Of a stretch of DNA of 64,000 nt, positions 1 through 64,000 are shown one piece after another. The notes beneath the pieces are model-generated. The model was given only the letters and a program-made list of their open reading frames with translations, was not told where the DNA came from and did not search any database. The translations under genes and the position numbers were made by a program. Location of the stretch: the IMG/VR virus record IMGVR_UViG_3300020460_000012. One strand, given 5' to 3'. Positions within the stretch are counted from its first letter, which is position 1; every line of letters starts with the position of its first letter. Source of the stretch: a virus. Its lineage: Duplodnaviria; Caudoviricetes.

Positions 1-2
1 AA

Positions 3-3000
3 TCTGAAGTTGATAACACATTGGCTGCAGACTTCCAACAATGGCTAAGATTAATTGGTAGCAAAGAATATACAGAACATGATTTTTACGATCCTAACAA
101 TAGTTTCACATTTAACTACGCAAGTGCTAGCACACCTCTTGGTAATGGTCATCCAGGTTTCTGGAGAGGTGCCTACATGCATGCGTATGGTACAGATCGT
201 CCAAATGCAACACCTTGGGAAATGTTAGGCTTTACAATGAAACCAACCTGGTGGGAAGCAACCTATGGTCCTGCACCATATTCAGGAGATAATCTTGTCC
301 TATGGAAAGACTTAGAAGAGGGAAGAATAAAGGAGCCTGGAGTTGCAGAAGTAGTTAACGGCAAATATGCTAGGCCTGGATTAACAAATCATATACCTGT
401 AGACGGCCAAGGAAAATTAAGATCACCAAGAGATAGTAATTTTGCTAGGGCTTTTTTAAGACGTCAAGCTACTAATGGTTGGAAGTTTGGCGACCATGCA
501 CCAGTAGAAACTGCCTGGAGAAGAAGCAGTGAATTTCCGTTTGCAATACTATTAGCATATTTGCTAAACAAACCAGCTAAAGTAATGGGATTAGGTTTTG
601 ATGTATCTAGGACAAAGAAAAATTTAGTCAAACAATGGATACAAAATGATACAAACAAACCTATACAGCTTTCTACTGCAAAGTTACCAAATACTTACAA
701 AGATGATACTAGGGTACTAACCTGTGGATTAGTAAATTACATATATAACTTGGTAGCAAGTGATGTACTTTCAGTGTATACTGATTATAAAAATAATCTT
801 GCAAACTTGCGAAATCAATTAGGCTTTAAAGTTGGAGGATTTACCGACACAAGCAAGTTTAATTTAATACTTGATAGCAGGTCTCCCACCAAGCAAGCAG
901 ATAGAGATGGAATATTTGTTCCGCAAGAAAGTTTCAAAGTCTTTAACAACACAAGTAGTCCTTTAGAGATGGTGACATATAGTGGTATGTCTGTGGAAAA
1001 AGCTGGATCAGGATATATTATTAGAGGATACAGTAATACTTCGCCAGAGTTTGAATATTATAAACCTAAACAAGGATCATCAAAAATAACTGTCACTGTT
1101 GGAGGAATATCTGAAGCTTCGAGTGAATGGTCTGCAAATACATTTTATGAAAGAGGTCAAGTAATACAATTTAAAAATGAGTTTTATAGGGCGGCAAGAC
1201 AATTTACAAGTGGCGACACATTTACAGCAGATGATACTGTAGCAAAATTAGATGAATTACCTATAACAGGAGGCAGGACAGCACACTTCTTTAAAGATTT
1301 TGACGAAACAGAAGTCTTTAAATTACAGTATGGTACAAGATTATCAACTACACAAGAAGTTGTAGATTTAATGCTAGGTTATAATGCTAGACAAAAAGTG
1401 TTAGGATTTAGTTTTAATGAAGTTGACTCTTTCAATGAGAAAGTTGAAAACTGGGAAAATACTGCAAGAGAATTTATGTTCTTTACTACACAAGGATGGG
1501 CGGCAGGCACAGTTATAACATTAAGTCCTGGAGCACCTAAAATAGAATTTAGTAGACCTAATGTTGTAGTTGATAACCTTTATGACACATTCTATGAATA
1601 TAGCATATTTAAAGCTGATGGACAACCATTATCTGCAGAATTAAATGGAGTAGTAAGAGAAGGTAATAGTTTTGGGTTAGCTGTAGCAGATTCTGATGAA
1701 GGCATATATCATGTAGCATTACCTTTAGTACAAAAAGAACACGTAATTCTATTAGAAAATAAAACAGCATTTAGTGATGTAATTTACGAACCAAAATCCG
1801 GATACAGACAAGAACGTATCAAGGTAAGTGGATATAGAACAGCTGATTGGGATGGAGGATTAAATCTACCTGGATTTTTATATGATGAAGCGAAAATAGT
1901 AGATTGGTCTCAGTGGAAAGATTACAAAATTGGAGAATTAGTCAAATATAAGCAATTCTATTACACAGCAAAAAATAACATTCCTGGTTCCAAAAATTTT
2001 AATGCAAGTAGTTGGTTACAATTATCAAATAAGCCTGAACCAGAGCTAACAGCAAACATGGATTACAAAGCTAATCAGTTTACTGATTTCTATGATTTAG
2101 ACAGTGCAGGTTTTGACAGTGAGCAACAGAGATTAGCACAGCATCTAATAGGTTATCAAAAAAGACAATATCTAGCAAATATTATTAATGACGATGTAAG
2201 TCAATTTAAATTTTATAGAGGATTCATTGGTGAAAAGGGTACTATGAATGCTCTTACAAAATTATTTGAATCTTTAGGTACAGGACAAGAGTCTGCTTTA
2301 GATTTTTATGAAGAGTGGGCAATTCAAACAGGAAGGTTTGGTGCAACAGACAATACTAAACAGGTTGAATTTAGTCTCAAAGAAGATTTAATGACAGAAA
2401 CACCTCAAGCGTTTGAGTTGCTTAATACATTACCTACAACTAATTACGAAAAAGTTTATAGAATATTACCTAATGAAGTTTTTGATAAACCTGAGAATTA
2501 TAATCATGAACCGTTCCCTACAAAAGTAATATCATCAGCAGACGAATATATAAAGACAGGTGGATATGTATCTGAAGAAGATGTAGCATTTGTTGCAGGA
2601 TCAATTCCAGAACTTGCATTAGGTGATGTAAATGCAGTAAACCTAGGCGATTATATATGGGTTGTTGAAACAGGGAAAAATACTTGGAGTGTGTATCAAG
2701 TGATTCCTGCGAACGTCAATGTAGTATCAGCAACAGTAAGAACAGATACTATTTCGAACGATGGTATGCGTTTAATTGACTTACAACTTGACACATGGGC
2801 AGATATTCCATATGATGGAATTAAAGCACTTATCACTGTAAATGATATTATTGGTGTACGTGGCGCGACTGCATATAATCTTGATGGCATGTATGCAATA
2901 GAAAAAGATGGAATAGATTTAACTAAAGTAACAATTAAAGCAGATATAAATGTTGAAACAGAAGACTTTGAAGGCGAATCATTTCAAGTTGTTAAATTTA

Positions 3001-6000
3001 GAGAAGTGCGTAGAGCAACTATTGACGAACTTAATGTAAGTCGTTATGACATGTATGAAAAGCAAAAAGTATGGATAGATAATTATAATGGTGATTGGGC
3101 CGTACTTGAGAATAATCCAGCATTTTCAGAAAACCAAACAATTTATAATACATCAGATTTTGATAGCACCGCACATGATTTTAGTAAAGGTGGCACTGTT
3201 ACAGAAAATAACAATGATGTTTTTGTTTCTGCACCAGGAGACGGTTCAGGAAAAATTACGCATTATAAAAGAACAAACGAAAAGAATAATTTAGTTTATG
3301 ATAATGTAATTCAATTAGATGCTAATGATGATTTACTTAATACTGCAAGCACTTCAAGATTTGGTGAAAGTATATCAGTAAGCCCAGACGGCGAATACTT
3401 AGCAGTAGGTATGCCAAACGCAACTGGAATCAAAACAAAATTTAAAGGTGACTTTGACAAAACACAAACTTACACTAAAGCTGATATTGTAAAGTATAGA
3501 GAAAGTTTATGGAAAGCAAACAGAGAAATACTTCCAGAAATTTCTTCGCAAGCATTTACTACATTTGATACATATGTTAACTTGGCTGCTTCTGCTGATG
3601 CAGACTCTACAACTTTACAGCTACTAGTAGCAGGTGATCCTGGTTTAGCTAATAATACAGTAGATCATTTACTAGTTAGAGCACCAAAAGACATGTATTT
3701 AGGCACTTCTGCAGGAGATACTATTAGTTTATATTGGAATCAGCGAAGTTTTGCTTATCCTACATTAGATAATTATTTGCCGTTCAACGGTGCAATCCCT
3801 CAAATTAATTTTAGTTTTCTAACAGGCCAGCATACGATTGTCCATAAAGTTGATCATGTGTTGTTTGTATCAACATTTGTTACACTACCTACTGTAGGTC
3901 AAACAGTTACAACAAACACTGGTAGTGCTACAGTCGCATACGTAGGAACAAAAGCTGATAGTGCAGTAATTTATATTAAAGACACTAATGGTATATTCAA
4001 TGTTACAGATGAATTGTTTATTGACGAAACAATATTTGTTGGTTTTTATTCTGAAACATCAACTTACAACACAAGTTCAGCTGTAGATGGATTTTGGTAT
4101 ATTAATACTGGATTTAGTTATTCTAATAATGCAACATACTATGACACAGGTAGAGGATTAGTATATGCAGATGTTAGATTAGCTTCATCATCAAGAGCAT
4201 TTAATACATATTCAAATATTCAACAGGCTGTAGGTTCGATTGGATCATATGTTAAGAATAAAAATAGAGCCAGCTATATTACACATTTATCTTACAGAGG
4301 TGATCCAGGCGGCGTCGAAGCAGATCAACTAAGCAACAAATGGGTAGTAAGAGGTGAAAAATCTTATACTGACACTTTAAGTGCAGGAGATGAAACTGAA
4401 TTTAGAATATATGATCTAGAAAACAGAACAGTGGATGTTACTTCGGCTGGATTTAGTCTAGCTATTTTAAATAAAAAACAAACTATTGTAGATCTTTGGG
4501 ACGGATATATAGATTTTACTTTTGATGAATTTGATTTTAACGGAAATGTATTCGAACCTGTAATAGGAGATATAATCAGTGATGTACAAATTCCAAACGA
4601 CGGACAAGGCGGGTTGGCAATTACAACTCAAACTACAAGCACAGCGGAAGTTGTATTTTATAGAAGAAACTTTAACAGCGTAAGAGTTTATGTAAAAGCA
4701 TTAAGCGGCGATTGGAGCCAGTTAACAAACATAGGCAAGTATTCTATACAACGTAATGCAAATACAGCAGTAAGAGGAATTGCTGACGTAAATCGTGTTA
4801 TGGGCACAGTAGCTGACGTAGACAATGATATTGCAGTTGGGACTGCTACTGTAGGTAAATTAATAGTATTTGAAAATAGTTCACAATTCAATGTTGTTAC
4901 TAATCCAGAAATTGTTGATGAGGAATATTGGTTCTTTAACGAAAATACAGAACAGGGTATTTCTAGGACAGAAAATCCTCCATATAGTCTGAACAAAGAT
5001 TACACACAAGTATTTCATATACAAGCAGAAGCTACTGGAGTAGCAGGTCCTAACACAGAAGGTGCGGTAGCAATATATAGAAGAACTGAAGGAGGAAATT
5101 ATAGACGACAGTATGTGTTTGTTTCTGAACATAGAAAAGAAAATAGAAAATTCGGCAAAAAAGTCAAACTAGTACAAAAAGGAAATTATTATACACTTGC
5201 AGTTTCAAGCGAAGGTTTAGGTACAAGAGAAGATCCAGGTAGTATCGAATTTTATAGGCATGGTGTTAAGCCAGAACAAGTCAATAATTTTAGAGGCAAT
5301 TATCAGATAGCCGCATACAGTGTTGGCGATATTGTAAAAAATAATGATTTATTTTACCTTTGTATAAGAGCCGCGGCTAGCACAAATTTTGTTTCTGATC
5401 CTGTGTATTGGGAAAATATAAGTTGGAAGCACGGAAAAGACAGAAATTATAGAGGTGTATGGGACAATACTTACAGATATGAAAAAGGCACTATAGTAGA
5501 ATACAATAATCAACTTTACAAAGCAAAAACTAATATTGCGGTAGGCGCTAGTTGGGCACCAACTAGCTGGGATTTGCTAACAACTAATATAGACTATATT
5601 GGAATGTTACCAAATAGAACGAGTAAAACTTTTTATACAGACGAAAACATATTTGATCCTATACAGGATATACAACAATTTAGTAAAGATTTCGATCTAA
5701 GCAAAGATGGAGATGTGCTTGTTACCACAAGCACACAAGTTGCTACAGATAGTACCAGAGATATTGCAGTAGTAATATACAGAGAAGTAGATGATAAGTT
5801 TCAGTTTTCTCAAATGATCACTGAAAAATCAGCAGTTGACGGCTTTGCTGATAAAGTAAGTATGAATCCTGAAGGAACAAAGATTGCTGTTAGTGCTCCT
5901 TTGGAAGATACTACAAGAATTAATCAAGGCGTTGTAAACATTTATAGTGCAGATACTAGCGGAACATTCGGTACCCCAATTACTACGTCAACGCAGATAG

Positions 6001-9000
6001 ACTGGACACAGTTTGCTACAGCAGTTTTAGAAATGTCTTCAAATAACTTTACTCATCCACTAGTACCTTTCTTAAAAACGCAACATACAGATGGAAGAAT
6101 TTATGCTGATGCTAATTTAAGTGGAAATATTGCAGATAGTGTAGATCAACAAGCAGATGATATAAATGTTTGGGACGCATTAGAATGGCAAAGATATGCG
6201 GCTGATCAAGATAATCATACGGTTAACAGTCATTCTTGGATAGATGGCACAGTAAAATCTGCATTTCTTAAAGTAGCAAGTTCTTATCCTTCGGCTTTGA
6301 AAACAGTAAATGTTGATGTAGGAGAATGTACACCTAATCAAATTTTACTTCCACCACAAGACGAAGAATCAGAAAAGTTTGGTCATAGTGTTGAATGGGG
6401 ATCAGAATACTTGGCTATATCAAGTCTTAATGGGGATCAAAAAATTCCTACAGAATTTGATACATATACAAAAACACAAACAGATTCATATCAGTTAGAT
6501 GTAACCTCTGATAGGAAACAAACACCTACTACTTTTGACAATAAATTTACCACATTTAAAAATATAAAAATTGACAAAGGTGTTATATATCTGTACGAAA
6601 CACTAGAAAACAAAGTAACACAATCAGAAGTTATTACGTTTCCATTAATACAAACAACGTTCGGAGAAAATCTTCTAGCACAAGGAAATCATTTGTATGT
6701 AGGTTTACCTCAACAATTTGATAATAATAAAAGAGGTGCTGTAGTTGATTTTAGAAAACTGCCAGGAAATAATGCTTGGAAACAAATAAGAAGCAGTGTT
6801 ACTCCTGTTGATGTAGATAAAATTAGAGGAGCATTTTTATATAATAAAAGAGAAAATCAAATTGTTACATATCTTGATTTCATAGATCCTGTGCAAGGAA
6901 AAATAGCAGGTATTGCAGAACAAGAAATTGATTTCAAAACAAAATATGATCCTGCTTTCTACAATACAGGACAATTGGCAGATGATAATGTTGATCCTAA
7001 TAGGCACTGGGCTGAAAAGTATATAGGTAAAGTATGGTGGAATATTGCAGGAGCAAGATTTGCTCATCCTTATCAAGGTAGTACTAATTTCCAAAGAAAC
7101 GTTTGGAACACACAATTAGAAGGCTCAACAATTAATGTTTATGAATGGGTAGAAAGTAAATTACTACCATCTACTTGGGATTCTATTGCTGATACAGATG
7201 AAGGGTTAGCACAAGGTATTAGCGGAATAAGTTTGTTTGGTAATACAAAATATACAACAAGATTAGTATATGATAGTGTAAGTAAAACTTTTAATAGTCT
7301 ATATTACTTCTGGGTAGAAAACAAAAAAACAATACCTGCAAACACAAAACGTTTATTAAGTATTAGAAACATTGCCGCACTTATAGGAAATCCAAAAGAT
7401 CAAAAATATAGATATCTTAGTTTGCTATCTAAAAATAAGTTCCTATTAACAAATTGTAATGACATTGTTAATAATGACGATATTGTTTTAAACATAAAAT
7501 ATACAAATGATAATTTACAAAAACAAAAACAAAATACACATAGTCAATATCAAATTTTAAGTAAAGGCTTATCTACTAGTGTGCCAAATCCTGATATACA
7601 ATTAAAATGGTTTGATAGTTTGATAGGATTTGATGATAAGGAGCGTAAAGTCCCTAACACTGATGTACCAGTAAAAAGTAGATACGGAATTCAAAACAGA
7701 CCAAGACAAGGAATGTTTGTTAACAGATTTGAAGCACTAAAACAATTTATTGAACGTGTAAATCTTGTATGTAAACAAAACCTATTAGCTGACGAATATG
7801 ATCTAAGTTCATTATCTATGAAAGAACCTTTGCCTACTTTATTAAGTGGCGAATATGATCATAAAGTAAGTACCTATAGCGAAATAAATTTTATTAGTAC
7901 AAGTAAAGTAACTCCTGCAAAGCTTACTCCTGTAGTCCTAAATGGTAAAATTGTTAGAGTAACAATTGATGATGCAGGTAGAGGATATAAAGTTGCTCCA
8001 AGACTTAAAATTACCGGCGCAGGAAAAGATGCTGAAGTAAAATTAACTATAGATACTTTAGGAAAAATTACTTCTGCAACTGTAGAAAATCAAGGAACAG
8101 GTTATGATGAAAATACTTACATTAGTGTAAGGAGATACAGCGTATTAGTTGAAGCTGATAATACAGTGTTTAATAAATGGGCATTGTATTCTTGGAACGA
8201 AACTGATAGTGTATGGTTTAGAAGAAGCATACAAGACTATGACGTAACACAGTTTTGGAGTCAAATTGATTGGTATGCAGATGGCTACAATCAATTTACA
8301 GAAATAGATGATATAATTGCAGGTTCTTACTTACTTACAAGTCTTGATAATAGCATAGGTGATGTTGTAAAGATTAATAGTGTAGGATCTGGCGGATGGC
8401 TACTATTAGAAAAAATTGCAGATGAAGATACAGAAGATTATACAGTAAATTATAAAACAATTGGTAGACAAAACGGAACAATTGAATTTAATGATAGATT
8501 ATATGATTATACAAAAAACACTGTAGGTTTTGACAATAGAAGTTTTGATAGCTATTTCTACGATAATACGCCTGCAAAAGAATTAAGAATAATACTTAAT
8601 GCAATAAAAGACAAAATTTTTATAGGTACTCTTGCAGTTGAATATAATGAATTATTTTTTGCTTCATTAAGATATGTATTAGCTGAGCAAAAAGGTGCTG
8701 ATTGGTTATTTAAAACAAGTTTTGTTAAAGCTAAACACAATCTTGGACCTTTATACCAAGATCTAACATTTAATAATGATAATTTAGCAAATTACGAAGC
8801 TTACATTAATGAAGTGAAACCATATAGCACGAATGTTAGGGAATTTGTAAGTAATTATTCTACAGTACAAGAAACTAATACAACAATTAGTGATTTTGAT
8901 TTACCGCCAGAATATAATAATTTAACAAAAGCTATAGAAGCTAGTAAGGCACAAGTTATTGATGGTGTAGTAGTTTCTTCACCAAACAGTGCAAGTATAT

Positions 9001-12000
9001 ATCCTAGAAAACATTGGGCTGATAATAATTCATATCAAGTAAAAGAAATTAAAATTAGTAATCCAGGTAGCGGATATACATATACACCTACTGTAAAAAT
9101 TACAAACACAGAAGGATCTGGTGCTACTGCAAAAGCATATTTAGGTTATGGTAAAATTACTAAAATAGAAGTAACAAACCCTGGCTCAGGATATATTAAG
9201 CAACCTATTGTTACTATAGAAGGGCCGCAAAGTGAAGGTAGTGTAAAAGCTACTGCTACAGCAATTCTTGGTAATGGTGTTGTAAGAGCTCCTACTATTG
9301 TAACTAAATTTGATAGAATTTCAGGTAAAACATACTATACTACATTATTACAAGAAAGCACATTTGCAGGCACAGGTTCTCAATTAACCTACAATTTAGA
9401 ATGGCCAATGGACCTTTCAGCTTCAAAAGTTAAGGTTTTTGTAGGCAAAGATGCAAATAATTTAGTTGAACAGTTAAGAAGTGCTTATACTTTTACTAAT
9501 ATTGAAAATGATACAGCAGGTTATACACGAGAGCAAGGTAGAATTACATTTACAACTCCACCAAAAAATAATGATGTTATAAAAATAAGTTATTATAGGC
9601 CTTTAAGCTTGCTTACAGCTGAAGATAGAATAAACTTCGCATACAATCCAACAAAAGAAATGTATGGTAAAGAACTATCACAACTAATGACAGGTATAGA
9701 TTATGGCGGAGTTCAAGTTCGTAGTTTTGAATTTGATAAACCAGCTGGTTGGGATAGTGCAGGCTGGTATACAGATAGTTGGGACACATTTGATAATACA
9801 TTTGAAGATGAAGTTTTTTATAGTGATGGTTCTACAAATGCTGTACAGTTGACAAAACCAATGGCAAATGGCATTATGTATAATTTTTACTTGAACGGTG
9901 TACGTATTGATGATCCAAATTATGATAATAGCACCCTAAATAAAAACCCTAGTGCAATTACAAATTCGATTATAGGCGATGGAGTTACAGATACATTAGA
10001 TTTAGAAACTATGGGTATTAGGTTAGCACCTAGTGATGTTTTAATAATAAGAAAAACTACTAGTGATGGAAGCACATTGCCTGATGCAGAAAGTTATGAT
10101 ACAGCATTGTCTGGAGGTGACTTGGCATATAAAACAGCAACAGGTTTAAAAGCAGAAGATATTATTATCGATGGTGATGACTTTGTAACACCTACAACAA
10201 GTGGCGGTCCTGAAGAGCTTGTTCCAGGACAAGTACTAGATACTTTAGACATAAAAGTGTTTACAAGAGATAGTGCAGGACAAGGAAGAATACACAGTCA
10301 AAGCTATACAATGACTAATCAAACCATTTATGATTTAGGTGTAATTCCAAGAACTGCTCCTGCTGTAATAGTGAAAGTTGCTAACGTAATTCAACCTACT
10401 AGCAATTACACAATTGATTGGAATTTGAATACAATAACTTTAAATAATCCAACTCCTGGTGCAGAGTTAAACATAATTGCAATGGCACAAGGTACACAAA
10501 AAGTTTTAGATTTCGGCACAGGACAATCAGTAGCTGGCCAATCAGATTACCTTACAACAGTTGACTGGGAAGAAGGAGTTAGTGTTTTTGTAAGTGTCAA
10601 TGGTGTGGCATATAATGATGTGGTTGTATTTAATAGTGCAGAAGATAGTGTTCCAGGACCAGCAAAGGTTGGTATTAGATTTAGTACTCCTTTAGAAGCA
10701 TCTAACTACAAAATACATTACACAGTATTCAGTGATAGCACAAAAATAAATTACAGTCAAGTAAGCAAAGACCAATTCCAAGCAGATGGTACAACTAAAT
10801 CATTTTCTCTTGCTACTACTCCATTTTATGCAAAACCAAATGAGCATAACATAATTGTAAAAGTTGCAAATAAAATTTTAAATCCTGGTTATAATATACA
10901 GTATACTATAGATTCAGATAATACGAGAGAATATAAAATTGAATCTTTCCAACAGCCAATAGGATCAAATGCGGCATCTGATATTAAAGTATTTGTTGAT
11001 GGAGTAGAAAAGTTTACTCCAAATGAGTGGAGATTTGATATTGCTAATAGCCAAGTTGTGTTGGCTGATGAAGTAGGTAAACCTGGCTCTACTGTAGAAC
11101 TTTTTGCAATTACAGATGGCGAATACAGGATAACAGGAAATGTAATCACGCTTGATAGTACTCCAGCTCAAGATACAATTATTGAAGTTTTCCAATTTTC
11201 AAATCATGATTTACTTGGCCTAGAAAGAATCAACTATGACGTTGTTAAAAGGACTTTGTTATTATCAACTGATGTACAAAATACAACATATAACAGATTA
11301 ACAGTAGGAGAAATTACACTTAGAAGTAAAGCAGTAGATGCTGAATATGTATGGGTAAGTGTAAACGGTGAATTGCTTACGCCTAGTGTTGATTATTATC
11401 TTACAGATGACCAAATGAAGGTTAGGTTAGTAAGAACACCAGAAGCAAATGATGTAATTGATGTATTGCACTTTAGCGAAAAAGTAAGTACAGAAAAATT
11501 TGCATATAGACAATTTAAAGATATGTTAAACAGAACACACTTTAAGCGTTTAGATAAAGAAGCTACTACTCTTAGTGTTCCACTGAATAGCACAGATTTA
11601 AGAATAGAAGTTGTAGACGGGACTAACTTATCAGTACCTAGCAAAGGACAGAATATTCCAGGAGTACTTTTTATAAATGGAGAAAGAATAGAATATTTTG
11701 TAAAAGAAGGCAATACATTAAAGCAATTAAGGAGAGGTACACTTGGTACAGGTGTAAAATCAGTTTACCCAGCAGGTCAAAAAGTATTTGATCAGAACAT
11801 AAGTAAGACTATACCATATAAAGATATGACACAGTCACAGAGCTTTAATGGAGATGGTGCTACTACTGCATTTACTTTAGGATTTGATGTTACATCTGCA
11901 GATGAAATTGAAGTATTTTCTGCAGGTTCAAGACTAAGAAAAACAACTTTACAATCTTTTGATCCAGCAGTAGCATTAGATAGTCCAGATGGTGATACGA

Positions 12001-12188
12001 CATTACCAGAAGAGTTTACTCTAAACGGACAAGTTTTAACTTTAAGTGCTATTCCTGCATTGAATACTAAGGTAACAGTGATTAAAAAGACTGGTCAAAC
12101 ATGGACAAATACAGGAGAAACACTAGGAGAAGCTGAAAATTCTATAGCACGATTCTTACGAGCAGGAACTTCGGCGCTACCAGAATAA
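3..12188 (+). CDS. Giant virion structural protein, probable baseplate wedge (5'-truncated, more than 4,060 aa)
   Basis: The frame is open from position 3 (SEVDNTL-AADF), so the real start lies upstream of the window. It has 5 CBM5/12-like W-x(5-6)-Y-xx-G-xx-V repeats, about 7 FG-GAP-like blades (e.g. RFGESISVSPDGEYLAVG, GFADKVSMNPEGTKIAVSAP) and repeated NPGSGY Ig-like units. It sits directly upstream of tail-fibre genes. Confidence 0.7.
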   Translation, partial: SEVDNTLAADFQQWLRLIGSKEYTEHDFYDPNNSFTFNYASASTPLGNGHPGFWRGAYMHAYGTDRPNATPWEMLGFTMKPTWWEATYGPAPYSGDNLVLWKDLEEGRIKEPGVAEVVNGKYARPGLTNHIPVDGQGKLRSPRDSNFARAFLRRQATNGWKFGDHAPVETAWRRSSEFPFAILLAYLLNKPAKVMGLGFDVSRTKKNLVKQWIQNDTNKPIQLSTAKLPNTYKDDTRVLTCGLVNYIYNLVASDVLSVYTDYKNNLANLRNQLGFKVGGFTDTSKFNLILDSRSPTKQADRDGIFVPQESFKVFNNTSSPLEMVTYSGMSVEKAGSGYIIRGYSNTSPEFEYYKPKQGSSKITVTVGGISEASSEWSANTFYERGQVIQFKNEFYRAARQFTSGDTFTADDTVAKLDELPITGGRTAHFFKDFDETEVFKLQYGTRLSTTQEVVDLMLGYNARQKVLGFSFNEVDSFNEKVENWENTAREFMFFTTQGWAAGTVITLSPGAPKIEFSRPNVVVDNLYDTFYEYSIFKADGQPLSAELNGVVREGNSFGLAVADSDEGIYHVALPLVQKEHVILLENKTAFSDVIYEPKSGYRQERIKVSGYRTADWDGGLNLPGFLYDEAKIVDWSQWKDYKIGELVKYKQFYYTAKNNIPGSKNFNASSWLQLSNKPEPELTANMDYKANQFTDFYDLDSAGFDSEQQRLAQHLIGYQKRQYLANIINDDVSQFKFYRGFIGEKGTMNALTKLFESLGTGQESALDFYEEWAIQTGRFGATDNTKQVEFSLKEDLMTETPQAFELLNTLPTTNYEKVYRILPNEVFDKPENYNHEPFPTKVISSADEYIKTGGYVSEEDVAFVAGSIPELALGDVNAVNLGDYIWVVETGKNTWSVYQVIPANVNVVSATVRTDTISNDGMRLIDLQLDTWADIPYDGIKALITVNDIIGVRGATAYNLDGMYAIEKDGIDLTKVTIKADINVETEDFEGESFQVVKFREVRRATIDELNVSRYDMYEKQKVWIDNYNGDWAVLENNPAFSENQTIYNTSDFDSTAHDFSKGGTVTENNNDVFVSAPGDGSGKITHYKRTNEKNNLVYDNVIQLDANDDLLNTASTSRFGESISVSPDGEYLAVGMPNATGIKTKFKGDFDKTQTYTKADIVKYRESLWKANREILPEISSQAFTTFDTYVNLAASADADSTTLQLLVAGDPGLANNTVDHLLVRAPKDMYLGTSAGDTISLYWNQRSFAYPTLDNYLPFNGAIPQINFSFLTGQHTIVHKVDHVLFVSTFVTLPTVGQTVTTNTGSATVAYVGTKADSAVIYIKDTNGIFNVTDELFIDETIFVGFYSETSTYNTSSAVDGFWYINTGFSYSNNATYYDTGRGLVYADVRLASSSRAFNTYSNIQQAVGSIGSYVKNKNRASYITHLSYRGDPGGVEADQLSNKWVVRGEKSYTDTLSAGDETEFRIYDLENRTVDVTSAGFSLAILNKKQTIVDLWDGYIDFTFDEFDFNGNVFEPVIGDIISDVQIPNDGQGGLAITTQTTSTAEVVFYRRNFNSVRVYVKALSGDWSQLTNIGKYSIQRNANTAVRGIADVNRVMGTVADVDNDIAVGTATVGKLIVFENSSQFNVVTNPEIVDEEYWFFNENTEQGISRTENPPYSLNKDYTQVFHIQAEATGVAGPNTEGAVAIYRRTEGGNYRRQYVFVSEHRKENRKFGKKVKLVQKGNYYTLAVSSEGLGTREDPGSIEFYRHGVKPEQVNNFRGNYQIAAYSVGDIVKNNDLFYLCIRAAASTNFVSDPVYWENISWKHGKDRNYRGVWDNTYRYEKGTIVEYNNQLYKAKTNIAVGASWAPTSWDLLTTNIDYIGMLPNRTSKTFYTDENIFDPIQDIQQFSKDFDLSKDGDVLVTTSTQVATDSTRDIAVVIYREVDDKFQFSQMITEKSAVDGFADKVSMNPEGTKIAVSAPLEDTTRINQGVVNIYSADTSGTFGTPITTSTQIDWTQFATAVLEMSSNNFTHPLVPFLKTQHTDGRIYADANLSGNIADSVDQQADDINVWDALEWQRYAADQDNHTVNSHSWIDGTVKSAFLKVASSYPSALKTVNVDVGECTPNQILLPPQDEESEKFGHSVEWGSEYLAISSLNGDQKIPTEFDTYTKTQTDSYQLDVTSDRKQTPTTFDNKFTTFKNIKIDKGVIYLYETLENKVTQSEVITFPLIQTTFGENLLAQGNHLYVGLPQQFDNNKRGAVVDFRKLPGNNAWKQIRSSVTPVDVDKIRGAFLYNKRENQIVTYLDFIDPVQGKIAGIAEQEIDFKTKYDPAFYNTGQLADDNVDPNRHWAEKYIGKVWWNIAGARFAHPYQGSTNFQRNVWNTQLEGSTINVYEWVESKLLPSTWDSIADTDEGLAQGISGISLFGNTKYTTRLVYDSVSKTFNSLYYFWVENKKTIPANTKRLLSIRNIAALIGNPKDQKYRYLSLLSKNKFLLTNCNDIVNNDDIVLNIKYTNDNLQKQKQNTHSQYQILSKGLSTSVPNPDIQLKWFDSLIGFDDKERKVPNTDVPVKSRYGIQNRPRQGMFVNRFEALKQFIERVNLVCKQNLLADEYDLSSLSMKEPLPTLLSGEYDHKVSTYSEINFISTSKVTPAKLTPVVLNGKIVRVTIDDAGRGYKVAPRLKITGAGKDAEVKLTIDTLGKITSATVENQGTGYDENTYISVRRYSVLVEADNTVFNKWALYSWNETDSVWFRRSIQDYDVTQFWSQIDWYADGYNQFTEIDDIIAGSYLLTSLDNSIGDVVKINSVGSGGWLLLEKIADEDTEDYTVNYKTIGRQNGTIEFNDRLYDYTKNTVGFDNRSFDSYFYDNTPAKELRIILNAIKDKIFIGTLAVEYNELFFASLRYVLAEQKGADWLFKTSFVKAKHNLGPLYQDLTFNNDNLANYEAYINEVKPYSTNVREFVSNYSTVQETNTTISDFDLPPEYNNLTKAIEASKAQVIDGVVVSSPNSASIYPRKHWADNNSYQVKEIKISNPGSGYTYTPTVKITNTEGSGATAKAYLGYGKITKIEVTNPGSGYIKQPIVTIEGPQSEGSVKATATAILGNGVVRAPTIVTKFDRISGKTYYTTLLQESTFAGTGSQLTYNLEWPMDLSASKVKVFVGKDANNLVEQLRSAYTFTNIENDTAGYTREQGRITFTTPPKNNDVIKISYYRPLSLLTAEDRINFAYNPTKEMYGKELSQLMTGIDYGGVQVRSFEFDKPAGWDSAGWYTDSWDTFDNTFEDEVFYSDGSTNAVQLTKPMANGIMYNFYLNGVRIDDPNYDNSTLNKNPSAITNSIIGDGVTDTLDLETMGIRLAPSDVLIIRKTTSDGSTLPDAESYDTALSGGDLAYKTATGLKAEDIIIDGDDFVTPTTSGGPEELVPGQVLDTLDIKVFTRDSAGQGRIHSQSYTMTNQTIYDLGVIPRTAPAVIVKVANVIQPTSNYTIDWNLNTITLNNPTPGAELNIIAMAQGTQKVLDFGTGQSVAGQSDYLTTVDWEEGVSVFVSVNGVAYNDVVVFNSAEDSVPGPAKVGIRFSTPLEASNYKIHYTVFSDSTKINYSQVSKDQFQADGTTKSFSLATTPFYAKPNEHNIIVKVANKILNPGYNIQYTIDSDNTREYKIESFQQPIGSNAASDIKVFVDGVEKFTPNEWRFDIANSQVVLADEVGKPGSTVELFAITDGEYRITGNVITLDSTPAQDTIIEVFQFSNHDLLGLERINYDVVKRTLLLSTDVQNTTYNRLTVGEITLRSKAVDAEYVWVSVNGELLTPSVDYYLTDDQMKVRLVRTPEANDVIDVLHFSEKVSTEKFAYRQFKDMLNRTHFKRLDKEATTLSVPLNSTDLRIEVVDGTNLSVPSKGQNIPGVLFINGERIEYFVKEGNTLKQLRRGTLGTGVKSVYPAGQKVFDQNISKTIPYKDMTQSQSFNGDGATTAFTLGFDVTSADEIEVFSAGSRLRKTTLQSFDPAVALDSPDGDTTLPEEFTLNGQVLTLSAIPALNTKVTVIKKTGQTWTNTGETLGEAENSIARFLRAGTSALPE

Positions 12189-12191
12189 ATA
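12185..12191 (+). promoter_or_regulatory. T4-late-like promoter motif ATAAATA
   Basis: Overlaps the stop of the giant ORF, 16 nt before the ATG at 12208. The same core recurs in most intergenic gaps. Confidence 0.55.
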
Positions 12192-12207
12192 CAGTATAGG
12201 AAATACA

Positions 12208-12810
12208 ATGAGCGAAAATATGCAAGATAAAAACGGAGTACTAGTACAGGGTCATATCAAGATATTTGATCCTAAATCGCAAGAAGTTTACGTAGATAAG
12301 CGTAATGCAATTCATTATGAAAATATGAGTATTGCATTAGCAGAAAGCCTTGCTAATGAAGGTGCAGGATTTATATATGAAATGAGCTTCGGCAACGGCG
12401 GAACTTCAGTCGATCCAACTGGTATTATTACATATCTTACACCTAACAGTACAGGTACAAACGCTACATTGTATAATCAAACGTATACAAAAGTAGTAGA
12501 CGAAAAAAGTGTTAACAATACTGACACTGCAAGAAATAAAACAGAAACAAGACATGTAAGCGGAACAAACTACACAGATATACTTGTTTCATGTTTGCTT
12601 GATTACGGTGAACCGAGTGGACAACAAGCATTTGATAATGCTACTGATCCAGAAAATGCTTACGTATTTGATGAACTTGGATTAAGAAGTTATAGTGCAA
12701 GCGGTACAGGACGCTTAATTACTCATGTAATTTTTCATCCTGTACAAAAATCATTGAACAGATTGATACAGATAGATTATACTGTTCGTGTACAGAGTTT
12801 AGCGGGTTAA
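12208..12810 (+). CDS. Virion structural protein (baseplate/tail-associated), 200 aa
   Basis: AGGA RBS. Lies between the giant structural gene and the tail fibres. The C-terminus (FDELGL...LITHVIFHPVQKSLNRLIQIDYTVRV) resembles phage fibre-attachment proteins. Confidence 0.6.
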   Translation: MSENMQDKNGVLVQGHIKIFDPKSQEVYVDKRNAIHYENMSIALAESLANEGAGFIYEMSFGNGGTSVDPTGIITYLTPNSTGTNATLYNQTYTKVVDEKSVNNTDTARNKTETRHVSGTNYTDILVSCLLDYGEPSGQQAFDNATDPENAYVFDELGLRSYSASGTGRLITHVIFHPVQKSLNRLIQIDYTVRVQSLAG

Positions 12811-12820
12811 GGAAAAGATT

Positions 12821-14881
12821 ATGGCATATGCAATTAATTACACTGACTCCGTAAATAAAGGAACAATTACTGTTGAAGACAATACTATAAACTCTGAAAC
12901 TACTATTAGTCTACCTGGTAGATTTACAACAGCATATGGCCAAGCAATCAGTGAAAACTTTTTACATTTATTAGAAAATTTTGCAAATAGTTCTGCACCA
13001 GAGAGACCTGTAGAAGGTCAATTATGGTATGATACTACAACAGGTGTCGACCAACTAAAAATTTATGATGGAACAATTTGGCAAGCGGCCGCAGGGTTGA
13101 AAAAAGCAAGCTCAGAACCAGCAGTGGCAAATAGCAGTGCAGGCGATTTATGGGTAAACACAGGCTCGCAACAATTATATTTGTTTACAGGATCTACTTG
13201 GGTTTTAGTTGGACCAGAATTTACAGATGGATTATTAACTGGTACAAAGTCGGAAGTTTTAGCAGGAACTGACAATTTAAGTTATACAGTATTGTCTATT
13301 AAGGTACAAGACAAAACTGCATTTATTATAAGTGATAGAGCTTTTACACCTAAAACAGCTATTGCAGGATTTACAACAGGAATTAAAGCAGGTATTAATA
13401 TTAGTTCTGTAGCATTAGTCGGCACAGAAACATTAAAATATTATGGAACAGCTGAAAAAGCAGATGCATTAGTAATTGGAAATACAACAGTACCAGCGGC
13501 GAATTTTGTAAGAACAGACGTTAGCTCAACATCAAATTTTGATTTAAAAGTAAAAAATAATGATGGTGTTGTAATTGGTACAGGAGGACAATTAAGCCTA
13601 GGTGTTGACGGTGAGCAGGGAGTTATCCAACACAACACTAGCGGATCTAATATTGATTTTAGATTAAGAAGCGGCACTTCTACACCTACAATTATGCGTA
13701 TTGACGCATCAGGAAAAGTAGGAATCAACAATAGTGCTCCTGAGCAAGATCTTGATGTTGCAGGTAATATTAAACTTACACCAAAAGCAGGAGTTGCTGG
13801 TTCAGGTTATTTACAGCTTACTAGTACAACAGATAGCAGTAGTATTAGCACAGGATCATTAATTACAGCAGGTGGTATAGGCGTAGCATTAAATGCTTAT
13901 ATAGGTGGTAACGTTGATGTAGGAGGAATACTACAAACAGGTAATATTGCACCTGACACTGGATCTAGTAGGAATATTGGAACATTAATTAACAAATATG
14001 ACAGCATATATGCAAATACATTTTTTGGTAATTTACAAGGAAATGTTAGCGGTACAGTTAGCGGCAGGGCAGGCTCTGCAGATAAGTTAGCTAGTGCAAC
14101 AACTTTTGCAGTTACTGGTGATGTTGATGCGGCTAGTTTTGAATTTGATGGACAAACTGGCGGCAGTACAAAAACATTTAATATGTCAATTGCTAATACC
14201 TTTATTAGTAATAAAACTGTTACATATGCCGCTGAGAACTCAGATGAATTATTACTGAATAGACCAACAGGTACAACAGGTGTGTTTAGAATTACTAAAA
14301 GTAATTTCCTTAAATCAGTGCCTATTACTCCAGTTGGATCAATGGTTATATATGGTGGAACTACTGCACCTGCAGGATGGTTATTTTGTGATGGCACAGA
14401 AGTTAGAAAATCAGATTACAACGATTTATGGTTAGCTATAGGATTTAATTTTAAAGATGCTTCGCTTATTTCAGATGCAGGAGTTAACTTTTTTGCACTA
14501 CCTGATTTAAGAGGTAGATTTGCATTAGGTATGGATAATATGGGCGGAAACACTGCCAATAGGGTTACAGATGCTACAGCAGATACAATAGGCGGAACAG
14601 GCGGTGCTCAAAATACAACAATTCAGCTTAATAATTTACCAGAACACGAACATGATATGGAAGGTGATAGCGGTACTCAGTACTATGCAACAAGAGTAGG
14701 AACAGGTACTCCTGCAGATTCAGGAGCCATTCAACTTTCAATTACTTCTGGAACACAAGGTACACAAGGTCTTGCGTCAAGTGGAGGTATTAAAACTACA
14801 TCTTCATTAGGAACAGCAATGGATACAATAGATCCTTACTTGGCTGTAAACTATATTATATATACTGGAGTAACAACATGA
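12821..14881 (+). CDS. Tail fibre protein with tail-collar domain, 686 aa
   Basis: C-terminal tail-collar motif PVGSMVIYGGTTAPAGWLFCDG...FALPDLRGRF. G/T/S-rich. N-terminus shared with the next two genes. Confidence 0.85.
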   Translation: MAYAINYTDSVNKGTITVEDNTINSETTISLPGRFTTAYGQAISENFLHLLENFANSSAPERPVEGQLWYDTTTGVDQLKIYDGTIWQAAAGLKKASSEPAVANSSAGDLWVNTGSQQLYLFTGSTWVLVGPEFTDGLLTGTKSEVLAGTDNLSYTVLSIKVQDKTAFIISDRAFTPKTAIAGFTTGIKAGINISSVALVGTETLKYYGTAEKADALVIGNTTVPAANFVRTDVSSTSNFDLKVKNNDGVVIGTGGQLSLGVDGEQGVIQHNTSGSNIDFRLRSGTSTPTIMRIDASGKVGINNSAPEQDLDVAGNIKLTPKAGVAGSGYLQLTSTTDSSSISTGSLITAGGIGVALNAYIGGNVDVGGILQTGNIAPDTGSSRNIGTLINKYDSIYANTFFGNLQGNVSGTVSGRAGSADKLASATTFAVTGDVDAASFEFDGQTGGSTKTFNMSIANTFISNKTVTYAAENSDELLLNRPTGTTGVFRITKSNFLKSVPITPVGSMVIYGGTTAPAGWLFCDGTEVRKSDYNDLWLAIGFNFKDASLISDAGVNFFALPDLRGRFALGMDNMGGNTANRVTDATADTIGGTGGAQNTTIQLNNLPEHEHDMEGDSGTQYYATRVGTGTPADSGAIQLSITSGTQGTQGLASSGGIKTTSSLGTAMDTIDPYLAVNYIIYTGVTT

Positions 14882-16746
14882 GCTATCAATTAAATAAAAC
14901 AGATGGTACATTACTTACTTCGTTAATTGACGGGCAGATTGATCAAGCTAGCACAAATTTAACTTTAGTTGGAAAAAACTACACAGGGTATGGCGAAGCG
15001 TTTAATGAAAATTTTATAAAGTTGTTAGAAAATTTTTCTAACACTTCAGCGCCAAGTAATCCCCTAACAGGACAGCTATGGTGGGACACGAGTAATGCTA
15101 GACTTAAAGTTTATACAGGCACACAATGGAAAGCAAGCGGTGGCCCATTTGTGCAAAACACACAACCTACTATGGTTGCAGGCGATTTATGGATTGATAA
15201 TTTAAATAATCAATTGTACGCATTTGATGGTACTGACACTACTTTAGTAGGTCCACAATATACAACAGCACAAAAGAAAAGCGGCTTTGAAATAGGAACA
15301 ATTCTTGATAATCAAAGTAGATCAAGAACAGTAGCATATCTATATATAGGTGGCACTCTTTCTGCAGTTTTAAGTTCACTAGAATTTACACCTACATATT
15401 CTCAACGAGTTTTAGGTTTAGTTGATGCAAGCACTAATCCAAATGGTATAATATATGAAGGTGTTAATATTATTAACAACTCAACGTTTAAGTGGCACGG
15501 GGTTGCAAATAGTTCATTAGCACTTACAGACTCTGCAGGTGTTGCAAGAACTGCTGAACAATTTTTAGCATCAAATGCTAATGATGTAACAACAGGTGCT
15601 TTAACAATTCAAAATTCAGGTGGCTTAACAATAGGGCTTTCGCAAAACAATGTTCAAAAAGTTATTGGTGACAGATTTTATATAGAAAATCAACTTTTAG
15701 ATCATGATTTAAGTTTGCGTGTACGTTCTAACCAATTTAACTCATTGATTGTTGACGCTTTGTATGTAGACGCAAGTACAGCAAGAGTTGGAATATTTAC
15801 AACAAACAGACTGCCACAGTACACATTAGATGTTGAAGGTGATATAAGAGCTACAGGAAACTTAATTGTACAAGGTACGCAAACTACACTTGATACAGTT
15901 ACACTAAGAGTAGAAGATAAAAATATAGAATTAGGCTATCAGTCAGATAGCACAGGCGGTGATGATGTAGGTGCAGACGGAGGTGGTGTTACATTATTAT
16001 CAACAGACTCTAACAAAGAAATCAAATGGCTAAATTCAACTGATTCCTGGACTTTTAACAAGAATATAGATCTATCTGATACTACTAAATCTATTAAGAT
16101 CGGCGGACAAACAAAATTAACAAATACAAGTCTATCAAATATTTTGTATGCTGACGAATTAACAAGAGTAGGCACACTTGTAAATCTGCAGGTAGATAGT
16201 ATTAATATTAATGGTAACACTATTAGTAACAGTGTTTCTAATATTAATCTTACAGCAACAGGAGGAATGGGTATAACACCTGGTGGTGCAGTAACATTTA
16301 CTGGAGCACCACAAATTAAAGGTGTTGGTGATCCTTCAGACATACAGGATGTTGCAACTAAAGCTTATACAGATACAGAAATAGCAAATGAAGTAATAGT
16401 AATGGGTTTTGACATTACCGGATTAGGTACAGGGTCAACATTACAAGCGGCAGTAGCAGGTTATTTAAATGACCTGTATCCTGCAAGTGCGGCAAATAGT
16501 GGAAAACAAGCAAAACTACATTGTACTTCATACGCAAACGCAACAGCAAGTGGTATCGATGTGGATTCAGCTAAAACTATTTCCTATATTGCTGTTGATT
16601 CTAATGGCACACAGAATGAGTCTGTTGTGCAAGATATAGTTTTTGCAGGAGCCAGTGGTAACGTTTCGTTGACTGCGGCACGTAGTTTGATGAGATACCA
16701 GTCAAACGGAACAGCATGGGAGTGGCAGCAAACAACTGCTTATTAA
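14878..16746 (+). CDS. Tail fibre protein paralogue, 622 aa
   Basis: ATGA overlap with the previous gene. Shared N-terminal block GKNYTGYGEAFNENFIKLLENF...GQLWWD. Contains an RVGIFT...PQYTLDVEG fibre repeat. Confidence 0.75.
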   Translation: MSYQLNKTDGTLLTSLIDGQIDQASTNLTLVGKNYTGYGEAFNENFIKLLENFSNTSAPSNPLTGQLWWDTSNARLKVYTGTQWKASGGPFVQNTQPTMVAGDLWIDNLNNQLYAFDGTDTTLVGPQYTTAQKKSGFEIGTILDNQSRSRTVAYLYIGGTLSAVLSSLEFTPTYSQRVLGLVDASTNPNGIIYEGVNIINNSTFKWHGVANSSLALTDSAGVARTAEQFLASNANDVTTGALTIQNSGGLTIGLSQNNVQKVIGDRFYIENQLLDHDLSLRVRSNQFNSLIVDALYVDASTARVGIFTTNRLPQYTLDVEGDIRATGNLIVQGTQTTLDTVTLRVEDKNIELGYQSDSTGGDDVGADGGGVTLLSTDSNKEIKWLNSTDSWTFNKNIDLSDTTKSIKIGGQTKLTNTSLSNILYADELTRVGTLVNLQVDSININGNTISNSVSNINLTATGGMGITPGGAVTFTGAPQIKGVGDPSDIQDVATKAYTDTEIANEVIVMGFDITGLGTGSTLQAAVAGYLNDLYPASAANSGKQAKLHCTSYANATASGIDVDSAKTISYIAVDSNGTQNESVVQDIVFAGASGNVSLTAARSLMRYQSNGTAWEWQQTTAY

Positions 16747-16762
16747 ACATATGATAAAAACG

Positions 16763-16769
16763 ATAAATA
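16763..16769 (+). promoter_or_regulatory. T4-late-like promoter motif ATAAATA
   Basis: Intergenic. Followed by an ATAAGTA variant (16772-16778), a GAGG RBS and the ATG at 16794. Confidence 0.55.
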
Positions 16770-16793
16770 ACATAAGTACTACGAGGAACAGCA

Positions 16794-18269
16794 ATGGCAT
16801 ATCAAATAGACAGATACAATAATACGCTTTTAACAAACGTAGAAGATGGTACCGTTGACCAAACCACGGATTTAAAGTTCATTGGTAAGAATTATGCAGG
16901 TTACGGTGAAATTCAAAACGAAAACTTCCTGTTTTTGTTGGAAAATTTTAGTGGAGCGACAGCACCTGCTAAGCCACTAAGTGGTCAAGTTTGGTATGAT
17001 AGCTCTGTTTCAAAGTTAAAATTTTATGACGGAACAAAGTGGAGAACAAACGGAGGTTCAGAAGCGGCTTCCACAGAACCAACAGGGTTATCAATTGGCG
17101 ATTTTTGGTTCGATACAACAAATAATCAATTATATGTTTATAACGGAACAATTTTTGTTTTAATAGGTCCACAAAACGCAGGTAGCGGTATTACACAAAT
17201 GCAAAGCTTATCTTTGCTGGACACAGGCGGTACTACAAGAAATGTAATAGCAGGAACAATTAATAGTGAAACTGTTATGCTTATTAGTACTAACGAGTTT
17301 GATATTGCCGCAAGTAATTCAATAACAGGATTTGACAGAGTTAAAAAGGGTATTACTTTAGTTAATACACAATTAGCAAGTAATGGAGTAACAACACCAG
17401 CAGGACACTATTTTTGGGGTACAGCATCTGATTCGTTAAGATTAGGAGGTGTTCTTGCATCTAACTTTATACAACAATCATCAGGTGGTGCTAATACTGT
17501 GTTTACTACTACAGTTGAATTTCCTGATAGCGGAATTCAAATTGGCAATTCACAAGATTTACAATTATTAATTGAAAACGGTACAGAAGGTGTTATACAG
17601 AACGTTACTGGTAATAACAGTAAGATTAAAGTTAAAAGTACAAATGGATCTGGCACTACAACACACTCAGTAACATTTGATTCTACAGGAATTACTCCAG
17701 CAGTAGATAATACATTTGCTTTGGGTAGCGGATCATTAAAGTTTTCAAATGTATATGCAACTAATTTTACAGGTGAGGCTTCACAAGCAACTGCACTTAG
17801 AGTAGGTACAGATTTTAGAACCGCAAGTGCAAGTGCATCAAATAATACGGTAGCTGTAAGAGATGCAACAGGCAATATTGCGGCTAACTTATTTCAAGGA
17901 ACTGCTACACAGGCAAGGTACGCTGACTTAGCAGAAAATTATTTAACTGATGAAATATATCCAGTAGGTACAGCAATGGCTGTAGGCGGCGATGCAGAAG
18001 CAAGATCCGCAAAAGTTGGAGATTATTGTATTGGTGTAATATCTGAGAATCCAGCTTACTTAATGAACTCAGAAGCGGGGGGCCAAGCAATTGGCTTAAA
18101 AGGTAGAGTTCCTGTTAGGGTAAACGGTCCAGTTTCAAAAGGGCAAGCAGTTTTTGCTTGGAAAGACGGAGTATGTAGTACTATTACTACGAATGCGTTA
18201 GTTGGTATTGCACTTGAAACAAGTACTGAAGATGGTGAAAAATTAGTCGAATGTGTACTCAAAGTTTAA
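16794..18269 (+). CDS. Tail fibre protein paralogue with C-terminal peptidase-G2/chaperone-like domain, 491 aa
   Basis: Same N-terminal block as the two previous genes. The C-terminal QARYADLAENY...IGVISENPAYLMN...LKGRVPVRV is typical of this fibre C-terminal domain. Confidence 0.75.
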   Translation: MAYQIDRYNNTLLTNVEDGTVDQTTDLKFIGKNYAGYGEIQNENFLFLLENFSGATAPAKPLSGQVWYDSSVSKLKFYDGTKWRTNGGSEAASTEPTGLSIGDFWFDTTNNQLYVYNGTIFVLIGPQNAGSGITQMQSLSLLDTGGTTRNVIAGTINSETVMLISTNEFDIAASNSITGFDRVKKGITLVNTQLASNGVTTPAGHYFWGTASDSLRLGGVLASNFIQQSSGGANTVFTTTVEFPDSGIQIGNSQDLQLLIENGTEGVIQNVTGNNSKIKVKSTNGSGTTTHSVTFDSTGITPAVDNTFALGSGSLKFSNVYATNFTGEASQATALRVGTDFRTASASASNNTVAVRDATGNIAANLFQGTATQARYADLAENYLTDEIYPVGTAMAVGGDAEARSAKVGDYCIGVISENPAYLMNSEAGGQAIGLKGRVPVRVNGPVSKGQAVFAWKDGVCSTITTNALVGIALETSTEDGEKLVECVLKV

Positions 18270-18278
18270 GGATCGATT

Positions 18279-19220
18279 ATGGCAGATATTACCGCGGCTC
18301 GATTAAATAACTTACAATCGAGAATAGCATTAATACTTGGAACAGGAAGCGGCACTAGCGGTTACGGACAAACCCTAGTATCCTCCCAAGTTGTCGCTGA
18401 TTCAATCGTAGATGCGGACGATATCAATAATATTTTTACTGACATGGTTAAAGCAAGGATACACCAAGTAGGTATCCAAGAAACAGGAATTAGACAAGTT
18501 GTTGAAGACCTAAATACTATTGCAGAAGAAACAAGTAAAAATATTGATAATTCAGGTAATGAAACAGCTGATGCTGAAGGTACAAAAAAAGGTATAGCTG
18601 ACTATGAGTCATTAATGACTCAAATAGAAACTGACAAATTATTACTTCATTCAAGTCAAGCTGCCTTAGAACCACAACTTACAAGCACAAGAACAACTAC
18701 TTGGAACGGAATAATTACACATATATTTCAAGTTACTTGGGGATCAGCTGACGAAAGACGTCATTTTTTTAATGCAGGTGGAGAAATAAGATTATCTGCA
18801 AATAATTCAGGAGCAAACGGTCCTAAAGGATTAGATTGGGCCGCATTATGTAGTGAAATTGGTGTAGTAAAATTCGGGCAAGATACTACTACAGCAACTG
18901 GTTCAGGTACTAGTTATGCAATCGGAAACAATGATGTGACATCTGCATATCAAAACTGTTTTCAGAAAGTAGGAGCAGGCACATACAGTGGAATTTATGC
19001 TGGTAACCTATACACAGTAAAAGTTAGAATGCCAAATGCAGGCATTAACGAAGGTGTGCTTGAATTTAGAATAGAATTCAATGATGTTGTTTTTGACAAC
19101 ACAGTAGATAATAATGTTGACGGAGCACTAACAAGTACAGTTCAGCAGTATAGAGCAGTTGGTCCTACAAGTGTTACTTCTGTAAGTCCTACATATTTTA
19201 CTACTGATGCACTCCAGTAA
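18279..19220 (+). CDS. Virion structural protein, 313 aa (paralogue of 19272-20219)
   Basis: Shares TWNGIITHIFQVTW...RRHFFNAGGEIRLS...LDW with the next gene. Lies in the structural cluster. Confidence 0.6.
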   Translation: MADITAARLNNLQSRIALILGTGSGTSGYGQTLVSSQVVADSIVDADDINNIFTDMVKARIHQVGIQETGIRQVVEDLNTIAEETSKNIDNSGNETADAEGTKKGIADYESLMTQIETDKLLLHSSQAALEPQLTSTRTTTWNGIITHIFQVTWGSADERRHFFNAGGEIRLSANNSGANGPKGLDWAALCSEIGVVKFGQDTTTATGSGTSYAIGNNDVTSAYQNCFQKVGAGTYSGIYAGNLYTVKVRMPNAGINEGVLEFRIEFNDVVFDNTVDNNVDGALTSTVQQYRAVGPTSVTSVSPTYFTTDALQ

Positions 19221-19243
19221 ATTTTTTACCCCCACTTCAAACG

Positions 19244-19250
19244 CTAAATA
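19244..19250 (+). promoter_or_regulatory. T4-late-like promoter motif CTAAATA
   Basis: Intergenic, upstream of a GAGG RBS and the ATG at 19272. Confidence 0.5.
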
Positions 19251-19271
19251 GTACTATAGAGAGGTTATTTC

Positions 19272-20219
19272 ATGCCAACTAAGGTACTAGCATCACGTTT
19301 TAACACATTAAAAGATAGAATAGAAAATATTCTAGGTCCCGCCGAAGAAACTAATAGGGTAGCGGCAAATAATGGTTATTCGTATGGATACGGACAAGCA
19401 CTAGGACCATTAGTAGACCAATCTAGTAGTAATGATTTAATAGATGCTTTAGCTTACAAGCAATTATATATAAATGTACTAAAAATTAGATTTCATCAGG
19501 TAGGCACATCTGCATTTACAGCTGATCCTTTCGTTGTAGGAGATTTTGCAACAAACGCCGCATCTACAGATAAAATTTTAGAAGCGTATATTCAAGGTAT
19601 TGAAACTCTTGCAACTAATATGGAAAATGATAGACTTACAGTACATCCTTCGCAAGCGTCAATACAATCTATGGGAAGTAGCACTAGTGCAACAAGCTGG
19701 AATGGAACATTGTCACATATTTTCCAAATAACATTTACAGATGCACAAGCAAGAAGACAATTTTTTAATGCAGGCGGTAAAATTAGGTTTTCAACAAGTA
19801 TGAACTATACAGGAAGCCAAGCTAAAAGTCTTGATTGGAAAAATATGCTTGCACAAGTAGGAACAGTAGATTTTGCGTATAGTAGTACTATAAATTCAAC
19901 AGGCGTAGGACAGTCTTACGGAGGCATAGGGCATGATTATATGTTCAGCTACTATCAAACTGCATATTACAATTCAGGAGGAGGAGTATATAATCCGAAT
20001 AGATATACCGTATATGCTATGGAAATGAATGATAGTGTGTTACAATTTAAAGTCGAGTTTTCAGATCCTTCCTATGGAGTACCAGACGAAACTGTTCTTG
20101 GTGCTGTAACTAGTGATATAGAAGCTGTAGTTCCAGATGGTACCGCATCTATTGACGGCACTATGCAAACAACCGTATCTGTACCATCCCCTACATACAC
20201 ACTTGTATCTAACTTATAA
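19272..20219 (+). CDS. Virion structural protein, 315 aa (paralogue of 18279-19220)
   Basis: Contains SWNGTLSHIFQITF...RRQFFNAGGKIRFS...LDW, matching the previous gene. Confidence 0.6.
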   Translation: MPTKVLASRFNTLKDRIENILGPAEETNRVAANNGYSYGYGQALGPLVDQSSSNDLIDALAYKQLYINVLKIRFHQVGTSAFTADPFVVGDFATNAASTDKILEAYIQGIETLATNMENDRLTVHPSQASIQSMGSSTSATSWNGTLSHIFQITFTDAQARRQFFNAGGKIRFSTSMNYTGSQAKSLDWKNMLAQVGTVDFAYSSTINSTGVGQSYGGIGHDYMFSYYQTAYYNSGGGVYNPNRYTVYAMEMNDSVLQFKVEFSDPSYGVPDETVLGAVTSDIEAVVPDGTASIDGTMQTTVSVPSPTYTLVSNL

Positions 20220-20222
20220 TTA

Positions 20223-20251
20223 TTGACATATATTCATAATAATGCTATAAT
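20223..20251 (+). promoter_or_regulatory. Consensus sigma70 promoter
   Basis: TTGACA-17 nt-TATAAT with an extended -10 TG. Heads the 25-gene enzyme run. Confidence 0.85.
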
Positions 20252-20319
20252 ACTGTAGTTCAGTCTTTGTCATTTAGTACCTAAAGATTGAATAAGTACT
20301 ACTATTATAGGAGGTTTCT

Positions 20320-20679
20320 ATGGACGAAAAGTTATCAAAAGCATTAGACTTTTCTAATTATATGGTTACTCTAAATAACCAAAAAAGACTACTTAACGAA
20401 AAATATGCAGAAAATTTATTACATTTTACTAATGGTGGACAATTTACTGTTACTAAAGAACTTATAAATTTTGTAAAACTACTAATTGATAACCATCAAA
20501 ACGACGATGTGGTTCTTACAGACGATAATGATATTCCTCTCATAATCGACGATATTGAAGCTTTTTACCAAGACATAATTAATGTTTATTTTGAAGCGTC
20601 CAACTCTTATCACTCAGAATATATGAAATTAAAAACACAACGTAGTGTGGAGAACCTCGTCGATCATGCAGAAAAGTAG
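20320..20679 (+). CDS. Hypothetical protein, 119 aa
   Basis: Strong AGGAGG RBS. First gene after the sigma70 promoter. No recognisable motif. Confidence 0.8.
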   Translation: MDEKLSKALDFSNYMVTLNNQKRLLNEKYAENLLHFTNGGQFTVTKELINFVKLLIDNHQNDDVVLTDDNDIPLIIDDIEAFYQDIINVYFEASNSYHSEYMKLKTQRSVENLVDHAEK

Positions 20680-21520
20680 AGGGGCATTATTAATTGCTAA
20701 AAATAATACACAAGTTGATTACATAAAGCAAGCAGTTTTTTTAGCAAAACGAATAAAAAAGTTTCTTAATATCGGAACTTCAGTGATAACAGATTCTACA
20801 GAATATTTAGAATCTGCATTTGATAGTTCTATATTTGATAAAGTTATTTCCTTGAATAGTCATTCGGAAAAAAATGAAAGATTATATTTTGATGGAGCTA
20901 TGTATCAAAAACAAGCTACATTTAAAAATAGATCTAGAAGTAAAGCCTTTGATTTATCACCTTATTATGAAACTCTTCTTTTAGATACTGATTATATTAT
21001 TTCTAATAATTTATTAGGATCTTGTTTTAATTCTGATGACGATTTTATGATATATAAAAAATCCTCAGATATTGCACAAGTAAGAAATGAACAAGAATTT
21101 AAATATATAAGCGATACTGGAGTTCCTTTTTATTGGGCTACATGTGTATTTTTTAGAAAAACTAATGTTAATAAAATATACTTTGATCTAGTAAAGCATA
21201 TCGAAGAAGAATGGGATCATTACCGAAGAGCATACCAAATTACCTCTTCTCTGTTTAGAAATGATTTTGCTTTTAGTATTGCAATACATATTATGAATGG
21301 ATTTGCTCAAGGTACTTTCGCAAAAGAATTGCCAGGCAAAATGCTATACACAACAGATAAAGATATACTTTGGAAATTAGACGATGATAAAATGATGTTC
21401 CTTGTTGAAAAGAAAGATTACATGGGAGAATATACAGCTTTAAGCACAAAAGGACAAACTATACATGTTATGAATAAATTTAGTTTAGGTAGAATGATAG
21501 ACGAGGTAGAAAATGTCTAA
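20666..21520 (+). CDS. GT-A fold glycosyltransferase-like protein (GT8-like)
   Basis: ATG at 20666 is preferred over the track's GTG at 20645. DxD motif in TLLLDTDYII. Late FRNDFAFSIA and HVMNK motifs. Paralogue of the next gene. Confidence 0.6.
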   Translation: MQKSRGALLIAKNNTQVDYIKQAVFLAKRIKKFLNIGTSVITDSTEYLESAFDSSIFDKVISLNSHSEKNERLYFDGAMYQKQATFKNRSRSKAFDLSPYYETLLLDTDYIISNNLLGSCFNSDDDFMIYKKSSDIAQVRNEQEFKYISDTGVPFYWATCVFFRKTNVNKIYFDLVKHIEEEWDHYRRAYQITSSLFRNDFAFSIAIHIMNGFAQGTFAKELPGKMLYTTDKDILWKLDDDKMMFLVEKKDYMGEYTALSTKGQTIHVMNKFSLGRMIDEVENV

Positions 21521-22352
21521 AGGTATACTAGTACTTGCACAAAATCTTTCTGAAGTAAATTATGTAAAACAAGCAGAAGTGCTTGCAATGAGTCTTAAAG
21601 TTACTAATCCAGAAACTAAAATTAGTATTGTAACAAACGACAAAGTTGAGTTCAAAAATTTATTTGATAAGATAATAGAAATTCCATGGAATGATGACGC
21701 ACAGTTCAGTGACTGGAAAGTTGAAAATAGATGGAAGCTTTATCATGCTAGTCCTTATGATAAAACTATTGTAATGGATACTGATATGTTAATCTTGCAA
21801 GATATAACAACATGGTGGAAATTTTTAGAAAATTACAAATTGTTTTTTACTAGTAGTGTTCTTACATATAGAGGAGAAATTGCAGATACGCAATACTATC
21901 GAAAAGCATTTATTGCAAATAATCTTCCTAATCTTTTTGCAGGATTTCATTACTTTGAAAAATCAAATATGTCATTAGAATTTTACAAACTTTTAGAATT
22001 GGTCGTACAAAACTGGCAGGCGTTTTACGAAAAGTTTTTAGAAGGAGTCACAAGACCTAAACACGTTAGTATTGATGTGTGTGCTTCTATAGTAGCATTA
22101 ATTTTAGATTGTACAAATGATATTACAAATGCTAAAGCAAGTTTTCCTACATTTACTCATATGAAAAAATATTGTCAAGGATGGGTTGATGGGTCTGATA
22201 ACTGGCAAGATAGAGTCGGCTTTTATATGTCAAGAGATTGTGATATTAAGATTGGAAATTATAACCAAACAGGTATCTTGCATTATACTGAAAATGATTT
22301 TTTAGAAAAATCTCCAGTAATTGAAAGATACAGGAATTATTTAAATGTCTGA
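21513..22352 (+). CDS. GT-A fold glycosyltransferase-like protein (GT8-like), 279 aa
   Basis: KLYHASPYDKTIVMDTDML carries a DxD motif. Late FTHMK and LHY motifs. Confidence 0.6.
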   Translation: MSKGILVLAQNLSEVNYVKQAEVLAMSLKVTNPETKISIVTNDKVEFKNLFDKIIEIPWNDDAQFSDWKVENRWKLYHASPYDKTIVMDTDMLILQDITTWWKFLENYKLFFTSSVLTYRGEIADTQYYRKAFIANNLPNLFAGFHYFEKSNMSLEFYKLLELVVQNWQAFYEKFLEGVTRPKHVSIDVCASIVALILDCTNDITNAKASFPTFTHMKKYCQGWVDGSDNWQDRVGFYMSRDCDIKIGNYNQTGILHYTENDFLEKSPVIERYRNYLNV

Positions 22353-23679
22353 TTTAAGCGAATTATTAAAAGCACTTACTACTAGTGTAGAAACTGATGA
22401 TCTTACGTATGTATACTATTACAGCGATAGCGGAGAAATATTTAAAATATCAGGTGTAATAGATGAGGTTGAAGAAGGGCAAGAAATACTTGAAGTACTT
22501 TACGATATTGCTAGTCCTATTCTAACTGGAGAAAAACGTACAACAGATTTTGTGGTCATTTATGATACTGCGTTAAAGCGTAAAACTTTAAAAGAAAAAA
22601 ACTATCAAGATACGTTTAAAACTGCATCTGCTATGTGCTATCAAATACCTGTTATTGCAAAAAGCCTTGCAGGTCATTTTTCGTTATCTGAAATTTATGA
22701 AGATGTAAAAGTCTACATATGGGTTAAAGAGTTAGCTTATAAAAAAGATGACATAGTTTGGTATAATGATAATGTCTATAAATTACTTGCAGATAACGGA
22801 AAGGATAAAAGATGGAGCAAAAAAAATTCTAAGTTGTTTATTGAAAATGTATTCTTATCTGACATTCCTACGCAAAAGTTTTCAGTGTTAGAATTAAAAT
22901 TTGAACAACAATATAAAGGTATACATGTTGATGTATGGTATGATGATTTAAATCATTTGGCAGGACAGCATGTATGGATAGGAGACTGTGTATATAAAAT
23001 ATTAGAAGACCAGCCCGCACACACAAATTTTGATCCAAAAAATGCAGAAATGCTAGTATCTAATGTAGCACTTAGGAACGACACAAACAAAAATCTTACT
23101 TTTACACAAATTATCGATGATGGAAAATTATATTTAGATTTTAATAAAATTTATAGTGCAAAAATTATAGAATCTCATTATGATAAAAGTGCAGATGATA
23201 TAGTTTATCATACAGATGAACGTCATATAATAGTTTGTAAAAAAGACTTTAAAATTCATATGGATACTTTTGACAAGAAAAAGTTTAATTATTTAAAAAC
23301 TGATTTAACATTACAAGATCAAAATACATTAAAAAACGGAGACAAAGTTTTACTAGGTACAAAATTATATAATGTACAGTTAAATAAAGAATTTGATATT
23401 ATAGTAACTCAACATACTAATGAAAAATTCTGGCAACTGAATATACACCCCTCGACATTAAAATATTTTCAAACAACTAATTATGATCAAGATGACCTTT
23501 TGTACTTTAGTATTACTGCAAAACATGATCCTAATATACTTTATAGGTCATTGAAAATACCATTATCAATGTTAGCTGATAAATTAGTAATTCCGTTTAA
23601 ATATGATGCAGAACATAAAGAAGATCTTAGTATATATACAGCAAAGTATTTTGATAGTTATGGACACGAAATTTTATGA
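22345..23679 (+). CDS. Hypothetical protein with CBM5/12-like repeats, 444 aa
   Basis: Repeats WVKELAYKKDDIVWYNDNVYK and WYDDLNHLAGQHVWIGDCVYK. Confidence 0.55.
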   Translation: MSDLSELLKALTTSVETDDLTYVYYYSDSGEIFKISGVIDEVEEGQEILEVLYDIASPILTGEKRTTDFVVIYDTALKRKTLKEKNYQDTFKTASAMCYQIPVIAKSLAGHFSLSEIYEDVKVYIWVKELAYKKDDIVWYNDNVYKLLADNGKDKRWSKKNSKLFIENVFLSDIPTQKFSVLELKFEQQYKGIHVDVWYDDLNHLAGQHVWIGDCVYKILEDQPAHTNFDPKNAEMLVSNVALRNDTNKNLTFTQIIDDGKLYLDFNKIYSAKIIESHYDKSADDIVYHTDERHIIVCKKDFKIHMDTFDKKKFNYLKTDLTLQDQNTLKNGDKVLLGTKLYNVQLNKEFDIIVTQHTNEKFWQLNIHPSTLKYFQTTNYDQDDLLYFSITAKHDPNILYRSLKIPLSMLADKLVIPFKYDAEHKEDLSIYTAKYFDSYGHEIL

Positions 23680-24599
23680 CCAACAGATTTAAAGTAACAG
23701 ACTATGACATAATTTATTTAAGTTATGACGAACCTAATGCAGAAAAAAACTATGCAGACTTATGCAGTAAAGTTCCGTGGGCAAAACGTATACATGGAGT
23801 TGAAGGTTCTGACGCCGCACACAAAGCTTGTGCTGAAATAAGTGAAACTGATAGATTTATAACCGTAGATGGAGATAACATAATAGATCCTAAATTTATT
23901 CAGCAAGTTATAGATTTTGATGAACATGAAGATCTACAGCATAGTGTTATAAGTTGGGCAGGATATAATGTAGTCAATGGTTTAATGTATGGCAATGGCG
24001 GACTTAAATGTTGGCCAAAGAAATTTGTACTTAATATGCGTACCCATGAAAATGCTGATCCTAATAATGCTCATGCACAAGTTGACTTTTGTTGGGATAT
24101 AAATTATATTCAAATGAATAGTTGTTTTAGTTATGTATATAATAACCATACTGCCCAGCAAGCTTGGAGAGCAGGCTTTCGTGAAGGTGTGAAAATGGCA
24201 TTAGATAGAGGAGTGCGTGTTACGAAAGAGGAGTTTGCAAATTTACACTGGAAGAACTTACATAGGTTGTATATTTGGTTAACAGTTGGCAGCGATGCAA
24301 AAAATGGGCTTTGGGCAATATACGGAGCAAGAGAAGGCCTATACAAAACAATGGCTACAGAATGGGACTACATAAATGTAAGAGATTTTGAATATTTGAA
24401 CAACTATTGGAATGAGCAAGTAAAAATAGAAGAGGAAAATCTTTTAGATGCAGTGAAAAAATTAGGTAGCAAATTATTAAATGAATTAGATGTTCCTATC
24501 CCAGTAGATCCTTTTAGTGAAGAACAAAGCAAATTTTTTAAAACTGTTTATCAAAATCCTGGTAGGATGGCAAATCAATTCATTGATATTGAGAGATAA
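23676..24599 (+). CDS. Glycosyltransferase-like protein (GT-A-like), 307 aa
   Basis: YDIIYLSYDEPNA...TVDGDN with a DxD motif. Clear paralogue of 35637-36317. Confidence 0.55.
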   Translation: MTNRFKVTDYDIIYLSYDEPNAEKNYADLCSKVPWAKRIHGVEGSDAAHKACAEISETDRFITVDGDNIIDPKFIQQVIDFDEHEDLQHSVISWAGYNVVNGLMYGNGGLKCWPKKFVLNMRTHENADPNNAHAQVDFCWDINYIQMNSCFSYVYNNHTAQQAWRAGFREGVKMALDRGVRVTKEEFANLHWKNLHRLYIWLTVGSDAKNGLWAIYGAREGLYKTMATEWDYINVRDFEYLNNYWNEQVKIEEENLLDAVKKLGSKLLNELDVPIPVDPFSEEQSKFFKTVYQNPGRMANQFIDIER

Positions 24600-24601
24600 A
24601 C

Positions 24602-26005
24602 ATGAGTCAAAGCAGTTATAATGCTGGAGCCGAATACGCTAGAGAGAAGCTAAAGCAAATTAGTTGTTCAATGTGTCTTGCAAAATGGACACAAGTAACA
24701 ATGCATTTGCATAATGGGCATACCCATAGCTGTCATCATCCTGCTCCTCATTTTATTCCTTTAGATGAAATAAAACAAAATCCCCATGCATTGCATAATA
24801 CAAAACATAAAATAAAACAACGCCAACTAATGCTTGCAGGAGAACAACCAGAAGAATGCAACTATTGTTGGAATATAGAAAATTTAAATCATGGGCATTT
24901 TAGTGATAGGCATTTTAAAAGTGGAGAAGATTGGAACGAAGGACAACTTGAAAAAATAAAAGCAAACCCTTTAGATGAAAATTTTTTACCAACTTATGTT
25001 GAAGTTAGTTTTAATAATACTTGTAATTTTGCTTGTATGTATTGCAGTCCACAAATATCTAGTAAATGGATGGAGGATATTGAACACGGTGGAGCATATG
25101 ACCTAGGAAATTATCAAGTCCATCATCTTGATTACTTACGCATTAAAAATCAAATACCAATTCCTAACAGAGAAGTTAATCCTTATATTGAAGCATTTTG
25201 GAAAATATGGCCTGAGCTATATACTAATTTAAAAGTTTTTAGAATTACAGGCGGAGAACCGTTGTTAAGTAAACACACATGGAAAGTATTAAAGTATATT
25301 CAAGATAATCCTAATCCAGATTTGATAATAGGAATAAACACAAATTTAGGAGTACAAGATGCTTTTATTGATAGATTAATACCTATAGCAAAAGATCTAA
25401 TTCTTAATAATAAAGTAAAAAACTTTGAATTATATACAAGCGTCGAAAGTACAGGAGTACAAGCAGAATATATTAGAGATGGATTAGATTATAAAAAGTT
25501 TATTAGCAATCTTAATAAAGTAACAAGCGAAATTCCAATGTTAGATTGGAAGTCAAAAACAGTTATTATGGCAACATATAATTTATTAAGTATTCCTAAT
25601 TTTAGAAATTTGCTAGAATGGTTACTTGAATGGCGTACTAAACATGGTTCAGCTACGTGGAAAAAGTTATGGTTAGATATAAGTTATTTAACTTATCCTA
25701 ACTGGCAAACTATTGCATTAGCTGATAATAATATGTTAGCTATAATGGAGTCTGATTTAAAATTTATGCAAGATCATAAAGAACAAGCAATAGGACATCA
25801 CGGATTTCAAGATACCGAAATTTCAAAAATGGCAAGGGCTGTAGACTATGTGACGCAAAATATAAGCAAAGATAAAACAACTGAGATGATGCAGTTTTAT
25901 AATTTTTTTAATGCTTATGATTTGAGAAGAAATAAAAACTTTGTAAAAACTTTTCCAGAATTTGCAAATTTTTATAGTAGGTGCAAAGAGGTAGCAAATG
26001 CATAA
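24602..26005 (+). CDS. Radical SAM enzyme with N-terminal twitch/SPASM-like Cys cluster, 467 aa
   Basis: CNFACMYC (CxxxCxxC) and GGEP. N-terminal CLAKW...SCHH...CNYCW. Confidence 0.85.
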   Translation: MSQSSYNAGAEYAREKLKQISCSMCLAKWTQVTMHLHNGHTHSCHHPAPHFIPLDEIKQNPHALHNTKHKIKQRQLMLAGEQPEECNYCWNIENLNHGHFSDRHFKSGEDWNEGQLEKIKANPLDENFLPTYVEVSFNNTCNFACMYCSPQISSKWMEDIEHGGAYDLGNYQVHHLDYLRIKNQIPIPNREVNPYIEAFWKIWPELYTNLKVFRITGGEPLLSKHTWKVLKYIQDNPNPDLIIGINTNLGVQDAFIDRLIPIAKDLILNNKVKNFELYTSVESTGVQAEYIRDGLDYKKFISNLNKVTSEIPMLDWKSKTVIMATYNLLSIPNFRNLLEWLLEWRTKHGSATWKKLWLDISYLTYPNWQTIALADNNMLAIMESDLKFMQDHKEQAIGHHGFQDTEISKMARAVDYVTQNISKDKTTEMMQFYNFFNAYDLRRNKNFVKTFPEFANFYSRCKEVANA

Positions 26006-27260
26006 AGTTCCAATATGGCATAGGACAGATTTAAACGACTATCCAGAAACTCCCGATGGTCAAAAGTTATACAAGTATCATTGTGGTATTAATTTAGATT
26101 ATTTGAATAATACTTACAATGCTCATGGTGATCCTGGTATTAACATAGGAGTAGCAGGTATACATAAAACAAGGGTATACGAAGATATTGATTCAAATTA
26201 CAAAGGAAAATATTACTATCCTTTTATATTGATGCAACCTATAGAAGGAGTACATTATGGTTCTGTGCCAGATAAACCTATTATAGATATTGAACCAGAA
26301 CATATATTAAATATAAAAACAGGTAGATGTAAAATTTTAATTGTGAATACCATGGAAGGTTGGGATCATAATTCGTTCTTTAAAATTTTAATTGATGCTA
26401 TCAAGAGTAAATATTTCCTAAAATATAATGATTTTGTAATACTGTCGGGCAATATGGAAGAAACCCAATATGGTACGCCTACTGTGTATCATAATTGGTG
26501 GGAACAGCATCTACGAGAGCACGATTTGGGAGAACTATTAGAACAAGGTGTCCTAAGCATGAATAATTGGGAAAGGCCACACAAGTTTATTTGTTTGAAT
26601 AGAAGACCTCACGCCCATAGAATAGCAATTACAACACTATTACATAATTATAAACACAAAGGTATACTTACACTTGCTAAAAAAGTTGACAACCATACAG
26701 AAGTTTTTGATAAAAATCTTAAACTTATGAATGAATACTATCCTGGATTAACAGCAAAGCCTAAAGCTATGAATCGTCTTCTTAAAGATTTACCTTTGGA
26801 ATATAATGACGGAGTAGACCCAAATACAGAAAATCCAGTACATGATGATGCCCCTGATAAATTTTATATGAGTTATCTACATGTCGTTACGGAAACATTT
26901 GGGAGAGGATCACAAACTTTTTTTAGTGAAAAAGTTTTCAAACCAATTATATACTTCCAGCCTTTTGTATTAGTGGGTGCATATAATGATTTGCATAGGT
27001 TAAAAAGTTTAGGTTATAAAACTTTTAATGGTATAATAGACGAAAGTTATGATGATATTAAGGATGACGAGAAAAGATTAATAGTGTTATCGAAAGAAAT
27101 AGGTAGAATTGTTTCTATGTCAAATGATGAAATTAATAATTTTTATCAAAGTTGCTACGACATCATGATGCACAATTTTTTCCATTGGATATATAGGCAA
27201 CAAACAATACATATTGATTTAAAAAATAATTTGTTAAGGAAGTTAAATGGATACGCCTAG
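25998..27260 (+). CDS. Putative GT-B glycosyltransferase (GT10-like C-terminal motif), 420 aa
   Basis: FICLNRRP...HR and VVTET...FFSEKVFKPI...PFVLVG...DESYD. Paralogue of 29404 and 32010. Confidence 0.55.
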   Translation: MHKVPIWHRTDLNDYPETPDGQKLYKYHCGINLDYLNNTYNAHGDPGINIGVAGIHKTRVYEDIDSNYKGKYYYPFILMQPIEGVHYGSVPDKPIIDIEPEHILNIKTGRCKILIVNTMEGWDHNSFFKILIDAIKSKYFLKYNDFVILSGNMEETQYGTPTVYHNWWEQHLREHDLGELLEQGVLSMNNWERPHKFICLNRRPHAHRIAITTLLHNYKHKGILTLAKKVDNHTEVFDKNLKLMNEYYPGLTAKPKAMNRLLKDLPLEYNDGVDPNTENPVHDDAPDKFYMSYLHVVTETFGRGSQTFFSEKVFKPIIYFQPFVLVGAYNDLHRLKSLGYKTFNGIIDESYDDIKDDEKRLIVLSKEIGRIVSMSNDEINNFYQSCYDIMMHNFFHWIYRQQTIHIDLKNNLLRKLNGYA

Positions 27261-27975
27261 TTTATTTGCATTTGGTTGTAGTTATACATACGGACATGGT
27301 TTAGAAGACTGCTTCGAACTTTATCCCAATGGTAACAATGGTCCAGGAAAACTTCCTACAAGATTGGGTTACACAAATATAATTGCAAAGAAAATTGGTA
27401 GGAGGGTGATTAACTGTGCATCTCCTGGCTCAAGTAATAAATTAATTATGCATACTATAAACATGATAAAACAAGAAGAATATTATACGGTTCATCAAGG
27501 AAAAAAACTTAAAAAATTACAAACTTATTGGAGAGAAAAAATTCCTGCTATGAATCCTGATACAGATGCTGTAATAATTCAATGGAGTTACATAGACCGA
27601 CACTGTGTTTTAGATCAATATGCAGACGTGCAATTAGATAAAGTAGAAAATTTAGGACCGTGGGTAAAAAAAGGTAGATCTCCAAAATATTATAAATTTG
27701 TTTGGTCTACTTACGATGATCAAATTAGTGTATATCATTATATAAATTATGCTGATCTTACACTAAAAAACATGGGCTTTAAAAAAGTTTTACATTTGCC
27801 TCCGCCGTTGTTAAGTTTGCATAGAAGCAAATTAGAAAAGGGTTTGGTTATGGCAGATACAGATATTACACGACACTCATGTGATAAGGCTTTAGATGGC
27901 GGCCATCCAGGTCCTCTATCACAACAAGCGTATGCTGAACATTTGTTAGAGGATTATGCTGAATATTTAAAATGA
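27247..27975 (+). CDS. SGNH/GDSL hydrolase-like protein, 242 aa
   Basis: N-terminal FAFGCSYTYG block, PGSSN, and C-terminal DGGHP (DxxH). Confidence 0.6.
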   Translation: MDTPSLFAFGCSYTYGHGLEDCFELYPNGNNGPGKLPTRLGYTNIIAKKIGRRVINCASPGSSNKLIMHTINMIKQEEYYTVHQGKKLKKLQTYWREKIPAMNPDTDAVIIQWSYIDRHCVLDQYADVQLDKVENLGPWVKKGRSPKYYKFVWSTYDDQISVYHYINYADLTLKNMGFKKVLHLPPPLLSLHRSKLEKGLVMADTDITRHSCDKALDGGHPGPLSQQAYAEHLLEDYAEYLK

Positions 27976-29426
27976 AAAAGATAACTGAAATAGATCCGCA
28001 AACTGCCGCACAGCAAGTATTGCCCATGTTGGATGAAATATCTCCTAGCATGTGCATGGCTAAATGGTTGTGGTCAAGTATCCATTTGACTAATGGTCTT
28101 ACTAATAGTTGTTTTTTACCTCCGCTACACAAAATTGATCCAAAAGCAGTAGAAAATAATCCAAGAGCTTTACACAATACACCAGAGAAAAAAGCACAAC
28201 GTAAAATGATGCTCAAAGGAGAACAACCAGAAGGATGTAATAGTTGTTGGAAAGTAGAAGCTCAAGGTAAACAACTTAGTGATCGTGCTTATCGCAGTTC
28301 AGAGCCCTGGGCACAACAAGGATGGGAAGAAGTTATTGCTACTGGTTCCGAAGGGGACATTGATCCAACATATTTAGAAGTAAATTTTAATCATGCTTGC
28401 AATCTTGCATGTAGTTACTGTAGTCCTCATTTGAGTAGTAAGTGGGCAGAAGATATTGAGCAAAATGGTCCATATCCTACTAAAGTTCCACACAATAGTA
28501 TTGAATATTTTAAGAGCATAGGACATTATCCTATTCCAAACAGAGAACACAATCCTTATGTGGAAGCTTTTTGGAAATGGTGGCCTGAGTTATATCCTAA
28601 ATTAAAACATTTTAGGATGACCGGAGGTGAGCCTTTAATGGATAAAAATACATTTCGTGTATTAGATTATGTCTTAGATCATCCACGAGATGATCTTAAT
28701 ATTAGCATCACCTCAAATGCAAGTGTTCCAAAAAAAAATTGGGATAGGTTTGTAGATACAGTAAGTTTCATAGATGAATATAAAAAATTAGAAAGCTTTA
28801 GGCTGTATGTAAGTGTAGACGGATGGGGAGAACAAGCCGAATATATGCGTGACGGTTTAGATTTTGAGCTTCTATGGAATAATGTAAACAATTATTTAAC
28901 TAGAACCAAAGACGGCCTAGTAACTTTTATTGTTACATTAAATATGTTGAGTATGCCAAGTGTTAAAAAACTAATGCAAGGTATTCTTGAATTACAACGT
29001 ATACATAATGTAAAAAAAACAAGGCGTGATGATAATGGAAAGTTGACATACTATGGCAACCATAGAGTATTTGTGGACACACCAGCTTTACATTATCCTG
29101 CTTGGCAAAGTTTAAAAGTATTGCCAGAGGAATTTTGGCATTACGGGGATGAGTGTTTAGAATTTATGAAAGCTAATACTGATAAACAACGTGAAAGTCG
29201 CTGGGTTGGATTCAAACCACATCAAATTAAGCGTTTTGAAAGAAGTTTAGATTTTATGAAGCAAGGATTTCCTACAGAACAAGACAAAATAAATGCACAG
29301 GAGAATTTTGTTAGATTTTTTGAAGAATACGATAAAAGAAGAAATTTAAATTTTCATAAAACATTTGTTGAATTTAGTCCTTATGTAAAAAGATGGAAGA
29401 AAAATGCGATACTCACATCATCATAA
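27972..29426 (+). CDS. Radical SAM enzyme with N-terminal twitch/SPASM-like cluster, 484 aa
   Basis: CNLACSYC and GGEP. N-terminal CMAKW...SC...CNSCW. Close paralogue of 24602. Confidence 0.85.
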   Translation: MKKITEIDPQTAAQQVLPMLDEISPSMCMAKWLWSSIHLTNGLTNSCFLPPLHKIDPKAVENNPRALHNTPEKKAQRKMMLKGEQPEGCNSCWKVEAQGKQLSDRAYRSSEPWAQQGWEEVIATGSEGDIDPTYLEVNFNHACNLACSYCSPHLSSKWAEDIEQNGPYPTKVPHNSIEYFKSIGHYPIPNREHNPYVEAFWKWWPELYPKLKHFRMTGGEPLMDKNTFRVLDYVLDHPRDDLNISITSNASVPKKNWDRFVDTVSFIDEYKKLESFRLYVSVDGWGEQAEYMRDGLDFELLWNNVNNYLTRTKDGLVTFIVTLNMLSMPSVKKLMQGILELQRIHNVKKTRRDDNGKLTYYGNHRVFVDTPALHYPAWQSLKVLPEEFWHYGDECLEFMKANTDKQRESRWVGFKPHQIKRFERSLDFMKQGFPTEQDKINAQENFVRFFEEYDKRRNLNFHKTFVEFSPYVKRWKKNAILTSS

Positions 29427-30699
29427 TCTATTAGAAGAACATGACTTGCTTAATCCGAACAATACAGGACTGTATAGCAACTACCCTCTAGGACCTGCTT
29501 GGTTCCCTTTACGAGAAAAAACAAAGCAACAAGAAGGTTGGGACAGCATGTTTATTGATTTAGGTAAAACTTTTTTCAAAGGTGTAAATAATCCTTATGC
29601 TGTATATATGGGTGTGGGAAAAATAGGTTATCTAGAATTACCAAGCACAATACTTGATGTAAAACCTAGGAATAGAATTAGGAAAAAAGGATTAAAAATT
29701 TATTTGCTAGAACCTCTAAGTACTTACAATATCCATGAAACTAATCCTCAGCACATTTATGCAAATTATGAATTAGACGATATTGCAGATATTAGAGCTA
29801 GGGAGTTAGATAGTATTTCTATATTTGCAGAACGTAATGAACTTCCAGATGTAACAGTTTATGCTCCTGATTATAGAATAAATGAATTTTTTGGAATGAC
29901 ATATCCTAACCTAAATTTATATTGTTCACCTGTTGGTTGGATATATCCTGCAACTATGAAAATAGATATAGACATTCCAGAAAAAACTAGTATACGTGCA
30001 AAATTTTGGTGCGGTAATTGGAAGTATGGCGCTCATAGGCATTTAATTGCATCATACCTTGCTGGAAGATTTGATTCTAATGAAATAAATTTAAGTTGGA
30101 TATACAGTTCTAGTCCATCTATGCTAAAAAATAATTTATGGTTTAATTTAAAAAAATTAAAAAAATGGGAAAATCCTATTTTAAATGGTGCTCAAAAATT
30201 AGATTTACTTGCTCCTCAAACAATGGGCGTAAAAATGAAACGTGCATTAGATATTACAGAACAAGCACCGGACTTACACACGAATACAAATCCTAAAAGC
30301 TACTATGACGAAAGTTTTTGTGCTATTGTTAATGAAACAAGGTTTGCTCAAGCTACAGGATTGCTTACAGAAAAAATAATGATGCCTATGCTTAACTGTA
30401 AACCGTTTATTATGGTTGGCCCTCCAGGGAATTTAGAATATATGAAAAGATGGGGATTTGAAACATTTAGTGATTATTGGGACGAAAGCTATGATAAAGA
30501 AGAACAGCATGATAAACGTCTCGCAAAAATTTTAGGATTAATAGACTGGATAGGTTCTAAGAGTATAGAAGAATTACAAGACTTGTATGAAAGAATGTTA
30601 CCAACTTTAATGTTTAATCAAGTTAGAATTTTAGACTTACAAGAACAGTTATTAGCAGAACCTATTACAAAAAACATTTTATTCAAGAGGCTCGGATGA
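29404..30699 (+). CDS. Putative GT-B glycosyltransferase (GT10-like C-terminal motif), 431 aa
   Basis: IVNET...LLTEKIMMP...KPFIMVG...WDESYD. Confidence 0.55.
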   Translation: MRYSHHHNLLEEHDLLNPNNTGLYSNYPLGPAWFPLREKTKQQEGWDSMFIDLGKTFFKGVNNPYAVYMGVGKIGYLELPSTILDVKPRNRIRKKGLKIYLLEPLSTYNIHETNPQHIYANYELDDIADIRARELDSISIFAERNELPDVTVYAPDYRINEFFGMTYPNLNLYCSPVGWIYPATMKIDIDIPEKTSIRAKFWCGNWKYGAHRHLIASYLAGRFDSNEINLSWIYSSSPSMLKNNLWFNLKKLKKWENPILNGAQKLDLLAPQTMGVKMKRALDITEQAPDLHTNTNPKSYYDESFCAIVNETRFAQATGLLTEKIMMPMLNCKPFIMVGPPGNLEYMKRWGFETFSDYWDESYDKEEQHDKRLAKILGLIDWIGSKSIEELQDLYERMLPTLMFNQVRILDLQEQLLAEPITKNILFKRLG

Positions 30700-31292
30700 T
30701 AATAAAAAATGACAAGCCATTAAAAATTATTGGGTATGCTGAAAGCACACTTACACAGGAAAGTTTGTTTTATGGAAAAAGTTTTGTTATAGAAGATACT
30801 AGTCTTATGACTCCGCAAGAATTCAAAGTATTGAAAAACAAAGATGATTTTCAATATTTTATAGGATTTGCTTTAGACTTAAAAGAAAGGGAACAAACTA
30901 TTGATCTTTTAGATGAATACGATAGTGATTGTGTTACATATGTTCATGATAGTGCTATAGTGTTTGACGGAGCAACTATAGGTAAAGGTTCTTGTGTTGC
31001 AAATTTTAGTTCATTAATGGCAGGAGCAACTGTAGGTAATCATTGTTTTATAGAAACTTACTGTTTAGTAAGCCACCAAACTACAATAGGAAATAATTGT
31101 ATGTTACACAGCGGTACAATGATAGCAGGAAAAACAAAAATAGGAAAAAATTGTATGTTTAATTTCAAAAGTGCCGCAATTAACAATATAGAAATATGCG
31201 ATAATGTTACTCTTGGAGCTTTTAGTAGTGCAACTAAAAGTATTACAAAAGAAGGAATCTATGTAGGCACTCCTGCAAGACTTTTAAGATGA
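30696..31292 (+). CDS. Hexapeptide-repeat sugar O/N-acetyltransferase (PglD/NeuD-like), 198 aa
   Basis: Left-handed beta-helix repeats (ATIGKG, ATVGNH, TTIGNN, TKIGKN) and terminal YVGTPAR. Confidence 0.85.
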   Translation: MIIKNDKPLKIIGYAESTLTQESLFYGKSFVIEDTSLMTPQEFKVLKNKDDFQYFIGFALDLKEREQTIDLLDEYDSDCVTYVHDSAIVFDGATIGKGSCVANFSSLMAGATVGNHCFIETYCLVSHQTTIGNNCMLHSGTMIAGKTKIGKNCMFNFKSAAINNIEICDNVTLGAFSSATKSITKEGIYVGTPARLLR

Positions 31293-32023
31293 AAATCCAT
31301 AAAAAGAAAAAATTACTAATTACAAGTGGTTGTAGTTTTAGCGAAACTTCAAATCAAATGCAATCGTGGCCTATTCAATTAAATAGACACTTTCAGAATT
31401 TTGGATTAATATCAAAAGGAATGAGTAGCCAAGGCAACGGATTGATTGCAAGAAGTATAATTTATGAAGTAAGTAAAGCTCTTGAAGATACTCTTCCTCA
31501 GAATATTATTGTAGGTATAGGATGGTCGGGTGCTGATAGGCACGAAGTTTGGGTAGATAATCCAACATGCCAACAATATAATAATACAGATGGTTGGATA
31601 CAAAATCCTACTGGGTTTATTGATGGCACTAAAAGTTGGGAAATATTTAATCATCATTGGACCACAACAAAATCAAAAATTTTTTATAAAAATTTTTATA
31701 CTGAGGTAGGAAAATTAATTGATACTATTGAGAATGTTTTAAGGGTACAATGGTTTTTAGAAAAACATAATATTAAATACTTTATGACTAGAATGTGTGA
31801 TTGGCAAGATAGCCTTGCTGAACATCATGCTGAAATAGGATATTTAGTAAAGCTTATTGATAAAACTAAATTTTTACCAGTAATGGGTATGTATGAATGG
31901 GCCAGGGACGAATCAGGACTTCCTTTAGGCCCAGACGATTACCATCCAACAGTAGCACAACATATAATGTTCACTCAAGAAATTATATTGCCATTTTTGA
32001 AAAAGACGTATGATTTATCTTAA
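31289..32023 (+). CDS. SGNH/GDSL hydrolase-like protein, 244 aa
   Basis: ITSGCSFS, SQGN and C-terminal DDYHP. Confidence 0.6.
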   Translation: MKIHKKKKLLITSGCSFSETSNQMQSWPIQLNRHFQNFGLISKGMSSQGNGLIARSIIYEVSKALEDTLPQNIIVGIGWSGADRHEVWVDNPTCQQYNNTDGWIQNPTGFIDGTKSWEIFNHHWTTTKSKIFYKNFYTEVGKLIDTIENVLRVQWFLEKHNIKYFMTRMCDWQDSLAEHHAEIGYLVKLIDKTKFLPVMGMYEWARDESGLPLGPDDYHPTVAQHIMFTQEIILPFLKKTYDLS

Positions 32024-32981
32024 CATATGGAATGACATACACCCTATAGTGTCAAAACATGGTAATGATTACATGCTTAATAAATTAATTGATTTAAATA
32101 AATCTGATGACATAGGAGTAATGTGTGCAGAAGAAGCAAGTATGCACGATATTCGCCCATTCCTACTTACTGATACTATGTCTAAGTTTAACAGATTATA
32201 TATGGTTCAAGGAGGCTATGATAAAAATTATTATAGTTTTTTAGATAGTTTTAAAAATCTTAAATTTGAAATTTGGCCATATTACTTTTTATATGAAAGT
32301 GTATACCATAATAATTCTGCGAACAACAAGCAACAAATAGACAGATTATTTTTGTGTATGAATTACAAGCCTAGAATACATAGGAAAAAATTATTAGATA
32401 GATTGGCTAAATTTAATTTACTAGATTATAATTATTACACTTGGCATCAACCTAAAGAAAGTAAATTTTACAAACCAGATTTATTTGACGAAGATCAATA
32501 CGAGTGGAAATATTGGAAACCTAAGCAAGTATACTTAGAAGGACAAACCTGGGATCAATATGCGCCACCAATACAAATGTCTAAGTGTGTAATTAATTTA
32601 GTAACTGAATCTTTTTTACATTGCCCTTTTATAACTGAAAAAACATGGAATTCTATTATATCAAAAAAACCTTTTATAATTTTAGGAAATGTAGGTATAC
32701 ACAGACATTTAGAAACACTAGGATTTAAATTACCAACTCAAATAAATTATTCATTTGATAGTGTTGCTGATAACGATTTGCGTATAACAATGATTGTAGA
32801 TGAAATAAACAGACTATCAAAAAAGAATCTACAAGAATTAAGTGAAAGTATGCAAGATGTAGTAGAACACAACTACATGAAAGCAATAGATATCGTTAAA
32901 ACAGAAAAACAGTCTAAGCACGTATATATACATTACAAAAAAATAATAGATAGAGCAAAGGATAAAGCTAATGGGATTTGA
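32010..32981 (+). CDS. Putative GT-B glycosyltransferase (GT10-like C-terminal motif), 323 aa
   Basis: FLCMNYKPRIHR and LVTES...FITEKTW...KPFIILG...YSFD. Confidence 0.55.
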   Translation: MIYLNIWNDIHPIVSKHGNDYMLNKLIDLNKSDDIGVMCAEEASMHDIRPFLLTDTMSKFNRLYMVQGGYDKNYYSFLDSFKNLKFEIWPYYFLYESVYHNNSANNKQQIDRLFLCMNYKPRIHRKKLLDRLAKFNLLDYNYYTWHQPKESKFYKPDLFDEDQYEWKYWKPKQVYLEGQTWDQYAPPIQMSKCVINLVTESFLHCPFITEKTWNSIISKKPFIILGNVGIHRHLETLGFKLPTQINYSFDSVADNDLRITMIVDEINRLSKKNLQELSESMQDVVEHNYMKAIDIVKTEKQSKHVYIHYKKIIDRAKDKANGI

Positions 32982-33570
32982 AATAGTGCAAAGATTTGAG
33001 CAAGATATTGCACAATTTTATGGTGCTCCTTATGCAGTAGCAACAGATTCTTGCACACATGCTATTGAATTATGTTTACGCATTGAACCATTAGCGGCTA
33101 TGGTATGTCCTACCCATACTTACATTAGCGTACCTATGACTTTGCAAAAATTAAAATTGCCTTGGAGTTGGATAGATCAACCCTGGGAAGATTATTATTT
33201 TTTAGGTAATACAAGAATTATAGATGCCGCTGTGTATTGGCAAAAAGATAGTTATATATCTGATTCATTGATGTGTTTAAGTTTCCAATTTCAAAAACAC
33301 CTAAGTCTAGGGAGAGGCGGAGCAATACTATGTGATGATAAATTCACTTATGATGTTCTAAAACGTATGACTTATGATGGTCGTGATCCACATATTCCCT
33401 GGAAAGAACAAGATATTGAACACATAGGCTATCATTACTATATGACACCCGAAACTGCCCAACTAGGCTTAGATAGTCTTCCTGATGCAGAAATACGTAA
33501 GCCAAAAAAATGGACATCTGCAGATTATCCTGATCTCAGGAACATGACTGTTTTTCAAAATCTTAGATAA
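32971..33570 (+). CDS. Miniature DegT/DnrJ/EryC1/StrS-family PLP aminotransferase, 199 aa
   Basis: FEQDIAQFYGAPYAVATDSCTHA, IIDAA (PLP Asp), SFQFQKHL...GRGGAI (PLP Lys) and GYHYYM. Confidence 0.8.
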   Translation: MGFEIVQRFEQDIAQFYGAPYAVATDSCTHAIELCLRIEPLAAMVCPTHTYISVPMTLQKLKLPWSWIDQPWEDYYFLGNTRIIDAAVYWQKDSYISDSLMCLSFQFQKHLSLGRGGAILCDDKFTYDVLKRMTYDGRDPHIPWKEQDIEHIGYHYYMTPETAQLGLDSLPDAEIRKPKKWTSADYPDLRNMTVFQNLR

Positions 33571-33604
33571 TTATATATGTACTTAATAATTGAAGGAGAT
33601 ATGT

Positions 33605-34417
33605 GTGAAGTATGACAGGATATTTGCTTTCGGATGTAGTTATACAAGGTTTCCGTGGCCTACATGGGCAGATATAATTGCATATGATTTAGACATACCT
33701 TTCGAAAATTGGGCTAATGCAGGTCACGGCAATGTTTCTATTGCTCATCATATGTTAGAGTGTAACTTGCTAAAAAAGTTTACACCTAAAGATTTAATTC
33801 TTGTATGTTGGTCTACTTGGAATAGAGAAGATAGATTAATGCACGACGGTTGGCATGCAGGAGGGAATATTTTAAACAATAATTTTTATGGAAGTAAATG
33901 GCTTAAAAAATATTGGTCAGAGTATAATGACACAGCAAAAAATTGTTATGCAATTATTAGTGCAAACAAGATGCATAATATATCACATCAAAGTCATATA
34001 GCAGACTATGCAAATACTCCGTTAGATCAAGGCCCTGCATTGTCTTACAGTTTTAATACACCAAGATACATGGAATACGGATTAGATGTATTAGAAAAAG
34101 AGTTGCCTCAAAAAATTCTTTTTGATAATTTTAATAATAGTAAATTTGAAGGACAACTTACCGATCAGCATCCGGATATAAAAAGTCATTTAAATCATGC
34201 GTATTTGGTTTTAGATATGCTAGGAATAAACATGAAAGAAACAACTAAAAAAGGTTACACAAAATTACATAATGATGTTGTAAATAGTCTTAGAATGAAA
34301 TATGGAGGCACCCGTTTATCAGATTGGGCAAGGATAAAGGAATTTATGGTATCTTATAATTGGGGACATTTTATGAAAAGCAGAGATATTAATAGAAAGG
34401 TTGGTGAAGCACAATGA
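33605..34417 (+). CDS. SGNH/GDSL hydrolase-like protein
   Basis: GTG start 6 nt after AGGAG (the track uses TTG at 33590). FAFGCSYT, GHGN and late DQHP. Confidence 0.6.
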   Translation: MKYDRIFAFGCSYTRFPWPTWADIIAYDLDIPFENWANAGHGNVSIAHHMLECNLLKKFTPKDLILVCWSTWNREDRLMHDGWHAGGNILNNNFYGSKWLKKYWSEYNDTAKNCYAIISANKMHNISHQSHIADYANTPLDQGPALSYSFNTPRYMEYGLDVLEKELPQKILFDNFNNSKFEGQLTDQHPDIKSHLNHAYLVLDMLGINMKETTKKGYTKLHNDVVNSLRMKYGGTRLSDWARIKEFMVSYNWGHFMKSRDINRKVGEAQ

Positions 34418-35637
34418 AAATAGGTTTTATTGGTACAGGAAAATTAGGTATGCCTTGTGCAGAAGCTATAGCAGAAAAAGGACATGATGTTAGAGGCTAC
34501 GATGTAATTAATCATCAAAGCAAAACTGTTTTAATGTGCAGTGACATTTATACTTGTGTAAATGATAGAGATATTGTGTTTATTGCAGTGCCTACTCCTC
34601 ATGATCCTGCATACGATGGTCGTAAACCAACTGCACATCTTGAACCTAAAGATTTTAGCTATGATATTGTTATACAATGTTTAAAAGAAGCTAATAAGCA
34701 TATGAATAAAGAACAATTACTTGTGCTTATTAGCACAGTATTACCTGGCACCACACGTAGAGAATTTGCACACTTAGTCACTAATACTAGATTTGTGTAC
34801 AATCCTTATTTAATTGCAATGGGAAGCGTTGCCTGGGATATGGTTAACCCGGAAATGGTAATGATAGGTACCGAAGATGGAACCAAAACAGGTGATGCAC
34901 AAGAACTTGTAGAGTTTTATGAAACTGTTATGGAAAACAATCCACGCTACGAAGTTGGTACTTGGGACGAATGCGAGTGTATTAAGGTTTTTTATAACAC
35001 TTTTATAAGTGCTAAGATAGGACTTGTAAATATGATTCAAGATGTAGCTGAAAAACAAGGTAACATAAATGTTGATGTTGTTACTAATGCTCTTGCACAT
35101 AGCGATAAGCGTATAATGGGTCCACAGTATATGACAGCTGGTATGGGAGACGGCGGCGCATGTCATCCTAGAGATAATATCGCCTTACGCTATATGGCAC
35201 AAGAACTAGGATTAGGATATGATTTGTTTGACAGCATTATGCATGCAAGAGAAATACAAGCAGAAAATCTTGCCAAACGTTTAGTTGAAGAAGCTAAGGA
35301 AACAGACTTGCCTATTTTAATTCATGGAGCGGCGTACAAACCAGATGTACCTTATCAAGATGGTAGTTATAGTCTATTAGTTGGACATTATTGTGAGCAA
35401 ATGGGATATCATCCAATTTATGTTGATCCATATACACACCCTCAAAAAGGACCATTTAAAGCTGTAGCTTTGTTGGCACACAGTAGTGATGTTACATACA
35501 AGTATATGGGTAAAAAGCACAAACAAGAATTATATTGTTACTTAGAACCAGGTAGTATAATTGTTGATCCGTGGAGAACATTTGATAAAAGACAAAACGA
35601 ATTTAAGGTAGTATACTACGGGGATACAAGAAAGTAA
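34414..35637 (+). CDS. UDP-glucose/GDP-mannose 6-dehydrogenase family protein, 407 aa
   Basis: Rossmann motif IGTGKLG, FIAVPTP, STVLPG, YNP, ECIKVFYN (catalytic Lys) and GGACHPRD (catalytic Cys). Confidence 0.9.
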   Translation: MKIGFIGTGKLGMPCAEAIAEKGHDVRGYDVINHQSKTVLMCSDIYTCVNDRDIVFIAVPTPHDPAYDGRKPTAHLEPKDFSYDIVIQCLKEANKHMNKEQLLVLISTVLPGTTRREFAHLVTNTRFVYNPYLIAMGSVAWDMVNPEMVMIGTEDGTKTGDAQELVEFYETVMENNPRYEVGTWDECECIKVFYNTFISAKIGLVNMIQDVAEKQGNINVDVVTNALAHSDKRIMGPQYMTAGMGDGGACHPRDNIALRYMAQELGLGYDLFDSIMHAREIQAENLAKRLVEEAKETDLPILIHGAAYKPDVPYQDGSYSLLVGHYCEQMGYHPIYVDPYTHPQKGPFKAVALLAHSSDVTYKYMGKKHKQELYCYLEPGSIIVDPWRTFDKRQNEFKVVYYGDTRK

Positions 35638-36317
35638 TGTACGACATAGTTTTTATTTCATATCAAGAGCCTAATGCAGATGAAAATTATGGTAAACTAA
35701 AAGAACGTTTTCCATTAGCAAAACGTTTACATGGTGTAAAAGGAATTCATCAAGCCCATATTGCCGCGGCAAAAAAATGTTTTACAAAAATGTTTTGGAT
35801 TGTAGACGGCGATGCAATTATAGAAAATAATTTTAATTTTGATCACGAAGTTCCTTGGCACCAGTTAGATCATGTTCATGTTTGGCGTGCAAAAAATTCA
35901 GTAAATGGATTAATATATGGATATGGAGGAGTAAAATTATTTCCTAGACAAATGACTATTGACATGGATTTATCTAAGCCAGATATGACAACAAGTATAA
36001 GTGGAAAATTTAAAGCTATACAAGAGATAGCAAACACAACTGTATTTAATACTGATCCTTTTAATACATGGAAAAGTGCTTTTAGAGAATGTTGTAAATT
36101 AAGTAGTAAAGTTATTGATAAACAAAAAGATATAGAAACAGATAAAAGATTACACACTTGGTGTACAAGAGGAAAAACAAAACCATTTGGAGAATATGCA
36201 ATACAAGGTGCCTTAGCAGGTAAGGCATACGGTGAAGAGAACAGAACTATGCCAGAAAATTTACGTAAAATTAATGACTTTGATTGGTTATTGGAGAAAT
36301 TTAATGGAAACACATGA
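35637..36317 (+). CDS. Glycosyltransferase-like protein, 226 aa (paralogue of 23676)
   Basis: YDIVFISYQEPNA...IVDGDA...YGYGGVKLFP...WKSAFRE. Confidence 0.55.
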   Translation: MYDIVFISYQEPNADENYGKLKERFPLAKRLHGVKGIHQAHIAAAKKCFTKMFWIVDGDAIIENNFNFDHEVPWHQLDHVHVWRAKNSVNGLIYGYGGVKLFPRQMTIDMDLSKPDMTTSISGKFKAIQEIANTTVFNTDPFNTWKSAFRECCKLSSKVIDKQKDIETDKRLHTWCTRGKTKPFGEYAIQGALAGKAYGEENRTMPENLRKINDFDWLLEKFNGNT

Positions 36318-37065
36318 GCTATTAGATAGATTAGCATTGCTGTACCCGGATAATGATCTTTTAAGAGATTTGCGTAGGGCTTTTGTTGATGACGATAGAA
36401 ATAGTTTACATAGAATTATTAGAAGTATTAATGATACAGAATTAACAAATAGTATCAGGTTACTTGATAACGACATGTCATTTGTTACAGACTCTTTGTC
36501 TCGTGGACAAATCAAAAGTAAAATGTGGATTATAAATGAGCTGAAAAAATTAAATTTAGATTTAGGCACAGTATTTCTTTGTGCAGGTTGGTACGGAATA
36601 CTTGCAACTTTAATTTTTGAAAACAATTTAAAAGTAAACAAAATAAGAAGTTTTGATATAGATAAATCTGTGTTAGACATTGCAGAACGCTTTAATAAAA
36701 AGTGGGTGCAAGATGATTGGAAATTTAAGCCAGCTACTTATGATATACATAAGATAGACTACACTGGATTTGCGTATGATGTAAGTAGATCAAACGGAGA
36801 GATAGTAGAGCTATATGACTCTCCAGATACAGTAATTAATACTTCATGTGAACATATATTTGACTTTGATGAATGGTACTTAAAAATACCTAAAGGAAAG
36901 TTATTAATACTTCAATCAAATGACTTTTTTGAAGGTACAGGTCATGTAAACTGTTGTGAAGTTTTGGAAGACTTTGAAGAACAAACTCCTTTTGAGGATA
37001 CCTTATATTCAGGAACACTTGATTTAAAAATGTATACAAGGTTTATGCGTATCGGATACAAGTAA
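36304..37065 (+). CDS. Class I SAM-dependent methyltransferase-like protein
   Basis: ATG at 36304 is preferred. VFLCAGWYG resembles motif I; also IRSFDID and VINTSCEH. Confidence 0.6.
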   Translation: METHELLDRLALLYPDNDLLRDLRRAFVDDDRNSLHRIIRSINDTELTNSIRLLDNDMSFVTDSLSRGQIKSKMWIINELKKLNLDLGTVFLCAGWYGILATLIFENNLKVNKIRSFDIDKSVLDIAERFNKKWVQDDWKFKPATYDIHKIDYTGFAYDVSRSNGEIVELYDSPDTVINTSCEHIFDFDEWYLKIPKGKLLILQSNDFFEGTGHVNCCEVLEDFEEQTPFEDTLYSGTLDLKMYTRFMRIGYK

Positions 37066-38330
37066 TGGATAACGCTACTACTAAAAAAGTACTGGACAAA
37101 ATTAGTCCGAGCTTTTGTATAGCAAAATGGGCAAGAACAAATGTGAGGACCTATGAAGGTACTTCATATAGTTGTCATCATTGTAGGCCTATAATTACTC
37201 CTAAAGAAAATGTTGTTAATGATCACGAAACACTTACCAACAATGACAAAGTTAAAGATTATAGACAACAAATGTTAGATGGTGAACGGCCTGAAGAATG
37301 TAATTACTGTTGGACAAGGGAGGATCAGGGGTTTGTAAGTGATCGTATTTTGAAAAGTGCCAAGTTCATTACTGAACATAAAATGAATCCCTTTACAGTA
37401 GCAGAAAAATTAACACATGACCCTGTACATTTAGATATTGCATTTGACAGAACATGTAACTTTAAATGCTCCTACTGCGGCCCGCAAAATAGTAGCTTGT
37501 GGGCAGAAGAAATATCTCAATATGGAGACATAGAAGGATTACCTAGTTTTGTAAATAGAGAACAAATTTTAAACAAGGATGAAAATCCTTATAATGACGC
37601 ATTTTGGAAATGGTGGGACAGTGGGTTAAAAAACAGCCTAAGACATTTAACTATTACTGGAGGCGAACCTTTGCTTTCTAAACAATTTTGGAAAGTATTA
37701 GATAGAGTTGAGGAAGAAAAATTAGATATCACCGTTATGGTAAACACTAATTTATGTCCACCAGTCAAACTATTCAATAAATTTATGGATAGAGTAAAAA
37801 ATTTTAATCAAGATAAATTGATAGTCTCTACAAGCATTGAGTCTACAGGACAACGTGCAGAGTATAGTAGATATGGACTAAATTATGATATGTTTATGGA
37901 AAATTTTAAAACTATTTTAGATAATACTAAAATGAGAACAGCAGTAAATCTTACTAACAATGCTTTAAGTTTTACTTCTATGACAGATATAGTTGAAGAA
38001 ATTACAAAATTTAAAGCTAAATATGGTGCAAGGAGAATTATCTTACATAGTAATGATGTGACCTATCCTAAATATCTTAATTTAAGATTACTTCCTGAAA
38101 GTATTAAAAAACAAGAAGTAGCAAAGTTTAAAAAATTTATGAAATCAAATTTAGATCAATTTACAGAAATTGAAAAATTAAAATTTGCAAGAACACTTGA
38201 TGTTGCTTTAGTTGAAGAACCAGAAAAAGAAATGTATAGAGATCAATTTTTTAAATTTATTAAAGAATATGATAAAAGAAGAAACTTGAATTTTCAAGAT
38301 ACATTTCCAGAGTTGGCTAGGGTTATATAA
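37065..38330 (+). CDS. Radical SAM enzyme with N-terminal twitch-like cluster, 421 aa
   Basis: CNFKCSYC and GGEP. N-terminal CIAKW...SCHH...CNYCW. Confidence 0.85.
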   Translation: MDNATTKKVLDKISPSFCIAKWARTNVRTYEGTSYSCHHCRPIITPKENVVNDHETLTNNDKVKDYRQQMLDGERPEECNYCWTREDQGFVSDRILKSAKFITEHKMNPFTVAEKLTHDPVHLDIAFDRTCNFKCSYCGPQNSSLWAEEISQYGDIEGLPSFVNREQILNKDENPYNDAFWKWWDSGLKNSLRHLTITGGEPLLSKQFWKVLDRVEEEKLDITVMVNTNLCPPVKLFNKFMDRVKNFNQDKLIVSTSIESTGQRAEYSRYGLNYDMFMENFKTILDNTKMRTAVNLTNNALSFTSMTDIVEEITKFKAKYGARRIILHSNDVTYPKYLNLRLLPESIKKQEVAKFKKFMKSNLDQFTEIEKLKFARTLDVALVEEPEKEMYRDQFFKFIKEYDKRRNLNFQDTFPELARVI

Positions 38331-39577
38331 TGTCTAAAACTAAAACACCATGGTGCATAGATCCATTTATACAAATGGCGCATACTGCTGATGGATTTTT
38401 TAGAGTATGCTGTATTGGCGAAGTAAAAAGAGAACGCAAAGATCTTAATACTAAGGCGATGACGCCTTTAGAATATTGGAATAGTGATGTAAGTAAACAA
38501 ATACGTAATGACATGTTTAAACCTATAGAGGAGTTTAGCGATACTACAAAATTTGCTTGCAGTCAATGTTTAAAAAATAATAGAGATGGTGTACGTAGTC
38601 GTAGACAAACAGAAAATACAAGGTACCGAGATAGTAAAAAAGCAAAAATAAATGTTATTAAGCATCTAAAAAATATTGATTACACTTATGAAGATTTACT
38701 TTATGTAAATTTTAAAGTTTTAGGAAACATATGTAACTTAAAATGTGTTATGTGTAGTGCTAATGCAAGTAGTAAAATTGCCGCTGAAGCAAAACAACAT
38801 TATGGATTTCCAAAAGGGTGGAGTGCAGGCGATAAAGCTGAGTTAGAACCTTTTACTCCTGATACACGTAATGACTATTTTACAGAATTACAAAAAATAA
38901 TCGACAGTATTCCTAAATTTAATCTTGTTGGCGGTGAAAACTTAATTCATCCAGACTTTCCTCGTTTATTCCAGATGTTTATAGACAGTCCAAATGTTGG
39001 CAATATAGATATGCTTATAATAACTAACGGTACAATAGTACCAGACATTGTTCAAGATAATGCACATTTGTTTAAAAGTATGACTATACTAATAAGTATG
39101 GACGGCGTATTTGAAAGAGGTTCTTATGTAAGATCTGGACTAAATTGGAAAAAGTTTGATACTAATGTAAGGAAGTTTGCAAATAATAAAGATGTGTTTT
39201 TACGATTAGTGCCAGCAATACAAATGCTAAATGTTGGATACGTAAAAGAGATGCATAATTGGATAGAGTCTGTAGGATTAGACCCTAAGATGGCTATAGA
39301 TTGGAATAATGTTGTTACATATCCTGAAACATTACGTGCAGTTAATTTACCACGCGAAATAAAACAACAGTATATGCGTAGAATGGTAGGACCTGACGTA
39401 ACTCATCCTTCAATAAGAGTTGTATTCAATATACTTAAACAGCCTCAATATAGTCATAAAGAGTTCATCGAAGGACTTAAATACTTAAGAAAGCTTGACA
39501 AAATTAGGAACACCAATTTATTAGATCATTTTCCTGAATTTGAGAAGTACATAGGAGAATTAGATGATAACAGATAA
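38330..39577 (+). CDS. Radical SAM enzyme with N-terminal twitch/SPASM-like cluster, 415 aa
   Basis: CNLKCVMC and GGE. N-terminal WCIDPF...G...VCC...CSQC. Confidence 0.85.
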   Translation: MSKTKTPWCIDPFIQMAHTADGFFRVCCIGEVKRERKDLNTKAMTPLEYWNSDVSKQIRNDMFKPIEEFSDTTKFACSQCLKNNRDGVRSRRQTENTRYRDSKKAKINVIKHLKNIDYTYEDLLYVNFKVLGNICNLKCVMCSANASSKIAAEAKQHYGFPKGWSAGDKAELEPFTPDTRNDYFTELQKIIDSIPKFNLVGGENLIHPDFPRLFQMFIDSPNVGNIDMLIITNGTIVPDIVQDNAHLFKSMTILISMDGVFERGSYVRSGLNWKKFDTNVRKFANNKDVFLRLVPAIQMLNVGYVKEMHNWIESVGLDPKMAIDWNNVVTYPETLRAVNLPREIKQQYMRRMVGPDVTHPSIRVVFNILKQPQYSHKEFIEGLKYLRKLDKIRNTNLLDHFPEFEKYIGELDDNR

Positions 39578-40286
39578 GGAAAAGGCAGAATTAGCAAAGT
39601 TTAGCTATTACAAAAATTATAAAGAGGGACTTATTCCTTCACCAAAGATGATGGATTTAGTATGCGAAACTCAATTAGCGGCTTTGGGTGATTTTGTTCC
39701 ACTAAAAATAAAAATAAAATTAGGTAATTTTAAAAAAGAAATATCTAAGTATGATGGCAAGTGGGTTCCTTACCTTGCAAGAGAAGGTGAACAAAATGAT
39801 AGGCAAGGACTTAATTATGTAGGACTTGAGGGAGATACTCCATACGATAGTATTAGCTTGCCTGAAGTTAGAAAGCGTACAGGAAAACTATTACGTGAAA
39901 CTGATTTTACAGTTCCTACAGAATTATTTGAAACACTACCTAGTTTAAAGCCTATTACTAGTATTTGGCCAACACTTGGACGTTGTACTCTTGTAAAAGT
40001 AAACAAAGGAGGATGGTTTCCTTATCATAGAGATAGTGTATTAATTAATAGAAATACTTTTAGGATTATAGCCTTTCTTACTAACACAGGTCACGAAAGC
40101 TACCAATGGGAACATGATTATGCATTACGTAATATAGAAGAAGGCAGATGCTACTATGTAAATACACAAAAAGCACATAGGACGCATAGTTATGTTCATG
40201 ATAGTATACATTTAGTTATGAATGTACCAAAAACTTTTGATAATATCTTAAGGACAATGGATTTACTAAAACACGGCGAGACCTAA
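39564..40286 (+). CDS. 2OG-Fe(II) oxygenase (Asp/Asn beta-hydroxylase-like), 240 aa
   Basis: HRD triad in GWFPYHRD, distal His in NTQKAH, and IHLVMNV. Confidence 0.65.
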   Translation: MITDKEKAELAKFSYYKNYKEGLIPSPKMMDLVCETQLAALGDFVPLKIKIKLGNFKKEISKYDGKWVPYLAREGEQNDRQGLNYVGLEGDTPYDSISLPEVRKRTGKLLRETDFTVPTELFETLPSLKPITSIWPTLGRCTLVKVNKGGWFPYHRDSVLINRNTFRIIAFLTNTGHESYQWEHDYALRNIEEGRCYYVNTQKAHRTHSYVHDSIHLVMNVPKTFDNILRTMDLLKHGET

Positions 40287-41002
40287 TGCGTGACCCTTCT
40301 ACAATAAAAAAGTTACAAGATAGAATGTCTCCTGCTTATTGCATAAGCAACTTTCTTACCGAACAAAATTTATCTGATTTATATAGTGTTTGGTTAAGCA
40401 CTCAAGATAGTGCAATAGAAAAAAACACCGGCCCTATAACTGTAAACTTAAAAGACATTCGACACGAAAAAATCATAAAAGATGTAATACAAAAAATTAA
40501 AAATGAAATAGGCGAGGATTGTGAATGTTGGGGCGGGCAATTTTTTTATACAAATGTTCCTTATGTAGTACACAACGACGATGACATTGATAGATTTCCA
40601 AATGCATATAAAGCCTTTAGTATGCCAATAAAAGTTTGGCCAGAAGAGAAAGAAAGTTCTCTAACTGAATTAATTTTGTTTGAACAATCATATTTTAACG
40701 GTCCTGCAAAGTTTTTTAAAGGAGGCCCTATACAACAAACTTATTATAATGTTGCAGTATATGATTACAAAGATGTCAAAAATATAAAAGATATACCTAT
40801 TCCAAAAGCAATTACCAATAAATTATTGCCTCATTTAAAAAGTGAATGGTTGCAAGGATTAAGTATTGATAATAAATTTTCTTGGCAAATAGGAGATGCA
40901 ATAGTTTTTGATTCTCTTAAGTTACATGCAAGCACAGACTTTAGGAAAAAAGGTATACAATCGAAATTAGGTCTAAGTTTATTTTTTGAGAAAGCATTAT
41001 GA
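40286..41002 (+). CDS. 2OG-Fe(II) oxygenase-like protein, 238 aa
   Basis: VVHND and FDSLKLHAS. Confidence 0.55.
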   Translation: MRDPSTIKKLQDRMSPAYCISNFLTEQNLSDLYSVWLSTQDSAIEKNTGPITVNLKDIRHEKIIKDVIQKIKNEIGEDCECWGGQFFYTNVPYVVHNDDDIDRFPNAYKAFSMPIKVWPEEKESSLTELILFEQSYFNGPAKFFKGGPIQQTYYNVAVYDYKDVKNIKDIPIPKAITNKLLPHLKSEWLQGLSIDNKFSWQIGDAIVFDSLKLHASTDFRKKGIQSKLGLSLFFEKAL

Positions 41003-41562
41003 GATTAGAAACATTCAATCATAAAACTATAAATGAGAGTCAGAGATACGCATTAGAAAGTCTATCTAAATACGCAAGTACATTAGATGATCCTGCCGCA
41101 AAAAATTATGCTGTAGAAGATTGGGAAGAAAGGGTAGACACTTTATTATATGCTTTTTACAAGAAAAAAAGATTTGAAATATTTAATATTTTATATCATC
41201 AAGATACACCTATAGCAATGGCAGGAGCATATGTTTTTAATCACCAACCAATCATTGGAGTAAGAACATTTACCCATCCAGATTTTAGAGGTGGAGGACA
41301 TTGGTGTCAAGCAAGATACATACTTCCTGCTCAAATAGATTATTACGATGAAAAAGGATATAAAAAAGTATGGCTCACTTTTAATGATTATAATAAGCGT
41401 TTAGTAAATTTTATTAAACGTATAAGTGAAGGTAAATCTTCACATTTAGGTGGAGGCCCAAAAAAAATATATCAAAATCTCACATGGCATGACCAGCCAA
41501 AGACTGTACAATACACAAAACAAATAATTGCCGAACTAGTTATTGCTGACTATAAATCCTGA
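40999..41562 (+). CDS. GNAT-like acyltransferase, 187 aa
   Basis: RTFTHPDFRGGG resembles the acyl-CoA-binding motif A. Confidence 0.5.
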   Translation: MRLETFNHKTINESQRYALESLSKYASTLDDPAAKNYAVEDWEERVDTLLYAFYKKKRFEIFNILYHQDTPIAMAGAYVFNHQPIIGVRTFTHPDFRGGGHWCQARYILPAQIDYYDEKGYKKVWLTFNDYNKRLVNFIKRISEGKSSHLGGGPKKIYQNLTWHDQPKTVQYTKQIIAELVIADYKS

Positions 41563-41568
41563 TAAATA
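41562..41568 (+). promoter_or_regulatory. T4-late-like promoter motif ATAAATA, 5 nt before ATG (possible leaderless mRNA)
   Basis: ATAAATA-ttaac-ATG(41574), with no SD sequence in between. Confidence 0.5.
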
Positions 41569-41573
41569 TTAAC

Positions 41574-42326
41574 ATGAAGGACATTTTTAGAGCAAATACA
41601 ACCTATTTTCCGTTTATACAAGCTGTCAGTACAGTAACATTTGTATACATGTTATTTCAGTCAGTGCCTATGCAATGGTGGTTGTTAAGCATGGCTATGT
41701 ATTTTTTAACTGGTTGTTTAGGTATAACTATAACTTTTCATAGGTATTTGACTCATAAAAGTTTTAAATTTAGATATAAATGGATGGAATATTTGTTTTC
41801 GTTTTTTGGTGCAATAGGTGGAACAGGCAGTTCAATAGGTTGGGTAGCTGTGCATAACGAACATCATAAAAATGCAGATCAACCAGGAGATCCTCATGCT
41901 CCACATAACGGTTTTTGGAATGTTATTATTCCTTCGTATGAATTTGATATGAACAAATGGGCTGTAAGAAGGCTTATAACAAACAAATTTCATTTAGCAT
42001 TACACAACTATTACTATTTGATATTATTAGTATGGTTTGCACTACTTTTCCTATTAGGTGGAAGTAATGTATTAATTTTTGCAGGTATTATTCCTGTTGC
42101 ATTTCAGATTTGGGCTAGCGTATTAAGTAATTACGGCAATCATAGTTGGGGGTACCGTAATTTTAAAACAAAAGAAGACAGTAGGAATACTTGGTGGTTA
42201 GCCGCAATTACATGGGGTGAAGGCTGGCATAATAATCATCATGCTAAGCCGGGTAAATGGAATTTTCAATATAAGTGGTGGGAACTTGACCCAAGTGCTT
42301 GGATAATTCGATTAGTTAAGATTTAA
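41574..42326 (+). CDS. Membrane fatty acid (acyl-CoA delta-9-type) desaturase, 250 aa
   Basis: Three His boxes: HRYLTH, HNEHH and HNNHH (in GEGWHNNHH). Hydrophobic TM segments. Confidence 0.9.
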   Translation: MKDIFRANTTYFPFIQAVSTVTFVYMLFQSVPMQWWLLSMAMYFLTGCLGITITFHRYLTHKSFKFRYKWMEYLFSFFGAIGGTGSSIGWVAVHNEHHKNADQPGDPHAPHNGFWNVIIPSYEFDMNKWAVRRLITNKFHLALHNYYYLILLVWFALLFLLGGSNVLIFAGIIPVAFQIWASVLSNYGNHSWGYRNFKTKEDSRNTWWLAAITWGEGWHNNHHAKPGKWNFQYKWWELDPSAWIIRLVKI

Positions 42327-43795
42327 TGTATCATGCAATTATTTTTACAGGTTTAGATGTAGGCTCCAAAAACTATTTTAGGCCACTGGGTGCTTATCGA
42401 ATAAGAACAGAGTTAGAGTCAAAAGGCTACAAAGTAAAAGTAATTGACTATTTCCATAATCTTGAAGATGAACATATTGAAACTGCGTTAGACAAATATG
42501 TTGGAAAAGAAACATTATGGGTCGGTTTTAGCACAACATTTTTTAACACTTCAGAATTATTAGCAAAAAGATCACCTTTTTTTGAAAGGCTACGCAAAAA
42601 ATATAGTGTGCCTTTTGTAATGGGAGGCGCAAAAAGTATTGTTGAATATTTAGATTGGGCAGATATTTTTATTACTGGTTATGCTGATGATGCAACAGTA
42701 GCAGTCACTAATTATCTTGCCGACAAAGGTCCTACTCCTGTATGGAGAGATTATAAAGGAAAAAAGGTAATAGATAGCAATCATCAATACGATAAAAAAG
42801 ATTTGTCAAACATAGGTGTTGTATGGAAACCAGAAGATGGCATAGATTCACGTCAAGCGTTACCTATGGAGATAGCAAGGGGCTGTATCTTTAATTGTGC
42901 ATTTTGTAATTTTCCATTGAACAATAAAACTAAATTTGATTATGTTAGAGTCAAAGATGATATGCAAAATGAATTTATAAGGAATTATGAAAATTTTGGT
43001 ACTACTAGCTATTGGTTAATGGATGATACTTATAATGATAGTATGCAAAAGTTAGAACTAATGCATGATATAATTACATCTCTTCCTTTTAAGATAAAAT
43101 TTGACACATATGTTAAACCCGAACTTTTAGTAAGATGGCCAGATCAAATAGATTTATTAGTAGAAACTGGTTTGCGTGGTGCAAGCTTTGGTGTTGAAAG
43201 TCTAAATACCCGTGCAAGACAAGCAATACAAAAAGGTGCTAATGCAGATAAGGTCCTCGATGCAATTACAAGTATGAAACAAAAAAGTAACGGACAAGTA
43301 AAGGTACAATGTAACTTTATAGTAGGACTACCTTATGAAGATGAGAAAAGCATTTGGAAAACACACGAGACTGTAATTAACCATGATGCAATAGATTGGT
43401 GGAATTGGTATCCCTTACTAATACATTCAAAAGATCATCATGAATATCATTCCCCAATAGATAGAGATCCAGCAAAATATGGATATGAAGTAGCAAGCAC
43501 TCCTGTGTTAATTAAAAACACAGGCGCAGGAAAAACAAATGCTTGGAATACAATGTGGCGTAATGATTATATGAATTCTATGACAGCTGGTAAATTAGCA
43601 GGAAAACTAAGAAATATGGATCAGCCATTATTAAAAATAGGCGGCTGGAGTTGTGGAAGCTACGAGAGTTTAGGTGTTGATGTAGACAAACATTATGAGA
43701 CATTTGACGGCATGGAAAAAGATTTACCTATCGACAGTATGTTACAAAATAAGAAAAAAATAATAGATGATTATATTCAAAAAGAAATAGTATAG
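42326..43795 (+). CDS. Cobalamin-binding (class B) radical SAM enzyme, 489 aa
   Basis: N-terminal B12-binding-like region (VGFSTT, VMGG). EIARGCIFNCAFC, DDTYN, GVES and FIVGLP. TAATG overlap with the desaturase. Confidence 0.8.
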   Translation: MYHAIIFTGLDVGSKNYFRPLGAYRIRTELESKGYKVKVIDYFHNLEDEHIETALDKYVGKETLWVGFSTTFFNTSELLAKRSPFFERLRKKYSVPFVMGGAKSIVEYLDWADIFITGYADDATVAVTNYLADKGPTPVWRDYKGKKVIDSNHQYDKKDLSNIGVVWKPEDGIDSRQALPMEIARGCIFNCAFCNFPLNNKTKFDYVRVKDDMQNEFIRNYENFGTTSYWLMDDTYNDSMQKLELMHDIITSLPFKIKFDTYVKPELLVRWPDQIDLLVETGLRGASFGVESLNTRARQAIQKGANADKVLDAITSMKQKSNGQVKVQCNFIVGLPYEDEKSIWKTHETVINHDAIDWWNWYPLLIHSKDHHEYHSPIDRDPAKYGYEVASTPVLIKNTGAGKTNAWNTMWRNDYMNSMTAGKLAGKLRNMDQPLLKIGGWSCGSYESLGVDVDKHYETFDGMEKDLPIDSMLQNKKKIIDDYIQKEIV

Positions 43796-44370
43796 TCTTT
43801 ATATTTTTCCAAACTTCTTTTTAATATTTCTTGATGTTTTTCTTTGTTTAATTTGCCTAATATAGTCATAATAATTTTTCTATCTGGTGATTTAGGCAAA
43901 TCTGCCGCATGTAGTGCATCATAATTGTTTATAGCAAACCATTTTGTCAAATGATTAGGATGATTTATATATATCTTATCTTCAACATCTCTTTTTTCTT
44001 GAAAGTACATTAATGGTTTATCGTATACCATAAAAGCTTTGTATGAACCAGGTTCATCTTCTTTGTCAGGCCTTGATCCTACGTCTTGATGTAACTGACA
44101 AGGTATTTTTTGTTCTAAAAAATTTACATATACAACATCATTATATGGTAAGTGGTTATACAATATATCTTGAAAGTTAGGGATCACTTTTAAAAATCTA
44201 TTACACCATCCGTAATCTTTATGAAAAGCAAAACTTACAAGCCAAGGAGCAATAAAGTCTTTTGTTGAATATGCAATATTGTCTTGATTACGTTTCCTTT
44301 TTGATTCGTGCCATTTGATAAACTCATCACGATCAACTTTCATCTCTGGTAGGTCTATAGGAGTATACAT
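43777..44370 (-). CDS. 2OG-Fe(II) oxygenase-like protein
   Basis: ATG at 44370 overlaps the upstream stop (TAATG). LHQD and INNYDALHAA. Paralogue of 44370-45077. Confidence 0.5.
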   Translation of the reverse strand: MYTPIDLPEMKVDRDEFIKWHESKRKRNQDNIAYSTKDFIAPWLVSFAFHKDYGWCNRFLKVIPNFQDILYNHLPYNDVVYVNFLEQKIPCQLHQDVGSRPDKEDEPGSYKAFMVYDKPLMYFQEKRDVEDKIYINHPNHLTKWFAINNYDALHAADLPKSPDRKIIMTILGKLNKEKHQEILKRSLEKYKDYTISF

Positions 44371-45077
44371 TAATACCATATTTGATACTCCTTGTGTTTT
44401 TTTGTACTAGCTTCTAATAACGAAAATAGTCTATCTTTATCGTAATCACCTATTATTGCACATGTAATTCTACTTCCTGTTGGTGTAGGATTTTCATCAA
44501 TACCGTGCCATGCCCTATAACTATTTAACATCCAAGCACAACGGTCTTTGGGAAATTTTGCGTATATTTTTTCATCTTTACAAAAATCTAAATGATTTCG
44601 TCTTTCTTTAAGTGGATTACCTTCAGGATCTTCCATAGTACGTATCCTATGGTTATGAGGCTCTTTCATTCTACTAAAGTAAAGTGCTTCTTTAGTTTTA
44701 TTTTTTAAATAAAATCTCATACCCCAAAAGTCATCTGGATCACTATGAGGTTCAACTTTAGATCCTCCGATTTGATTTAAAAAACTTATGCTTTTCATTT
44801 GTGTAAAAGGAAATAAATTTAAATAGTCGACAAGTTCAGGAAAGCGTTTATCAAAATTACAAATCCATGGTTCTTCTGATTCATATGTATTCCACCATTT
44901 CGCCCAACTAATATGCCAGCAATAGCCTCCGTATAAATTTGTGCTATTAACTTTGTTTTGATTATGTTTTAGCATGTATGATTTTTGATCACTATGCCAA
45001 GATATAAATTCGTCCATATCAATTTCTGGAGGATCAGGAAGATCTAAGGGCGAAAATATTAAATTTTTCCAATCCAT
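44370..45077 (-). CDS. 2OG-Fe(II) oxygenase-like protein, 235 aa
   Basis: PHSD, LNSYRAWHGI and distal RIT. Confidence 0.55.
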   Translation of the reverse strand: MDWKNLIFSPLDLPDPPEIDMDEFISWHSDQKSYMLKHNQNKVNSTNLYGGYCWHISWAKWWNTYESEEPWICNFDKRFPELVDYLNLFPFTQMKSISFLNQIGGSKVEPHSDPDDFWGMRFYLKNKTKEALYFSRMKEPHNHRIRTMEDPEGNPLKERRNHLDFCKDEKIYAKFPKDRCAWMLNSYRAWHGIDENPTPTGSRITCAIIGDYDKDRLFSLLEASTKKHKEYQIWY

Positions 45078-45752
45078 TTATTTCTTTCTGCCAAATACTC
45101 TAATCTGCACTCTAGGCGAAAAAATTTCTGTGGTACAATGTGGCATACTATCATCAAAGTGCCAACATTTATATTTTGATTCATCAACTTCGTGCATCTC
45201 TTTTCCTACTCTGTATTGCAAATGACCGCCACCATCAGAAACATTTAGTGTTATAGCAACACCACCGTTCCTAAAATATAATAAATTATCTCTGTATCTA
45301 GCATCTGCATGCACTATACCTTTACTAGGTGGAGTTTGACCTACAAGTCTAACACAACTTACATATTTAAGATTAAACTTGTTTACAATTTCTATTAGAC
45401 TTTGTGGTGTATCTTCTTTCCATTTCCATGCAGTATCATACACATGCCAAATAGGACTTCTACCTCTAAATGTATCTAAATAACAAGTATTCTCTGTTTC
45501 AGGAATGCCGGGGATATGTGTAAAGTTATAGTTTACAAATGTTTTATATTTGTTTTCTACTAGATTACGGTTTTCATCGTAATGAGTGACATCATCGTAC
45601 TGTTCAAAGTAACCATCTTTATCATAATTACTACGTCCGTCAGTGTAAATAACAGTAGCGAGAAAGCTTTTATCAAACATATTTGTTGACATTAAGTCCG
45701 CATAAAGACTTTGCTGATCAAAGTCAACATCTATAGGTACAAAAGCATTCAT
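45078..45752 (-). CDS. 2OG-Fe(II) oxygenase-like protein (AspH-like), 224 aa
   Basis: VHAD, FDDSMPHCT and PRVQIRVFG. Confidence 0.55.
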   Translation of the reverse strand: MNAFVPIDVDFDQQSLYADLMSTNMFDKSFLATVIYTDGRSNYDKDGYFEQYDDVTHYDENRNLVENKYKTFVNYNFTHIPGIPETENTCYLDTFRGRSPIWHVYDTAWKWKEDTPQSLIEIVNKFNLKYVSCVRLVGQTPPSKGIVHADARYRDNLLYFRNGGVAITLNVSDGGGHLQYRVGKEMHEVDESKYKCWHFDDSMPHCTTEIFSPRVQIRVFGRKK

Positions 45753-45767
45753 ATAAGTATTTATTTA
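45753..45767. promoter_or_regulatory. Overlapping divergent late-like promoter motifs
   Basis: Minus-strand TAAATA occurs twice (45758-63 and 45762-67), the nearer copy 5 nt from the ATG at 45752. Plus-strand ATAAGTA (45753-59) lies upstream of the ATG at 45777. Confidence 0.45.
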
Positions 45768-45776
45768 GGGGTATTG

Positions 45777-46658
45777 ATGGTACAAACATTTCCGATATCA
45801 GCTTTAACACATAATAATTATTTTACTACGTCTGGTCACGGTTCAAGATGGAAAGTAAAATTGAAATCAGGTGACAGGTTTCCAGATAATTATTACAAGG
45901 AAAGTATTAGAGCCGCTCGGCTACTAGACTCTTCAATTGACGCACCTTTGGTATTATTGTTCAGTGGTGGTTTAGATAGTGAATATATGGTGAATGTTTT
46001 TATTAAATCGGGTGTAGAATTTAAAGTAGCAATTATAAGTTACGGAGATTATAATAAACATGATAACAAGTATGCCTTTGAATTTTGCAAAAAGCGTAAC
46101 ATAGAGCCTATTGTTATTGATGTCGATATAGAGAAATTTATTACTAGTGGCAGAATAATTGAAATAGCAAATGAAGCCAAATGTTGTGCTTATCAGATTC
46201 CTAGTATTATGGAAGGTATACTTAAAGTAGATGGTGCTGTAATAATGGCAAACGGAGAACCTTATGTAAAAAACTTTGATGGTGATTGGCGATGGGAAGA
46301 AACTGAAAGAGTCAATAGTTATATGAATTGGTACAAACAAAAAAATATTCTTGGTACACCGGATTTTTTAAGATATACTCCTCAAATGACAGCAGGTTTT
46401 TTGTTAGAACCTAGGGTAATGAAATTAGTGAACAATGAATTACCTGGAAAATTAAGCACTAGAACTAGTAAACATATAATATACAGTCAAAACTTTGACC
46501 TTGCAAAAAGATCAAAATTTACAGGCTGGGAAAAATTAGAACAAACTGATTTTATGAATAACGAAGTATTCCGTGAATTTGATTTATTAAAGAAAAAGTA
46601 TGACGGGGTTTTCGAAATGCAATACCAAGCTTTACTTGATATACTTTTACCTACATAA
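45777..46658 (+). CDS. PP-loop (adenine nucleotide alpha-hydrolase; asparagine-synthetase/QueC-like fold) protein
   Basis: ATG at 45777 is preferred. PP-loop LLFSGGLDSE. Lacks the QueC Zn-binding Cys cluster. Confidence 0.55.
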   Translation: MVQTFPISALTHNNYFTTSGHGSRWKVKLKSGDRFPDNYYKESIRAARLLDSSIDAPLVLLFSGGLDSEYMVNVFIKSGVEFKVAIISYGDYNKHDNKYAFEFCKKRNIEPIVIDVDIEKFITSGRIIEIANEAKCCAYQIPSIMEGILKVDGAVIMANGEPYVKNFDGDWRWEETERVNSYMNWYKQKNILGTPDFLRYTPQMTAGFLLEPRVMKLVNNELPGKLSTRTSKHIIYSQNFDLAKRSKFTGWEKLEQTDFMNNEVFREFDLLKKKYDGVFEMQYQALLDILLPT

Positions 46659-47067
46659 AACCGTCACCATCAGCGCCTCTTTGAGCTACGCCTTCTGGAT
46701 CTAATTCATCTTTCCTAGGGTGTTGTATACGAGTCTCTTGTCTTTCTGCCGCAAATTCTGCAAATTCATCAAAACTCATATCTTCTACTGTGGTTTCAAT
46801 AAAACCTGTACCTGATTCAAGGTATGCTCTATGAGGAGCCATCTTTGTTACAGCTTCGTCAGAATCTAAAATGAATACACAATGAATATTATCGCCATTA
46901 TGTTCATAGTTTCTAAACCATATATCACCTTCGTCGGTCATAGTTTTCAATCCATTAAACATAGTTTCAAATTTAGCTTTATCATTGTCTAGTTCATCAA
47001 TCATTTCAGTGACAAATTGGGTAATGCGTCTACCGTTGTGAGGAAATTTCAATGTAACTTTCTTCAT
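46651..47067 (-). CDS. Hypothetical protein, 138 aa
   Basis: AAGGAG RBS and its own upstream ATAAATA. No recognisable motif. Confidence 0.75.
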   Translation of the reverse strand: MKKVTLKFPHNGRRITQFVTEMIDELDNDKAKFETMFNGLKTMTDEGDIWFRNYEHNGDNIHCVFILDSDEAVTKMAPHRAYLESGTGFIETTVEDMSFDEFAEFAAERQETRIQHPRKDELDPEGVAQRGADGDGFM

Positions 47068-47086
47068 GTTGACTCCTTATTACTAG

Positions 47087-47093
47087 TATTTAT
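47087..47093 (-). promoter_or_regulatory. T4-late-like promoter motif ATAAATA
   Basis: Upstream of the RBS for 46651-47067, in the gap between divergent genes. Confidence 0.5.
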
Positions 47094-47130
47094 CATTTAT
47101 CACAATAGCTTTATGCTATACAGATACCGG

Positions 47131-47137
47131 TTAAATA
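47131..47137 (+). promoter_or_regulatory. T4-late-like promoter motif TTAAATA, 4 nt before ATG (possible leaderless mRNA)
   Basis: TTAAATA-ccat-ATG(47142), no SD sequence. Confidence 0.5.
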
Positions 47138-47141
47138 CCAT

Positions 47142-47702
47142 ATGCAGTATTTTATTCTTAACAATCTTATTTATGACACAAATTTACTAAAACAAAACAT
47201 TAAGAATATACAAAATTGGGAGTACTATGGGTCAGGCAGAACTAGATTAGGTGTTGTGCTTTCTGACAAAGATACAATAAAGCATATAGCTTCCAAATTC
47301 AATAAACCTAAAGATATAATTTATAAAATAGAATCAAACTGTATACATCCATACGAAAGAGTGTTACCTCATACTGATCACGATAGAAGAGTAACATGTA
47401 ATATTCCAGTAAGTGGTGATTTTGATAATAGCTTTGTTAAGTTTTATGCTAATAATACTACTGGATCTGCAATACCTGTTGCACCCAACACTACAAAACC
47501 TAACACTGCAAAGAGATATGATAATGCAGAAATGTTAGGAAAAGTTAGTTACACAAAACCTATTTGTTTTGATACGCAAAATATACATGGTGTAGATAAT
47601 CTAACAAAAGAAATACGTTATATTATTACTATATCATTTCGGCTAGATCTAAGCTATGAAAATATATTAAATATGTACAACAATGGAGATCTGCTTAAAT
47701 GA
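47142..47702 (+). CDS. 2OG-Fe(II) oxygenase-like protein, 186 aa
   Basis: PHTD, FDTQNIHGV and RYIITISF. Confidence 0.6.
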   Translation: MQYFILNNLIYDTNLLKQNIKNIQNWEYYGSGRTRLGVVLSDKDTIKHIASKFNKPKDIIYKIESNCIHPYERVLPHTDHDRRVTCNIPVSGDFDNSFVKFYANNTTGSAIPVAPNTTKPNTAKRYDNAEMLGKVSYTKPICFDTQNIHGVDNLTKEIRYIITISFRLDLSYENILNMYNNGDLLK

Positions 47703-48391
47703 TTCAAGGATATGAAATAATCAAAAATTGCTTTGATCCTGTTGATCTTGCAAAGTGTAGTCAAGATCTTCTTGATAGGAAAGAAGATTCGTATATCTAT
47801 GAACATGATGGTAGTATAAGGAGTGTGTTTGCACCACATTGGTATAATAAAAATGTTGAAAAGTTTGTGTATAATAATCCTGCAATTCCTCGTATAAAAG
47901 AATTAATAGCAGATGAAATATATGTGCATCAAGTACATTTTAATTACAAATTAGCAGGTGTAGGCGGAGAATATGCATGGCATAGCGATTATACATTTTG
48001 GCATTACTATGATGGCATGCCCAATCCAAACGCTATAAGTGCCCTGTATCTTTTGGACGACATGACAGATGAAAATGGACCATTAGAAGTAAAGATTAAT
48101 AGTCATAAAGGACCAGTCCAAAAACCTCCAAAAGGGGAGTGGACTATAAAGCATGACAGTAAGGAACTACCTATAAAAACACCGTCTAAGACTGCATATA
48201 AGCGTCATACAGTGCTTGGCAAAGCTGGTGATGTAGTTTTGATGCATGCTAATTTACTACACGCTAGCAAGGCAAATAAGAGCCATAAAAACCGAAAAGT
48301 GCTATTTATATGCTATAATTCGCTAAAAAACGCCACGACAGAGGCGTTAAGACCTGGTTATATTACCCTAAAAAATTTTAAGACTGTTTAG
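47699..48391 (+). CDS. Phytanoyl-CoA dioxygenase family, ectoine hydroxylase (EctD)-like, 230 aa
   Basis: YAWHSDYTFWHYYDGMP resembles the EctD signature FxWHSDFETWHxEDGMP. Also LDDMTDENGPL, HANLLHAS and RKVLFICYN. Confidence 0.75.
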   Translation: MIQGYEIIKNCFDPVDLAKCSQDLLDRKEDSYIYEHDGSIRSVFAPHWYNKNVEKFVYNNPAIPRIKELIADEIYVHQVHFNYKLAGVGGEYAWHSDYTFWHYYDGMPNPNAISALYLLDDMTDENGPLEVKINSHKGPVQKPPKGEWTIKHDSKELPIKTPSKTAYKRHTVLGKAGDVVLMHANLLHASKANKSHKNRKVLFICYNSLKNATTEALRPGYITLKNFKTV

Positions 48392-49514
48392 TAATGTTGA
48401 TGTGTGTTAGTACGTTTTCGTACTTTATCTCGGCATTTAAGAGCCTTTTATCAGTGGTGATTGCATAGCCATTTAAGCCTACAAGTAAGTCCAAACGCCT
48501 TAAGTATTGTTGTTGATTTGGTAGTTTGAGCTCATCATATTCTACTCCAGGACGCATAGATACTTTATATTTTCCTTTTCCTAAGTTAAAATATCTAAAT
48601 ACCACTGCTTTATCAAGCTTAATTTTTTCTTTTGTCTTATGTACAATACTATCCATTAATATTCTATTATAATTACAATTGGCAGAATATTTTATTATAG
48701 TTTGTCCACTTGTACTTAATCTTGGACTAAAGTCTACAAGATATGGAACATTATCACGGACTACAAAATCAGCCATAAAAGGACCATTATTATAGTCTAA
48801 GCTTTCGCACATAATCTTGCAATAATTTCCTATATCACACTGTACAGACGTATCTACTTTGCTAGGCCAAGTAAACCCTGTTTCAGCTCTAAACGGAAGA
48901 TCACTAATTTCTATGTCATATATACAGTCTAAAATATATTCTCCATCTACTATTCTGCCTGATACACTTACAGTTGGCCCTTCAATAAACTCTTGGTATA
49001 TGTAATGGGAGTTTAGATCATTATAATGTATATCATCCAAAAAGTATCTATATTCACTCCAATTGTTTAACACTTTGATACCGATCCCGCCAGTGCCGTT
49101 AGCAGGTTTTGCTACCACAGGAAATTGTCTTCTTAGTTTTAAATGGGTTATTGGTACAGGTATACCAATATTATATGCATGGTTAGTATAATTTTCTTTA
49201 CTACTTAATATATCACATTGCTGTTTGTTAATACCTACTAGATCATGAATATATGGCAACATCATATCATTATACAAAGGAAAAATATAATCAATTTTGT
49301 GTGTAGATATAATTTCTCTAAGTTGATTTGCAAGTTCCTTTCTATCATCGGTGCTAATAATAAAATTAGGAATTTTATCTGGTACAGTAGGTAGTAGTTT
49401 GTCTAAAAAATCACTTACATGTGTCTGCCATGTATATAACTTATAATTGTTTAGTTCTTGTGTAGTGTATCTTAAATTATCACTTTGATAGTTTATAATT
49501 ACTTTAGGAGCCAT
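48378..49514 (-). CDS. ATP-grasp domain ligase (amino-acid ligase-like), 378 aa
   Basis: VVAKPANGTGGIGI, YQEFIEGPTVSV and ADFVV...LVDFSPRLS. Confidence 0.8.
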   Translation of the reverse strand: MAPKVIINYQSDNLRYTTQELNNYKLYTWQTHVSDFLDKLLPTVPDKIPNFIISTDDRKELANQLREIISTHKIDYIFPLYNDMMLPYIHDLVGINKQQCDILSSKENYTNHAYNIGIPVPITHLKLRRQFPVVAKPANGTGGIGIKVLNNWSEYRYFLDDIHYNDLNSHYIYQEFIEGPTVSVSGRIVDGEYILDCIYDIEISDLPFRAETGFTWPSKVDTSVQCDIGNYCKIMCESLDYNNGPFMADFVVRDNVPYLVDFSPRLSTSGQTIIKYSANCNYNRILMDSIVHKTKEKIKLDKAVVFRYFNLGKGKYKVSMRPGVEYDELKLPNQQQYLRRLDLLVGLNGYAITTDKRLLNAEIKYENVLTHINITKQS

Positions 49515-50115
49515 ATGTAACCTTATCCCTCATAAATGTGTTCATATAGTGAAATTTCATACTAACAAATCTTATTGTTACATCATACGGTAAAGGCTTA
49601 CCTCCTAAGCAATGATCATACAATTTGTTTCCAGTCATATGTCCTGCTTTTACATATGCGGCATCTGTAATATTATATTTTTCATCGTACAATTTACCCA
49701 TCTTATCACCAAACTTTGATACATTTTGTCCTTGTAGTTGATTGCTTCCTTTTTTACTTACATTGTCTATGTCAAATTTTCTAATCCAAAAAGCACCCCA
49801 CTTTCCTCTTTCTTCACAATCGTCTATTTGGAACTTTACAAGTTTCGATATATTTTTTATATTAGTAAAATGACTTTGATCCCGTCTTGCTAGCAAAGTA
49901 TCAGTAGTAGTCCAAGGCATATTAGGCAAGTTGTTGTTTGCAATTACTGCTTGTATTTCATCGTCATGTATAGATGCATATACATTTCTATCATCTGCAA
50001 TGTATTTTACATTTTGCCATTGTGGATCTTTTTGCAGTGAGTGTAATTCAATTTGCGTATTAATAAATTTATAAAACATTTCTTTATGTTCGAAAGTTAG
50101 TTTAACACACTTCAT
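49504..50115 (-). CDS. Hypothetical protein (possibly degenerate GNAT-like fold), 203 aa
   Basis: Coupled to both neighbours (TAATG overlap upstream, 11-nt overlap downstream). The fold guess is weak. Confidence 0.65.
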   Translation of the reverse strand: MKCVKLTFEHKEMFYKFINTQIELHSLQKDPQWQNVKYIADDRNVYASIHDDEIQAVIANNNLPNMPWTTTDTLLARRDQSHFTNIKNISKLVKFQIDDCEERGKWGAFWIRKFDIDNVSKKGSNQLQGQNVSKFGDKMGKLYDEKYNITDAAYVKAGHMTGNKLYDHCLGGKPLPYDVTIRFVSMKFHYMNTFMRDKVTYGS

Positions 50116-51050
50116 TAGTATCCGCCTTCATTTCTTAATACATGTTCGAAGAAAGGAGCTACAGTCCAATTTTCAGTTAATCTACCCCTATTAGGATTAT
50201 CATGGTCAACAACACCGTCGTCATTTACAGACCAATCTACTAATCGAATTAAGATAGTACCTATTCTTGTTTTATATTCAAACATTCTACTAGTCATTCT
50301 ATCGCCATCTTGCGGACCTGCTTTAACTACTCCACTACTTGTTTCAAAAATATTTTCTTTTTTTACTCCTAGTTCTTTTACAGCTAAGTCCATTAGTTCT
50401 TCCATTGAATAACTACTATCTTGCATATGTCTACCAATAAGTCCTACACTTTTCATACGAAGCACAGGTGTTATTCTATTATAAGGAGCAGTAGTATTAA
50501 AATTTATTCCACTTTTTTCTGCAAGATCAGTGAAAACTTCTACTTGTCTACGCATTGTCCTTTCATTTACACCTTTTGCAATAATTGTTCCTGTATTCAC
50601 AGGTAATCTAGCATCGAAAATATTTTTTAAAGCTCTTACTTTTGCAGTCGCCCATTTACCTTCATCTAGTATTTTATAAACTTCGTCGTCGTCTGCACCA
50701 TTCATTGAATGTAATAATAAACGCAATCCAGCATCTTTTAATTTTTGAACATATTCTGGTCTTGCTAGTTTCAGTCCATTAGTTGTTACACTAGGTCTGT
50801 GACCGTATTTTTTAACTGCGGTAATTATTTCTGGTAGATCTTCACGCATAGTAGGTTCTGCTCCGATAATACGTATGTAAGATCTAAAAGGTAATCGCTG
50901 TAAAAAATCAAATAGTTTATGTTTGTCTAAATCAGGTATATTCCGATTAGGAATATAACAGTTAGCACATTCCATTTGACATTTATGTGTAATATCAACT
51001 ACAATATTAGAAAAGGTATTGTTTTCTGGTTGAAGTTCGAAATACTTCAT
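50115..51050 (-). CDS. Radical SAM enzyme, MoaA/NifB/PqqE/SkfB-type core
   Basis: ATG at 51050 is preferred. CQMECANC, GAEPTMREDL, TTNG and KGVN. No C-terminal auxiliary Cys cluster. Confidence 0.85.
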   Translation of the reverse strand: MKYFELQPENNTFSNIVVDITHKCQMECANCYIPNRNIPDLDKHKLFDFLQRLPFRSYIRIIGAEPTMREDLPEIITAVKKYGHRPSVTTNGLKLARPEYVQKLKDAGLRLLLHSMNGADDDEVYKILDEGKWATAKVRALKNIFDARLPVNTGTIIAKGVNERTMRRQVEVFTDLAEKSGINFNTTAPYNRITPVLRMKSVGLIGRHMQDSSYSMEELMDLAVKELGVKKENIFETSSGVVKAGPQDGDRMTSRMFEYKTRIGTILIRLVDWSVNDDGVVDHDNPNRGRLTENWTVAPFFEHVLRNEGGY

Positions 51051-51051
51051 A

Positions 51052-51750
51052 CTAGATCCAGAACTGCACTCGCCACAGTGTTCTCGATCCAGTAAAAGCA
51101 TGGCGTCTATGCATTACTCTTATATTATCGTAAATAAGGATATCATTTGGTTCCCATTGATGTTCATATATATTCTTCTCACAATGTGTAATTAAATGAC
51201 TTACATCTATATCAGTTTGTAGTGAACCAGGACTAAAGTATAAAACTTTATCTCCAGTGATATGATGTGTATGTGCAAATTTTCTTGTTTGCTTGCGTTT
51301 TTCTAGTATTCTTTTTTGTTGTTCAGTAAAACAATAGTTGTATGCATCTGGAGGAAAATAAGTACCTTCTTGATCTTCTAATTCTTGTTTGTTAGGATAA
51401 GTTTGGTATGCATCTTTCATATCTACAAAATCTGTAGTGCTTTTTTCTCCGTTTAATTTATTGTAGAGCATTGTACCAAAATAATTTCCTCTACCATAAC
51501 TCCAATCATTATGCCATTCTACATCTCCGTCTATAAAAAGATCTGTCTCACTAACAATTTGTATGGTGTTATTTTTATTTAAAACATGATTTTTTGTATG
51601 AACTAGTTTACCTAAACGTGTTGACATTTGTTCATAGTCGGCAACACTTAGAGATCGATTGCCTTTGAACACAATTAATCCGTATTTTAATAACTCTTCT
51701 TGTAAATTTAGTTTATCGAAGGCGGTGATGTCATATACTTTTGGGGTCAA
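51052..51750 (-). CDS. TauD/TfdA-family 2OG-Fe(II) dioxygenase
   Basis: Likely TTG start at 51750 after AGGA. Motifs WHND, TDFVDM and WEPNDILIYDNIRVMHRR. Confidence 0.85.
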   Translation of the reverse strand: MTPKVYDITAFDKLNLQEELLKYGLIVFKGNRSLSVADYEQMSTRLGKLVHTKNHVLNKNNTIQIVSETDLFIDGDVEWHNDWSYGRGNYFGTMLYNKLNGEKSTTDFVDMKDAYQTYPNKQELEDQEGTYFPPDAYNYCFTEQQKRILEKRKQTRKFAHTHHITGDKVLYFSPGSLQTDIDVSHLITHCEKNIYEHQWEPNDILIYDNIRVMHRRHAFTGSRTLWRVQFWI

Positions 51751-51760
51751 GCTTTTAATC

Positions 51761-52102
51761 CTAATAAGTCGTTTTTTTACTAATTTTATTATACTTATCA
51801 GTGTGTATAACTGTAGCACCTTCAAAGTGAGGTGTTGTAGTATATGAAAGAATGACGCAAGGGTCACCTATTTCGCCTAATCTAGCACCCCCGCCATTTA
51901 ATTCGAATACTCCTTGGTCCCCTTTAATTACATAGGTACTCCATCGGTTGCCTGTGTTAAGATTAACTACATCAACTTTTTGATATTGATCTATATTAGC
52001 TTCATCTAAAAGAACACTACAGATAGTAACACTACCATCATAGTGCAATGATTTATCAGTAACTATTATATTTTGGATTTTGGATTGGATATATTCTTTC
52101 AT
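51761..52102 (-). CDS. panD: Aspartate 1-decarboxylase (pyruvoyl-dependent), 113 aa
   Basis: SKI, the HYDG|S self-cleavage site, GNRWSTY (Arg54/Thr57/Tyr58 equivalents) and LNGGGAR...GD. Confidence 0.9.
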   Translation of the reverse strand: MKEYIQSKIQNIIVTDKSLHYDGSVTICSVLLDEANIDQYQKVDVVNLNTGNRWSTYVIKGDQGVFELNGGGARLGEIGDPCVILSYTTTPHFEGATVIHTDKYNKISKKTTY

Positions 52103-52108
52103 AGTACT

Positions 52109-52137
52109 ATTGTACTACAAAGTATACAATATGTCAA
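52109..52137 (-). promoter_or_regulatory. sigma70 promoter for the panD operon
   Basis: TTGACA-17 nt-TACAAT. The -10 box ends 6 nt before the panD ATG, consistent with a leaderless transcript. Confidence 0.8.
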
Positions 52138-52141
52138 TCAA

Positions 52142-53680
52142 TTAGTGTAAAGCTACCCAAGCTGTTCCGTCATAACCTTGGAACTTAGCAGTACCTACGT
52201 GGAAAATTATCATACCTGCTTGAGGATTTGTTACAGCTGAATTTCTTGCCGCATCGTCTGCAAAGTTAGGAACTTTCACAGGACCTGTAAATGCCGCAGT
52301 TGAATCTATTGTACCAATGGATAGTACAACTTGTTGAGTACCGTCTGCCTTCGTATTATACATCTGTATTGAAGCAGGTATATGTGTTGCTTGTGGAGCC
52401 GCATCTACTACAGATCTAATACCAGAAGCACCTTTGTATGCTGATCCGTTGTAACCAGCCATTCCGTAACCACCTAACACATCACCTATTTGTACAGCAG
52501 TTGGAGCTGATTTTGTTCCTCTAGCTCTAAGTACTCCCATACTTGAACCAAAGCTACTATCATTTGCATGTAGAATTGAAACAGGTATTGTACCTTCTGT
52601 AGCAGTGTCGTTATAAATTCTTAGTGTTTTACTTCCTACTGATGCTTGACTACTTCCAACTATTGTATTTCTTGGAAATTGTATTGTACCGTTAGCCGCC
52701 TCTGTTGAAATAATAAAGTTAGTACCAGTGCTATTTGTAACCAAGTACATAGTGTTAGGGTCAGTAAGTGTACCTAAATGTACATTCCTACCTTGTACAC
52801 TTTCTGATTTTACTGGACCTGTTACATAACCTGATATACCATCAATCATAGTCGACGAATCATCTGCAAAAACTGAACCTTTAAAAGTACCATTATGGTC
52901 ACCATTCGAAGTTCCGTTGAATGTGCCATTAAATGTAGCAGTTTTGCTGTCAACAATTCTAGTTGAATCTGTAGCAAATATATCACCTTGCACATCACCA
53001 AAAAACTGACCAGTGTCAGCTTCGAATATTTTTACAGTACCAGCCGCAACAGATGTGTAAATATCACCTTGGAAATTACCAATAAAATCTCCATTAAATC
53101 TTGCTAGATTTGGATCATATGCTACAGTTCCGTTATCGTGTTTTAATTTGAGTCCGTTTGCTGTCTTTTCGCTTGTATCAATAAGTGTGGTAATGGAATT
53201 AACTTTTAAATCACCGCCTACTACATCACCTACAATTGAGCTAGTAATATGGTCTACCAGTAAACTACTATCTGAACCAACAATAGATAGCCTCATTTGG
53301 CTATCAACTAATGCACTAGCAACAAAATTTGTACCATCATGCAGTAAAATATCACCATTGTTTGGTTGCCCATCTGGATAAAGTATATCAGTGTGTTGGT
53401 TGGCGTTACCAAATGATACTGATTCAAGGTTTGTAGGTCTCCAGTCTGCTGTACCGCCGTTATATGCTAAAACCTGTCCATTTGAAACTGTACCAACTGT
53501 AACATCTGAAAGGCTATTAAGGTTGCCACCACCGGCACCACCTTGTACTATATTACCGCCAGCAGTAGTTCCATCACCTATGTAAAGTGCTTTTGTATCA
53601 GTGGTGTAGATAAGCTCACCCGCTTTAGGCGTGATAAGCTGACGTTCTGCGTTAGTACCTCGTCTTAGCCTTAATGCCAT
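52142..53680 (-). CDS. Tail fibre/virion protein with Mtd-N-like N-terminus, 512 aa
   Basis: MALRLRRGT...GELIYTTDTKALYIGDG, an LSDV...GQVLAYNG fibre repeat, and C-terminal AGMIIF...KFQGYDGTAW. Confidence 0.7.
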   Translation of the reverse strand: MALRLRRGTNAERQLITPKAGELIYTTDTKALYIGDGTTAGGNIVQGGAGGGNLNSLSDVTVGTVSNGQVLAYNGGTADWRPTNLESVSFGNANQHTDILYPDGQPNNGDILLHDGTNFVASALVDSQMRLSIVGSDSSLLVDHITSSIVGDVVGGDLKVNSITTLIDTSEKTANGLKLKHDNGTVAYDPNLARFNGDFIGNFQGDIYTSVAAGTVKIFEADTGQFFGDVQGDIFATDSTRIVDSKTATFNGTFNGTSNGDHNGTFKGSVFADDSSTMIDGISGYVTGPVKSESVQGRNVHLGTLTDPNTMYLVTNSTGTNFIISTEAANGTIQFPRNTIVGSSQASVGSKTLRIYNDTATEGTIPVSILHANDSSFGSSMGVLRARGTKSAPTAVQIGDVLGGYGMAGYNGSAYKGASGIRSVVDAAPQATHIPASIQMYNTKADGTQQVVLSIGTIDSTAAFTGPVKVPNFADDAARNSAVTNPQAGMIIFHVGTAKFQGYDGTAWVALH

Positions 53681-53713
53681 GTTAATAACTCCTGGATCTT
53701 CATTTCTTATTAG

Positions 53714-53721
53714 TATTTATA
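53714..53721 (-). promoter_or_regulatory. Perfect T4 late promoter TATAAATA
   Basis: Upstream of the AGGAG RBS of 52142-53680. Confidence 0.65.
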
Positions 53722-53747
53722 CCTTTTTAGAGATAAACTTCGTTTAA

Positions 53748-54062
53748 TTATTTACGCTTCATAAAAGTTTTTGTTTGGGTTTTGACATCATTTACTAGAC
53801 TAGGAGTATCTAGCTTAAATTCAACATATTGAATCATTTCGTTGTATTCTTTAAAAAAGGTATTTAGAGTCTCCTCTAACGACATCATGCCGGATTTGCC
53901 AGCAGTTTTATTTTTGTCGATGTCTATATCCCACTTTTTACCGTCAGTAAATGTTACTTGCACACTTACTATGTATTTGACAGGAATAGCTTTTAGTTCG
54001 ACATGTTCGAAAACTTCTGGCCAATAATCAACTACTTCTGCTGGTAGACGATTCTTAGACAC
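53748..54062 (-). CDS. Hypothetical protein, 104 aa
   Basis: Overlap-coupled to the upstream gene. No motif. Confidence 0.7.
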   Translation of the reverse strand: MSKNRLPAEVVDYWPEVFEHVELKAIPVKYIVSVQVTFTDGKKWDIDIDKNKTAGKSGMMSLEETLNTFFKEYNEMIQYVEFKLDTPSLVNDVKTQTKTFMKRK

Positions 54063-54657
54063 TCTCGAGAGACTTCTTAGAAGACTTCTTCTTGGTAGGA
54101 ACCAGCTCTTCTGCTTGCTCTCTTAGTCTCTTTGCTTCTTTAAACAAAGAATCAGCTTGTGAACGATATTGTGCGGCTAAATCATCATCGCTTAGTACAC
54201 CATCGTTGTCTGCTGGTTGGTTGACAGGCGTAGCTTCTTGTACAGGAGCCTCTTCAGATCCGCTTGTTTCTTCTGGGGCCTTAAGTGCTAAATCAGCTAC
54301 AGTTACACCTTTTTGTTCTGCAATTATCTTGTTTAGTTCTGCAAGATTTACAACATCATTAGTTGTAGGAGTCATTTCAACTGTATCACTAGGAACTTTC
54401 ATCATCTTTCCTTGTGTATGAAATCTTGCAAGCATATTTGAACCATCTGGTAGCATAGTTCTTGCCATTACAGTTGCAAATTCGTCAGCTTCTTGTCCAG
54501 CCGATCCCTCTACAGTTTTAATTAATGTGTCGTGTTCTTCAGCCGCCAAACTTTGTGTTTGTACAATGACACTTTGGTCAGCTTCACCAGGTACTACCCT
54601 GTAAGCTACTATCACCTTACTTTGATTGTTGGCCATTCGGCCTACATGTTTTAACAT
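54055..54657 (-). CDS. Hypothetical protein, 200 aa
   Basis: AAGGAG RBS. Acidic linker and helical C-terminus. Confidence 0.8.
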   Translation of the reverse strand: MLKHVGRMANNQSKVIVAYRVVPGEADQSVIVQTQSLAAEEHDTLIKTVEGSAGQEADEFATVMARTMLPDGSNMLARFHTQGKMMKVPSDTVEMTPTTNDVVNLAELNKIIAEQKGVTVADLALKAPEETSGSEEAPVQEATPVNQPADNDGVLSDDDLAAQYRSQADSLFKEAKRLREQAEELVPTKKKSSKKSLESV

Positions 54658-54667
54658 ATTTTTCTCC

Positions 54668-54952
54668 TTAAGATGCCGGTTGCTGAGGCTGTTGTTGTGC
54701 TACTGCTTGAAGGAAAGTTTCTAACTTTTGATAAGTTTGTCCAACAGTTACCATTTCGTTAGGTCTAAAAGCACCTCGCTGACTAGCAACATCAATAATA
54801 CTTTTAATAGACTGCAAATCCTGAACGGTTAAATCAGGTCCGGCTTGAGCCTCAGGTGCCGCTTCAGATGGTGTACCTACAGGCTCACCAGCAAGTGCAG
54901 TTGCCGCATCTGCCGCGTCTACTGAATCATTTTTTGCTTCATTATCGCTCAT
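54668..54952 (-). CDS. Hypothetical protein, 94 aa
   Basis: AGGAG RBS. Acidic A/P-rich N-terminus followed by a helical LTVQDLQSIKSIIDVASQRGAF segment. Confidence 0.75.
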   Translation of the reverse strand: MSDNEAKNDSVDAADAATALAGEPVGTPSEAAPEAQAGPDLTVQDLQSIKSIIDVASQRGAFRPNEMVTVGQTYQKLETFLQAVAQQQPQQPAS

Positions 54953-54989
54953 AATTTTTTCTCCTATATAATTAATTATGTTAAATTTA

Positions 54990-55271
54990 TTATGAGTACT
55001 TTAAATGTGGACAAGCTAACATAAAGTAACTCATATCTCTATTTTCTTCAAACCCAACAGTAATTATCTGAGAAAGTTTGTTGTCTTTGTCTAAAGTGAC
55101 TTTGCGTCCAACGTAATATCTGTTCTTAACATTAGATTGAATCCATTTACTTAGACTTGTTTCTAGGTTGTATTTTAATGGTAAGTCAACGTATTCAAAA
55201 TAAGGCACAGGTGATTTTACCTGCCTAATGTTGAAAACATTAAACGGATTAGGTTTTTTATCTTTTATCAT
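54990..55271 (-). CDS. Hypothetical protein, 93 aa
   Basis: ATGA overlap with the vWA gene. Confidence 0.7.
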   Translation of the reverse strand: MIKDKKPNPFNVFNIRQVKSPVPYFEYVDLPLKYNLETSLSKWIQSNVKNRYYVGRKVTLDKDNKLSQIITVGFEENRDMSYFMLACPHLKYS

Positions 55272-56713
55272 GCGGCTTCTTCATAGTGTGCAGTTATACC
55301 AAAAGGTGCCTGCAAGTTTTTATCTCTGTTACTATGGATTACAAATACAGTTTCACAGTAGTCTTCTTCTCCCCAAGAATCCCATGCATATCCATCTGTA
55401 AACATAAGAAGTTTTTTAGGAACAATATTGTGTTCTTTCATGTAGGTCCAATTTACCATAAAGTCGGTGCCACCACCGCCGTGTACTTCATAGTCCTCTA
55501 AGCTTTCTCCGCCATCTGCACTGAAGTCTGCTTCATTGTATACTTCAGTGTCAAAGCACCACAATTTAATATTGTAGTCTCTGTATTCATCCATAATACC
55601 TTTTACTTCACCTAAAAAATCTTTAGCCTGATCGTTGCCAATTGAACCTGACATATCAATACAGATGCACAAATCAATAGTTTCTTGAAAATTCATTCCA
55701 GGAAGTATAGCACCAGTATGCCATCCCTTCCTACCAGGACGACTAAAAGTGTAATCATCACGTATAGTAGATTGTATTTGTTGACGTAGTATTTCACGCC
55801 AGTTCATTTTAGGTTCTGTAAACTCTTTTATCATACGTTCAACACCTGCAGGAACATTACCAGCACCTGCACTCTGTGCCGCCGAGATCATGTTTTCTTT
55901 AATCTCGTCACGTATCTTTCTAAGCTCTTCTTTACTGTATGAAGGTCGACCTTTTCCTTTAGTAGGCTCACCGTCTCCACTATTAGCACTAGGTGCTTGT
56001 CCTTGTTGATCTTCGTTAGGATCTTTACTCCAGTCAACATGCTCATCAAGAAGTTCGCCTAGTTGTTTAAGTTCTTCTTCATCAAATTTTTGTTCAAGAT
56101 CATCATATACTTCTTCAGAAGTCCAATTTTCATATTTAAAATCTTGGTAACAATCAATTATCTTAGGCTTCTCTCCAATACCTTCACGTACCAAAAGATT
56201 ATTTACAATATAATCACATGCAATATTATAAAGCATTGCATCTCTATCTTCACGTCTTAAAAGGTGATCAAATACACAATGTAATATTTCGTGTGCAATA
56301 ACAAATTCAATCTCACGATTGTTTAGAGCATTAAAAAACTGTGTGTTAAAATATAAGTTCCTACCATCTACTGCGGCTGTAGGACACCAATCATCTGCAG
56401 GTACAATTCTAAGGCGTGTAGCCATATTGCCAAAGAAAGGATGCCTTAGTAGTAAACCTACACGGGCAACAATAATGCGATCTTGTACATCTTCTCGCAT
56501 TAATTTTAATTCTTCTTCAGTAAGATCTGGATTAGGCTTCCAATTCTTTTTGCCTATTTGCTCTCTGACACCATTTAACACTCTGCCCATATCAACGTTT
56601 TTACCTATTTTTGGAATAGGTGCATTTGAGTTTGGGTCTTCATTTAATGCATGATTAGTGATATGCTCAATCATTGCATTTTCTTCTTGAATTTGTTTTT
56701 GTGTCAGTGCCAT
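55268..56713 (-). CDS. HExxH metallopeptidase-like + vWA domain protein (DUF2201-like), 481 aa
   Basis: TAAVDG...HEILH (HExxH), N.ACD, vWA MIDAS motif IDMSGS, GGGGTDF and FTDGY. Confidence 0.85.
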   Translation of the reverse strand: MALTQKQIQEENAMIEHITNHALNEDPNSNAPIPKIGKNVDMGRVLNGVREQIGKKNWKPNPDLTEEELKLMREDVQDRIIVARVGLLLRHPFFGNMATRLRIVPADDWCPTAAVDGRNLYFNTQFFNALNNREIEFVIAHEILHCVFDHLLRREDRDAMLYNIACDYIVNNLLVREGIGEKPKIIDCYQDFKYENWTSEEVYDDLEQKFDEEELKQLGELLDEHVDWSKDPNEDQQGQAPSANSGDGEPTKGKGRPSYSKEELRKIRDEIKENMISAAQSAGAGNVPAGVERMIKEFTEPKMNWREILRQQIQSTIRDDYTFSRPGRKGWHTGAILPGMNFQETIDLCICIDMSGSIGNDQAKDFLGEVKGIMDEYRDYNIKLWCFDTEVYNEADFSADGGESLEDYEVHGGGGTDFMVNWTYMKEHNIVPKKLLMFTDGYAWDSWGEEDYCETVFVIHSNRDKNLQAPFGITAHYEEAA

Positions 56714-56748
56714 TGTGCCTATACCCTCTTTTCTAACTTTATATACAT

Positions 56749-56776
56749 ATTATAACATATTTAACAAGTTTGTCAA
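56749..56776 (-). promoter_or_regulatory. sigma70 promoter (repeat copy A)
   Basis: TTGACA-16 nt-TATAAT with an extended TG. Flanks match copy B at 57959-58012. Confidence 0.8.
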
Positions 56777-56780
56777 CCAG

Positions 56781-56815
56781 AAAAATGGAGAGCGGATACA
56801 TAATACCCGCCCTCC
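56781..56815 (-). terminator. Rho-independent terminator after the MoxR ATPase gene
   Basis: GGAGGGCGGGUA-UUAUG-UAUCCGCUCUCC forms a 12-bp stem with 2 GU pairs, followed by AUUUUU. Confidence 0.8.
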
Positions 56816-56821
56816 TAGCTA

Positions 56822-57910
56822 TTAAGACGCCTGAGCGGCCTTAATATACTTGCCATATCGCTCGTGGAATTCGTCAAAGCATTCCACTGCGTCTGGGTCA
56901 ATGGGTAACGAATATTGAGTAAGTGCGAGCTTTATGCCCATTACAACTAACTCAGTATCAAAGTTATCCATTGAAAATCGCAGGAAGTTGTTGACTTTAT
57001 CGTCAAACTTTTTGTCACCTTTATCACATGCTTCTTTCAGCTCGTAACATAATGACACAGTGAGGGAATACATAGCACTGATTTCTTTACTGGTCATCTC
57101 AGTGACCTTCCCTGCGAGTATATCAGTTGGATTAGGCATTTGACTAGCAACCTTACGGTGTGCCATAAACTTCACTGCTAGTCCTTCACCAACTGCACCA
57201 CTAACCAAATCGGTTGTAGTGGATTCGTCTACATCGTCATCCAATAATTCTGAAATGAACGACCACGAACGAGGTGTTGCAAAAGAACGACTTGGACTTT
57301 TCGGATCAAAGTCATATAAGTCTTTCTTCGCAAAAGTTAAGTAACCAACAACGTCTTGGTGTTGGTCGTTAGTAACAGCCCACTGAAACCAGTCGTCCCA
57401 AACAACTGTAAGTTCAATATGGATAAATCTGTTAGCCAACGGAGCAGGCATTCTGTATGTAACACCTTTGTCGGCCTCTCTGTTACCAGCGGCAATAATT
57501 AAAACGTTATCTGGAAGCTTATACTGTCCAATACGTCTGTTAAGTATAAGTTGATAAGCCGCCGCTTGCACACTAGGTGCCGCGGAATTCATCTCATCTA
57601 AAAATAACACAACATAGTCAAATTGTGCCGCAAATTCTTCACTAGGTAATTCTGCAGGAGGTGCCCAAACCATTGTGCCTGCATTGCTATCAAAATACGG
57701 AATACCTTTAATATCTGTAGGTTCCCATAGTGATAGTCGAATATCAATTAAATGACTGTTACCTAAGTCATTTGTAATCTGTCCAACAATATCGGACTTA
57801 CCAATGCCTGGGGGTCCCCATAAGAAGATTGGACGTTTCTTCGTCATAGCATGTCTAATGCTCTTCTTAGCTTGGTTTGGTCCTACTGTTCTAAGTGCTG
57901 TCTGTTCCAT
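56822..57910 (-). CDS. MoxR-like AAA+ ATPase
   Basis: ATG at 57910 after GAGGG. Walker A GPPGIGKS, Walker B LFLDE, AAGNR, PAPLANRF and TPRSW. Confidence 0.9.
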   Translation of the reverse strand: MEQTALRTVGPNQAKKSIRHAMTKKRPIFLWGPPGIGKSDIVGQITNDLGNSHLIDIRLSLWEPTDIKGIPYFDSNAGTMVWAPPAELPSEEFAAQFDYVVLFLDEMNSAAPSVQAAAYQLILNRRIGQYKLPDNVLIIAAGNREADKGVTYRMPAPLANRFIHIELTVVWDDWFQWAVTNDQHQDVVGYLTFAKKDLYDFDPKSPSRSFATPRSWSFISELLDDDVDESTTTDLVSGAVGEGLAVKFMAHRKVASQMPNPTDILAGKVTEMTSKEISAMYSLTVSLCYELKEACDKGDKKFDDKVNNFLRFSMDNFDTELVVMGIKLALTQYSLPIDPDAVECFDEFHERYGKYIKAAQAS

Positions 57911-57976
57911 TGTATTTCCCTCTGTATCTAACATAAGTGTTAAAGTTATCAGTGCTAATTTCTAACTTATATATAC

Positions 57977-58004
57977 AGTATAGCACCTTTTACATAAATG
58001 TCAA
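57977..58004 (-). promoter_or_regulatory. sigma70 promoter (repeat copy B)
   Basis: TTGACA-16 nt-TATACT with an extended TG. Confidence 0.8.
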
Positions 58005-58023
58005 CCGGAAAATACGTTTTTTT

Positions 58024-58686
58024 TTAAAAAAGATTAGAAATTTCTTGTGCAGATTTTGTATTAAAATCAATGCCAACATTAATTCGTAAGCTATTAGGAT
58101 TATCTTTTTGGACACTATGCCATTCAAAATGGTTAAAAATTAACCATTTATCTTCTACTAATTCAGCTTGGTCTGCTACTTCTAGCTTCCTTACATCAGG
58201 AATTCTGTATTCGTCAATAACCTTAAAATCTTCTGTATTCTTCCACCAAGTAGTTTTTTCTTTGTCTCCTTTTAGTAATCTAAATATGCTAGCCTTTCTA
58301 TAATGTCCTTTATGCGGATAAAGCATGGTGCCGCCAGTGCTTACTTGTAAAATAGGTTCCATTTCGTCTCTACCTAGATCTTTAATACAATCTGGTAGGC
58401 TATCTATTAATTCGTCAGCTAAGTCATCTGGTAAACTGTATTGGCTAAATTCCAATCTTGTAGCACCCGGAAACTTACGAAGCATTAATAGTTTCCTTCT
58501 CATTAGTTCTTTAGCATCTCTAACACCGACTATTTGCTCCATTTCTTTTATGGTACTGCTATGACTTAATCGTCTCCATGCTGGATTTCTTAGAATAAAT
58601 TTATCTAAAGGTGTATTTTTGATCTTTTCACATATGTCGGTTGAAAATTCATTTTCAATATATTTGTAATACATACTATCGCTCAT
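58024..58686 (-). CDS. 2OG-Fe(II) oxygenase-like protein with non-canonical HxGH motif, 220 aa
   Basis: PHKGH, FNHFEWHSV and RINVGIDF. Confidence 0.5.
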   Translation of the reverse strand: MSDSMYYKYIENEFSTDICEKIKNTPLDKFILRNPAWRRLSHSSTIKEMEQIVGVRDAKELMRRKLLMLRKFPGATRLEFSQYSLPDDLADELIDSLPDCIKDLGRDEMEPILQVSTGGTMLYPHKGHYRKASIFRLLKGDKEKTTWWKNTEDFKVIDEYRIPDVRKLEVADQAELVEDKWLIFNHFEWHSVQKDNPNSLRINVGIDFNTKSAQEISNLF

Positions 58687-59260
58687 ATTGTATATTGAAG
58701 CTAATACTAATTCTTTCGTGGTCTGTTGTATTTGTATATGTACCGTGTTCTAATACTCCAGGCCATAAACCTATCAAACCTTCTTTAGCTTGTATTTGTT
58801 GATCTCCATTTATACAACCATATATAAAATTTGGAGTTAGTAGTTGTAATGGAGTTTGGAAATAAATGTTGCCGTCACGTTCGTTGGTTTGTAAATAGTA
58901 TACACCAGCTATATCATTTGCACCATGATCATGCCTATGTGCATATTGTCCTTTACATGTTTTTGTAAACCAACTTTGTGTAATGTGATATTTTCTTTCA
59001 AACTGAAATCCAATTTGGTCTAAGTAATTGTTGAGGCTTTTATCTAAAAAATTTAAAAATAATTTACAATCCATATCTGTAAGGATATCTCTGGTAAATG
59101 GGTCTTCGCTTAGATAGTGCGTATCTTTACCCCAACCTTTCTTTCTAGAAAATTTTAATTTTTGGTATGTTAAAAATAATTCATTTTGAATGGCTTTAAA
59201 TTTCTCGCCATGCACTTGATCCCAATACATAGGAGTAGGAAAATGGCCCTGTGTTGGCAT
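58676..59260 (-). CDS. Putative 2OG-Fe(II) oxygenase (TIGR02466-like), 194 aa
   Basis: SWF...HRHDH...AGVYYL...WPGVLEHG...ERISISFNI. Confidence 0.8.
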   Translation of the reverse strand: MPTQGHFPTPMYWDQVHGEKFKAIQNELFLTYQKLKFSRKKGWGKDTHYLSEDPFTRDILTDMDCKLFLNFLDKSLNNYLDQIGFQFERKYHITQSWFTKTCKGQYAHRHDHGANDIAGVYYLQTNERDGNIYFQTPLQLLTPNFIYGCINGDQQIQAKEGLIGLWPGVLEHGTYTNTTDHERISISFNIQYER

Positions 59261-59766
59261 TATATCTCCTCTAAGCTTGGTAGTTGTCCTGTTATTTGTA
59301 ATGTATAACGGTCCGTAAGACCTATATTAGCCGCACTATGCCGACAAAAAGCATCAAATAACACAAATTCTCCTCGCTTGTAATTTACTATTGCCCTATG
59401 TTCTATATCAAAATAATGCCCCGGCTCCCAGTCTTGTAATACAATTACTGCTCGCCAAACCTTAGATTTTTCAACATTAAATAATTTTTGGTATGTTAAA
59501 AAGTGGTCTACATGTCTTGGCATAATATCTCCTGTGGACATTTTATAAAATGTAAATCCACAATTTGATAGACCTATTTTTTGTGCAATAGTGTTAAGCC
59601 ATTCAAAGTTTTCTTTGACTACACACATTTCGCCAGTAAAACTATCATGTTTATAACCTTGGCGTTTCCATTCTGTTATATCATCTGCATACGCAGATTG
59701 TTTTTTATAATTTAATTTTTTATACTCATCATTTACGGGAAGATCTACTTGTCCTTGAAACCACAT
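59260..59766 (-). CDS. 2OG-Fe(II) oxygenase-like protein, 168 aa
   Basis: PRHVD, RHSAAN and RYTLQITG. Confidence 0.6.
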   Translation of the reverse strand: MWFQGQVDLPVNDEYKKLNYKKQSAYADDITEWKRQGYKHDSFTGEMCVVKENFEWLNTIAQKIGLSNCGFTFYKMSTGDIMPRHVDHFLTYQKLFNVEKSKVWRAVIVLQDWEPGHYFDIEHRAIVNYKRGEFVLFDAFCRHSAANIGLTDRYTLQITGQLPSLEEI

Positions 59767-59768
59767 TA

Positions 59769-60155
59769 TTAACCTTTCTCTGTTGTTCTTGACATTGCCT
59801 TTGTTAAACCATATTTTCTTAAGTCTCCTGAAAAAAGACTAAGTTCGACTGCTTTCTTTTCGTTTGTAACAACAATAGATCTTGGTCCAATATAGTAAGG
59901 ACAATCTATAAACTTATCTAAGAATATTATTACCTGTGTAGTCAAAGGCATATCTTTTGGGTAAGGTACATCATATGTTGCTAAATCGATTTCATTAATT
60001 ACGTCAAATCCAGCTTCTGTTAATCTAAGTCCTCCTTGGCCTTTATCCCTTGTGTTTTTCCACCACAAAGGCATAAATTCTTTAATTGATACTTCGTTTG
60101 CACTTTTACCTTGTTCTTTTAAAAAGATTTTGGTATATGCTTCTTTCCAGTTCAT
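59769..60155 (-). CDS. Hypothetical protein, 128 aa
   Basis: ATGA overlap with the upstream gene. Confidence 0.75.
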   Translation of the reverse strand: MNWKEAYTKIFLKEQGKSANEVSIKEFMPLWWKNTRDKGQGGLRLTEAGFDVINEIDLATYDVPYPKDMPLTTQVIIFLDKFIDCPYYIGPRSIVVTNEKKAVELSLFSGDLRKYGLTKAMSRTTEKG

Positions 60156-60442
60156 TCCTCTGTAACTACTTCGCCATCGGTAAGTTTGTACACTGCAAAT
60201 GCTTCGCTGTCGAACATATCATTTAGTTTTTTAGCTAGATTGTGTGCATGTCCTGGATTTGAAAAAGAAACTTTCTTATACTTTGGGCCAGGGTAATTTG
60301 TTAGCATATTTGCACTTTTTAAATTAAATGGCTTTTCTTGATAAAACACAGCCCAAATAGCTTCAGCTTCTAATACTTGATCTGCCTTATAATTGTCGTT
60401 ATTAATATGCTCTAGAATTACTGTTGGTTTCGGTCTGCTCAT
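60152..60442 (-). CDS. Hypothetical protein, 96 aa
   Basis: AGAAGGA RBS and an upstream late-like promoter. Confidence 0.8.
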   Translation of the reverse strand: MSRPKPTVILEHINNDNYKADQVLEAEAIWAVFYQEKPFNLKSANMLTNYPGPKYKKVSFSNPGHAHNLAKKLNDMFDSEAFAVYKLTDGEVVTEE

Positions 60443-60477
60443 ATACGTATCCTTCTATTAACTACGTATATATTTAT
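60441..60477 (-). promoter_or_regulatory. Late-like promoter ATAAATA overlapping a 9-bp hairpin that encloses the RBS and start codon
   Basis: ATATACGTA (arms at 60441-49 and 60463-71) with a 13-nt loop containing AGAAGGA. TAAATA at 60471-76. Confidence 0.5.
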
Positions 60478-60500
60478 CTCTTTTTACATTAACTGCATAC

Positions 60501-60743
60501 TTATTTCCAGCCTGCACCTCCATCTACATTAACTTCTATTACTTCATCTGACTTAGTGCTTTCTGCAACTAATTTTTCAAGATCTCCTTCAAGTCTTGAC
60601 ATAACTATACCCAATGTAAATGCTAAATTTTTAGCAGTAGCAATATCTATATTAACATTTCTAGCTTGACTTTGGTCAGCACTTTTTACTGTTTGAATAA
60701 ATTGCTGAATAGGTATAGTGTTTAGTGTATTATCTATTGGCAA
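60501..60743 (-). CDS. Hypothetical protein, 80 aa
   Basis: AGGAG RBS. Overlaps the upstream gene. Confidence 0.75.
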   Translation of the reverse strand: MPIDNTLNTIPIQQFIQTVKSADQSQARNVNIDIATAKNLAFTLGIVMSRLEGDLEKLVAESTKSDEVIEVNVDGGAGWK

Positions 60744-61197
60744 TTGACAACTCCTGCCTCATCTCAACATCAGTTTTAAAAGGCCCTTTTGATTCATATC
60801 GTTCTATTGTTACTAGCTTAGGACAAAAACTTTTGACCCAACCCTTGTCGAAATGTATAATATAATATCCTGCACAATATAAACTATTAGATTTTGACGA
60901 TTTTGTAAAAAGAGGTAATTTACGTTTTACATCATACATAGTGTTGTATGGTGTTACACTTGTAGGAAAGCCATGCACGATTTTTTCAGAATTTTTAATT
61001 TTTTTCGGTACATCGTTATCCCAAGTAATAGTTCCTAATTTTTTGCTTATTTGTCTTTGATTGTCAAAAAAGCATGTTTCATCATTACAAGAATAAAGAT
61101 ACCTATCATCATTATAGCTTAGTGTGCCTACCTTTTGCCCATTATCCTCAACAATCCAAAATTTATTTTTTAAAACTGTACTAATTTTTATTGTCAT
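60730..61197 (-). CDS. Hypothetical protein
   Basis: ATG at 61197 in an ATGA overlap with the exonuclease gene is preferred over the track start at 61275. Confidence 0.75.
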   Translation of the reverse strand: MTIKISTVLKNKFWIVEDNGQKVGTLSYNDDRYLYSCNDETCFFDNQRQISKKLGTITWDNDVPKKIKNSEKIVHGFPTSVTPYNTMYDVKRKLPLFTKSSKSNSLYCAGYYIIHFDKGWVKSFCPKLVTIERYESKGPFKTDVEMRQELSIANR

Positions 61198-62180
61198 GCA
61201 GGGTACCTCGCTTGTAATGGTTGGGCATAATGAGAAGCCTGGTCTGCAATTTTCTGCATATCCCATTTTGCACAAAATTTCATAAGACGCATACCAACTT
61301 GTGAAATTTCTTTAGGAGTCATCGACTCTTCTATCACATCATTTATAATACTACGAATGTTACCAGGTTGTGCAGACAAATCACATAATATTACATTTCT
61401 ATTGTAATCATCTAATACACGATGTTCTACACCTTCATGATCTACCCAACGTTGTAGCATCATATTATTCCAGTTAAACCCTTTTGTATCTTTATCAGCA
61501 AATGCTTCTATAAGGCCGACTTTGTTCTTAGTGCCTTTTTTACGTACACCAGGATAAGCAGAAAAGACGTTATCGCTTGTGTCACCACGCATACATTTTT
61601 CAAATAACATAAATGCAGGATCTGGAGCAGGCTTTGCTTCTTTAGTTTTTTTATCAATTACAGGAGCACCTTTGTCTGTAAAATAACCTTCATGTGTAAT
61701 TGTTGTATTACTTACACCGTTATACTGTTTTACATTAGGTGCAATAAGTTGTGCAAAGTCACCATCAGTAGATATAATAACATGATTGTCACGCGGATGA
61801 GATTGTATCCAACCTGCAATAAGATCATCAGCTTCTAGCTGGGAATGTTGCATAACTGTGCAATTTGTTTTATCTGTAACAAAGTTTTTAAATTCGTCGA
61901 ATACTTCCCAAAAAAGGGTATCTTCTTCAGCCTCTTTAGCAGTAAGAGCATCACGTGCTACTTGCCTATTTCTTTTGTAAGGCTCATAAAAATCCTTACG
62001 CCAACTACGACCTTCTAGACAAAAAACAACATGATCTGCATCAAAGTCTTGCCATGCCTTTTTAATACTATTAAGAGTAATATGGAGAGCCATACCTACT
62101 TTAGTATCAAGATCACCACGGACTACGTGTCTAGCACGAAAGAATGTATTTGCAGTATCAACTAGTACATATGTACTCAT
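61194..62180 (-). CDS. 5'-3' exonuclease / T4 RNase H-like (FEN/PIN fold), 328 aa
   Basis: LVDTAN, EGRSWRK...YK.NR, EADDLIA, STDGDF and GDTSDNV. Confidence 0.9.
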   Translation of the reverse strand: MSTYVLVDTANTFFRARHVVRGDLDTKVGMALHITLNSIKKAWQDFDADHVVFCLEGRSWRKDFYEPYKRNRQVARDALTAKEAEEDTLFWEVFDEFKNFVTDKTNCTVMQHSQLEADDLIAGWIQSHPRDNHVIISTDGDFAQLIAPNVKQYNGVSNTTITHEGYFTDKGAPVIDKKTKEAKPAPDPAFMLFEKCMRGDTSDNVFSAYPGVRKKGTKNKVGLIEAFADKDTKGFNWNNMMLQRWVDHEGVEHRVLDDYNRNVILCDLSAQPGNIRSIINDVIEESMTPKEISQVGMRLMKFCAKWDMQKIADQASHYAQPLQARYPA

Positions 62181-62209
62181 AAGTCAGTCCTTTACTAAAA
62201 TTATAGTTT

Positions 62210-62238
62210 ATTATAACATATGAATAAATCTTTGTCAA
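62210..62238 (-). promoter_or_regulatory. sigma70 promoter
   Basis: TTGACA-17 nt-TATAAT with an extended TG, upstream of an AAAGGA RBS. Confidence 0.8.
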
Positions 62239-62239
62239 C

Positions 62240-62971
62240 TCAAAGTTTGAAATATTCTGTGTTATTATCAGAATCATGTTCTTTTTTTAAGTCTGGCTTT
62301 TTAAAGAACTTTTCTGGATCAATAAAGGTCCTATGCTCCAAATGTTCTAGACATCCGAAGTATGGAGGCATATACAAGTATATGTCCATTGCTAAACTTA
62401 CTCTTGGTTCTTCTCCCTCATATACTGGAACAAAATGTTCTACATATCCAGGAAAAAATGTTAAGCCTCCTTTTACATTTGGTAATGACACAGCCATTTC
62501 CATATGTTCATAAACTGTGCTACTATCTTTATAGTCGTCCAAATGCATATTTGCACTTAGATAAGTAGATTCTCCCGCACAATGTCGGTGTGTATCAATT
62601 TTATCACCTTTACGTAATATATTATACCAACAAGTAAAATGTAAATGATAGGGCTGGGTTTTATCTTGGAATATAAATTCTGCCCATTGAAATCTTATAA
62701 ATTCAAGCAAATCTTTCAATTCAGGACATTCATCTGCAAAGTCAAATACATGATATCTACCATATCTAGTAGTAACTTTATCTTCATCTAATCCTGTTCT
62801 TCCTTGTCCTTGCCACGGAAGTTTTAGGACTTCTTCTTCTTTTCCTATTAAGAAATTTCTTATTGTATCTATTTTATCTTTCTGATCCCACTGTGCAAAT
62901 CCTAGTGGTGCGTCCCATGAAGGAGCATAAGGGGTTACAGGCTGTTGGCTCTTTAACCTTGTAATGTGCAT
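62240..62971 (-). CDS. Putative 2OG-Fe(II) oxygenase (TIGR02466-like), 243 aa
   Basis: CWYN...THRH...LSANM...FFPGYVEHFV...PRVSLAMD. Confidence 0.75.
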   Translation of the reverse strand: MHITRLKSQQPVTPYAPSWDAPLGFAQWDQKDKIDTIRNFLIGKEEEVLKLPWQGQGRTGLDEDKVTTRYGRYHVFDFADECPELKDLLEFIRFQWAEFIFQDKTQPYHLHFTCWYNILRKGDKIDTHRHCAGESTYLSANMHLDDYKDSSTVYEHMEMAVSLPNVKGGLTFFPGYVEHFVPVYEGEEPRVSLAMDIYLYMPPYFGCLEHLEHRTFIDPEKFFKKPDLKKEHDSDNNTEYFKL

Positions 62972-63378
62972 TAAGACACCTCAGACTTTCCCTTGTCAAT
63001 AGGTACAACATTTATGTATCCCATATCTCTGTCTGTAGATTGTCCTTCTTCTTCTAGCATTTGTATAACAATGCTTCTAAACCAAGCATCAACAATAGCT
63101 TCATTTGTTTCGCCACTGTATCCTGCGTCAAGTAGTTCTTCAATAAATTGATTGTTCCAATCAAGTTCGAAGAATCCGTTTTTAATATTTTCAGGATTTA
63201 CCTGCGTATCGAGTACTGCTACCCAAGCTTTGCCCGCTTTAGTTGCTTCTTGTTTTTCTTTTTCAAGAACTGCTCTTCTTTCATCTTCTGAAGAAACTGG
63301 CACAACTTCTGGTTCGGGTTTCTTTCCTAACGTTTTGTTTACAAAATCTGCAAACCAAGATTTTTCATTTTTTGTCAT
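62971..63378 (-). CDS. Hypothetical protein
   Basis: ATG at 63378 after AGGAG, in an ATGA overlap. Motif GFFELDWN. Confidence 0.75.
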   Translation of the reverse strand: MTKNEKSWFADFVNKTLGKKPEPEVVPVSSEDERRAVLEKEKQEATKAGKAWVAVLDTQVNPENIKNGFFELDWNNQFIEELLDAGYSGETNEAIVDAWFRSIVIQMLEEEGQSTDRDMGYINVVPIDKGKSEVS

Positions 63379-63620
63379 ACAGTTATCTCCTCCTTCCTTA
63401 CTTTTGATGCCCACCATTTGTCAAGTATAAAATACCAAACTGAATTGGCAATCGGTTCAACAATAGCGTCTGTAGCCGCTACTGATAAAGGTACATCTGC
63501 AATTAACATCAAGCAAGTAATTGCAATTATAAAATGTCCTATGGTGTATATTACTGTTCTTGTTAAAGAACCTTTGCTTTCTCTAATTACATTCCATATT
63601 CCTACTGTTAGTTCTGTCAT
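63375..63620 (-). CDS. Small membrane protein, DUF2061-like, 81 aa
   Basis: ES...RTVIYTIGH, two hydrophobic helices, and WYFILDKWW. Confidence 0.6.
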   Translation of the reverse strand: MTELTVGIWNVIRESKGSLTRTVIYTIGHFIIAITCLMLIADVPLSVAATDAIVEPIANSVWYFILDKWWASKVRKEEITV

Positions 63621-63730
63621 ACTAACCCCTTTCTTCTAAGCTTTTCGATATCAATAGGCGCCTTCATAGCCTTATCGAGTTGCTCTTTGCCTTTGTCTTT
63701 TTCTTTGACTTTATCAAGTACCCCACGCAT
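63617..63730 (-). CDS. Small basic protein, 37 aa, overlapping the queE 3' end
   Basis: MRGVLDK...RRKGLV. Fills the gap after queE, and its TGA overlaps the next ATG. Confidence 0.45.
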   Translation of the reverse strand: MRGVLDKVKEKDKGKEQLDKAMKAPIDIEKLRRKGLV

Positions 63731-64000
63731 TTCCGAATAAGGATATGTGGAGTCTTGGCGTAAATCTCCATCCTCTTTCCATACACGCCTCCGCAACTTC
63801 TTGAACATTGAGATTATACTCTTCAGAGCGTCCCCCCAACGGCATAAGATATACCGGACAGTTGATCCCGGCGCTACGATACTCTTCGACAGCTCTAGTA
63901 ACTTCATCAAAGTCATCTTGAGTAGCAACCACAAACTTAAGATAAAGATCACTACCATCCACATTGTAATACTGACTAGCAATGTCAGGCTTAATAGCAG
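63714..64000 (-). CDS. queE: 7-carboxy-7-deazaguanine synthase (radical SAM), C-terminal part; 5' end beyond the window
   Basis: The frame is open to the window edge (AIKPDIASQYYNVDGSDLYLKFVV). It has VYLMP and the QueE-type terminus WRFTPRLHISLFGNAWGT. The CxxxCxxC motif is not in the window. Confidence 0.75.
   Translation of the reverse strand, partial: AIKPDIASQYYNVDGSDLYLKFVVATQDDFDEVTRAVEEYRSAGINCPVYLMPLGGRSEEYNLNVQEVAEACMERGWRFTPRLHISLFGNAWGT

Follow-up and report, generated by a model that had tools for sequence, protein, structure and literature searches.

In the stretch of DNA analysed here (the window, 64,000 nucleotides), the word GCWGC has been almost completely removed by silent changes and, in Ala-Ala codon pairs, exchanged one for one for GCSGC; judging from this sequence signature, the purge very probably reflects selection against a host restriction enzyme that cuts GCWGC. 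The depletion follows the codon structure of the genes, is present in all gene classes and is patchily distributed among relatives. The window belongs to a family of uncultured marine jumbo phages (~360 kb) with ~50% amino acid identity to Pseudomonas phage PA5oct, and a near-identity search of the window against cultured phages gave no match. That phages shed restriction sites was recognised decades ago, the classic cases being coliphage T7 and phages of Bacillus and Staphylococcus, and the window is a new instance and not a new principle; its value lies in a near-complete purge, silent and one for one, that can be followed frame by frame in an uncultured marine giant phage, and it shows that such purging goes on even in genomes whose size puts complete freedom from sites out of reach. 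The codon-aware and site counts cover the 64 kb of the window, the whole genome being put at ~360 kb by CheckV figures, and the comparison set consists of 80 IMG/VR relatives placed by an ATPase tree, with contigs of 146 kb for G001 and 79 kb for G002.

The exact count gives five GCWGC sites in the window and none past 24293, the same five positions that had been listed in a preliminary description, which had also noted their absence from the last ~40 kb:

24–28, plus strand: GCTGC in the Ala-Ala frame of the giant virion ORF (>4061 aa)
3585–3589, plus strand: GCTGC in the Ala-Ala frame of the giant virion ORF; ACCGA in the non-avoiding relative G003
16725–16729, plus strand: GCAGC in the frame nnG-CAG-Cnn, at the 3′ end of a tail-fibre-like gene (14878–16746)
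18660–18664, plus strand: GCTGC in the Ala-Ala frame of the ORF at 18279–19220
24289–24293, plus strand: GCAGC in the frame nGC-AGC of the ORF at 23676–24599

The second and the last of these probably arose de novo, to judge from the aligned sequences; at 24289 the relatives carry GTTCT, GTGCA, GTGCT or GCGCT, and none of them GCWGC. All five residual sites fall within the first 24.3 kb (P ~0.019), a post hoc value that is not counted as a finding. GCSGC, for which roughly 70 occurrences had been estimated, is present 74 times (37 GCGGC and 37 GCCGC). A maximal-order Markov model expects 65 GCWGC sites (O/E 0.08, z -7.5), placing the word lowest of the 5-mers, and the within-gene shuffling of synonymous codons (300 shuffles) leads to the same result, with 60.4 +/- 4.1 GCWGC sites expected and a shuffle minimum of 49, against 18.2 +/- 3.8 GCSGC sites expected and a shuffle maximum of 30. 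The O/E thus stays at 0.08 after a codon-aware correction, instead of approaching 1, and when all 4-, 5- and 6-mers are ranked on the codon-aware basis GCWGC is the top depletion (z -13.7) and GCSGC the top enrichment (z +14.8). The overlapping 4-mers GCAG and CAGC are close to expectation in the window. Both orientations of the word are purged (GCAGC, 2 vs 36 expected; GCTGC, 3 vs 26 expected), so that orientation-specific avoidance of the Type III style was not found for GCWGC in the window. GGATCC and GTGCAC are absent as well, with codon-aware expectations of only 3.5 and 5.5, and neither absence is individually significant.

The mechanics of the purge are legible at the level of the codon. 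In Ala-Ala pairs (GCW GCN) the sole silent escape is a change from W to S at the wobble position, which gives rise to the GCG/GCC-GCN signature, and among the 61 Ala codons that precede another Ala in the window there are 0 GCA, 3 GCT, 22 GCC and 36 GCG (58 of 61 being GCC or GCG), whereas the remaining Ala codons are ~90% GCA or GCT. The third-base usage is therefore inverted in Ala-Ala pairs, and the preliminary statement that these are almost always written GCG-GCN or GCC-GCN was accurate. In this frame GCWGC occurs 3 times vs 51.3 expected and GCSGC 58 times vs 9.7, the 48.3 sites lost being equal to the 48.3 gained. In frames 2 and 3 GCWGC is found 1 time vs 5.6 and 1 time vs 3.8 expected in the window, and 2 vs 15.0 and 0 vs 7.5 in G001; there the silent changes differ from W-to-S, with AGT used for AGC, CAA for CAG and Leu codons other than CTG, and GCSGC shows no gain above the excess that non-avoiders also have.

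Since Ala-Ala dicodons account for 85% of the potential GCWGC sites, an Ala-Ala codon-pair or translational preference could look similar, and a cause outside defence might also be sought in the avoidance of CAG/CTG-repeat-like structures or in a sequencing or base-calling artefact, given that Nanopore base-calling errors have been reported at GCWGC-modified DNA (PMC10687267). Such explanations appear extremely unlikely: relatives with the same codon usage that do not avoid the word write Ala-Ala as GCW-GCN in 83–88% of cases, the purge extends with different substitutions to the two non-Ala frames, the 4-mers GCAG and CAGC are not depleted, and separate metagenomes have yielded IMG/VR contigs, independent of one another, with the same signature. 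An artefact would take no account of reading frames.

The claim that structural, accessory and core genes are affected alike is borne out by the depletion in all five functional blocks of the window:

1–12188, plus strand: giant virion ORF block; GCWGC 2 vs 10.6 expected, GCSGC 11 vs 1.7
12189–20300, plus strand: tail-fibre block; GCWGC 2 vs 15.1 expected, GCSGC 21 vs 4.0
20301–43800, plus strand: accessory block (radical-SAM enzymes, UDP-glucose dehydrogenase, aminotransferase, acyltransferases, desaturase); GCWGC 1 vs 11.8 expected, GCSGC 16 vs 5.4
43801–55270, no strand assigned: mixed block with 2OG/Fe oxygenases; GCWGC 0 vs 13.2 expected, GCSGC 14 vs 3.4
55271–64000, minus strand: MoxR-type ATPase block (the ATPase, its DUF2201/VWA partner, RNase H/flap exonuclease and others); GCWGC 0 vs 9.8 expected, GCSGC 12 vs 3.8

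Individual positions illustrate the conversion of sites in place and its compensation in runs of Ala:

13085–13093, plus strand: compensated Ala-Ala-Ala run gcg gcc gca in the tail-fibre gene at 12821–14881
23814–23818, plus strand: site converted in place; the window and the avoiders G001 and G002 have GCCGC, the non-avoiders G003 and G004 GCAGC or GCTGC
35763–35770, plus strand: Ala-Ala-Ala run gcc gcg gc; the word at 35766 is GCGGC in the window, GCCGC in the avoider G002, and GCAGC or GCTGC in non-avoiders
57558–57566, minus strand: compensated Ala run in the ATPase gene, GCG GCG GCT on the coding strand

The conversions at 23814 and 35766 support the suggestion that the accessory genes are long-term residents. 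The Ala runs given as examples in the preliminary description are real, with some corrections: two coordinates were off by one (the GCC codons begin at 5370 and 35763 instead of 5369 and 35762), and the run at 57558 belongs to a minus-strand gene, with GCG GCG GCT on the coding strand, and so still encodes Ala-Ala-Ala. At this last position GCWGC is present in 45 of 51 non-avoiders and also in the avoiders L068, L028 and L014.

The DNA of relatives that aligns with the window shows what has become of the sites, since none of 637 GCWGC sites in it is kept in the window and 301 of 637 are GCSGC at the same position. These fates bear on another account of the depletion, proposed earlier as an alternative, in which GCWGC carries 5-methylcytosine and the sites erode through C-to-T deamination; m5C is indeed known from GCWGC, where it occupies position 2 (PMC5608340, PMC8557920). 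This decay is barely credible here and the alternative has been rejected: deamination products make up 16 of the 637 aligned fates against the 301 changes of the central W to S, GTWGC/GCWAC and GCWGT/ACWGC are not enriched (O/E 1.10–1.14 in avoiders and 1.04–1.15 in non-avoiders), and Val-Ala and Ala-Val dipeptides are not raised. In the Ala-Ala frame, where the silent swap is one for one, both cytosines are second codon positions, so that decay would alter the protein, and a search of the window and of five relatives' contigs, which are 21–40% complete, turned up no m5C methyltransferase. The depletion of CpG in vertebrate genomes by deamination of 5mC resembles the present case in that a short methylation-target word is lost, but the window has no excess of the TG/CA type and its losses are silent W-to-S swaps, which indicates selection and not hypermutability.

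Three features that mark restriction-site avoidance are present in the window, namely the depletion of a specific word, the documentation of that word as a restriction-modification site, and a mainly silent loss independent of gene function, strand and frame. The earlier proposal of long-term selection against GCWGC restriction is strengthened by a silent purge that covers all frames, both strands and all blocks and is missing in kin with the same codon usage. Under restriction by the host, the infected bacteria would carry an endonuclease cutting unmethylated GCWGC, and the phage lineage would be under sustained selection to shed its sites. The enzyme may be a palindrome-reading Type IIP nuclease like TseI or ApeKI, or a Type IIS nuclease of the BbvI type, which reads GCAGC; the data fit both, since each would recognise exactly the word that has been lost and each would call for the loss in both orientations that is observed. 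With every site lost, methylation of the infecting DNA would become more likely to precede its cleavage, and this effect would multiply from site to site, so that any single removal should pay even in a very large genome; at an O/E of 0.08 the full genome would keep some tens of sites, and protection would therefore be only partial.

Among known enzymes, TseI cuts G^CWGC (PMC3643589), ApeKI and M.ApeKI form an m5C pair (PMC8557920), and GCWGC methyltransferases have been described in Prevotella (M.Pin25611FIII; PMC5608340) and in aquatic Chloroflexi (including M.AbaBS3I; PMC6329791; see also PMC8919816). The characterised enzymes of the TseI/ApeKI and BbvI types come from thermophiles or Bacilli and not from marine plankton, the link to the window being one of specificity only, and the GCWGC methyltransferases reported so far from aquatic bacteria are orphan enzymes that lack a partner nuclease (PMC6329791, PMC8919816), which counts against restriction by the host; in the marine methylome literature GCWGC methylation is reported only from these orphan systems of Chloroflexi, with no link to this phage. 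Orphan methyltransferases, a form documented in both aquatic bacteria (PMC6329791, PMC8919816) and Prevotella (PMC5608340), are in turn the basis for an explanation in which the phage avoids being methylated, an orphan enzyme marking the progeny at GCWGC and a BisI-like nuclease of Type IIM/IV cutting it in the next host. GCWGC is counted among Type IIM recognition sites, enzymes of the BisI family cleave methylated GCNGC (PMC6286503, PMC4926085), and the explanation predicts the silent, frame-independent, two-strand purge that is observed, so that the sequence itself fits it as well as it fits restriction by the host. It is nevertheless improbable, as it needs two host components instead of one, and the parallel purges of relatives (CATG, GGCC, CGCG and others) are most simply understood as targets of classical Type II enzymes.

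Selection by a GCWGC-cutting host enzyme agrees with what has been surveyed in lytic dsDNA phages, where avoidance most often takes the form of an almost total loss of orthodox Type II sites (Rusinov et al. 2018, PMC6286503), and the 64 kb of the window resemble them in having an O/E <0.1 for a short Type II-type word reached by synonymous changes. The window departs from the surveyed phages in belonging to a ~360 kb jumbo genome where tens of sites must remain, and in that the trait is polymorphic inside a single uncultured family whose members purge different words. The avoiders G001 and G002 have GCWGC O/E values of 0.20 (30 sites in 146 kb) and 0.07, and the non-avoiders G003 and G004 values of 1.02 and 1.01 with the same usage of Ala codons. 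Among the 80 relatives, strong avoiders occupy 3–5 separate places in the ATPase tree, well-supported branches requiring at least three of these, and L001 and L009, which stand closest to the window in that tree, are non-avoiders. Ala-Ala dipeptides are about a third fewer in avoiders than in non-avoiders.

The number of remaining sites is also relevant to the idea of self-avoidance, by which the phage would encode a GCWGC nuclease to degrade host DNA and be protected by lacking the site. Restriction nucleases are notoriously hard to recognise from sequence, and about half of the ORFs in the window are without family assignment, so that such a nuclease could go unrecognised. Self-avoidance is highly improbable all the same: the 5 sites left in the 64 kb window and the 30 in the 146 kb of G001 would be self-destructive without a cognate methyltransferase, and no DNA methyltransferase family was found among the window ORFs, nor PF00145, PF01555 or PF02086 in the incomplete contigs of the five relatives; moreover, each relative would require a different nuclease for its own purged word. 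A search of the relatives' partial contigs for DpdA with the Pfam TGT model, which is possibly too distant, gave no match.

Other words of the restriction type are purged in the relatives, which supports the restriction-selection reading of the GCWGC purge. CATG occurs 8 times vs 167 expected in G003 and CGAAA/TTTCG 3 times vs 125 expected in G005, and GGCC, CGCG, ACWGT and GTWAC are purged in single loci. GCGC is also among the purged words of the family. In G002, CTTAA is found 48 times in one orientation and 0 in the other (92 expected), a clear case of orientation-specific avoidance; we know of no CTTAA-specific Type III enzyme. The logic is the same as that of T7, which evades the Type III enzyme EcoP15I by strand bias and keeps 36 co-oriented sites (PMC3874151), and it is a feature of this relative, unlike the symmetric purge of GCWGC in the window; avoidance has rarely been seen for Type III systems (PMC6286503). 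Close relatives either show no purge or have lost different words, an indication that the hosts of this abundant marine family would have varied and changing restriction systems, probably one of Type III among them. More tentatively, and with rather less than even confidence, the whole family may constitute a strain-level record of an arms race, each lineage with its own set of purged words, the pressure reaching the proteome and the sets matchable to hosts; if so, purged-word sets together with methylome motifs of hosts or communities could pair phage with host at the level of the strain. The GCWGC signature alone names no host taxon, and its use as a handle for host prediction had been overstated, since a trait that varies between close relatives tracks strain-level restriction repertoires and is a weak guide to host taxon. 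The sole host leads are the co-binning of relatives in MAGs, mostly with Bacteroidota and in one case with SAR116.

The excess of GCSGC in non-avoiders was considered as a ghost of past avoidance and rejected, as it lies in frame 2 (nGC-SGC) and is equal there in avoiders and non-avoiders, the Ala-Ala frame of the latter being at expectation. Regarding the replacement base, G or C, the few alignable sites of independent avoider lineages carry the same base in 11 cases and a different one in 4 when loci are compared, and the same base in 6 and a different one in 3 across full contigs.

Direct counting recovered the same five GCWGC sites (W, A or T) that the preliminary description had located, at 24, 3585, 16725, 18660 and 24289, and found 74 GCSGC sites (S, G or C), close to the roughly 70 estimated there; with a G+C content of 33.6% in the window, GCWGC should be about twice as frequent as GCSGC on base composition alone. 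Under a maximal-order Markov model 65 GCWGC are expected (observed/expected ratio, O/E, 0.08; z −7.5), making this the most depleted 5-mer. In 300 codon shuffles, in which synonymous codons were permuted inside each of 60 inferred genes (97% coding) so that protein sequence and per-gene codon usage were preserved, the expectation was 60.4 ± 4.1 for GCWGC (lowest, 49) and 18.2 ± 3.8 for GCSGC (highest, 30); when all 4-, 5- and 6-mers were ranked against this codon-aware null, no word was more depleted than GCWGC (z −13.7) or more enriched than GCSGC (z +14.8). The three nulls concur that the deficit is real, and codon-aware correction leaves the count (5 against 60.4) far from the O/E near 1 that the preliminary description had set against its own claim. 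Both orientations are affected, with 2 GCAGC against 36 expected and 3 GCTGC against 26.

In the Ala-Ala frame of the window, 3 GCWGC stand against 51.3 expected and 58 GCSGC against 9.7. The 48.3 sites lost are matched one for one by 48.3 gained, through silent exchange of the wobble base. The first codon of the 61 Ala-Ala pairs is GCG in 36, GCC in 22, GCT in 3 and GCA in none, while about 90% of the remaining Ala codons are GCA or GCT, and the ordinary third-base usage named beforehand as the other adverse outcome was therefore not found. Outside this frame the W-to-S change alters the protein, and GCWGC in the two other frames amounts to 1 against 5.6 and 1 against 3.8 expected in the window, 2 against 15.0 and 0 against 7.5 in G001, and 0 against 7.7 and 0 against 3.3 in G002, both contigs of relatives. 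Silent escape there takes the form of AGT or TCN for AGC where an NGC codon precedes, CAA for CAG, and Leu codons other than CTG where ..G and C.. flank them.

Among relatives, the GCWGC O/E spans 0 to 1.2 across 80 loci surrounding the ATPase gene. The codon-aware null was also applied to five full relative contigs, G001 to G005.

GCWGC and GCSGC in contigs of relatives
G001 (146 kb): GCWGC O/E 0.20; GCSGC O/E 3.4; Ala-Ala mostly GCS-GCN
G002 (79 kb): GCWGC O/E 0.07; GCSGC O/E 3.5; Ala-Ala mostly GCS-GCN
G003 (104-kb contig of L060; L093-L098): GCWGC O/E 1.02; GCSGC O/E 1.95; Ala-Ala GCW-GCN about 83-88%
G004: GCWGC O/E 1.01; GCSGC O/E 1.67; Ala-Ala GCW-GCN about 83-88%

In G005 (83-kb contig of L037; L103-L107) the GCWGC:GCSGC ratio is uneven along the contig, suggesting that avoider and non-avoider DNA are joined in a mosaic. 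A preference for particular codon pairs, as the source of the deficit, is excluded by the relatives and by the purge in non-Ala frames. The GCSGC excess in frame 2 (nGC followed by SGC), about 2.5 times the codon-aware expectation, is equal in avoiders and non-avoiders (82 against 31 in G001, 67 against 26 in G003), and is therefore a dicodon bias of the whole family, with no relation to the avoidance of GCWGC. In the ATPase tree, with the trait scored on the ±10 kb that also gave the tree, strong avoiders occupy five places, at least three of them forced by well-supported branches, and the nearest kin of the window, L001 (93% amino acid identity) and L009, are non-avoiders; the DNA of L001 and that of the window share just 80% identity and differ at 37% of third positions, indicating that the lineages are old. 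The window keeps none of the 637 GCWGC occurrences in relatives' DNA that align to it, and in 301 cases has GCSGC at the corresponding position. Methylation-driven decay, offered earlier as the alternative, would be expected to turn Ala into Val in the Ala-Ala frame, where a silent swap is seen instead; Val-Ala and Ala-Val dipeptides show no rise, and deamination products account for 16 of the 637 site fates and are no higher in avoiders than in non-avoiders, so that this alternative is contradicted and was rejected. A base-calling or assembly artefact is likewise excluded, since the changes follow reading frames and the same signature occurs in independent contigs from other metagenomes.

The ORFs of the window are phage-like, and include one of more than 4061 aa with an open 5′ end, three tail-fibre-like genes, several 2OG/Fe oxygenases, an RNase H/flap exonuclease, a MoxR-type ATPase with its DUF2201 metallopeptidase/VWA partner, and a 23-kb accessory block encoding radical-SAM enzymes, UDP-glucose dehydrogenase, a DegT-type aminotransferase, hexapeptide and GNAT acyltransferases and a desaturase. 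A search of the window for tRNA genes was negative.

Features of the window
20301-43800: accessory block, sugar-nucleotide enzymes, acyltransferases and fatty-acid desaturase beside radical-SAM-like ORFs
24602, 27972, 37065, 38330 (+) and 50118 (−): radical-SAM-like ORFs (at least five), the last just outside the block
45711-46655 (+): weak QueC-like PP-loop match (27 bits, N-terminal 66 residues only)
55271-56713 (−), 56825-57934 (−): DUF2201 metallopeptidase and VWA-like domain, adjoining MoxR-type AAA ATPase (Pfam)

The PHROG annotation as 'HNH endonuclease' (phrog_1314) misleads, as Pfam identifies a DUF2201 metallopeptidase with a VWA-like domain. The pair formed with the ATPase is conserved at 80-93% identity across hundreds of marine phage contigs. 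Identity to the counterparts in the Pseudomonas jumbo phage PA5oct is about 50% for both the ATPase and the exonuclease, the latter also shares 49% identity with the exonucleases of Erwinia jumbo phages of about 355 kb, and the nearest UDP-glucose dehydrogenases are marine cyanophage and pelagiphage genes. Relatives in IMG/VR number hundreds, and the CheckV estimate of 40% completeness for the 146-kb relative implies genomes of about 360 kb. GCWGC counts are 2 against 10.6 expected in the giant virion ORF block, 2 against 15.1 in the tail-fibre block, 1 against 11.8 in the accessory radical-SAM/sugar block, 0 against 13.2 in the oxygenase block and 0 against 9.8 in the ATPase-exonuclease block; all five residual sites lie within the first 24.3 kb, a weak clustering noticed post hoc (P about 0.02). 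Portions of the accessory block align to G001-G004, and at its positions 23814 and 35766 all avoiders carry GCSGC where non-avoiders carry GCWGC, indicating that the accessory genes were converted in place. Within the ATPase gene, 57558-57562 is GCCGC in the window and GCWGC in 45 of 51 non-avoiders and in the strong avoiders L068, L028 and L014, a residual site common to independent avoiders.

This pattern matches the one predicted under selection against cleavage by a sequence-specific endonuclease, and the main interpretation of the preliminary description is supported in that the purged word is short, specific and a known restriction target, that its removal ignores gene, strand and frame and proceeds by whichever change is silent, and that it is limited to some lineages while sister lineages purge other restriction-type words. 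TseI and ApeKI cut GCWGC (PMC3643589; PMC8557920), the partner M.ApeKI producing m5C (PMC8557920), and Prevotella (PMC5608340) and Chloroflexi from fresh and marine waters (PMC6329791, PMC8919816) have active GCWGC methyltransferases; in a systematic survey, near-elimination of sites mainly reflected orthodox Type II systems in non-temperate dsDNA phages (PMC6286503). The signature probably points to a host restriction enzyme, and escape would be multiplicative per site, which would explain why purging goes on even in a genome whose size rules out a site-free state. An identical two-strand purge, indistinguishable here, would result from a Type IIS enzyme that reads GCAGC. A phage-encoded nuclease whose sites the phage itself avoids is unlikely, because the residual GCWGC (5 in the 64-kb window, 30 in the 146-kb G001) would make it self-destructive unless a methyltransferase protected them; no methyltransferase turned up among the window ORFs, which also encode no recognizable restriction nuclease, or in the contigs (21-40% complete) of the five relatives. 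Avoidance of methylation that would trigger later methylation-dependent restriction is inseparable by sequence from selection against cleavage, and is given a low probability. The phenomenon is of a well-known kind, of which the window is a new and unusually clean instance, with added interest from the family-wide patchwork of purged sites and a one-orientation purge in G002.

Site avoidance may also have altered protein sequence. Ala-Ala dipeptides are about one-third rarer in avoiders (O/E 0.81-0.86 in the window, G001 and G002, against 1.27-1.28 in G003 and G004); in aligned orthologues, 276 are present in non-avoiders and missing from the window against 99 in reverse, the same ratio being 0.4-1.7 for other Ala dipeptides; and loci with a larger share of GCW in Ala-Ala tend to have more Ala-Ala (rho 0.47, p 0.001; 45 loci, ignoring phylogeny). 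The window retains 10 of 19 positions with Ala-Ala in most non-avoiders. These data tentatively suggest that part of the purge was paid by amino acid changes.

Relatives are co-binned in nine GTDB MAGs (L108-L116), six of them Bacteroidota (two Crocinitomicaceae, with 79% and 88% amino acid identity, Aquirufa, Haliscomenobacter, with a 183-kb contig, and two uncultured Bacteroidetes) and the others Puniceispirillum (SAR116; 84% amino acid identity), Beijerinckia and Aquiluna. They are probably mis-binned phage DNA, and since co-binning partly reflects similar composition, a Bacteroidota host is a weak lead. The use of GCWGC avoidance for host prediction, proposed earlier, is weakened, because the trait differs between close relatives and hence reflects strain-level restriction repertoires, pointing to no host taxon alone.

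GCGC is probably a second restriction target of the window's lineage, with 14 sites against 39-45 expected (O/E about 0.33, z about −5), a purge weaker than that of GCWGC, persisting with Ala-Ala codons frozen in the shuffle and absent from G001-G004. CATG falls to 8 against 167 expected in G003 alongside normal GCWGC, 0 against 29 in L047 and 1 against 55 in L048, loci of different ATPase-tree clades (L060 for G003), and CGAAA/TTTCG to 3 against 125 in G005, in both orientations (0 and 3 against 55 and 71) and with any flanking base. Further lineage-specific purged words occur in single loci.

Words purged in single loci (observed against expected)
GGCC, L043: 2 against 16
CGCG, L050: 2 against 14
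ACGCC, L057: 3 against 18
ACWGT (ACAGT/ACTGT), L064: 0 against 17
GTWAC (GTAAC/GTTAC), L067: 1 against 18

On the top strand of G002 (79-kb contig of L028; L089-L092), TTAAG is absent against 92 expected and CTTAA numbers 48 against 89, the remaining 48 being scattered over the entire contig in genes of both orientations. This one-orientation purge carries the predicted signature of Type III restriction evasion, like that of T7 with EcoP15I and of a kind rarely seen in surveys. GGATCC and GTGCAC are absent from the window, where the codon-aware null predicts just 3.5 and 5.5; GTGCAC is scarce in each of the six sequences (13 against about 58 in total), which may be a trait of the whole family. 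Both CTTA/TAAG and TAAATA/TATTTA occur less often than expected in the window (CTTA, 558 against 718) and in all five contigs, a family-wide scarcity that is therefore not strain-specific restriction and may reflect avoidance of late-promoter-like motifs inside genes.

Follow-up and report, generated by a model that had tools for sequence, protein, structure and literature searches.

Carnosine synthase CARNS1 belongs to the ATP-grasp enzymes and takes beta-alanine as its acyl substrate. For the aspartate decarboxylase PanD of E. coli, cleavage requires the GNAT-fold protein PanM/PanZ (PMC3398536). During capsule synthesis in Campylobacter, the ATP-grasp domain of Cj1438 converts glucuronate to amides, the amines being provided by auxiliary enzymes (PMC11800379). 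Here, a phage locus is described in which the genes for PanD, a putative GNAT-fold protein and an ATP-grasp ligase form a common core. It is located in a stretch of 64,000 nt from the IMG/VR record IMGVR_UViG_3300020460_000012 (Duplodnaviria; Caudoviricetes), and this whole stretch is referred to as the window. Judged from the encoded sequences, the core gene set would most likely make beta-alanine and join it to some partner, and we hold with moderate confidence that it represents a phage pathway to a beta-alanyl amide. A literature search found no publication on such a phage system, in line with the initial annotation of this DNA, which knew of no phage system described with this layout.

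Five tightly coupled genes, coding for PanD, TauD, a radical SAM enzyme, a 203-aa protein and the ATP-grasp protein in this order, are located on the minus strand behind one promoter (Table 1). According to the ORF coordinates, the first two junctions are gaps of 10 and 1 nt and the last two are overlaps, of 1 nt (TAATG) and 11 nt, and the start codons are supported by the positions where homologues begin to align. The five ORFs, their junctions and the promoter TTGACA-17-TACAAT were all found as initially annotated. The module had been bounded at 48378-52137; the gene set extends beyond this, to 47142, with the small 2OG oxygenase also belonging to it. The promoter match alone is weak, since promoter-like sites are not enriched in the region (35 versus 36.4 in shuffles) and another 11/12 site is present on the opposite strand inside coding sequence. 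Among related loci, TTGACA-N17-TAyAAT and its spacing to the PanD ATG are kept in 13 of 14, with diverging spacers. Between the end of the -10 box and the PanD ATG there are 6 nt and no Shine-Dalgarno sequence, which gives a leaderless geometry. Metatranscriptome libraries from four marine studies contained short contigs with 99-100% identity to the PanD and TauD genes, a weak sign of transcription, as DNA carry-over is possible.

Table 1. Features of the locus, with positions counted from the first nucleotide of the window.
Feature	Position	Strand	Basis
sigma70-type promoter TTGACA-17-TACAAT	52109..52137	-	11/12 match; conserved hexamers and distance to ATG
PanD, pyruvoyl-type aspartate 1-decarboxylase, 113 aa	51761..52102	-	PF02261, 100.8 bits
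TauD/TfdA-family 2OG/Fe(II) oxygenase, 232 aa, TTG start	51052..51750	-	PF02668, 84.9 bits
Radical SAM enzyme, 311 aa	50115..51050	-	PF04055, 61.4 bits
Predicted divergent GNAT-fold protein, 203 aa	49504..50115	-	AF2 model (pLDDT 69) and structural matches
ATP-grasp amide ligase, probably L-amino-acid-ligase-like, 378 aa	48378..49514	-	PF02655, 45.1 bits; PF13535, 28.8 bits
PhyH-family 2OG hydroxylase, EctD/GriE type (free amino-acid or ectoine hydroxylase)	47699..48391	+	PF05721, 91.3 bits
Small 2OG/Fe(II) oxygenase-like protein, 186 aa	47142..47702	+	Invariant residues; AF2 model (pLDDT 86)
PP-loop ATPase, weakly QueC-like	45711..46658	+	PF06508, 27.4 bits, N-terminal PP-loop only

PanD scores above the Pfam gathering cut-off of PF02261 (Asp_decarbox; 25 bits) and, with 79.3 bits, below the cut-off of 106 for the NCBIfam equivalog TIGR00223; it belongs to a divergent, phage-specific clade with the motif NGGGARLGE. 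In an alignment made with the E. coli and Francisella PanD structures (1PPY, 3OUG), residues K8, Y21, G23-S24, R53, T56, Y57 and N69 correspond to E. coli K9, Y22, G24-S25, R54, T57, Y58 and N72, and these catalytic residues are invariant across 26 homologues. The initial annotation had recognized the G|S site, the Arg/Thr/Tyr/Asn equivalents and a Gln in place of the usual His11, all of which the alignment confirmed. This Gln10 is shared with the closest relatives; most other clade members carry His and Francisella 3OUG carries Ser, so that the residue is not universal. As initially noted, no panB or panC was found in the window: a Pfam scan of 61 ORFs of the window (12-63 kb) gave no PanB or PanC domain, the ORFs outside the scan being one of 4061 aa and short ones too small for either protein.

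PanD, the GNAT-like protein and the ATP-grasp protein are kept together in about 17 distinct related contigs, despite deep divergence and rearrangements; across the related loci, identities range from 38 to 76% for the ATP-grasp and from 18 to 77% for the GNAT-like protein. The core is retained, along with the convergent EctD/GriE-like hydroxylase, in every readable related marine jumbo-phage locus. In L028/L029, PanD and a 30%-identical ATP-grasp protein are present and no GNAT-like gene was detected. Variable cargo enters one slot, between PanD and the GNAT-like gene. This slot is filled by TauD-rSAM in the window, by TauD-TauD-rSAM in L066/L067, by TauD-TauD-desaturase-rSAM in L001, L005 and L064, and by the small oxygenase in L012, L013 and L017, accompanied in the latter two by a further gene of 106-108 aa; in L002-L004 and L020-L023, it is empty. 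The five-gene form is widespread: marine metagenomes from 11 studies contain at least half of the words sampled from it, although the window itself may derive from some of them.

TauD and the radical SAM enzyme, both above their Pfam cut-offs (27 bits for PF02668 and 29.5 bits for PF04055), are a separable accessory module and not part of the core. The iron triad of TauD is found in its sequence as H-N-D (HxD) and a distal H-R-R-H, and the radical SAM enzyme contains one CxxxCxxC cluster (C24, C28, C31). It has no cysteine beyond these three and thus lacks those of a SPASM or twitch auxiliary cluster. TauD is missing from many relatives, and radical SAM homologues with 57-74% identity occur in loci devoid of PanD or the ATP-grasp gene. 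The rSAM-TauD pair was identified without these two genes in L006-L011, in L007 at the same position behind the Mtd_N fibre gene, and no PanD is present anywhere in a 322,647-bp, 90%-complete phage genome carrying the pair. Of the self-contained operon of five genes proposed in the initial annotation, the conserved synteny of PanD, the GNAT-like gene and the ATP-grasp gene was upheld; TauD-rSAM, absent from the loci with an empty slot and found alone in L006-L011, had to be separated from it.

All loci with the ATP-grasp form belong to one phage clade and occupy one genomic position, so that the linkage of PanD and the ATP-grasp protein is not phylogenetically independent. Phage-type PanD with an identical set of catalytic residues was identified in two further contexts. 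About 30 IMG/VR loci encode it next to a P-loop-GNAT fusion and a gene resembling CoA-transferases, and in L056 and L060, it overlaps two Amidoligase_2 genes (L057 and L062 were placed in this group by PanD similarity only). The presence of PanD beside amide-forming or acyl-transfer enzymes in two unrelated groups of phage contigs provides independent support for a role in ligation. PanD by itself could serve host CoA synthesis, which counts against an amide pathway; it would then be a stand-alone auxiliary metabolic gene that augments the host's beta-alanine supply for pantothenate and CoA, and the GNAT-like, ATP-grasp and oxygenase genes around it would be cargo of unrelated purpose in a hot spot. 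This would agree with the retention of all residues of a canonical aspartate decarboxylase, with the clearly variable cargo slot and with the many phage-encoded enzymes that could draw on acyl-CoA. Against it, the PanD and ligase genes are combined clade-wide under one conserved promoter with translational coupling, the two other phage groups repeat the association, and five related fragments (7-39% complete) contain no PanC match above cut-off. We regard such an auxiliary role as improbable. Since PanD and the ATP-grasp ligase form a conserved, co-transcribed pair, beta-alanine synthesis feeding an amide ligation, as initially proposed, is the best reading.

The ATP-grasp protein is above the gathering cut-offs of both Pfam families (23.2 for PF02655 and 27 for PF13535). 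Its profile gave the L-amino-acid ligase BL00235 (3VOT) as best PDB match, with an E-value of 8e-10, followed by the PurD-like 4DIM and Ddl. In NCBIfam, the matches to PylC, DdaF, RimK and MfnD are all far below the cut-offs; as no curated equivalog cut-off is reached and no bacterial or archaeal relative was found, the substrates of the ligase cannot be deduced by homology.

For the 203-aa protein, initially annotated as hypothetical, a GNAT fold is predicted. With a model of pLDDT only 69, all 50 best structural matches are GNATs, both in Foldseek (E from 3e-5) and in VIA-align (Z 9.7-11.6). No Pfam, NCBIfam or PHROG match was obtained, and only 15 representative relatives were identified among 1.8 billion proteins. 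The family lacks the conserved Q/RxxGxG/A CoA-binding loop, with no conservation in the loop that follows strand 4, and D178 is the only invariant residue; the protein may therefore not be an acyltransferase. A non-catalytic role would suit a partner that, like PanZ/PanM, matures or regulates PanD, the cassette then consisting of an activated PanD and a ligase. The requirement of E. coli PanD for such a protein speaks for this possibility, as does the GNAT domain beside PanD in the second phage context, and PanZ (4CRY chain B) is one of the top structural matches with tied scores (Z 10.8), its rmsd of 2.7 A over 117 residues being the lowest. However, 4CRY_B is tied with dozens of structures, about 50 other GNATs being within 1-2 Z units, and the third phage context has no GNAT. 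The GNAT-like gene always lies directly upstream of the ATP-grasp gene, abutting or overlapping it, whereas other genes separate it from PanD. Outside the enterobacteria, PanD usually processes itself. A PanZ-like partner seems rather improbable.

On the plus strand, the PhyH-family gene converges on the ATP-grasp gene, overlaps its 3' end by 14 nt and adjoins it in every related locus reaching that far. Its PDB matches are 7E01/7DZZ, EctD (3EMR) and the leucine hydroxylase GriE (5NCH). Assignment as an EctD equivalog was rejected in spite of this relationship to EctD, GriE and 7E01, as the protein reaches 111.7 bits against a cut-off of 336.5 (TIGR02408). The participation of this hydroxylase, initially suggested, is borne out as far as the gene is real and conserved beside the ATP-grasp gene; its role is a proposed one. 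The small 2OG oxygenase has the invariant residues H77-x-D79, H149 and R159, and Foldseek matched its model to SnoN, proline hydroxylases and AspH. Its gene has been relocated between PanD and the GNAT-like gene in L012, L013 and L017. The PP-loop ATPase, with a true start probably near 45777, is a conserved neighbour with 46-69% identity in related loci. Close by, three conserved paralogous proteins are encoded at 43777-45752.

The nearest solved relatives of the ligase and the hydroxylase point to small-molecule substrates. The neighbourhood also fits the decoration of a glycan or protein instead of a free metabolite. In the first case, the ATP-grasp enzyme would amidate a uronic acid or acylate an amino sugar with PanD-derived beta-alanine, as part of the large sugar-modification island at 20-44 kb acting on a virion or cell-surface glycan. 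Besides the precedent of Campylobacter Cj1438, the window encodes a UDP-glucose/GDP-mannose dehydrogenase (34414-35637), a DegT-like fragment, a hexapeptide acetyltransferase, a GNAT and several radical SAM enzymes; the cassette lies directly 3' of a fibre-like Mtd_N gene, and a Sulfotransfer_2 gene adjoins PanD in relatives. We consider a glycan target unlikely: the island is on the opposite strand and more than 4 kb from the cassette, with other genes between, and no relative has a glycosyltransferase inside the cassette. Cj1438C is a TupA-like ATP-grasp protein; for the phage protein, no TupA-like Pfam match was obtained, only ATP-grasp_3, ATP-grasp_4 and Dala_Dala_lig_C being reported at E-values up to 0.01, together with the match to an L-amino-acid ligase.

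The combination of ATP-grasp, GNAT and radical SAM enzymes occurs in RiPP clusters, and together with the oxygenases these proteins might be involved in the maturation of a ribosomal peptide or in the modification of a structural protein, for instance the fibre encoded next to the cassette. The fibre-like gene preceding the cassette and the three paralogues nearby would agree with this. Yet no precursor-like small ORF accompanies the cassette, the ATP-grasp protein is below the RimK cut-off and has no graspetide-type model among its NCBIfam matches, SPASM and twitch cysteines are lacking in the radical SAM enzyme, and a decarboxylase of free amino acids would have no obvious role. Peptide or protein modification is very unlikely.

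For the preferred pathway to a beta-alanyl amide, the gene families, catalytic residues, conserved linkage, modularity and conserved promoter were observed directly, and each chemical step is taken from the chemistry of the respective family. The core would be transcribed from the one promoter into a probably leaderless mRNA. PanD would cleave itself at Gly23-Ser24 to form the pyruvoyl group and would decarboxylate L-aspartate, or a 3-substituted aspartate, to beta-alanine. The ATP-grasp enzyme, probably closest to L-amino-acid ligases, would activate a carboxylate as acyl phosphate and couple it to an amine, giving a beta-alanyl-X or X-beta-alanine amide. The GNAT-fold protein may acylate the remaining amine or present the acceptor, and hydroxyl groups may be added to the product, or to one of its precursors, by the EctD/GriE-like hydroxylase and the small 2OG oxygenase. 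TauD and the radical SAM enzyme, as an optional and separately inherited tailoring module, would add an oxidative and a radical step in this lineage.

In comparison to bacterial PanD (PF02261, TIGR00223; 1PPY, 3OUG), the phage protein agrees in fold and length, is predicted to cleave itself at the equivalent Gly-Ser site and retains the Lys, Tyr, Arg, Thr, Tyr and Asn residues for catalysis and substrate binding. It differs in its score below the TIGR00223 cut-off, the Gln at the His11 position and its own NGGGARLGE clade, and in being coupled to a ligase without a panB or panC partner in the window. As in the enterobacterial PanD-PanZ/PanM pair (4CRY; PMC3398536), PanD is encoded with a small protein of predicted GNAT fold, and PanZ is among the best structural matches. 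The phage protein shows no sequence similarity to PanZ, its CoA-binding loop is not conserved, and its gene is tied to the ligase gene rather than to PanD.

The capsule amidation of C. jejuni HS:2 follows a common logic, in that a small amine is made available by enzymes devoted to this task and is then attached through an amide bond by an ATP-grasp enzyme (PMC11800379). Cj1438C is TupA-like, fused to a glycosyltransferase and acts on glucuronate in a polymer, whereas the phage enzyme is a stand-alone protein and probably resembles L-amino-acid ligases. The likeness to CARNS1, suggested in the initial annotation, would be one of functional analogy, no search result favouring CARNS1 over other ATP-grasp ligases. 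For L-amino-acid ligases, represented by BL00235 of Bacillus licheniformis (3VOT) and related to DdaF and PylC, the phage protein has its best profile match to a solved structure; it shares the ATP-grasp_3/4 domains and matches PylC and DdaF weakly. In contrast to these ligases, to which its identity is very low, the phage enzyme is partnered with PanD and a putative GNAT-fold protein.

The five minus-strand open reading frames of the initial annotation were found again (table below), and so was their tight coupling, with gaps of 10 nt and 1 nt, a TAATG overlap of 1 nt and a further overlap of 11 nt. For the TauD-family and radical SAM genes, the downstream start codons are backed by the onset of the homologue alignments. 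The radical SAM protein contains three cysteines in total, all of them within the CxxxCxxC motif. In PanD, the cleavage site and the catalytic residues are intact (K8, Y21, G23-S24, R53, T56, Y57 and N69), and Gln was confirmed at the position of E. coli His11. Since this position is occupied by His in most relatives and by Ser in Francisella PanD, the substitution was considered unworrying. No PHROGs family matched PanD, the TauD-family oxygenase, the GNAT-like protein, the ATP-grasp enzyme or the small oxygenase encoded nearby.

Features of the window and of the fetched loci (L numbers) carrying homologues; the slot is the interval between PanD and the GNAT-like gene
Feature	Position or loci	Strand	Remarks
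PanD	51761-52102	minus	PF02261, 100.8 bits
TauD-family oxygenase	51052-51750	minus	PF02668, 84.9 bits; TTG start
Radical SAM enzyme	50115-51050	minus	PF04055, 61.4 bits
GNAT-like 203-aa protein	49504-50115	minus	no Pfam, NCBIfam or PHROG match
ATP-grasp enzyme	48378-49514	minus	PF02655, 45.1 bits; PF13535, 28.8 bits
PhyH hydroxylase	47699-48391	plus	convergent with ATP-grasp gene
Small oxygenase	47142-47702	plus	186 aa
Promoter ahead of PanD	52137-52109	minus	TTGACA-17-TACAAT
Second sigma70-like site	50976-51005	plus	antisense, radical SAM/TauD junction
Shine-Dalgarno absent at PanD	window 52103-52137; L001-L003, L012, L013, L020, L021, L024, L028, L064, L066, L067
Slot: empty	L002-L004, L020-L023
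Slot: small oxygenase	L012, L013, L017		with 106-108-aa gene in L013 and L017
106-108-aa gene	L017:7919-8245; L013:7128-7448		between small oxygenase and GNAT-like gene
Slot: TauD-radical SAM	window
Slot: TauD-TauD-radical SAM	L066, L067		closest to the window among those with this insert
Slot: TauD-TauD-desaturase-radical SAM	L001, L005, L064
Three adjacent paralogues	43777-45752	minus	200, 235 and 224 aa; no family match
Trp_halogenase-family gene	L066:12244-13809		flavin-dependent halogenase family
Same-strand gene array	20645-43795	plus
Open frame of >4061 aa	3-12188	plus	continues past the window start
Second PanD context	L015:258-2378; L019; L030-L055, L058, L061, L063, L065
Third PanD context	L056:10001-12949; L060:10001-12055

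Of the solved structures, that of the L-amino-acid ligase BL00235 comes closest to the ATP-grasp enzyme (profile E 8e-10), and the NCBIfam matches to PylC, DdaF, RimK and MfnD are each far under the cut-off. All 71 of its sequence relatives are metagenomic. Neither blastn with 47000-53700 nor tblastn with the ATP-grasp protein gave a match among 50,697 phage records. A profile scan of bacterial and archaeal genomes revealed no relative either, a weak negative since the scan rests on short conserved patterns.

The GNAT-like protein belongs to a small and very divergent family: a search of 1.8 billion proteins gave 15 representatives, and a single residue is invariant. Its AlphaFold model, built from eight homologues, has a pLDDT of 69. 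Foldseek matched it exclusively to GNAT acetyltransferases (E from 3e-5), the best 50 chains in VIA-align were all GNATs (Z 9.7-11.6), and the family profile gave marginal matches to two GNAT structures. On the basis of this model, the protein is assigned a GNAT fold and may or may not be a catalyst; a conserved CoA-binding loop was absent from the family alignment. PanZ is among the tied structural matches, so that a role like that of PanM/PanZ (PMC3398536) might be considered for it. The gene, however, is fixed beside the ligase gene, which speaks against a PanZ-like role. A complex prediction for PanD, the ATP-grasp enzyme and the GNAT-like protein gave no verdict (score 0.00, without controls) and counts neither for nor against a complex.

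Related loci were collected from IMG/VR and public assemblies, and the window proteins were mapped onto them. PanD, the GNAT-like gene, the ATP-grasp gene and the convergent PhyH gene were identified together on about 17 distinct contigs of the phage clade, with identities down to 38% for the ATP-grasp enzyme and about 18% for the GNAT-like protein. This bears out the suggested link of an EctD-like hydroxylase to the cassette. In L028 and L029, PanD and the ATP-grasp enzyme (30% identity) are kept, and the GNAT-like gene was undetected. Where present, the GNAT-like gene abuts the ATP-grasp gene in every locus, and the slot between PanD and the GNAT-like gene is the sole place of variation in the core. 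The layout with the small oxygenase and the 106-108-aa gene is the commonest, its PanD being found in 44 blocks of the collection. Conversely, L006-L011 contain radical SAM homologues (57-74% identity) and one or two TauD genes without PanD, ATP-grasp or PhyH genes. Among these, L007 has a backbone near that of the window (AAA ATPase 84% identical) and carries its radical SAM-TauD pair in the same slot behind an Mtd_N gene, and in the record of L009 (322,647 bp, 90% complete) a genome-wide search found no PanD domain. The variable slot and the PanD-free loci imply a conserved core and a separable, inserted TauD-radical SAM module. Thus, of the proposed synteny, PanD, the GNAT-like gene and the ATP-grasp gene are conserved and the TauD-radical SAM pair is not; the idea of a self-contained five-gene unit was not sustained, since the pair is absent from the loci with an empty slot and occurs apart from PanD. 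Judged from gene order, the pair would be an optional tailoring add-on.

The small oxygenase shows an invariant HxD...H...R pattern, and its confident model (pLDDT 86) matches 2OG oxygenases such as SnoN, proline hydroxylases and AspH. It is counted as part of the gene set because its homologue lies within the slot in three loci. The PhyH protein is nearest to the structures 7E01/7DZZ, to EctD and to the leucine hydroxylase GriE, and stays under the EctD equivalog cut-off. With these two genes included, the predicted module is wider than five genes. The L017 copy of the 106-108-aa gene gave marginal hotdog-thioesterase matches (E about 0.01). In relatives, a Sulfotransfer_2 gene adjoins PanD. 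The three adjacent paralogues of the window are 64-92% identical in relatives, above the identity of the surrounding enzymes; amid their homologues in L066 lies the halogenase-family gene, which is another variable tailoring enzyme of the island.

The sequence proposed as a sigma70 promoter ahead of PanD scores 11/12. This match is weak by itself, since the frequency of promoter-like sites across this AT-rich stretch does not exceed that in shuffles and an equal-scoring site lies within coding sequence; the latter is most likely a chance match in AT-rich DNA. Both hexamers were identified upstream of PanD in 13 of 14 related loci, even with divergent spacers and with an upstream gene that may differ. 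In nearly all related loci, exactly 6 nt separate the end of the -10 hexamer from the PanD ATG, and a Shine-Dalgarno sequence is absent at PanD; L017 has a longer leader instead. The retained hexamers and ATG spacing give good comparative support for the promoter and for a putatively leaderless PanD message.

Among 46 IMG/VR loci with a phage PanD, about 30 show a second context, in which a P-loop NTPase-GNAT fusion of about 362 aa (phrog_11143, a family without a function label) is followed by PanD and a ~222-aa protein with a weak CoA-transferase III match. The trio is also gp86-88 of the cultured Rhodococcus phage Jace (L019), which one of these IMG/VR loci matches in length; tblastn of PanD against the 50,697 phage records returned chiefly phage Jace and bacterial-looking fragments. 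The trio could form beta-alanyl-CoA and transfer it by the GNAT domain. No significant match between this fusion and the GNAT-like family was obtained by hhalign. The third context has two Amidoligase_2 (PF12224) genes in tandem, the first of which overlaps PanD, and an AAA_28 P-loop gene lies upstream; two further loci, L057 and L062, were placed here through PanD similarity alone. The PanDs of all contexts share their catalytic residues as well as an NGGGARLGE motif. Pairing of phage-type PanD with three unrelated superfamilies of amide-forming or acyl-transfer enzymes supports a product that is channelled into an amide linkage, and speaks against PanD as a pure booster of CoA synthesis. In related fragments, matches to the PanC model are below cut-off and span just the HIGH-motif region of a ~140-aa gene.

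Coupling of beta-alanine synthesis to amide ligation is the best reading of the cassette, one for which the case is about evenly balanced; this part of the initial interpretation was favoured, and the TauD-radical SAM pair as an integral part gave way to the optional add-on. More tentatively, the phage PanD lineage may be a dedicated beta-alanine source for viral enzymes that form amides and belong to three or more unrelated superfamilies (ATP-grasp; GNAT with a CoA-transferase-like partner; glutamine-synthetase-like amidoligases). These would converge on a beta-alanyl conjugate new to description, a metabolite, glycan decoration or macromolecule modification that matters in infection, tailored further in this marine jumbo phage by the mobile TauD-radical SAM module.

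The window has a GC content of about 33% and contains fibre-like genes (tail-collar, Mtd_N). Its MoxR-type AAA ATPase, which has a DUF2201/vWA partner, shares 50% identity with the one from the Pseudomonas jumbo phage PA5oct. The long frame at its start probably encodes a giant structural protein. The same-strand array comprises at least five radical SAM genes, a hexapeptide acetyltransferase, a DegT-like fragment, a UDP-glucose/GDP-mannose dehydrogenase, a GNAT and a fatty-acid desaturase, a gene content suggestive of an island for glycan or lipid modification. At least half of the sampled words of the five-gene stretch were present in marine metagenomes from 11 studies, which may include the window's own source. 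No RNA library was among the matches listed for this stretch in sequencing runs. In marine metatranscriptomes of four studies, the PanD and TauD genes are partly matched by short contigs at 99-100% identity; these contigs cover the two genes only, and the remaining genes are uninformative on expression. Since DNA carry-over is possible, this is a weak hint of transcription.

If the beta-alanyl reading is true, an abundant ocean phage produces its own beta-alanine compound and does not just boost host CoA synthesis. The slot, filled by oxygenases, radical SAM enzymes and desaturases, resembles a natural combinatorial tailoring site, with variable sulfotransferase and halogenase genes at positions close by. 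That phage PanD recurs beside amide-forming enzymes of three kinds points to beta-alanyl transfer as a general viral strategy that has gone unstudied. Owing to its small size, the cassette can be expressed and assayed directly, which makes the question testable. In agreement with the initial annotation, the literature search turned up no paper on such a phage system, and nothing relevant on phage aspartate decarboxylase with ATP-grasp, in jumbo phages or in hypermodification.

As to the acceptor, a beta-alanylated aminated DNA base, prompted by the 7-deazaguanine cluster of the genome, was set aside because no link between this cluster and the cassette was seen. Aminolipid synthesis, prompted by desaturase and Asp/Arg-hydroxylase-like genes nearby, is purely speculative. 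A glycan is a plausible acceptor, since a sugar-modification-like island lies at 20-44 kb of the same window. A precedent is given by Cj1438, the ATP-grasp domain of which amidates glucuronate (PMC11800379); this domain is TupA-like, however, unlike the ATP-grasp enzyme of the phage.
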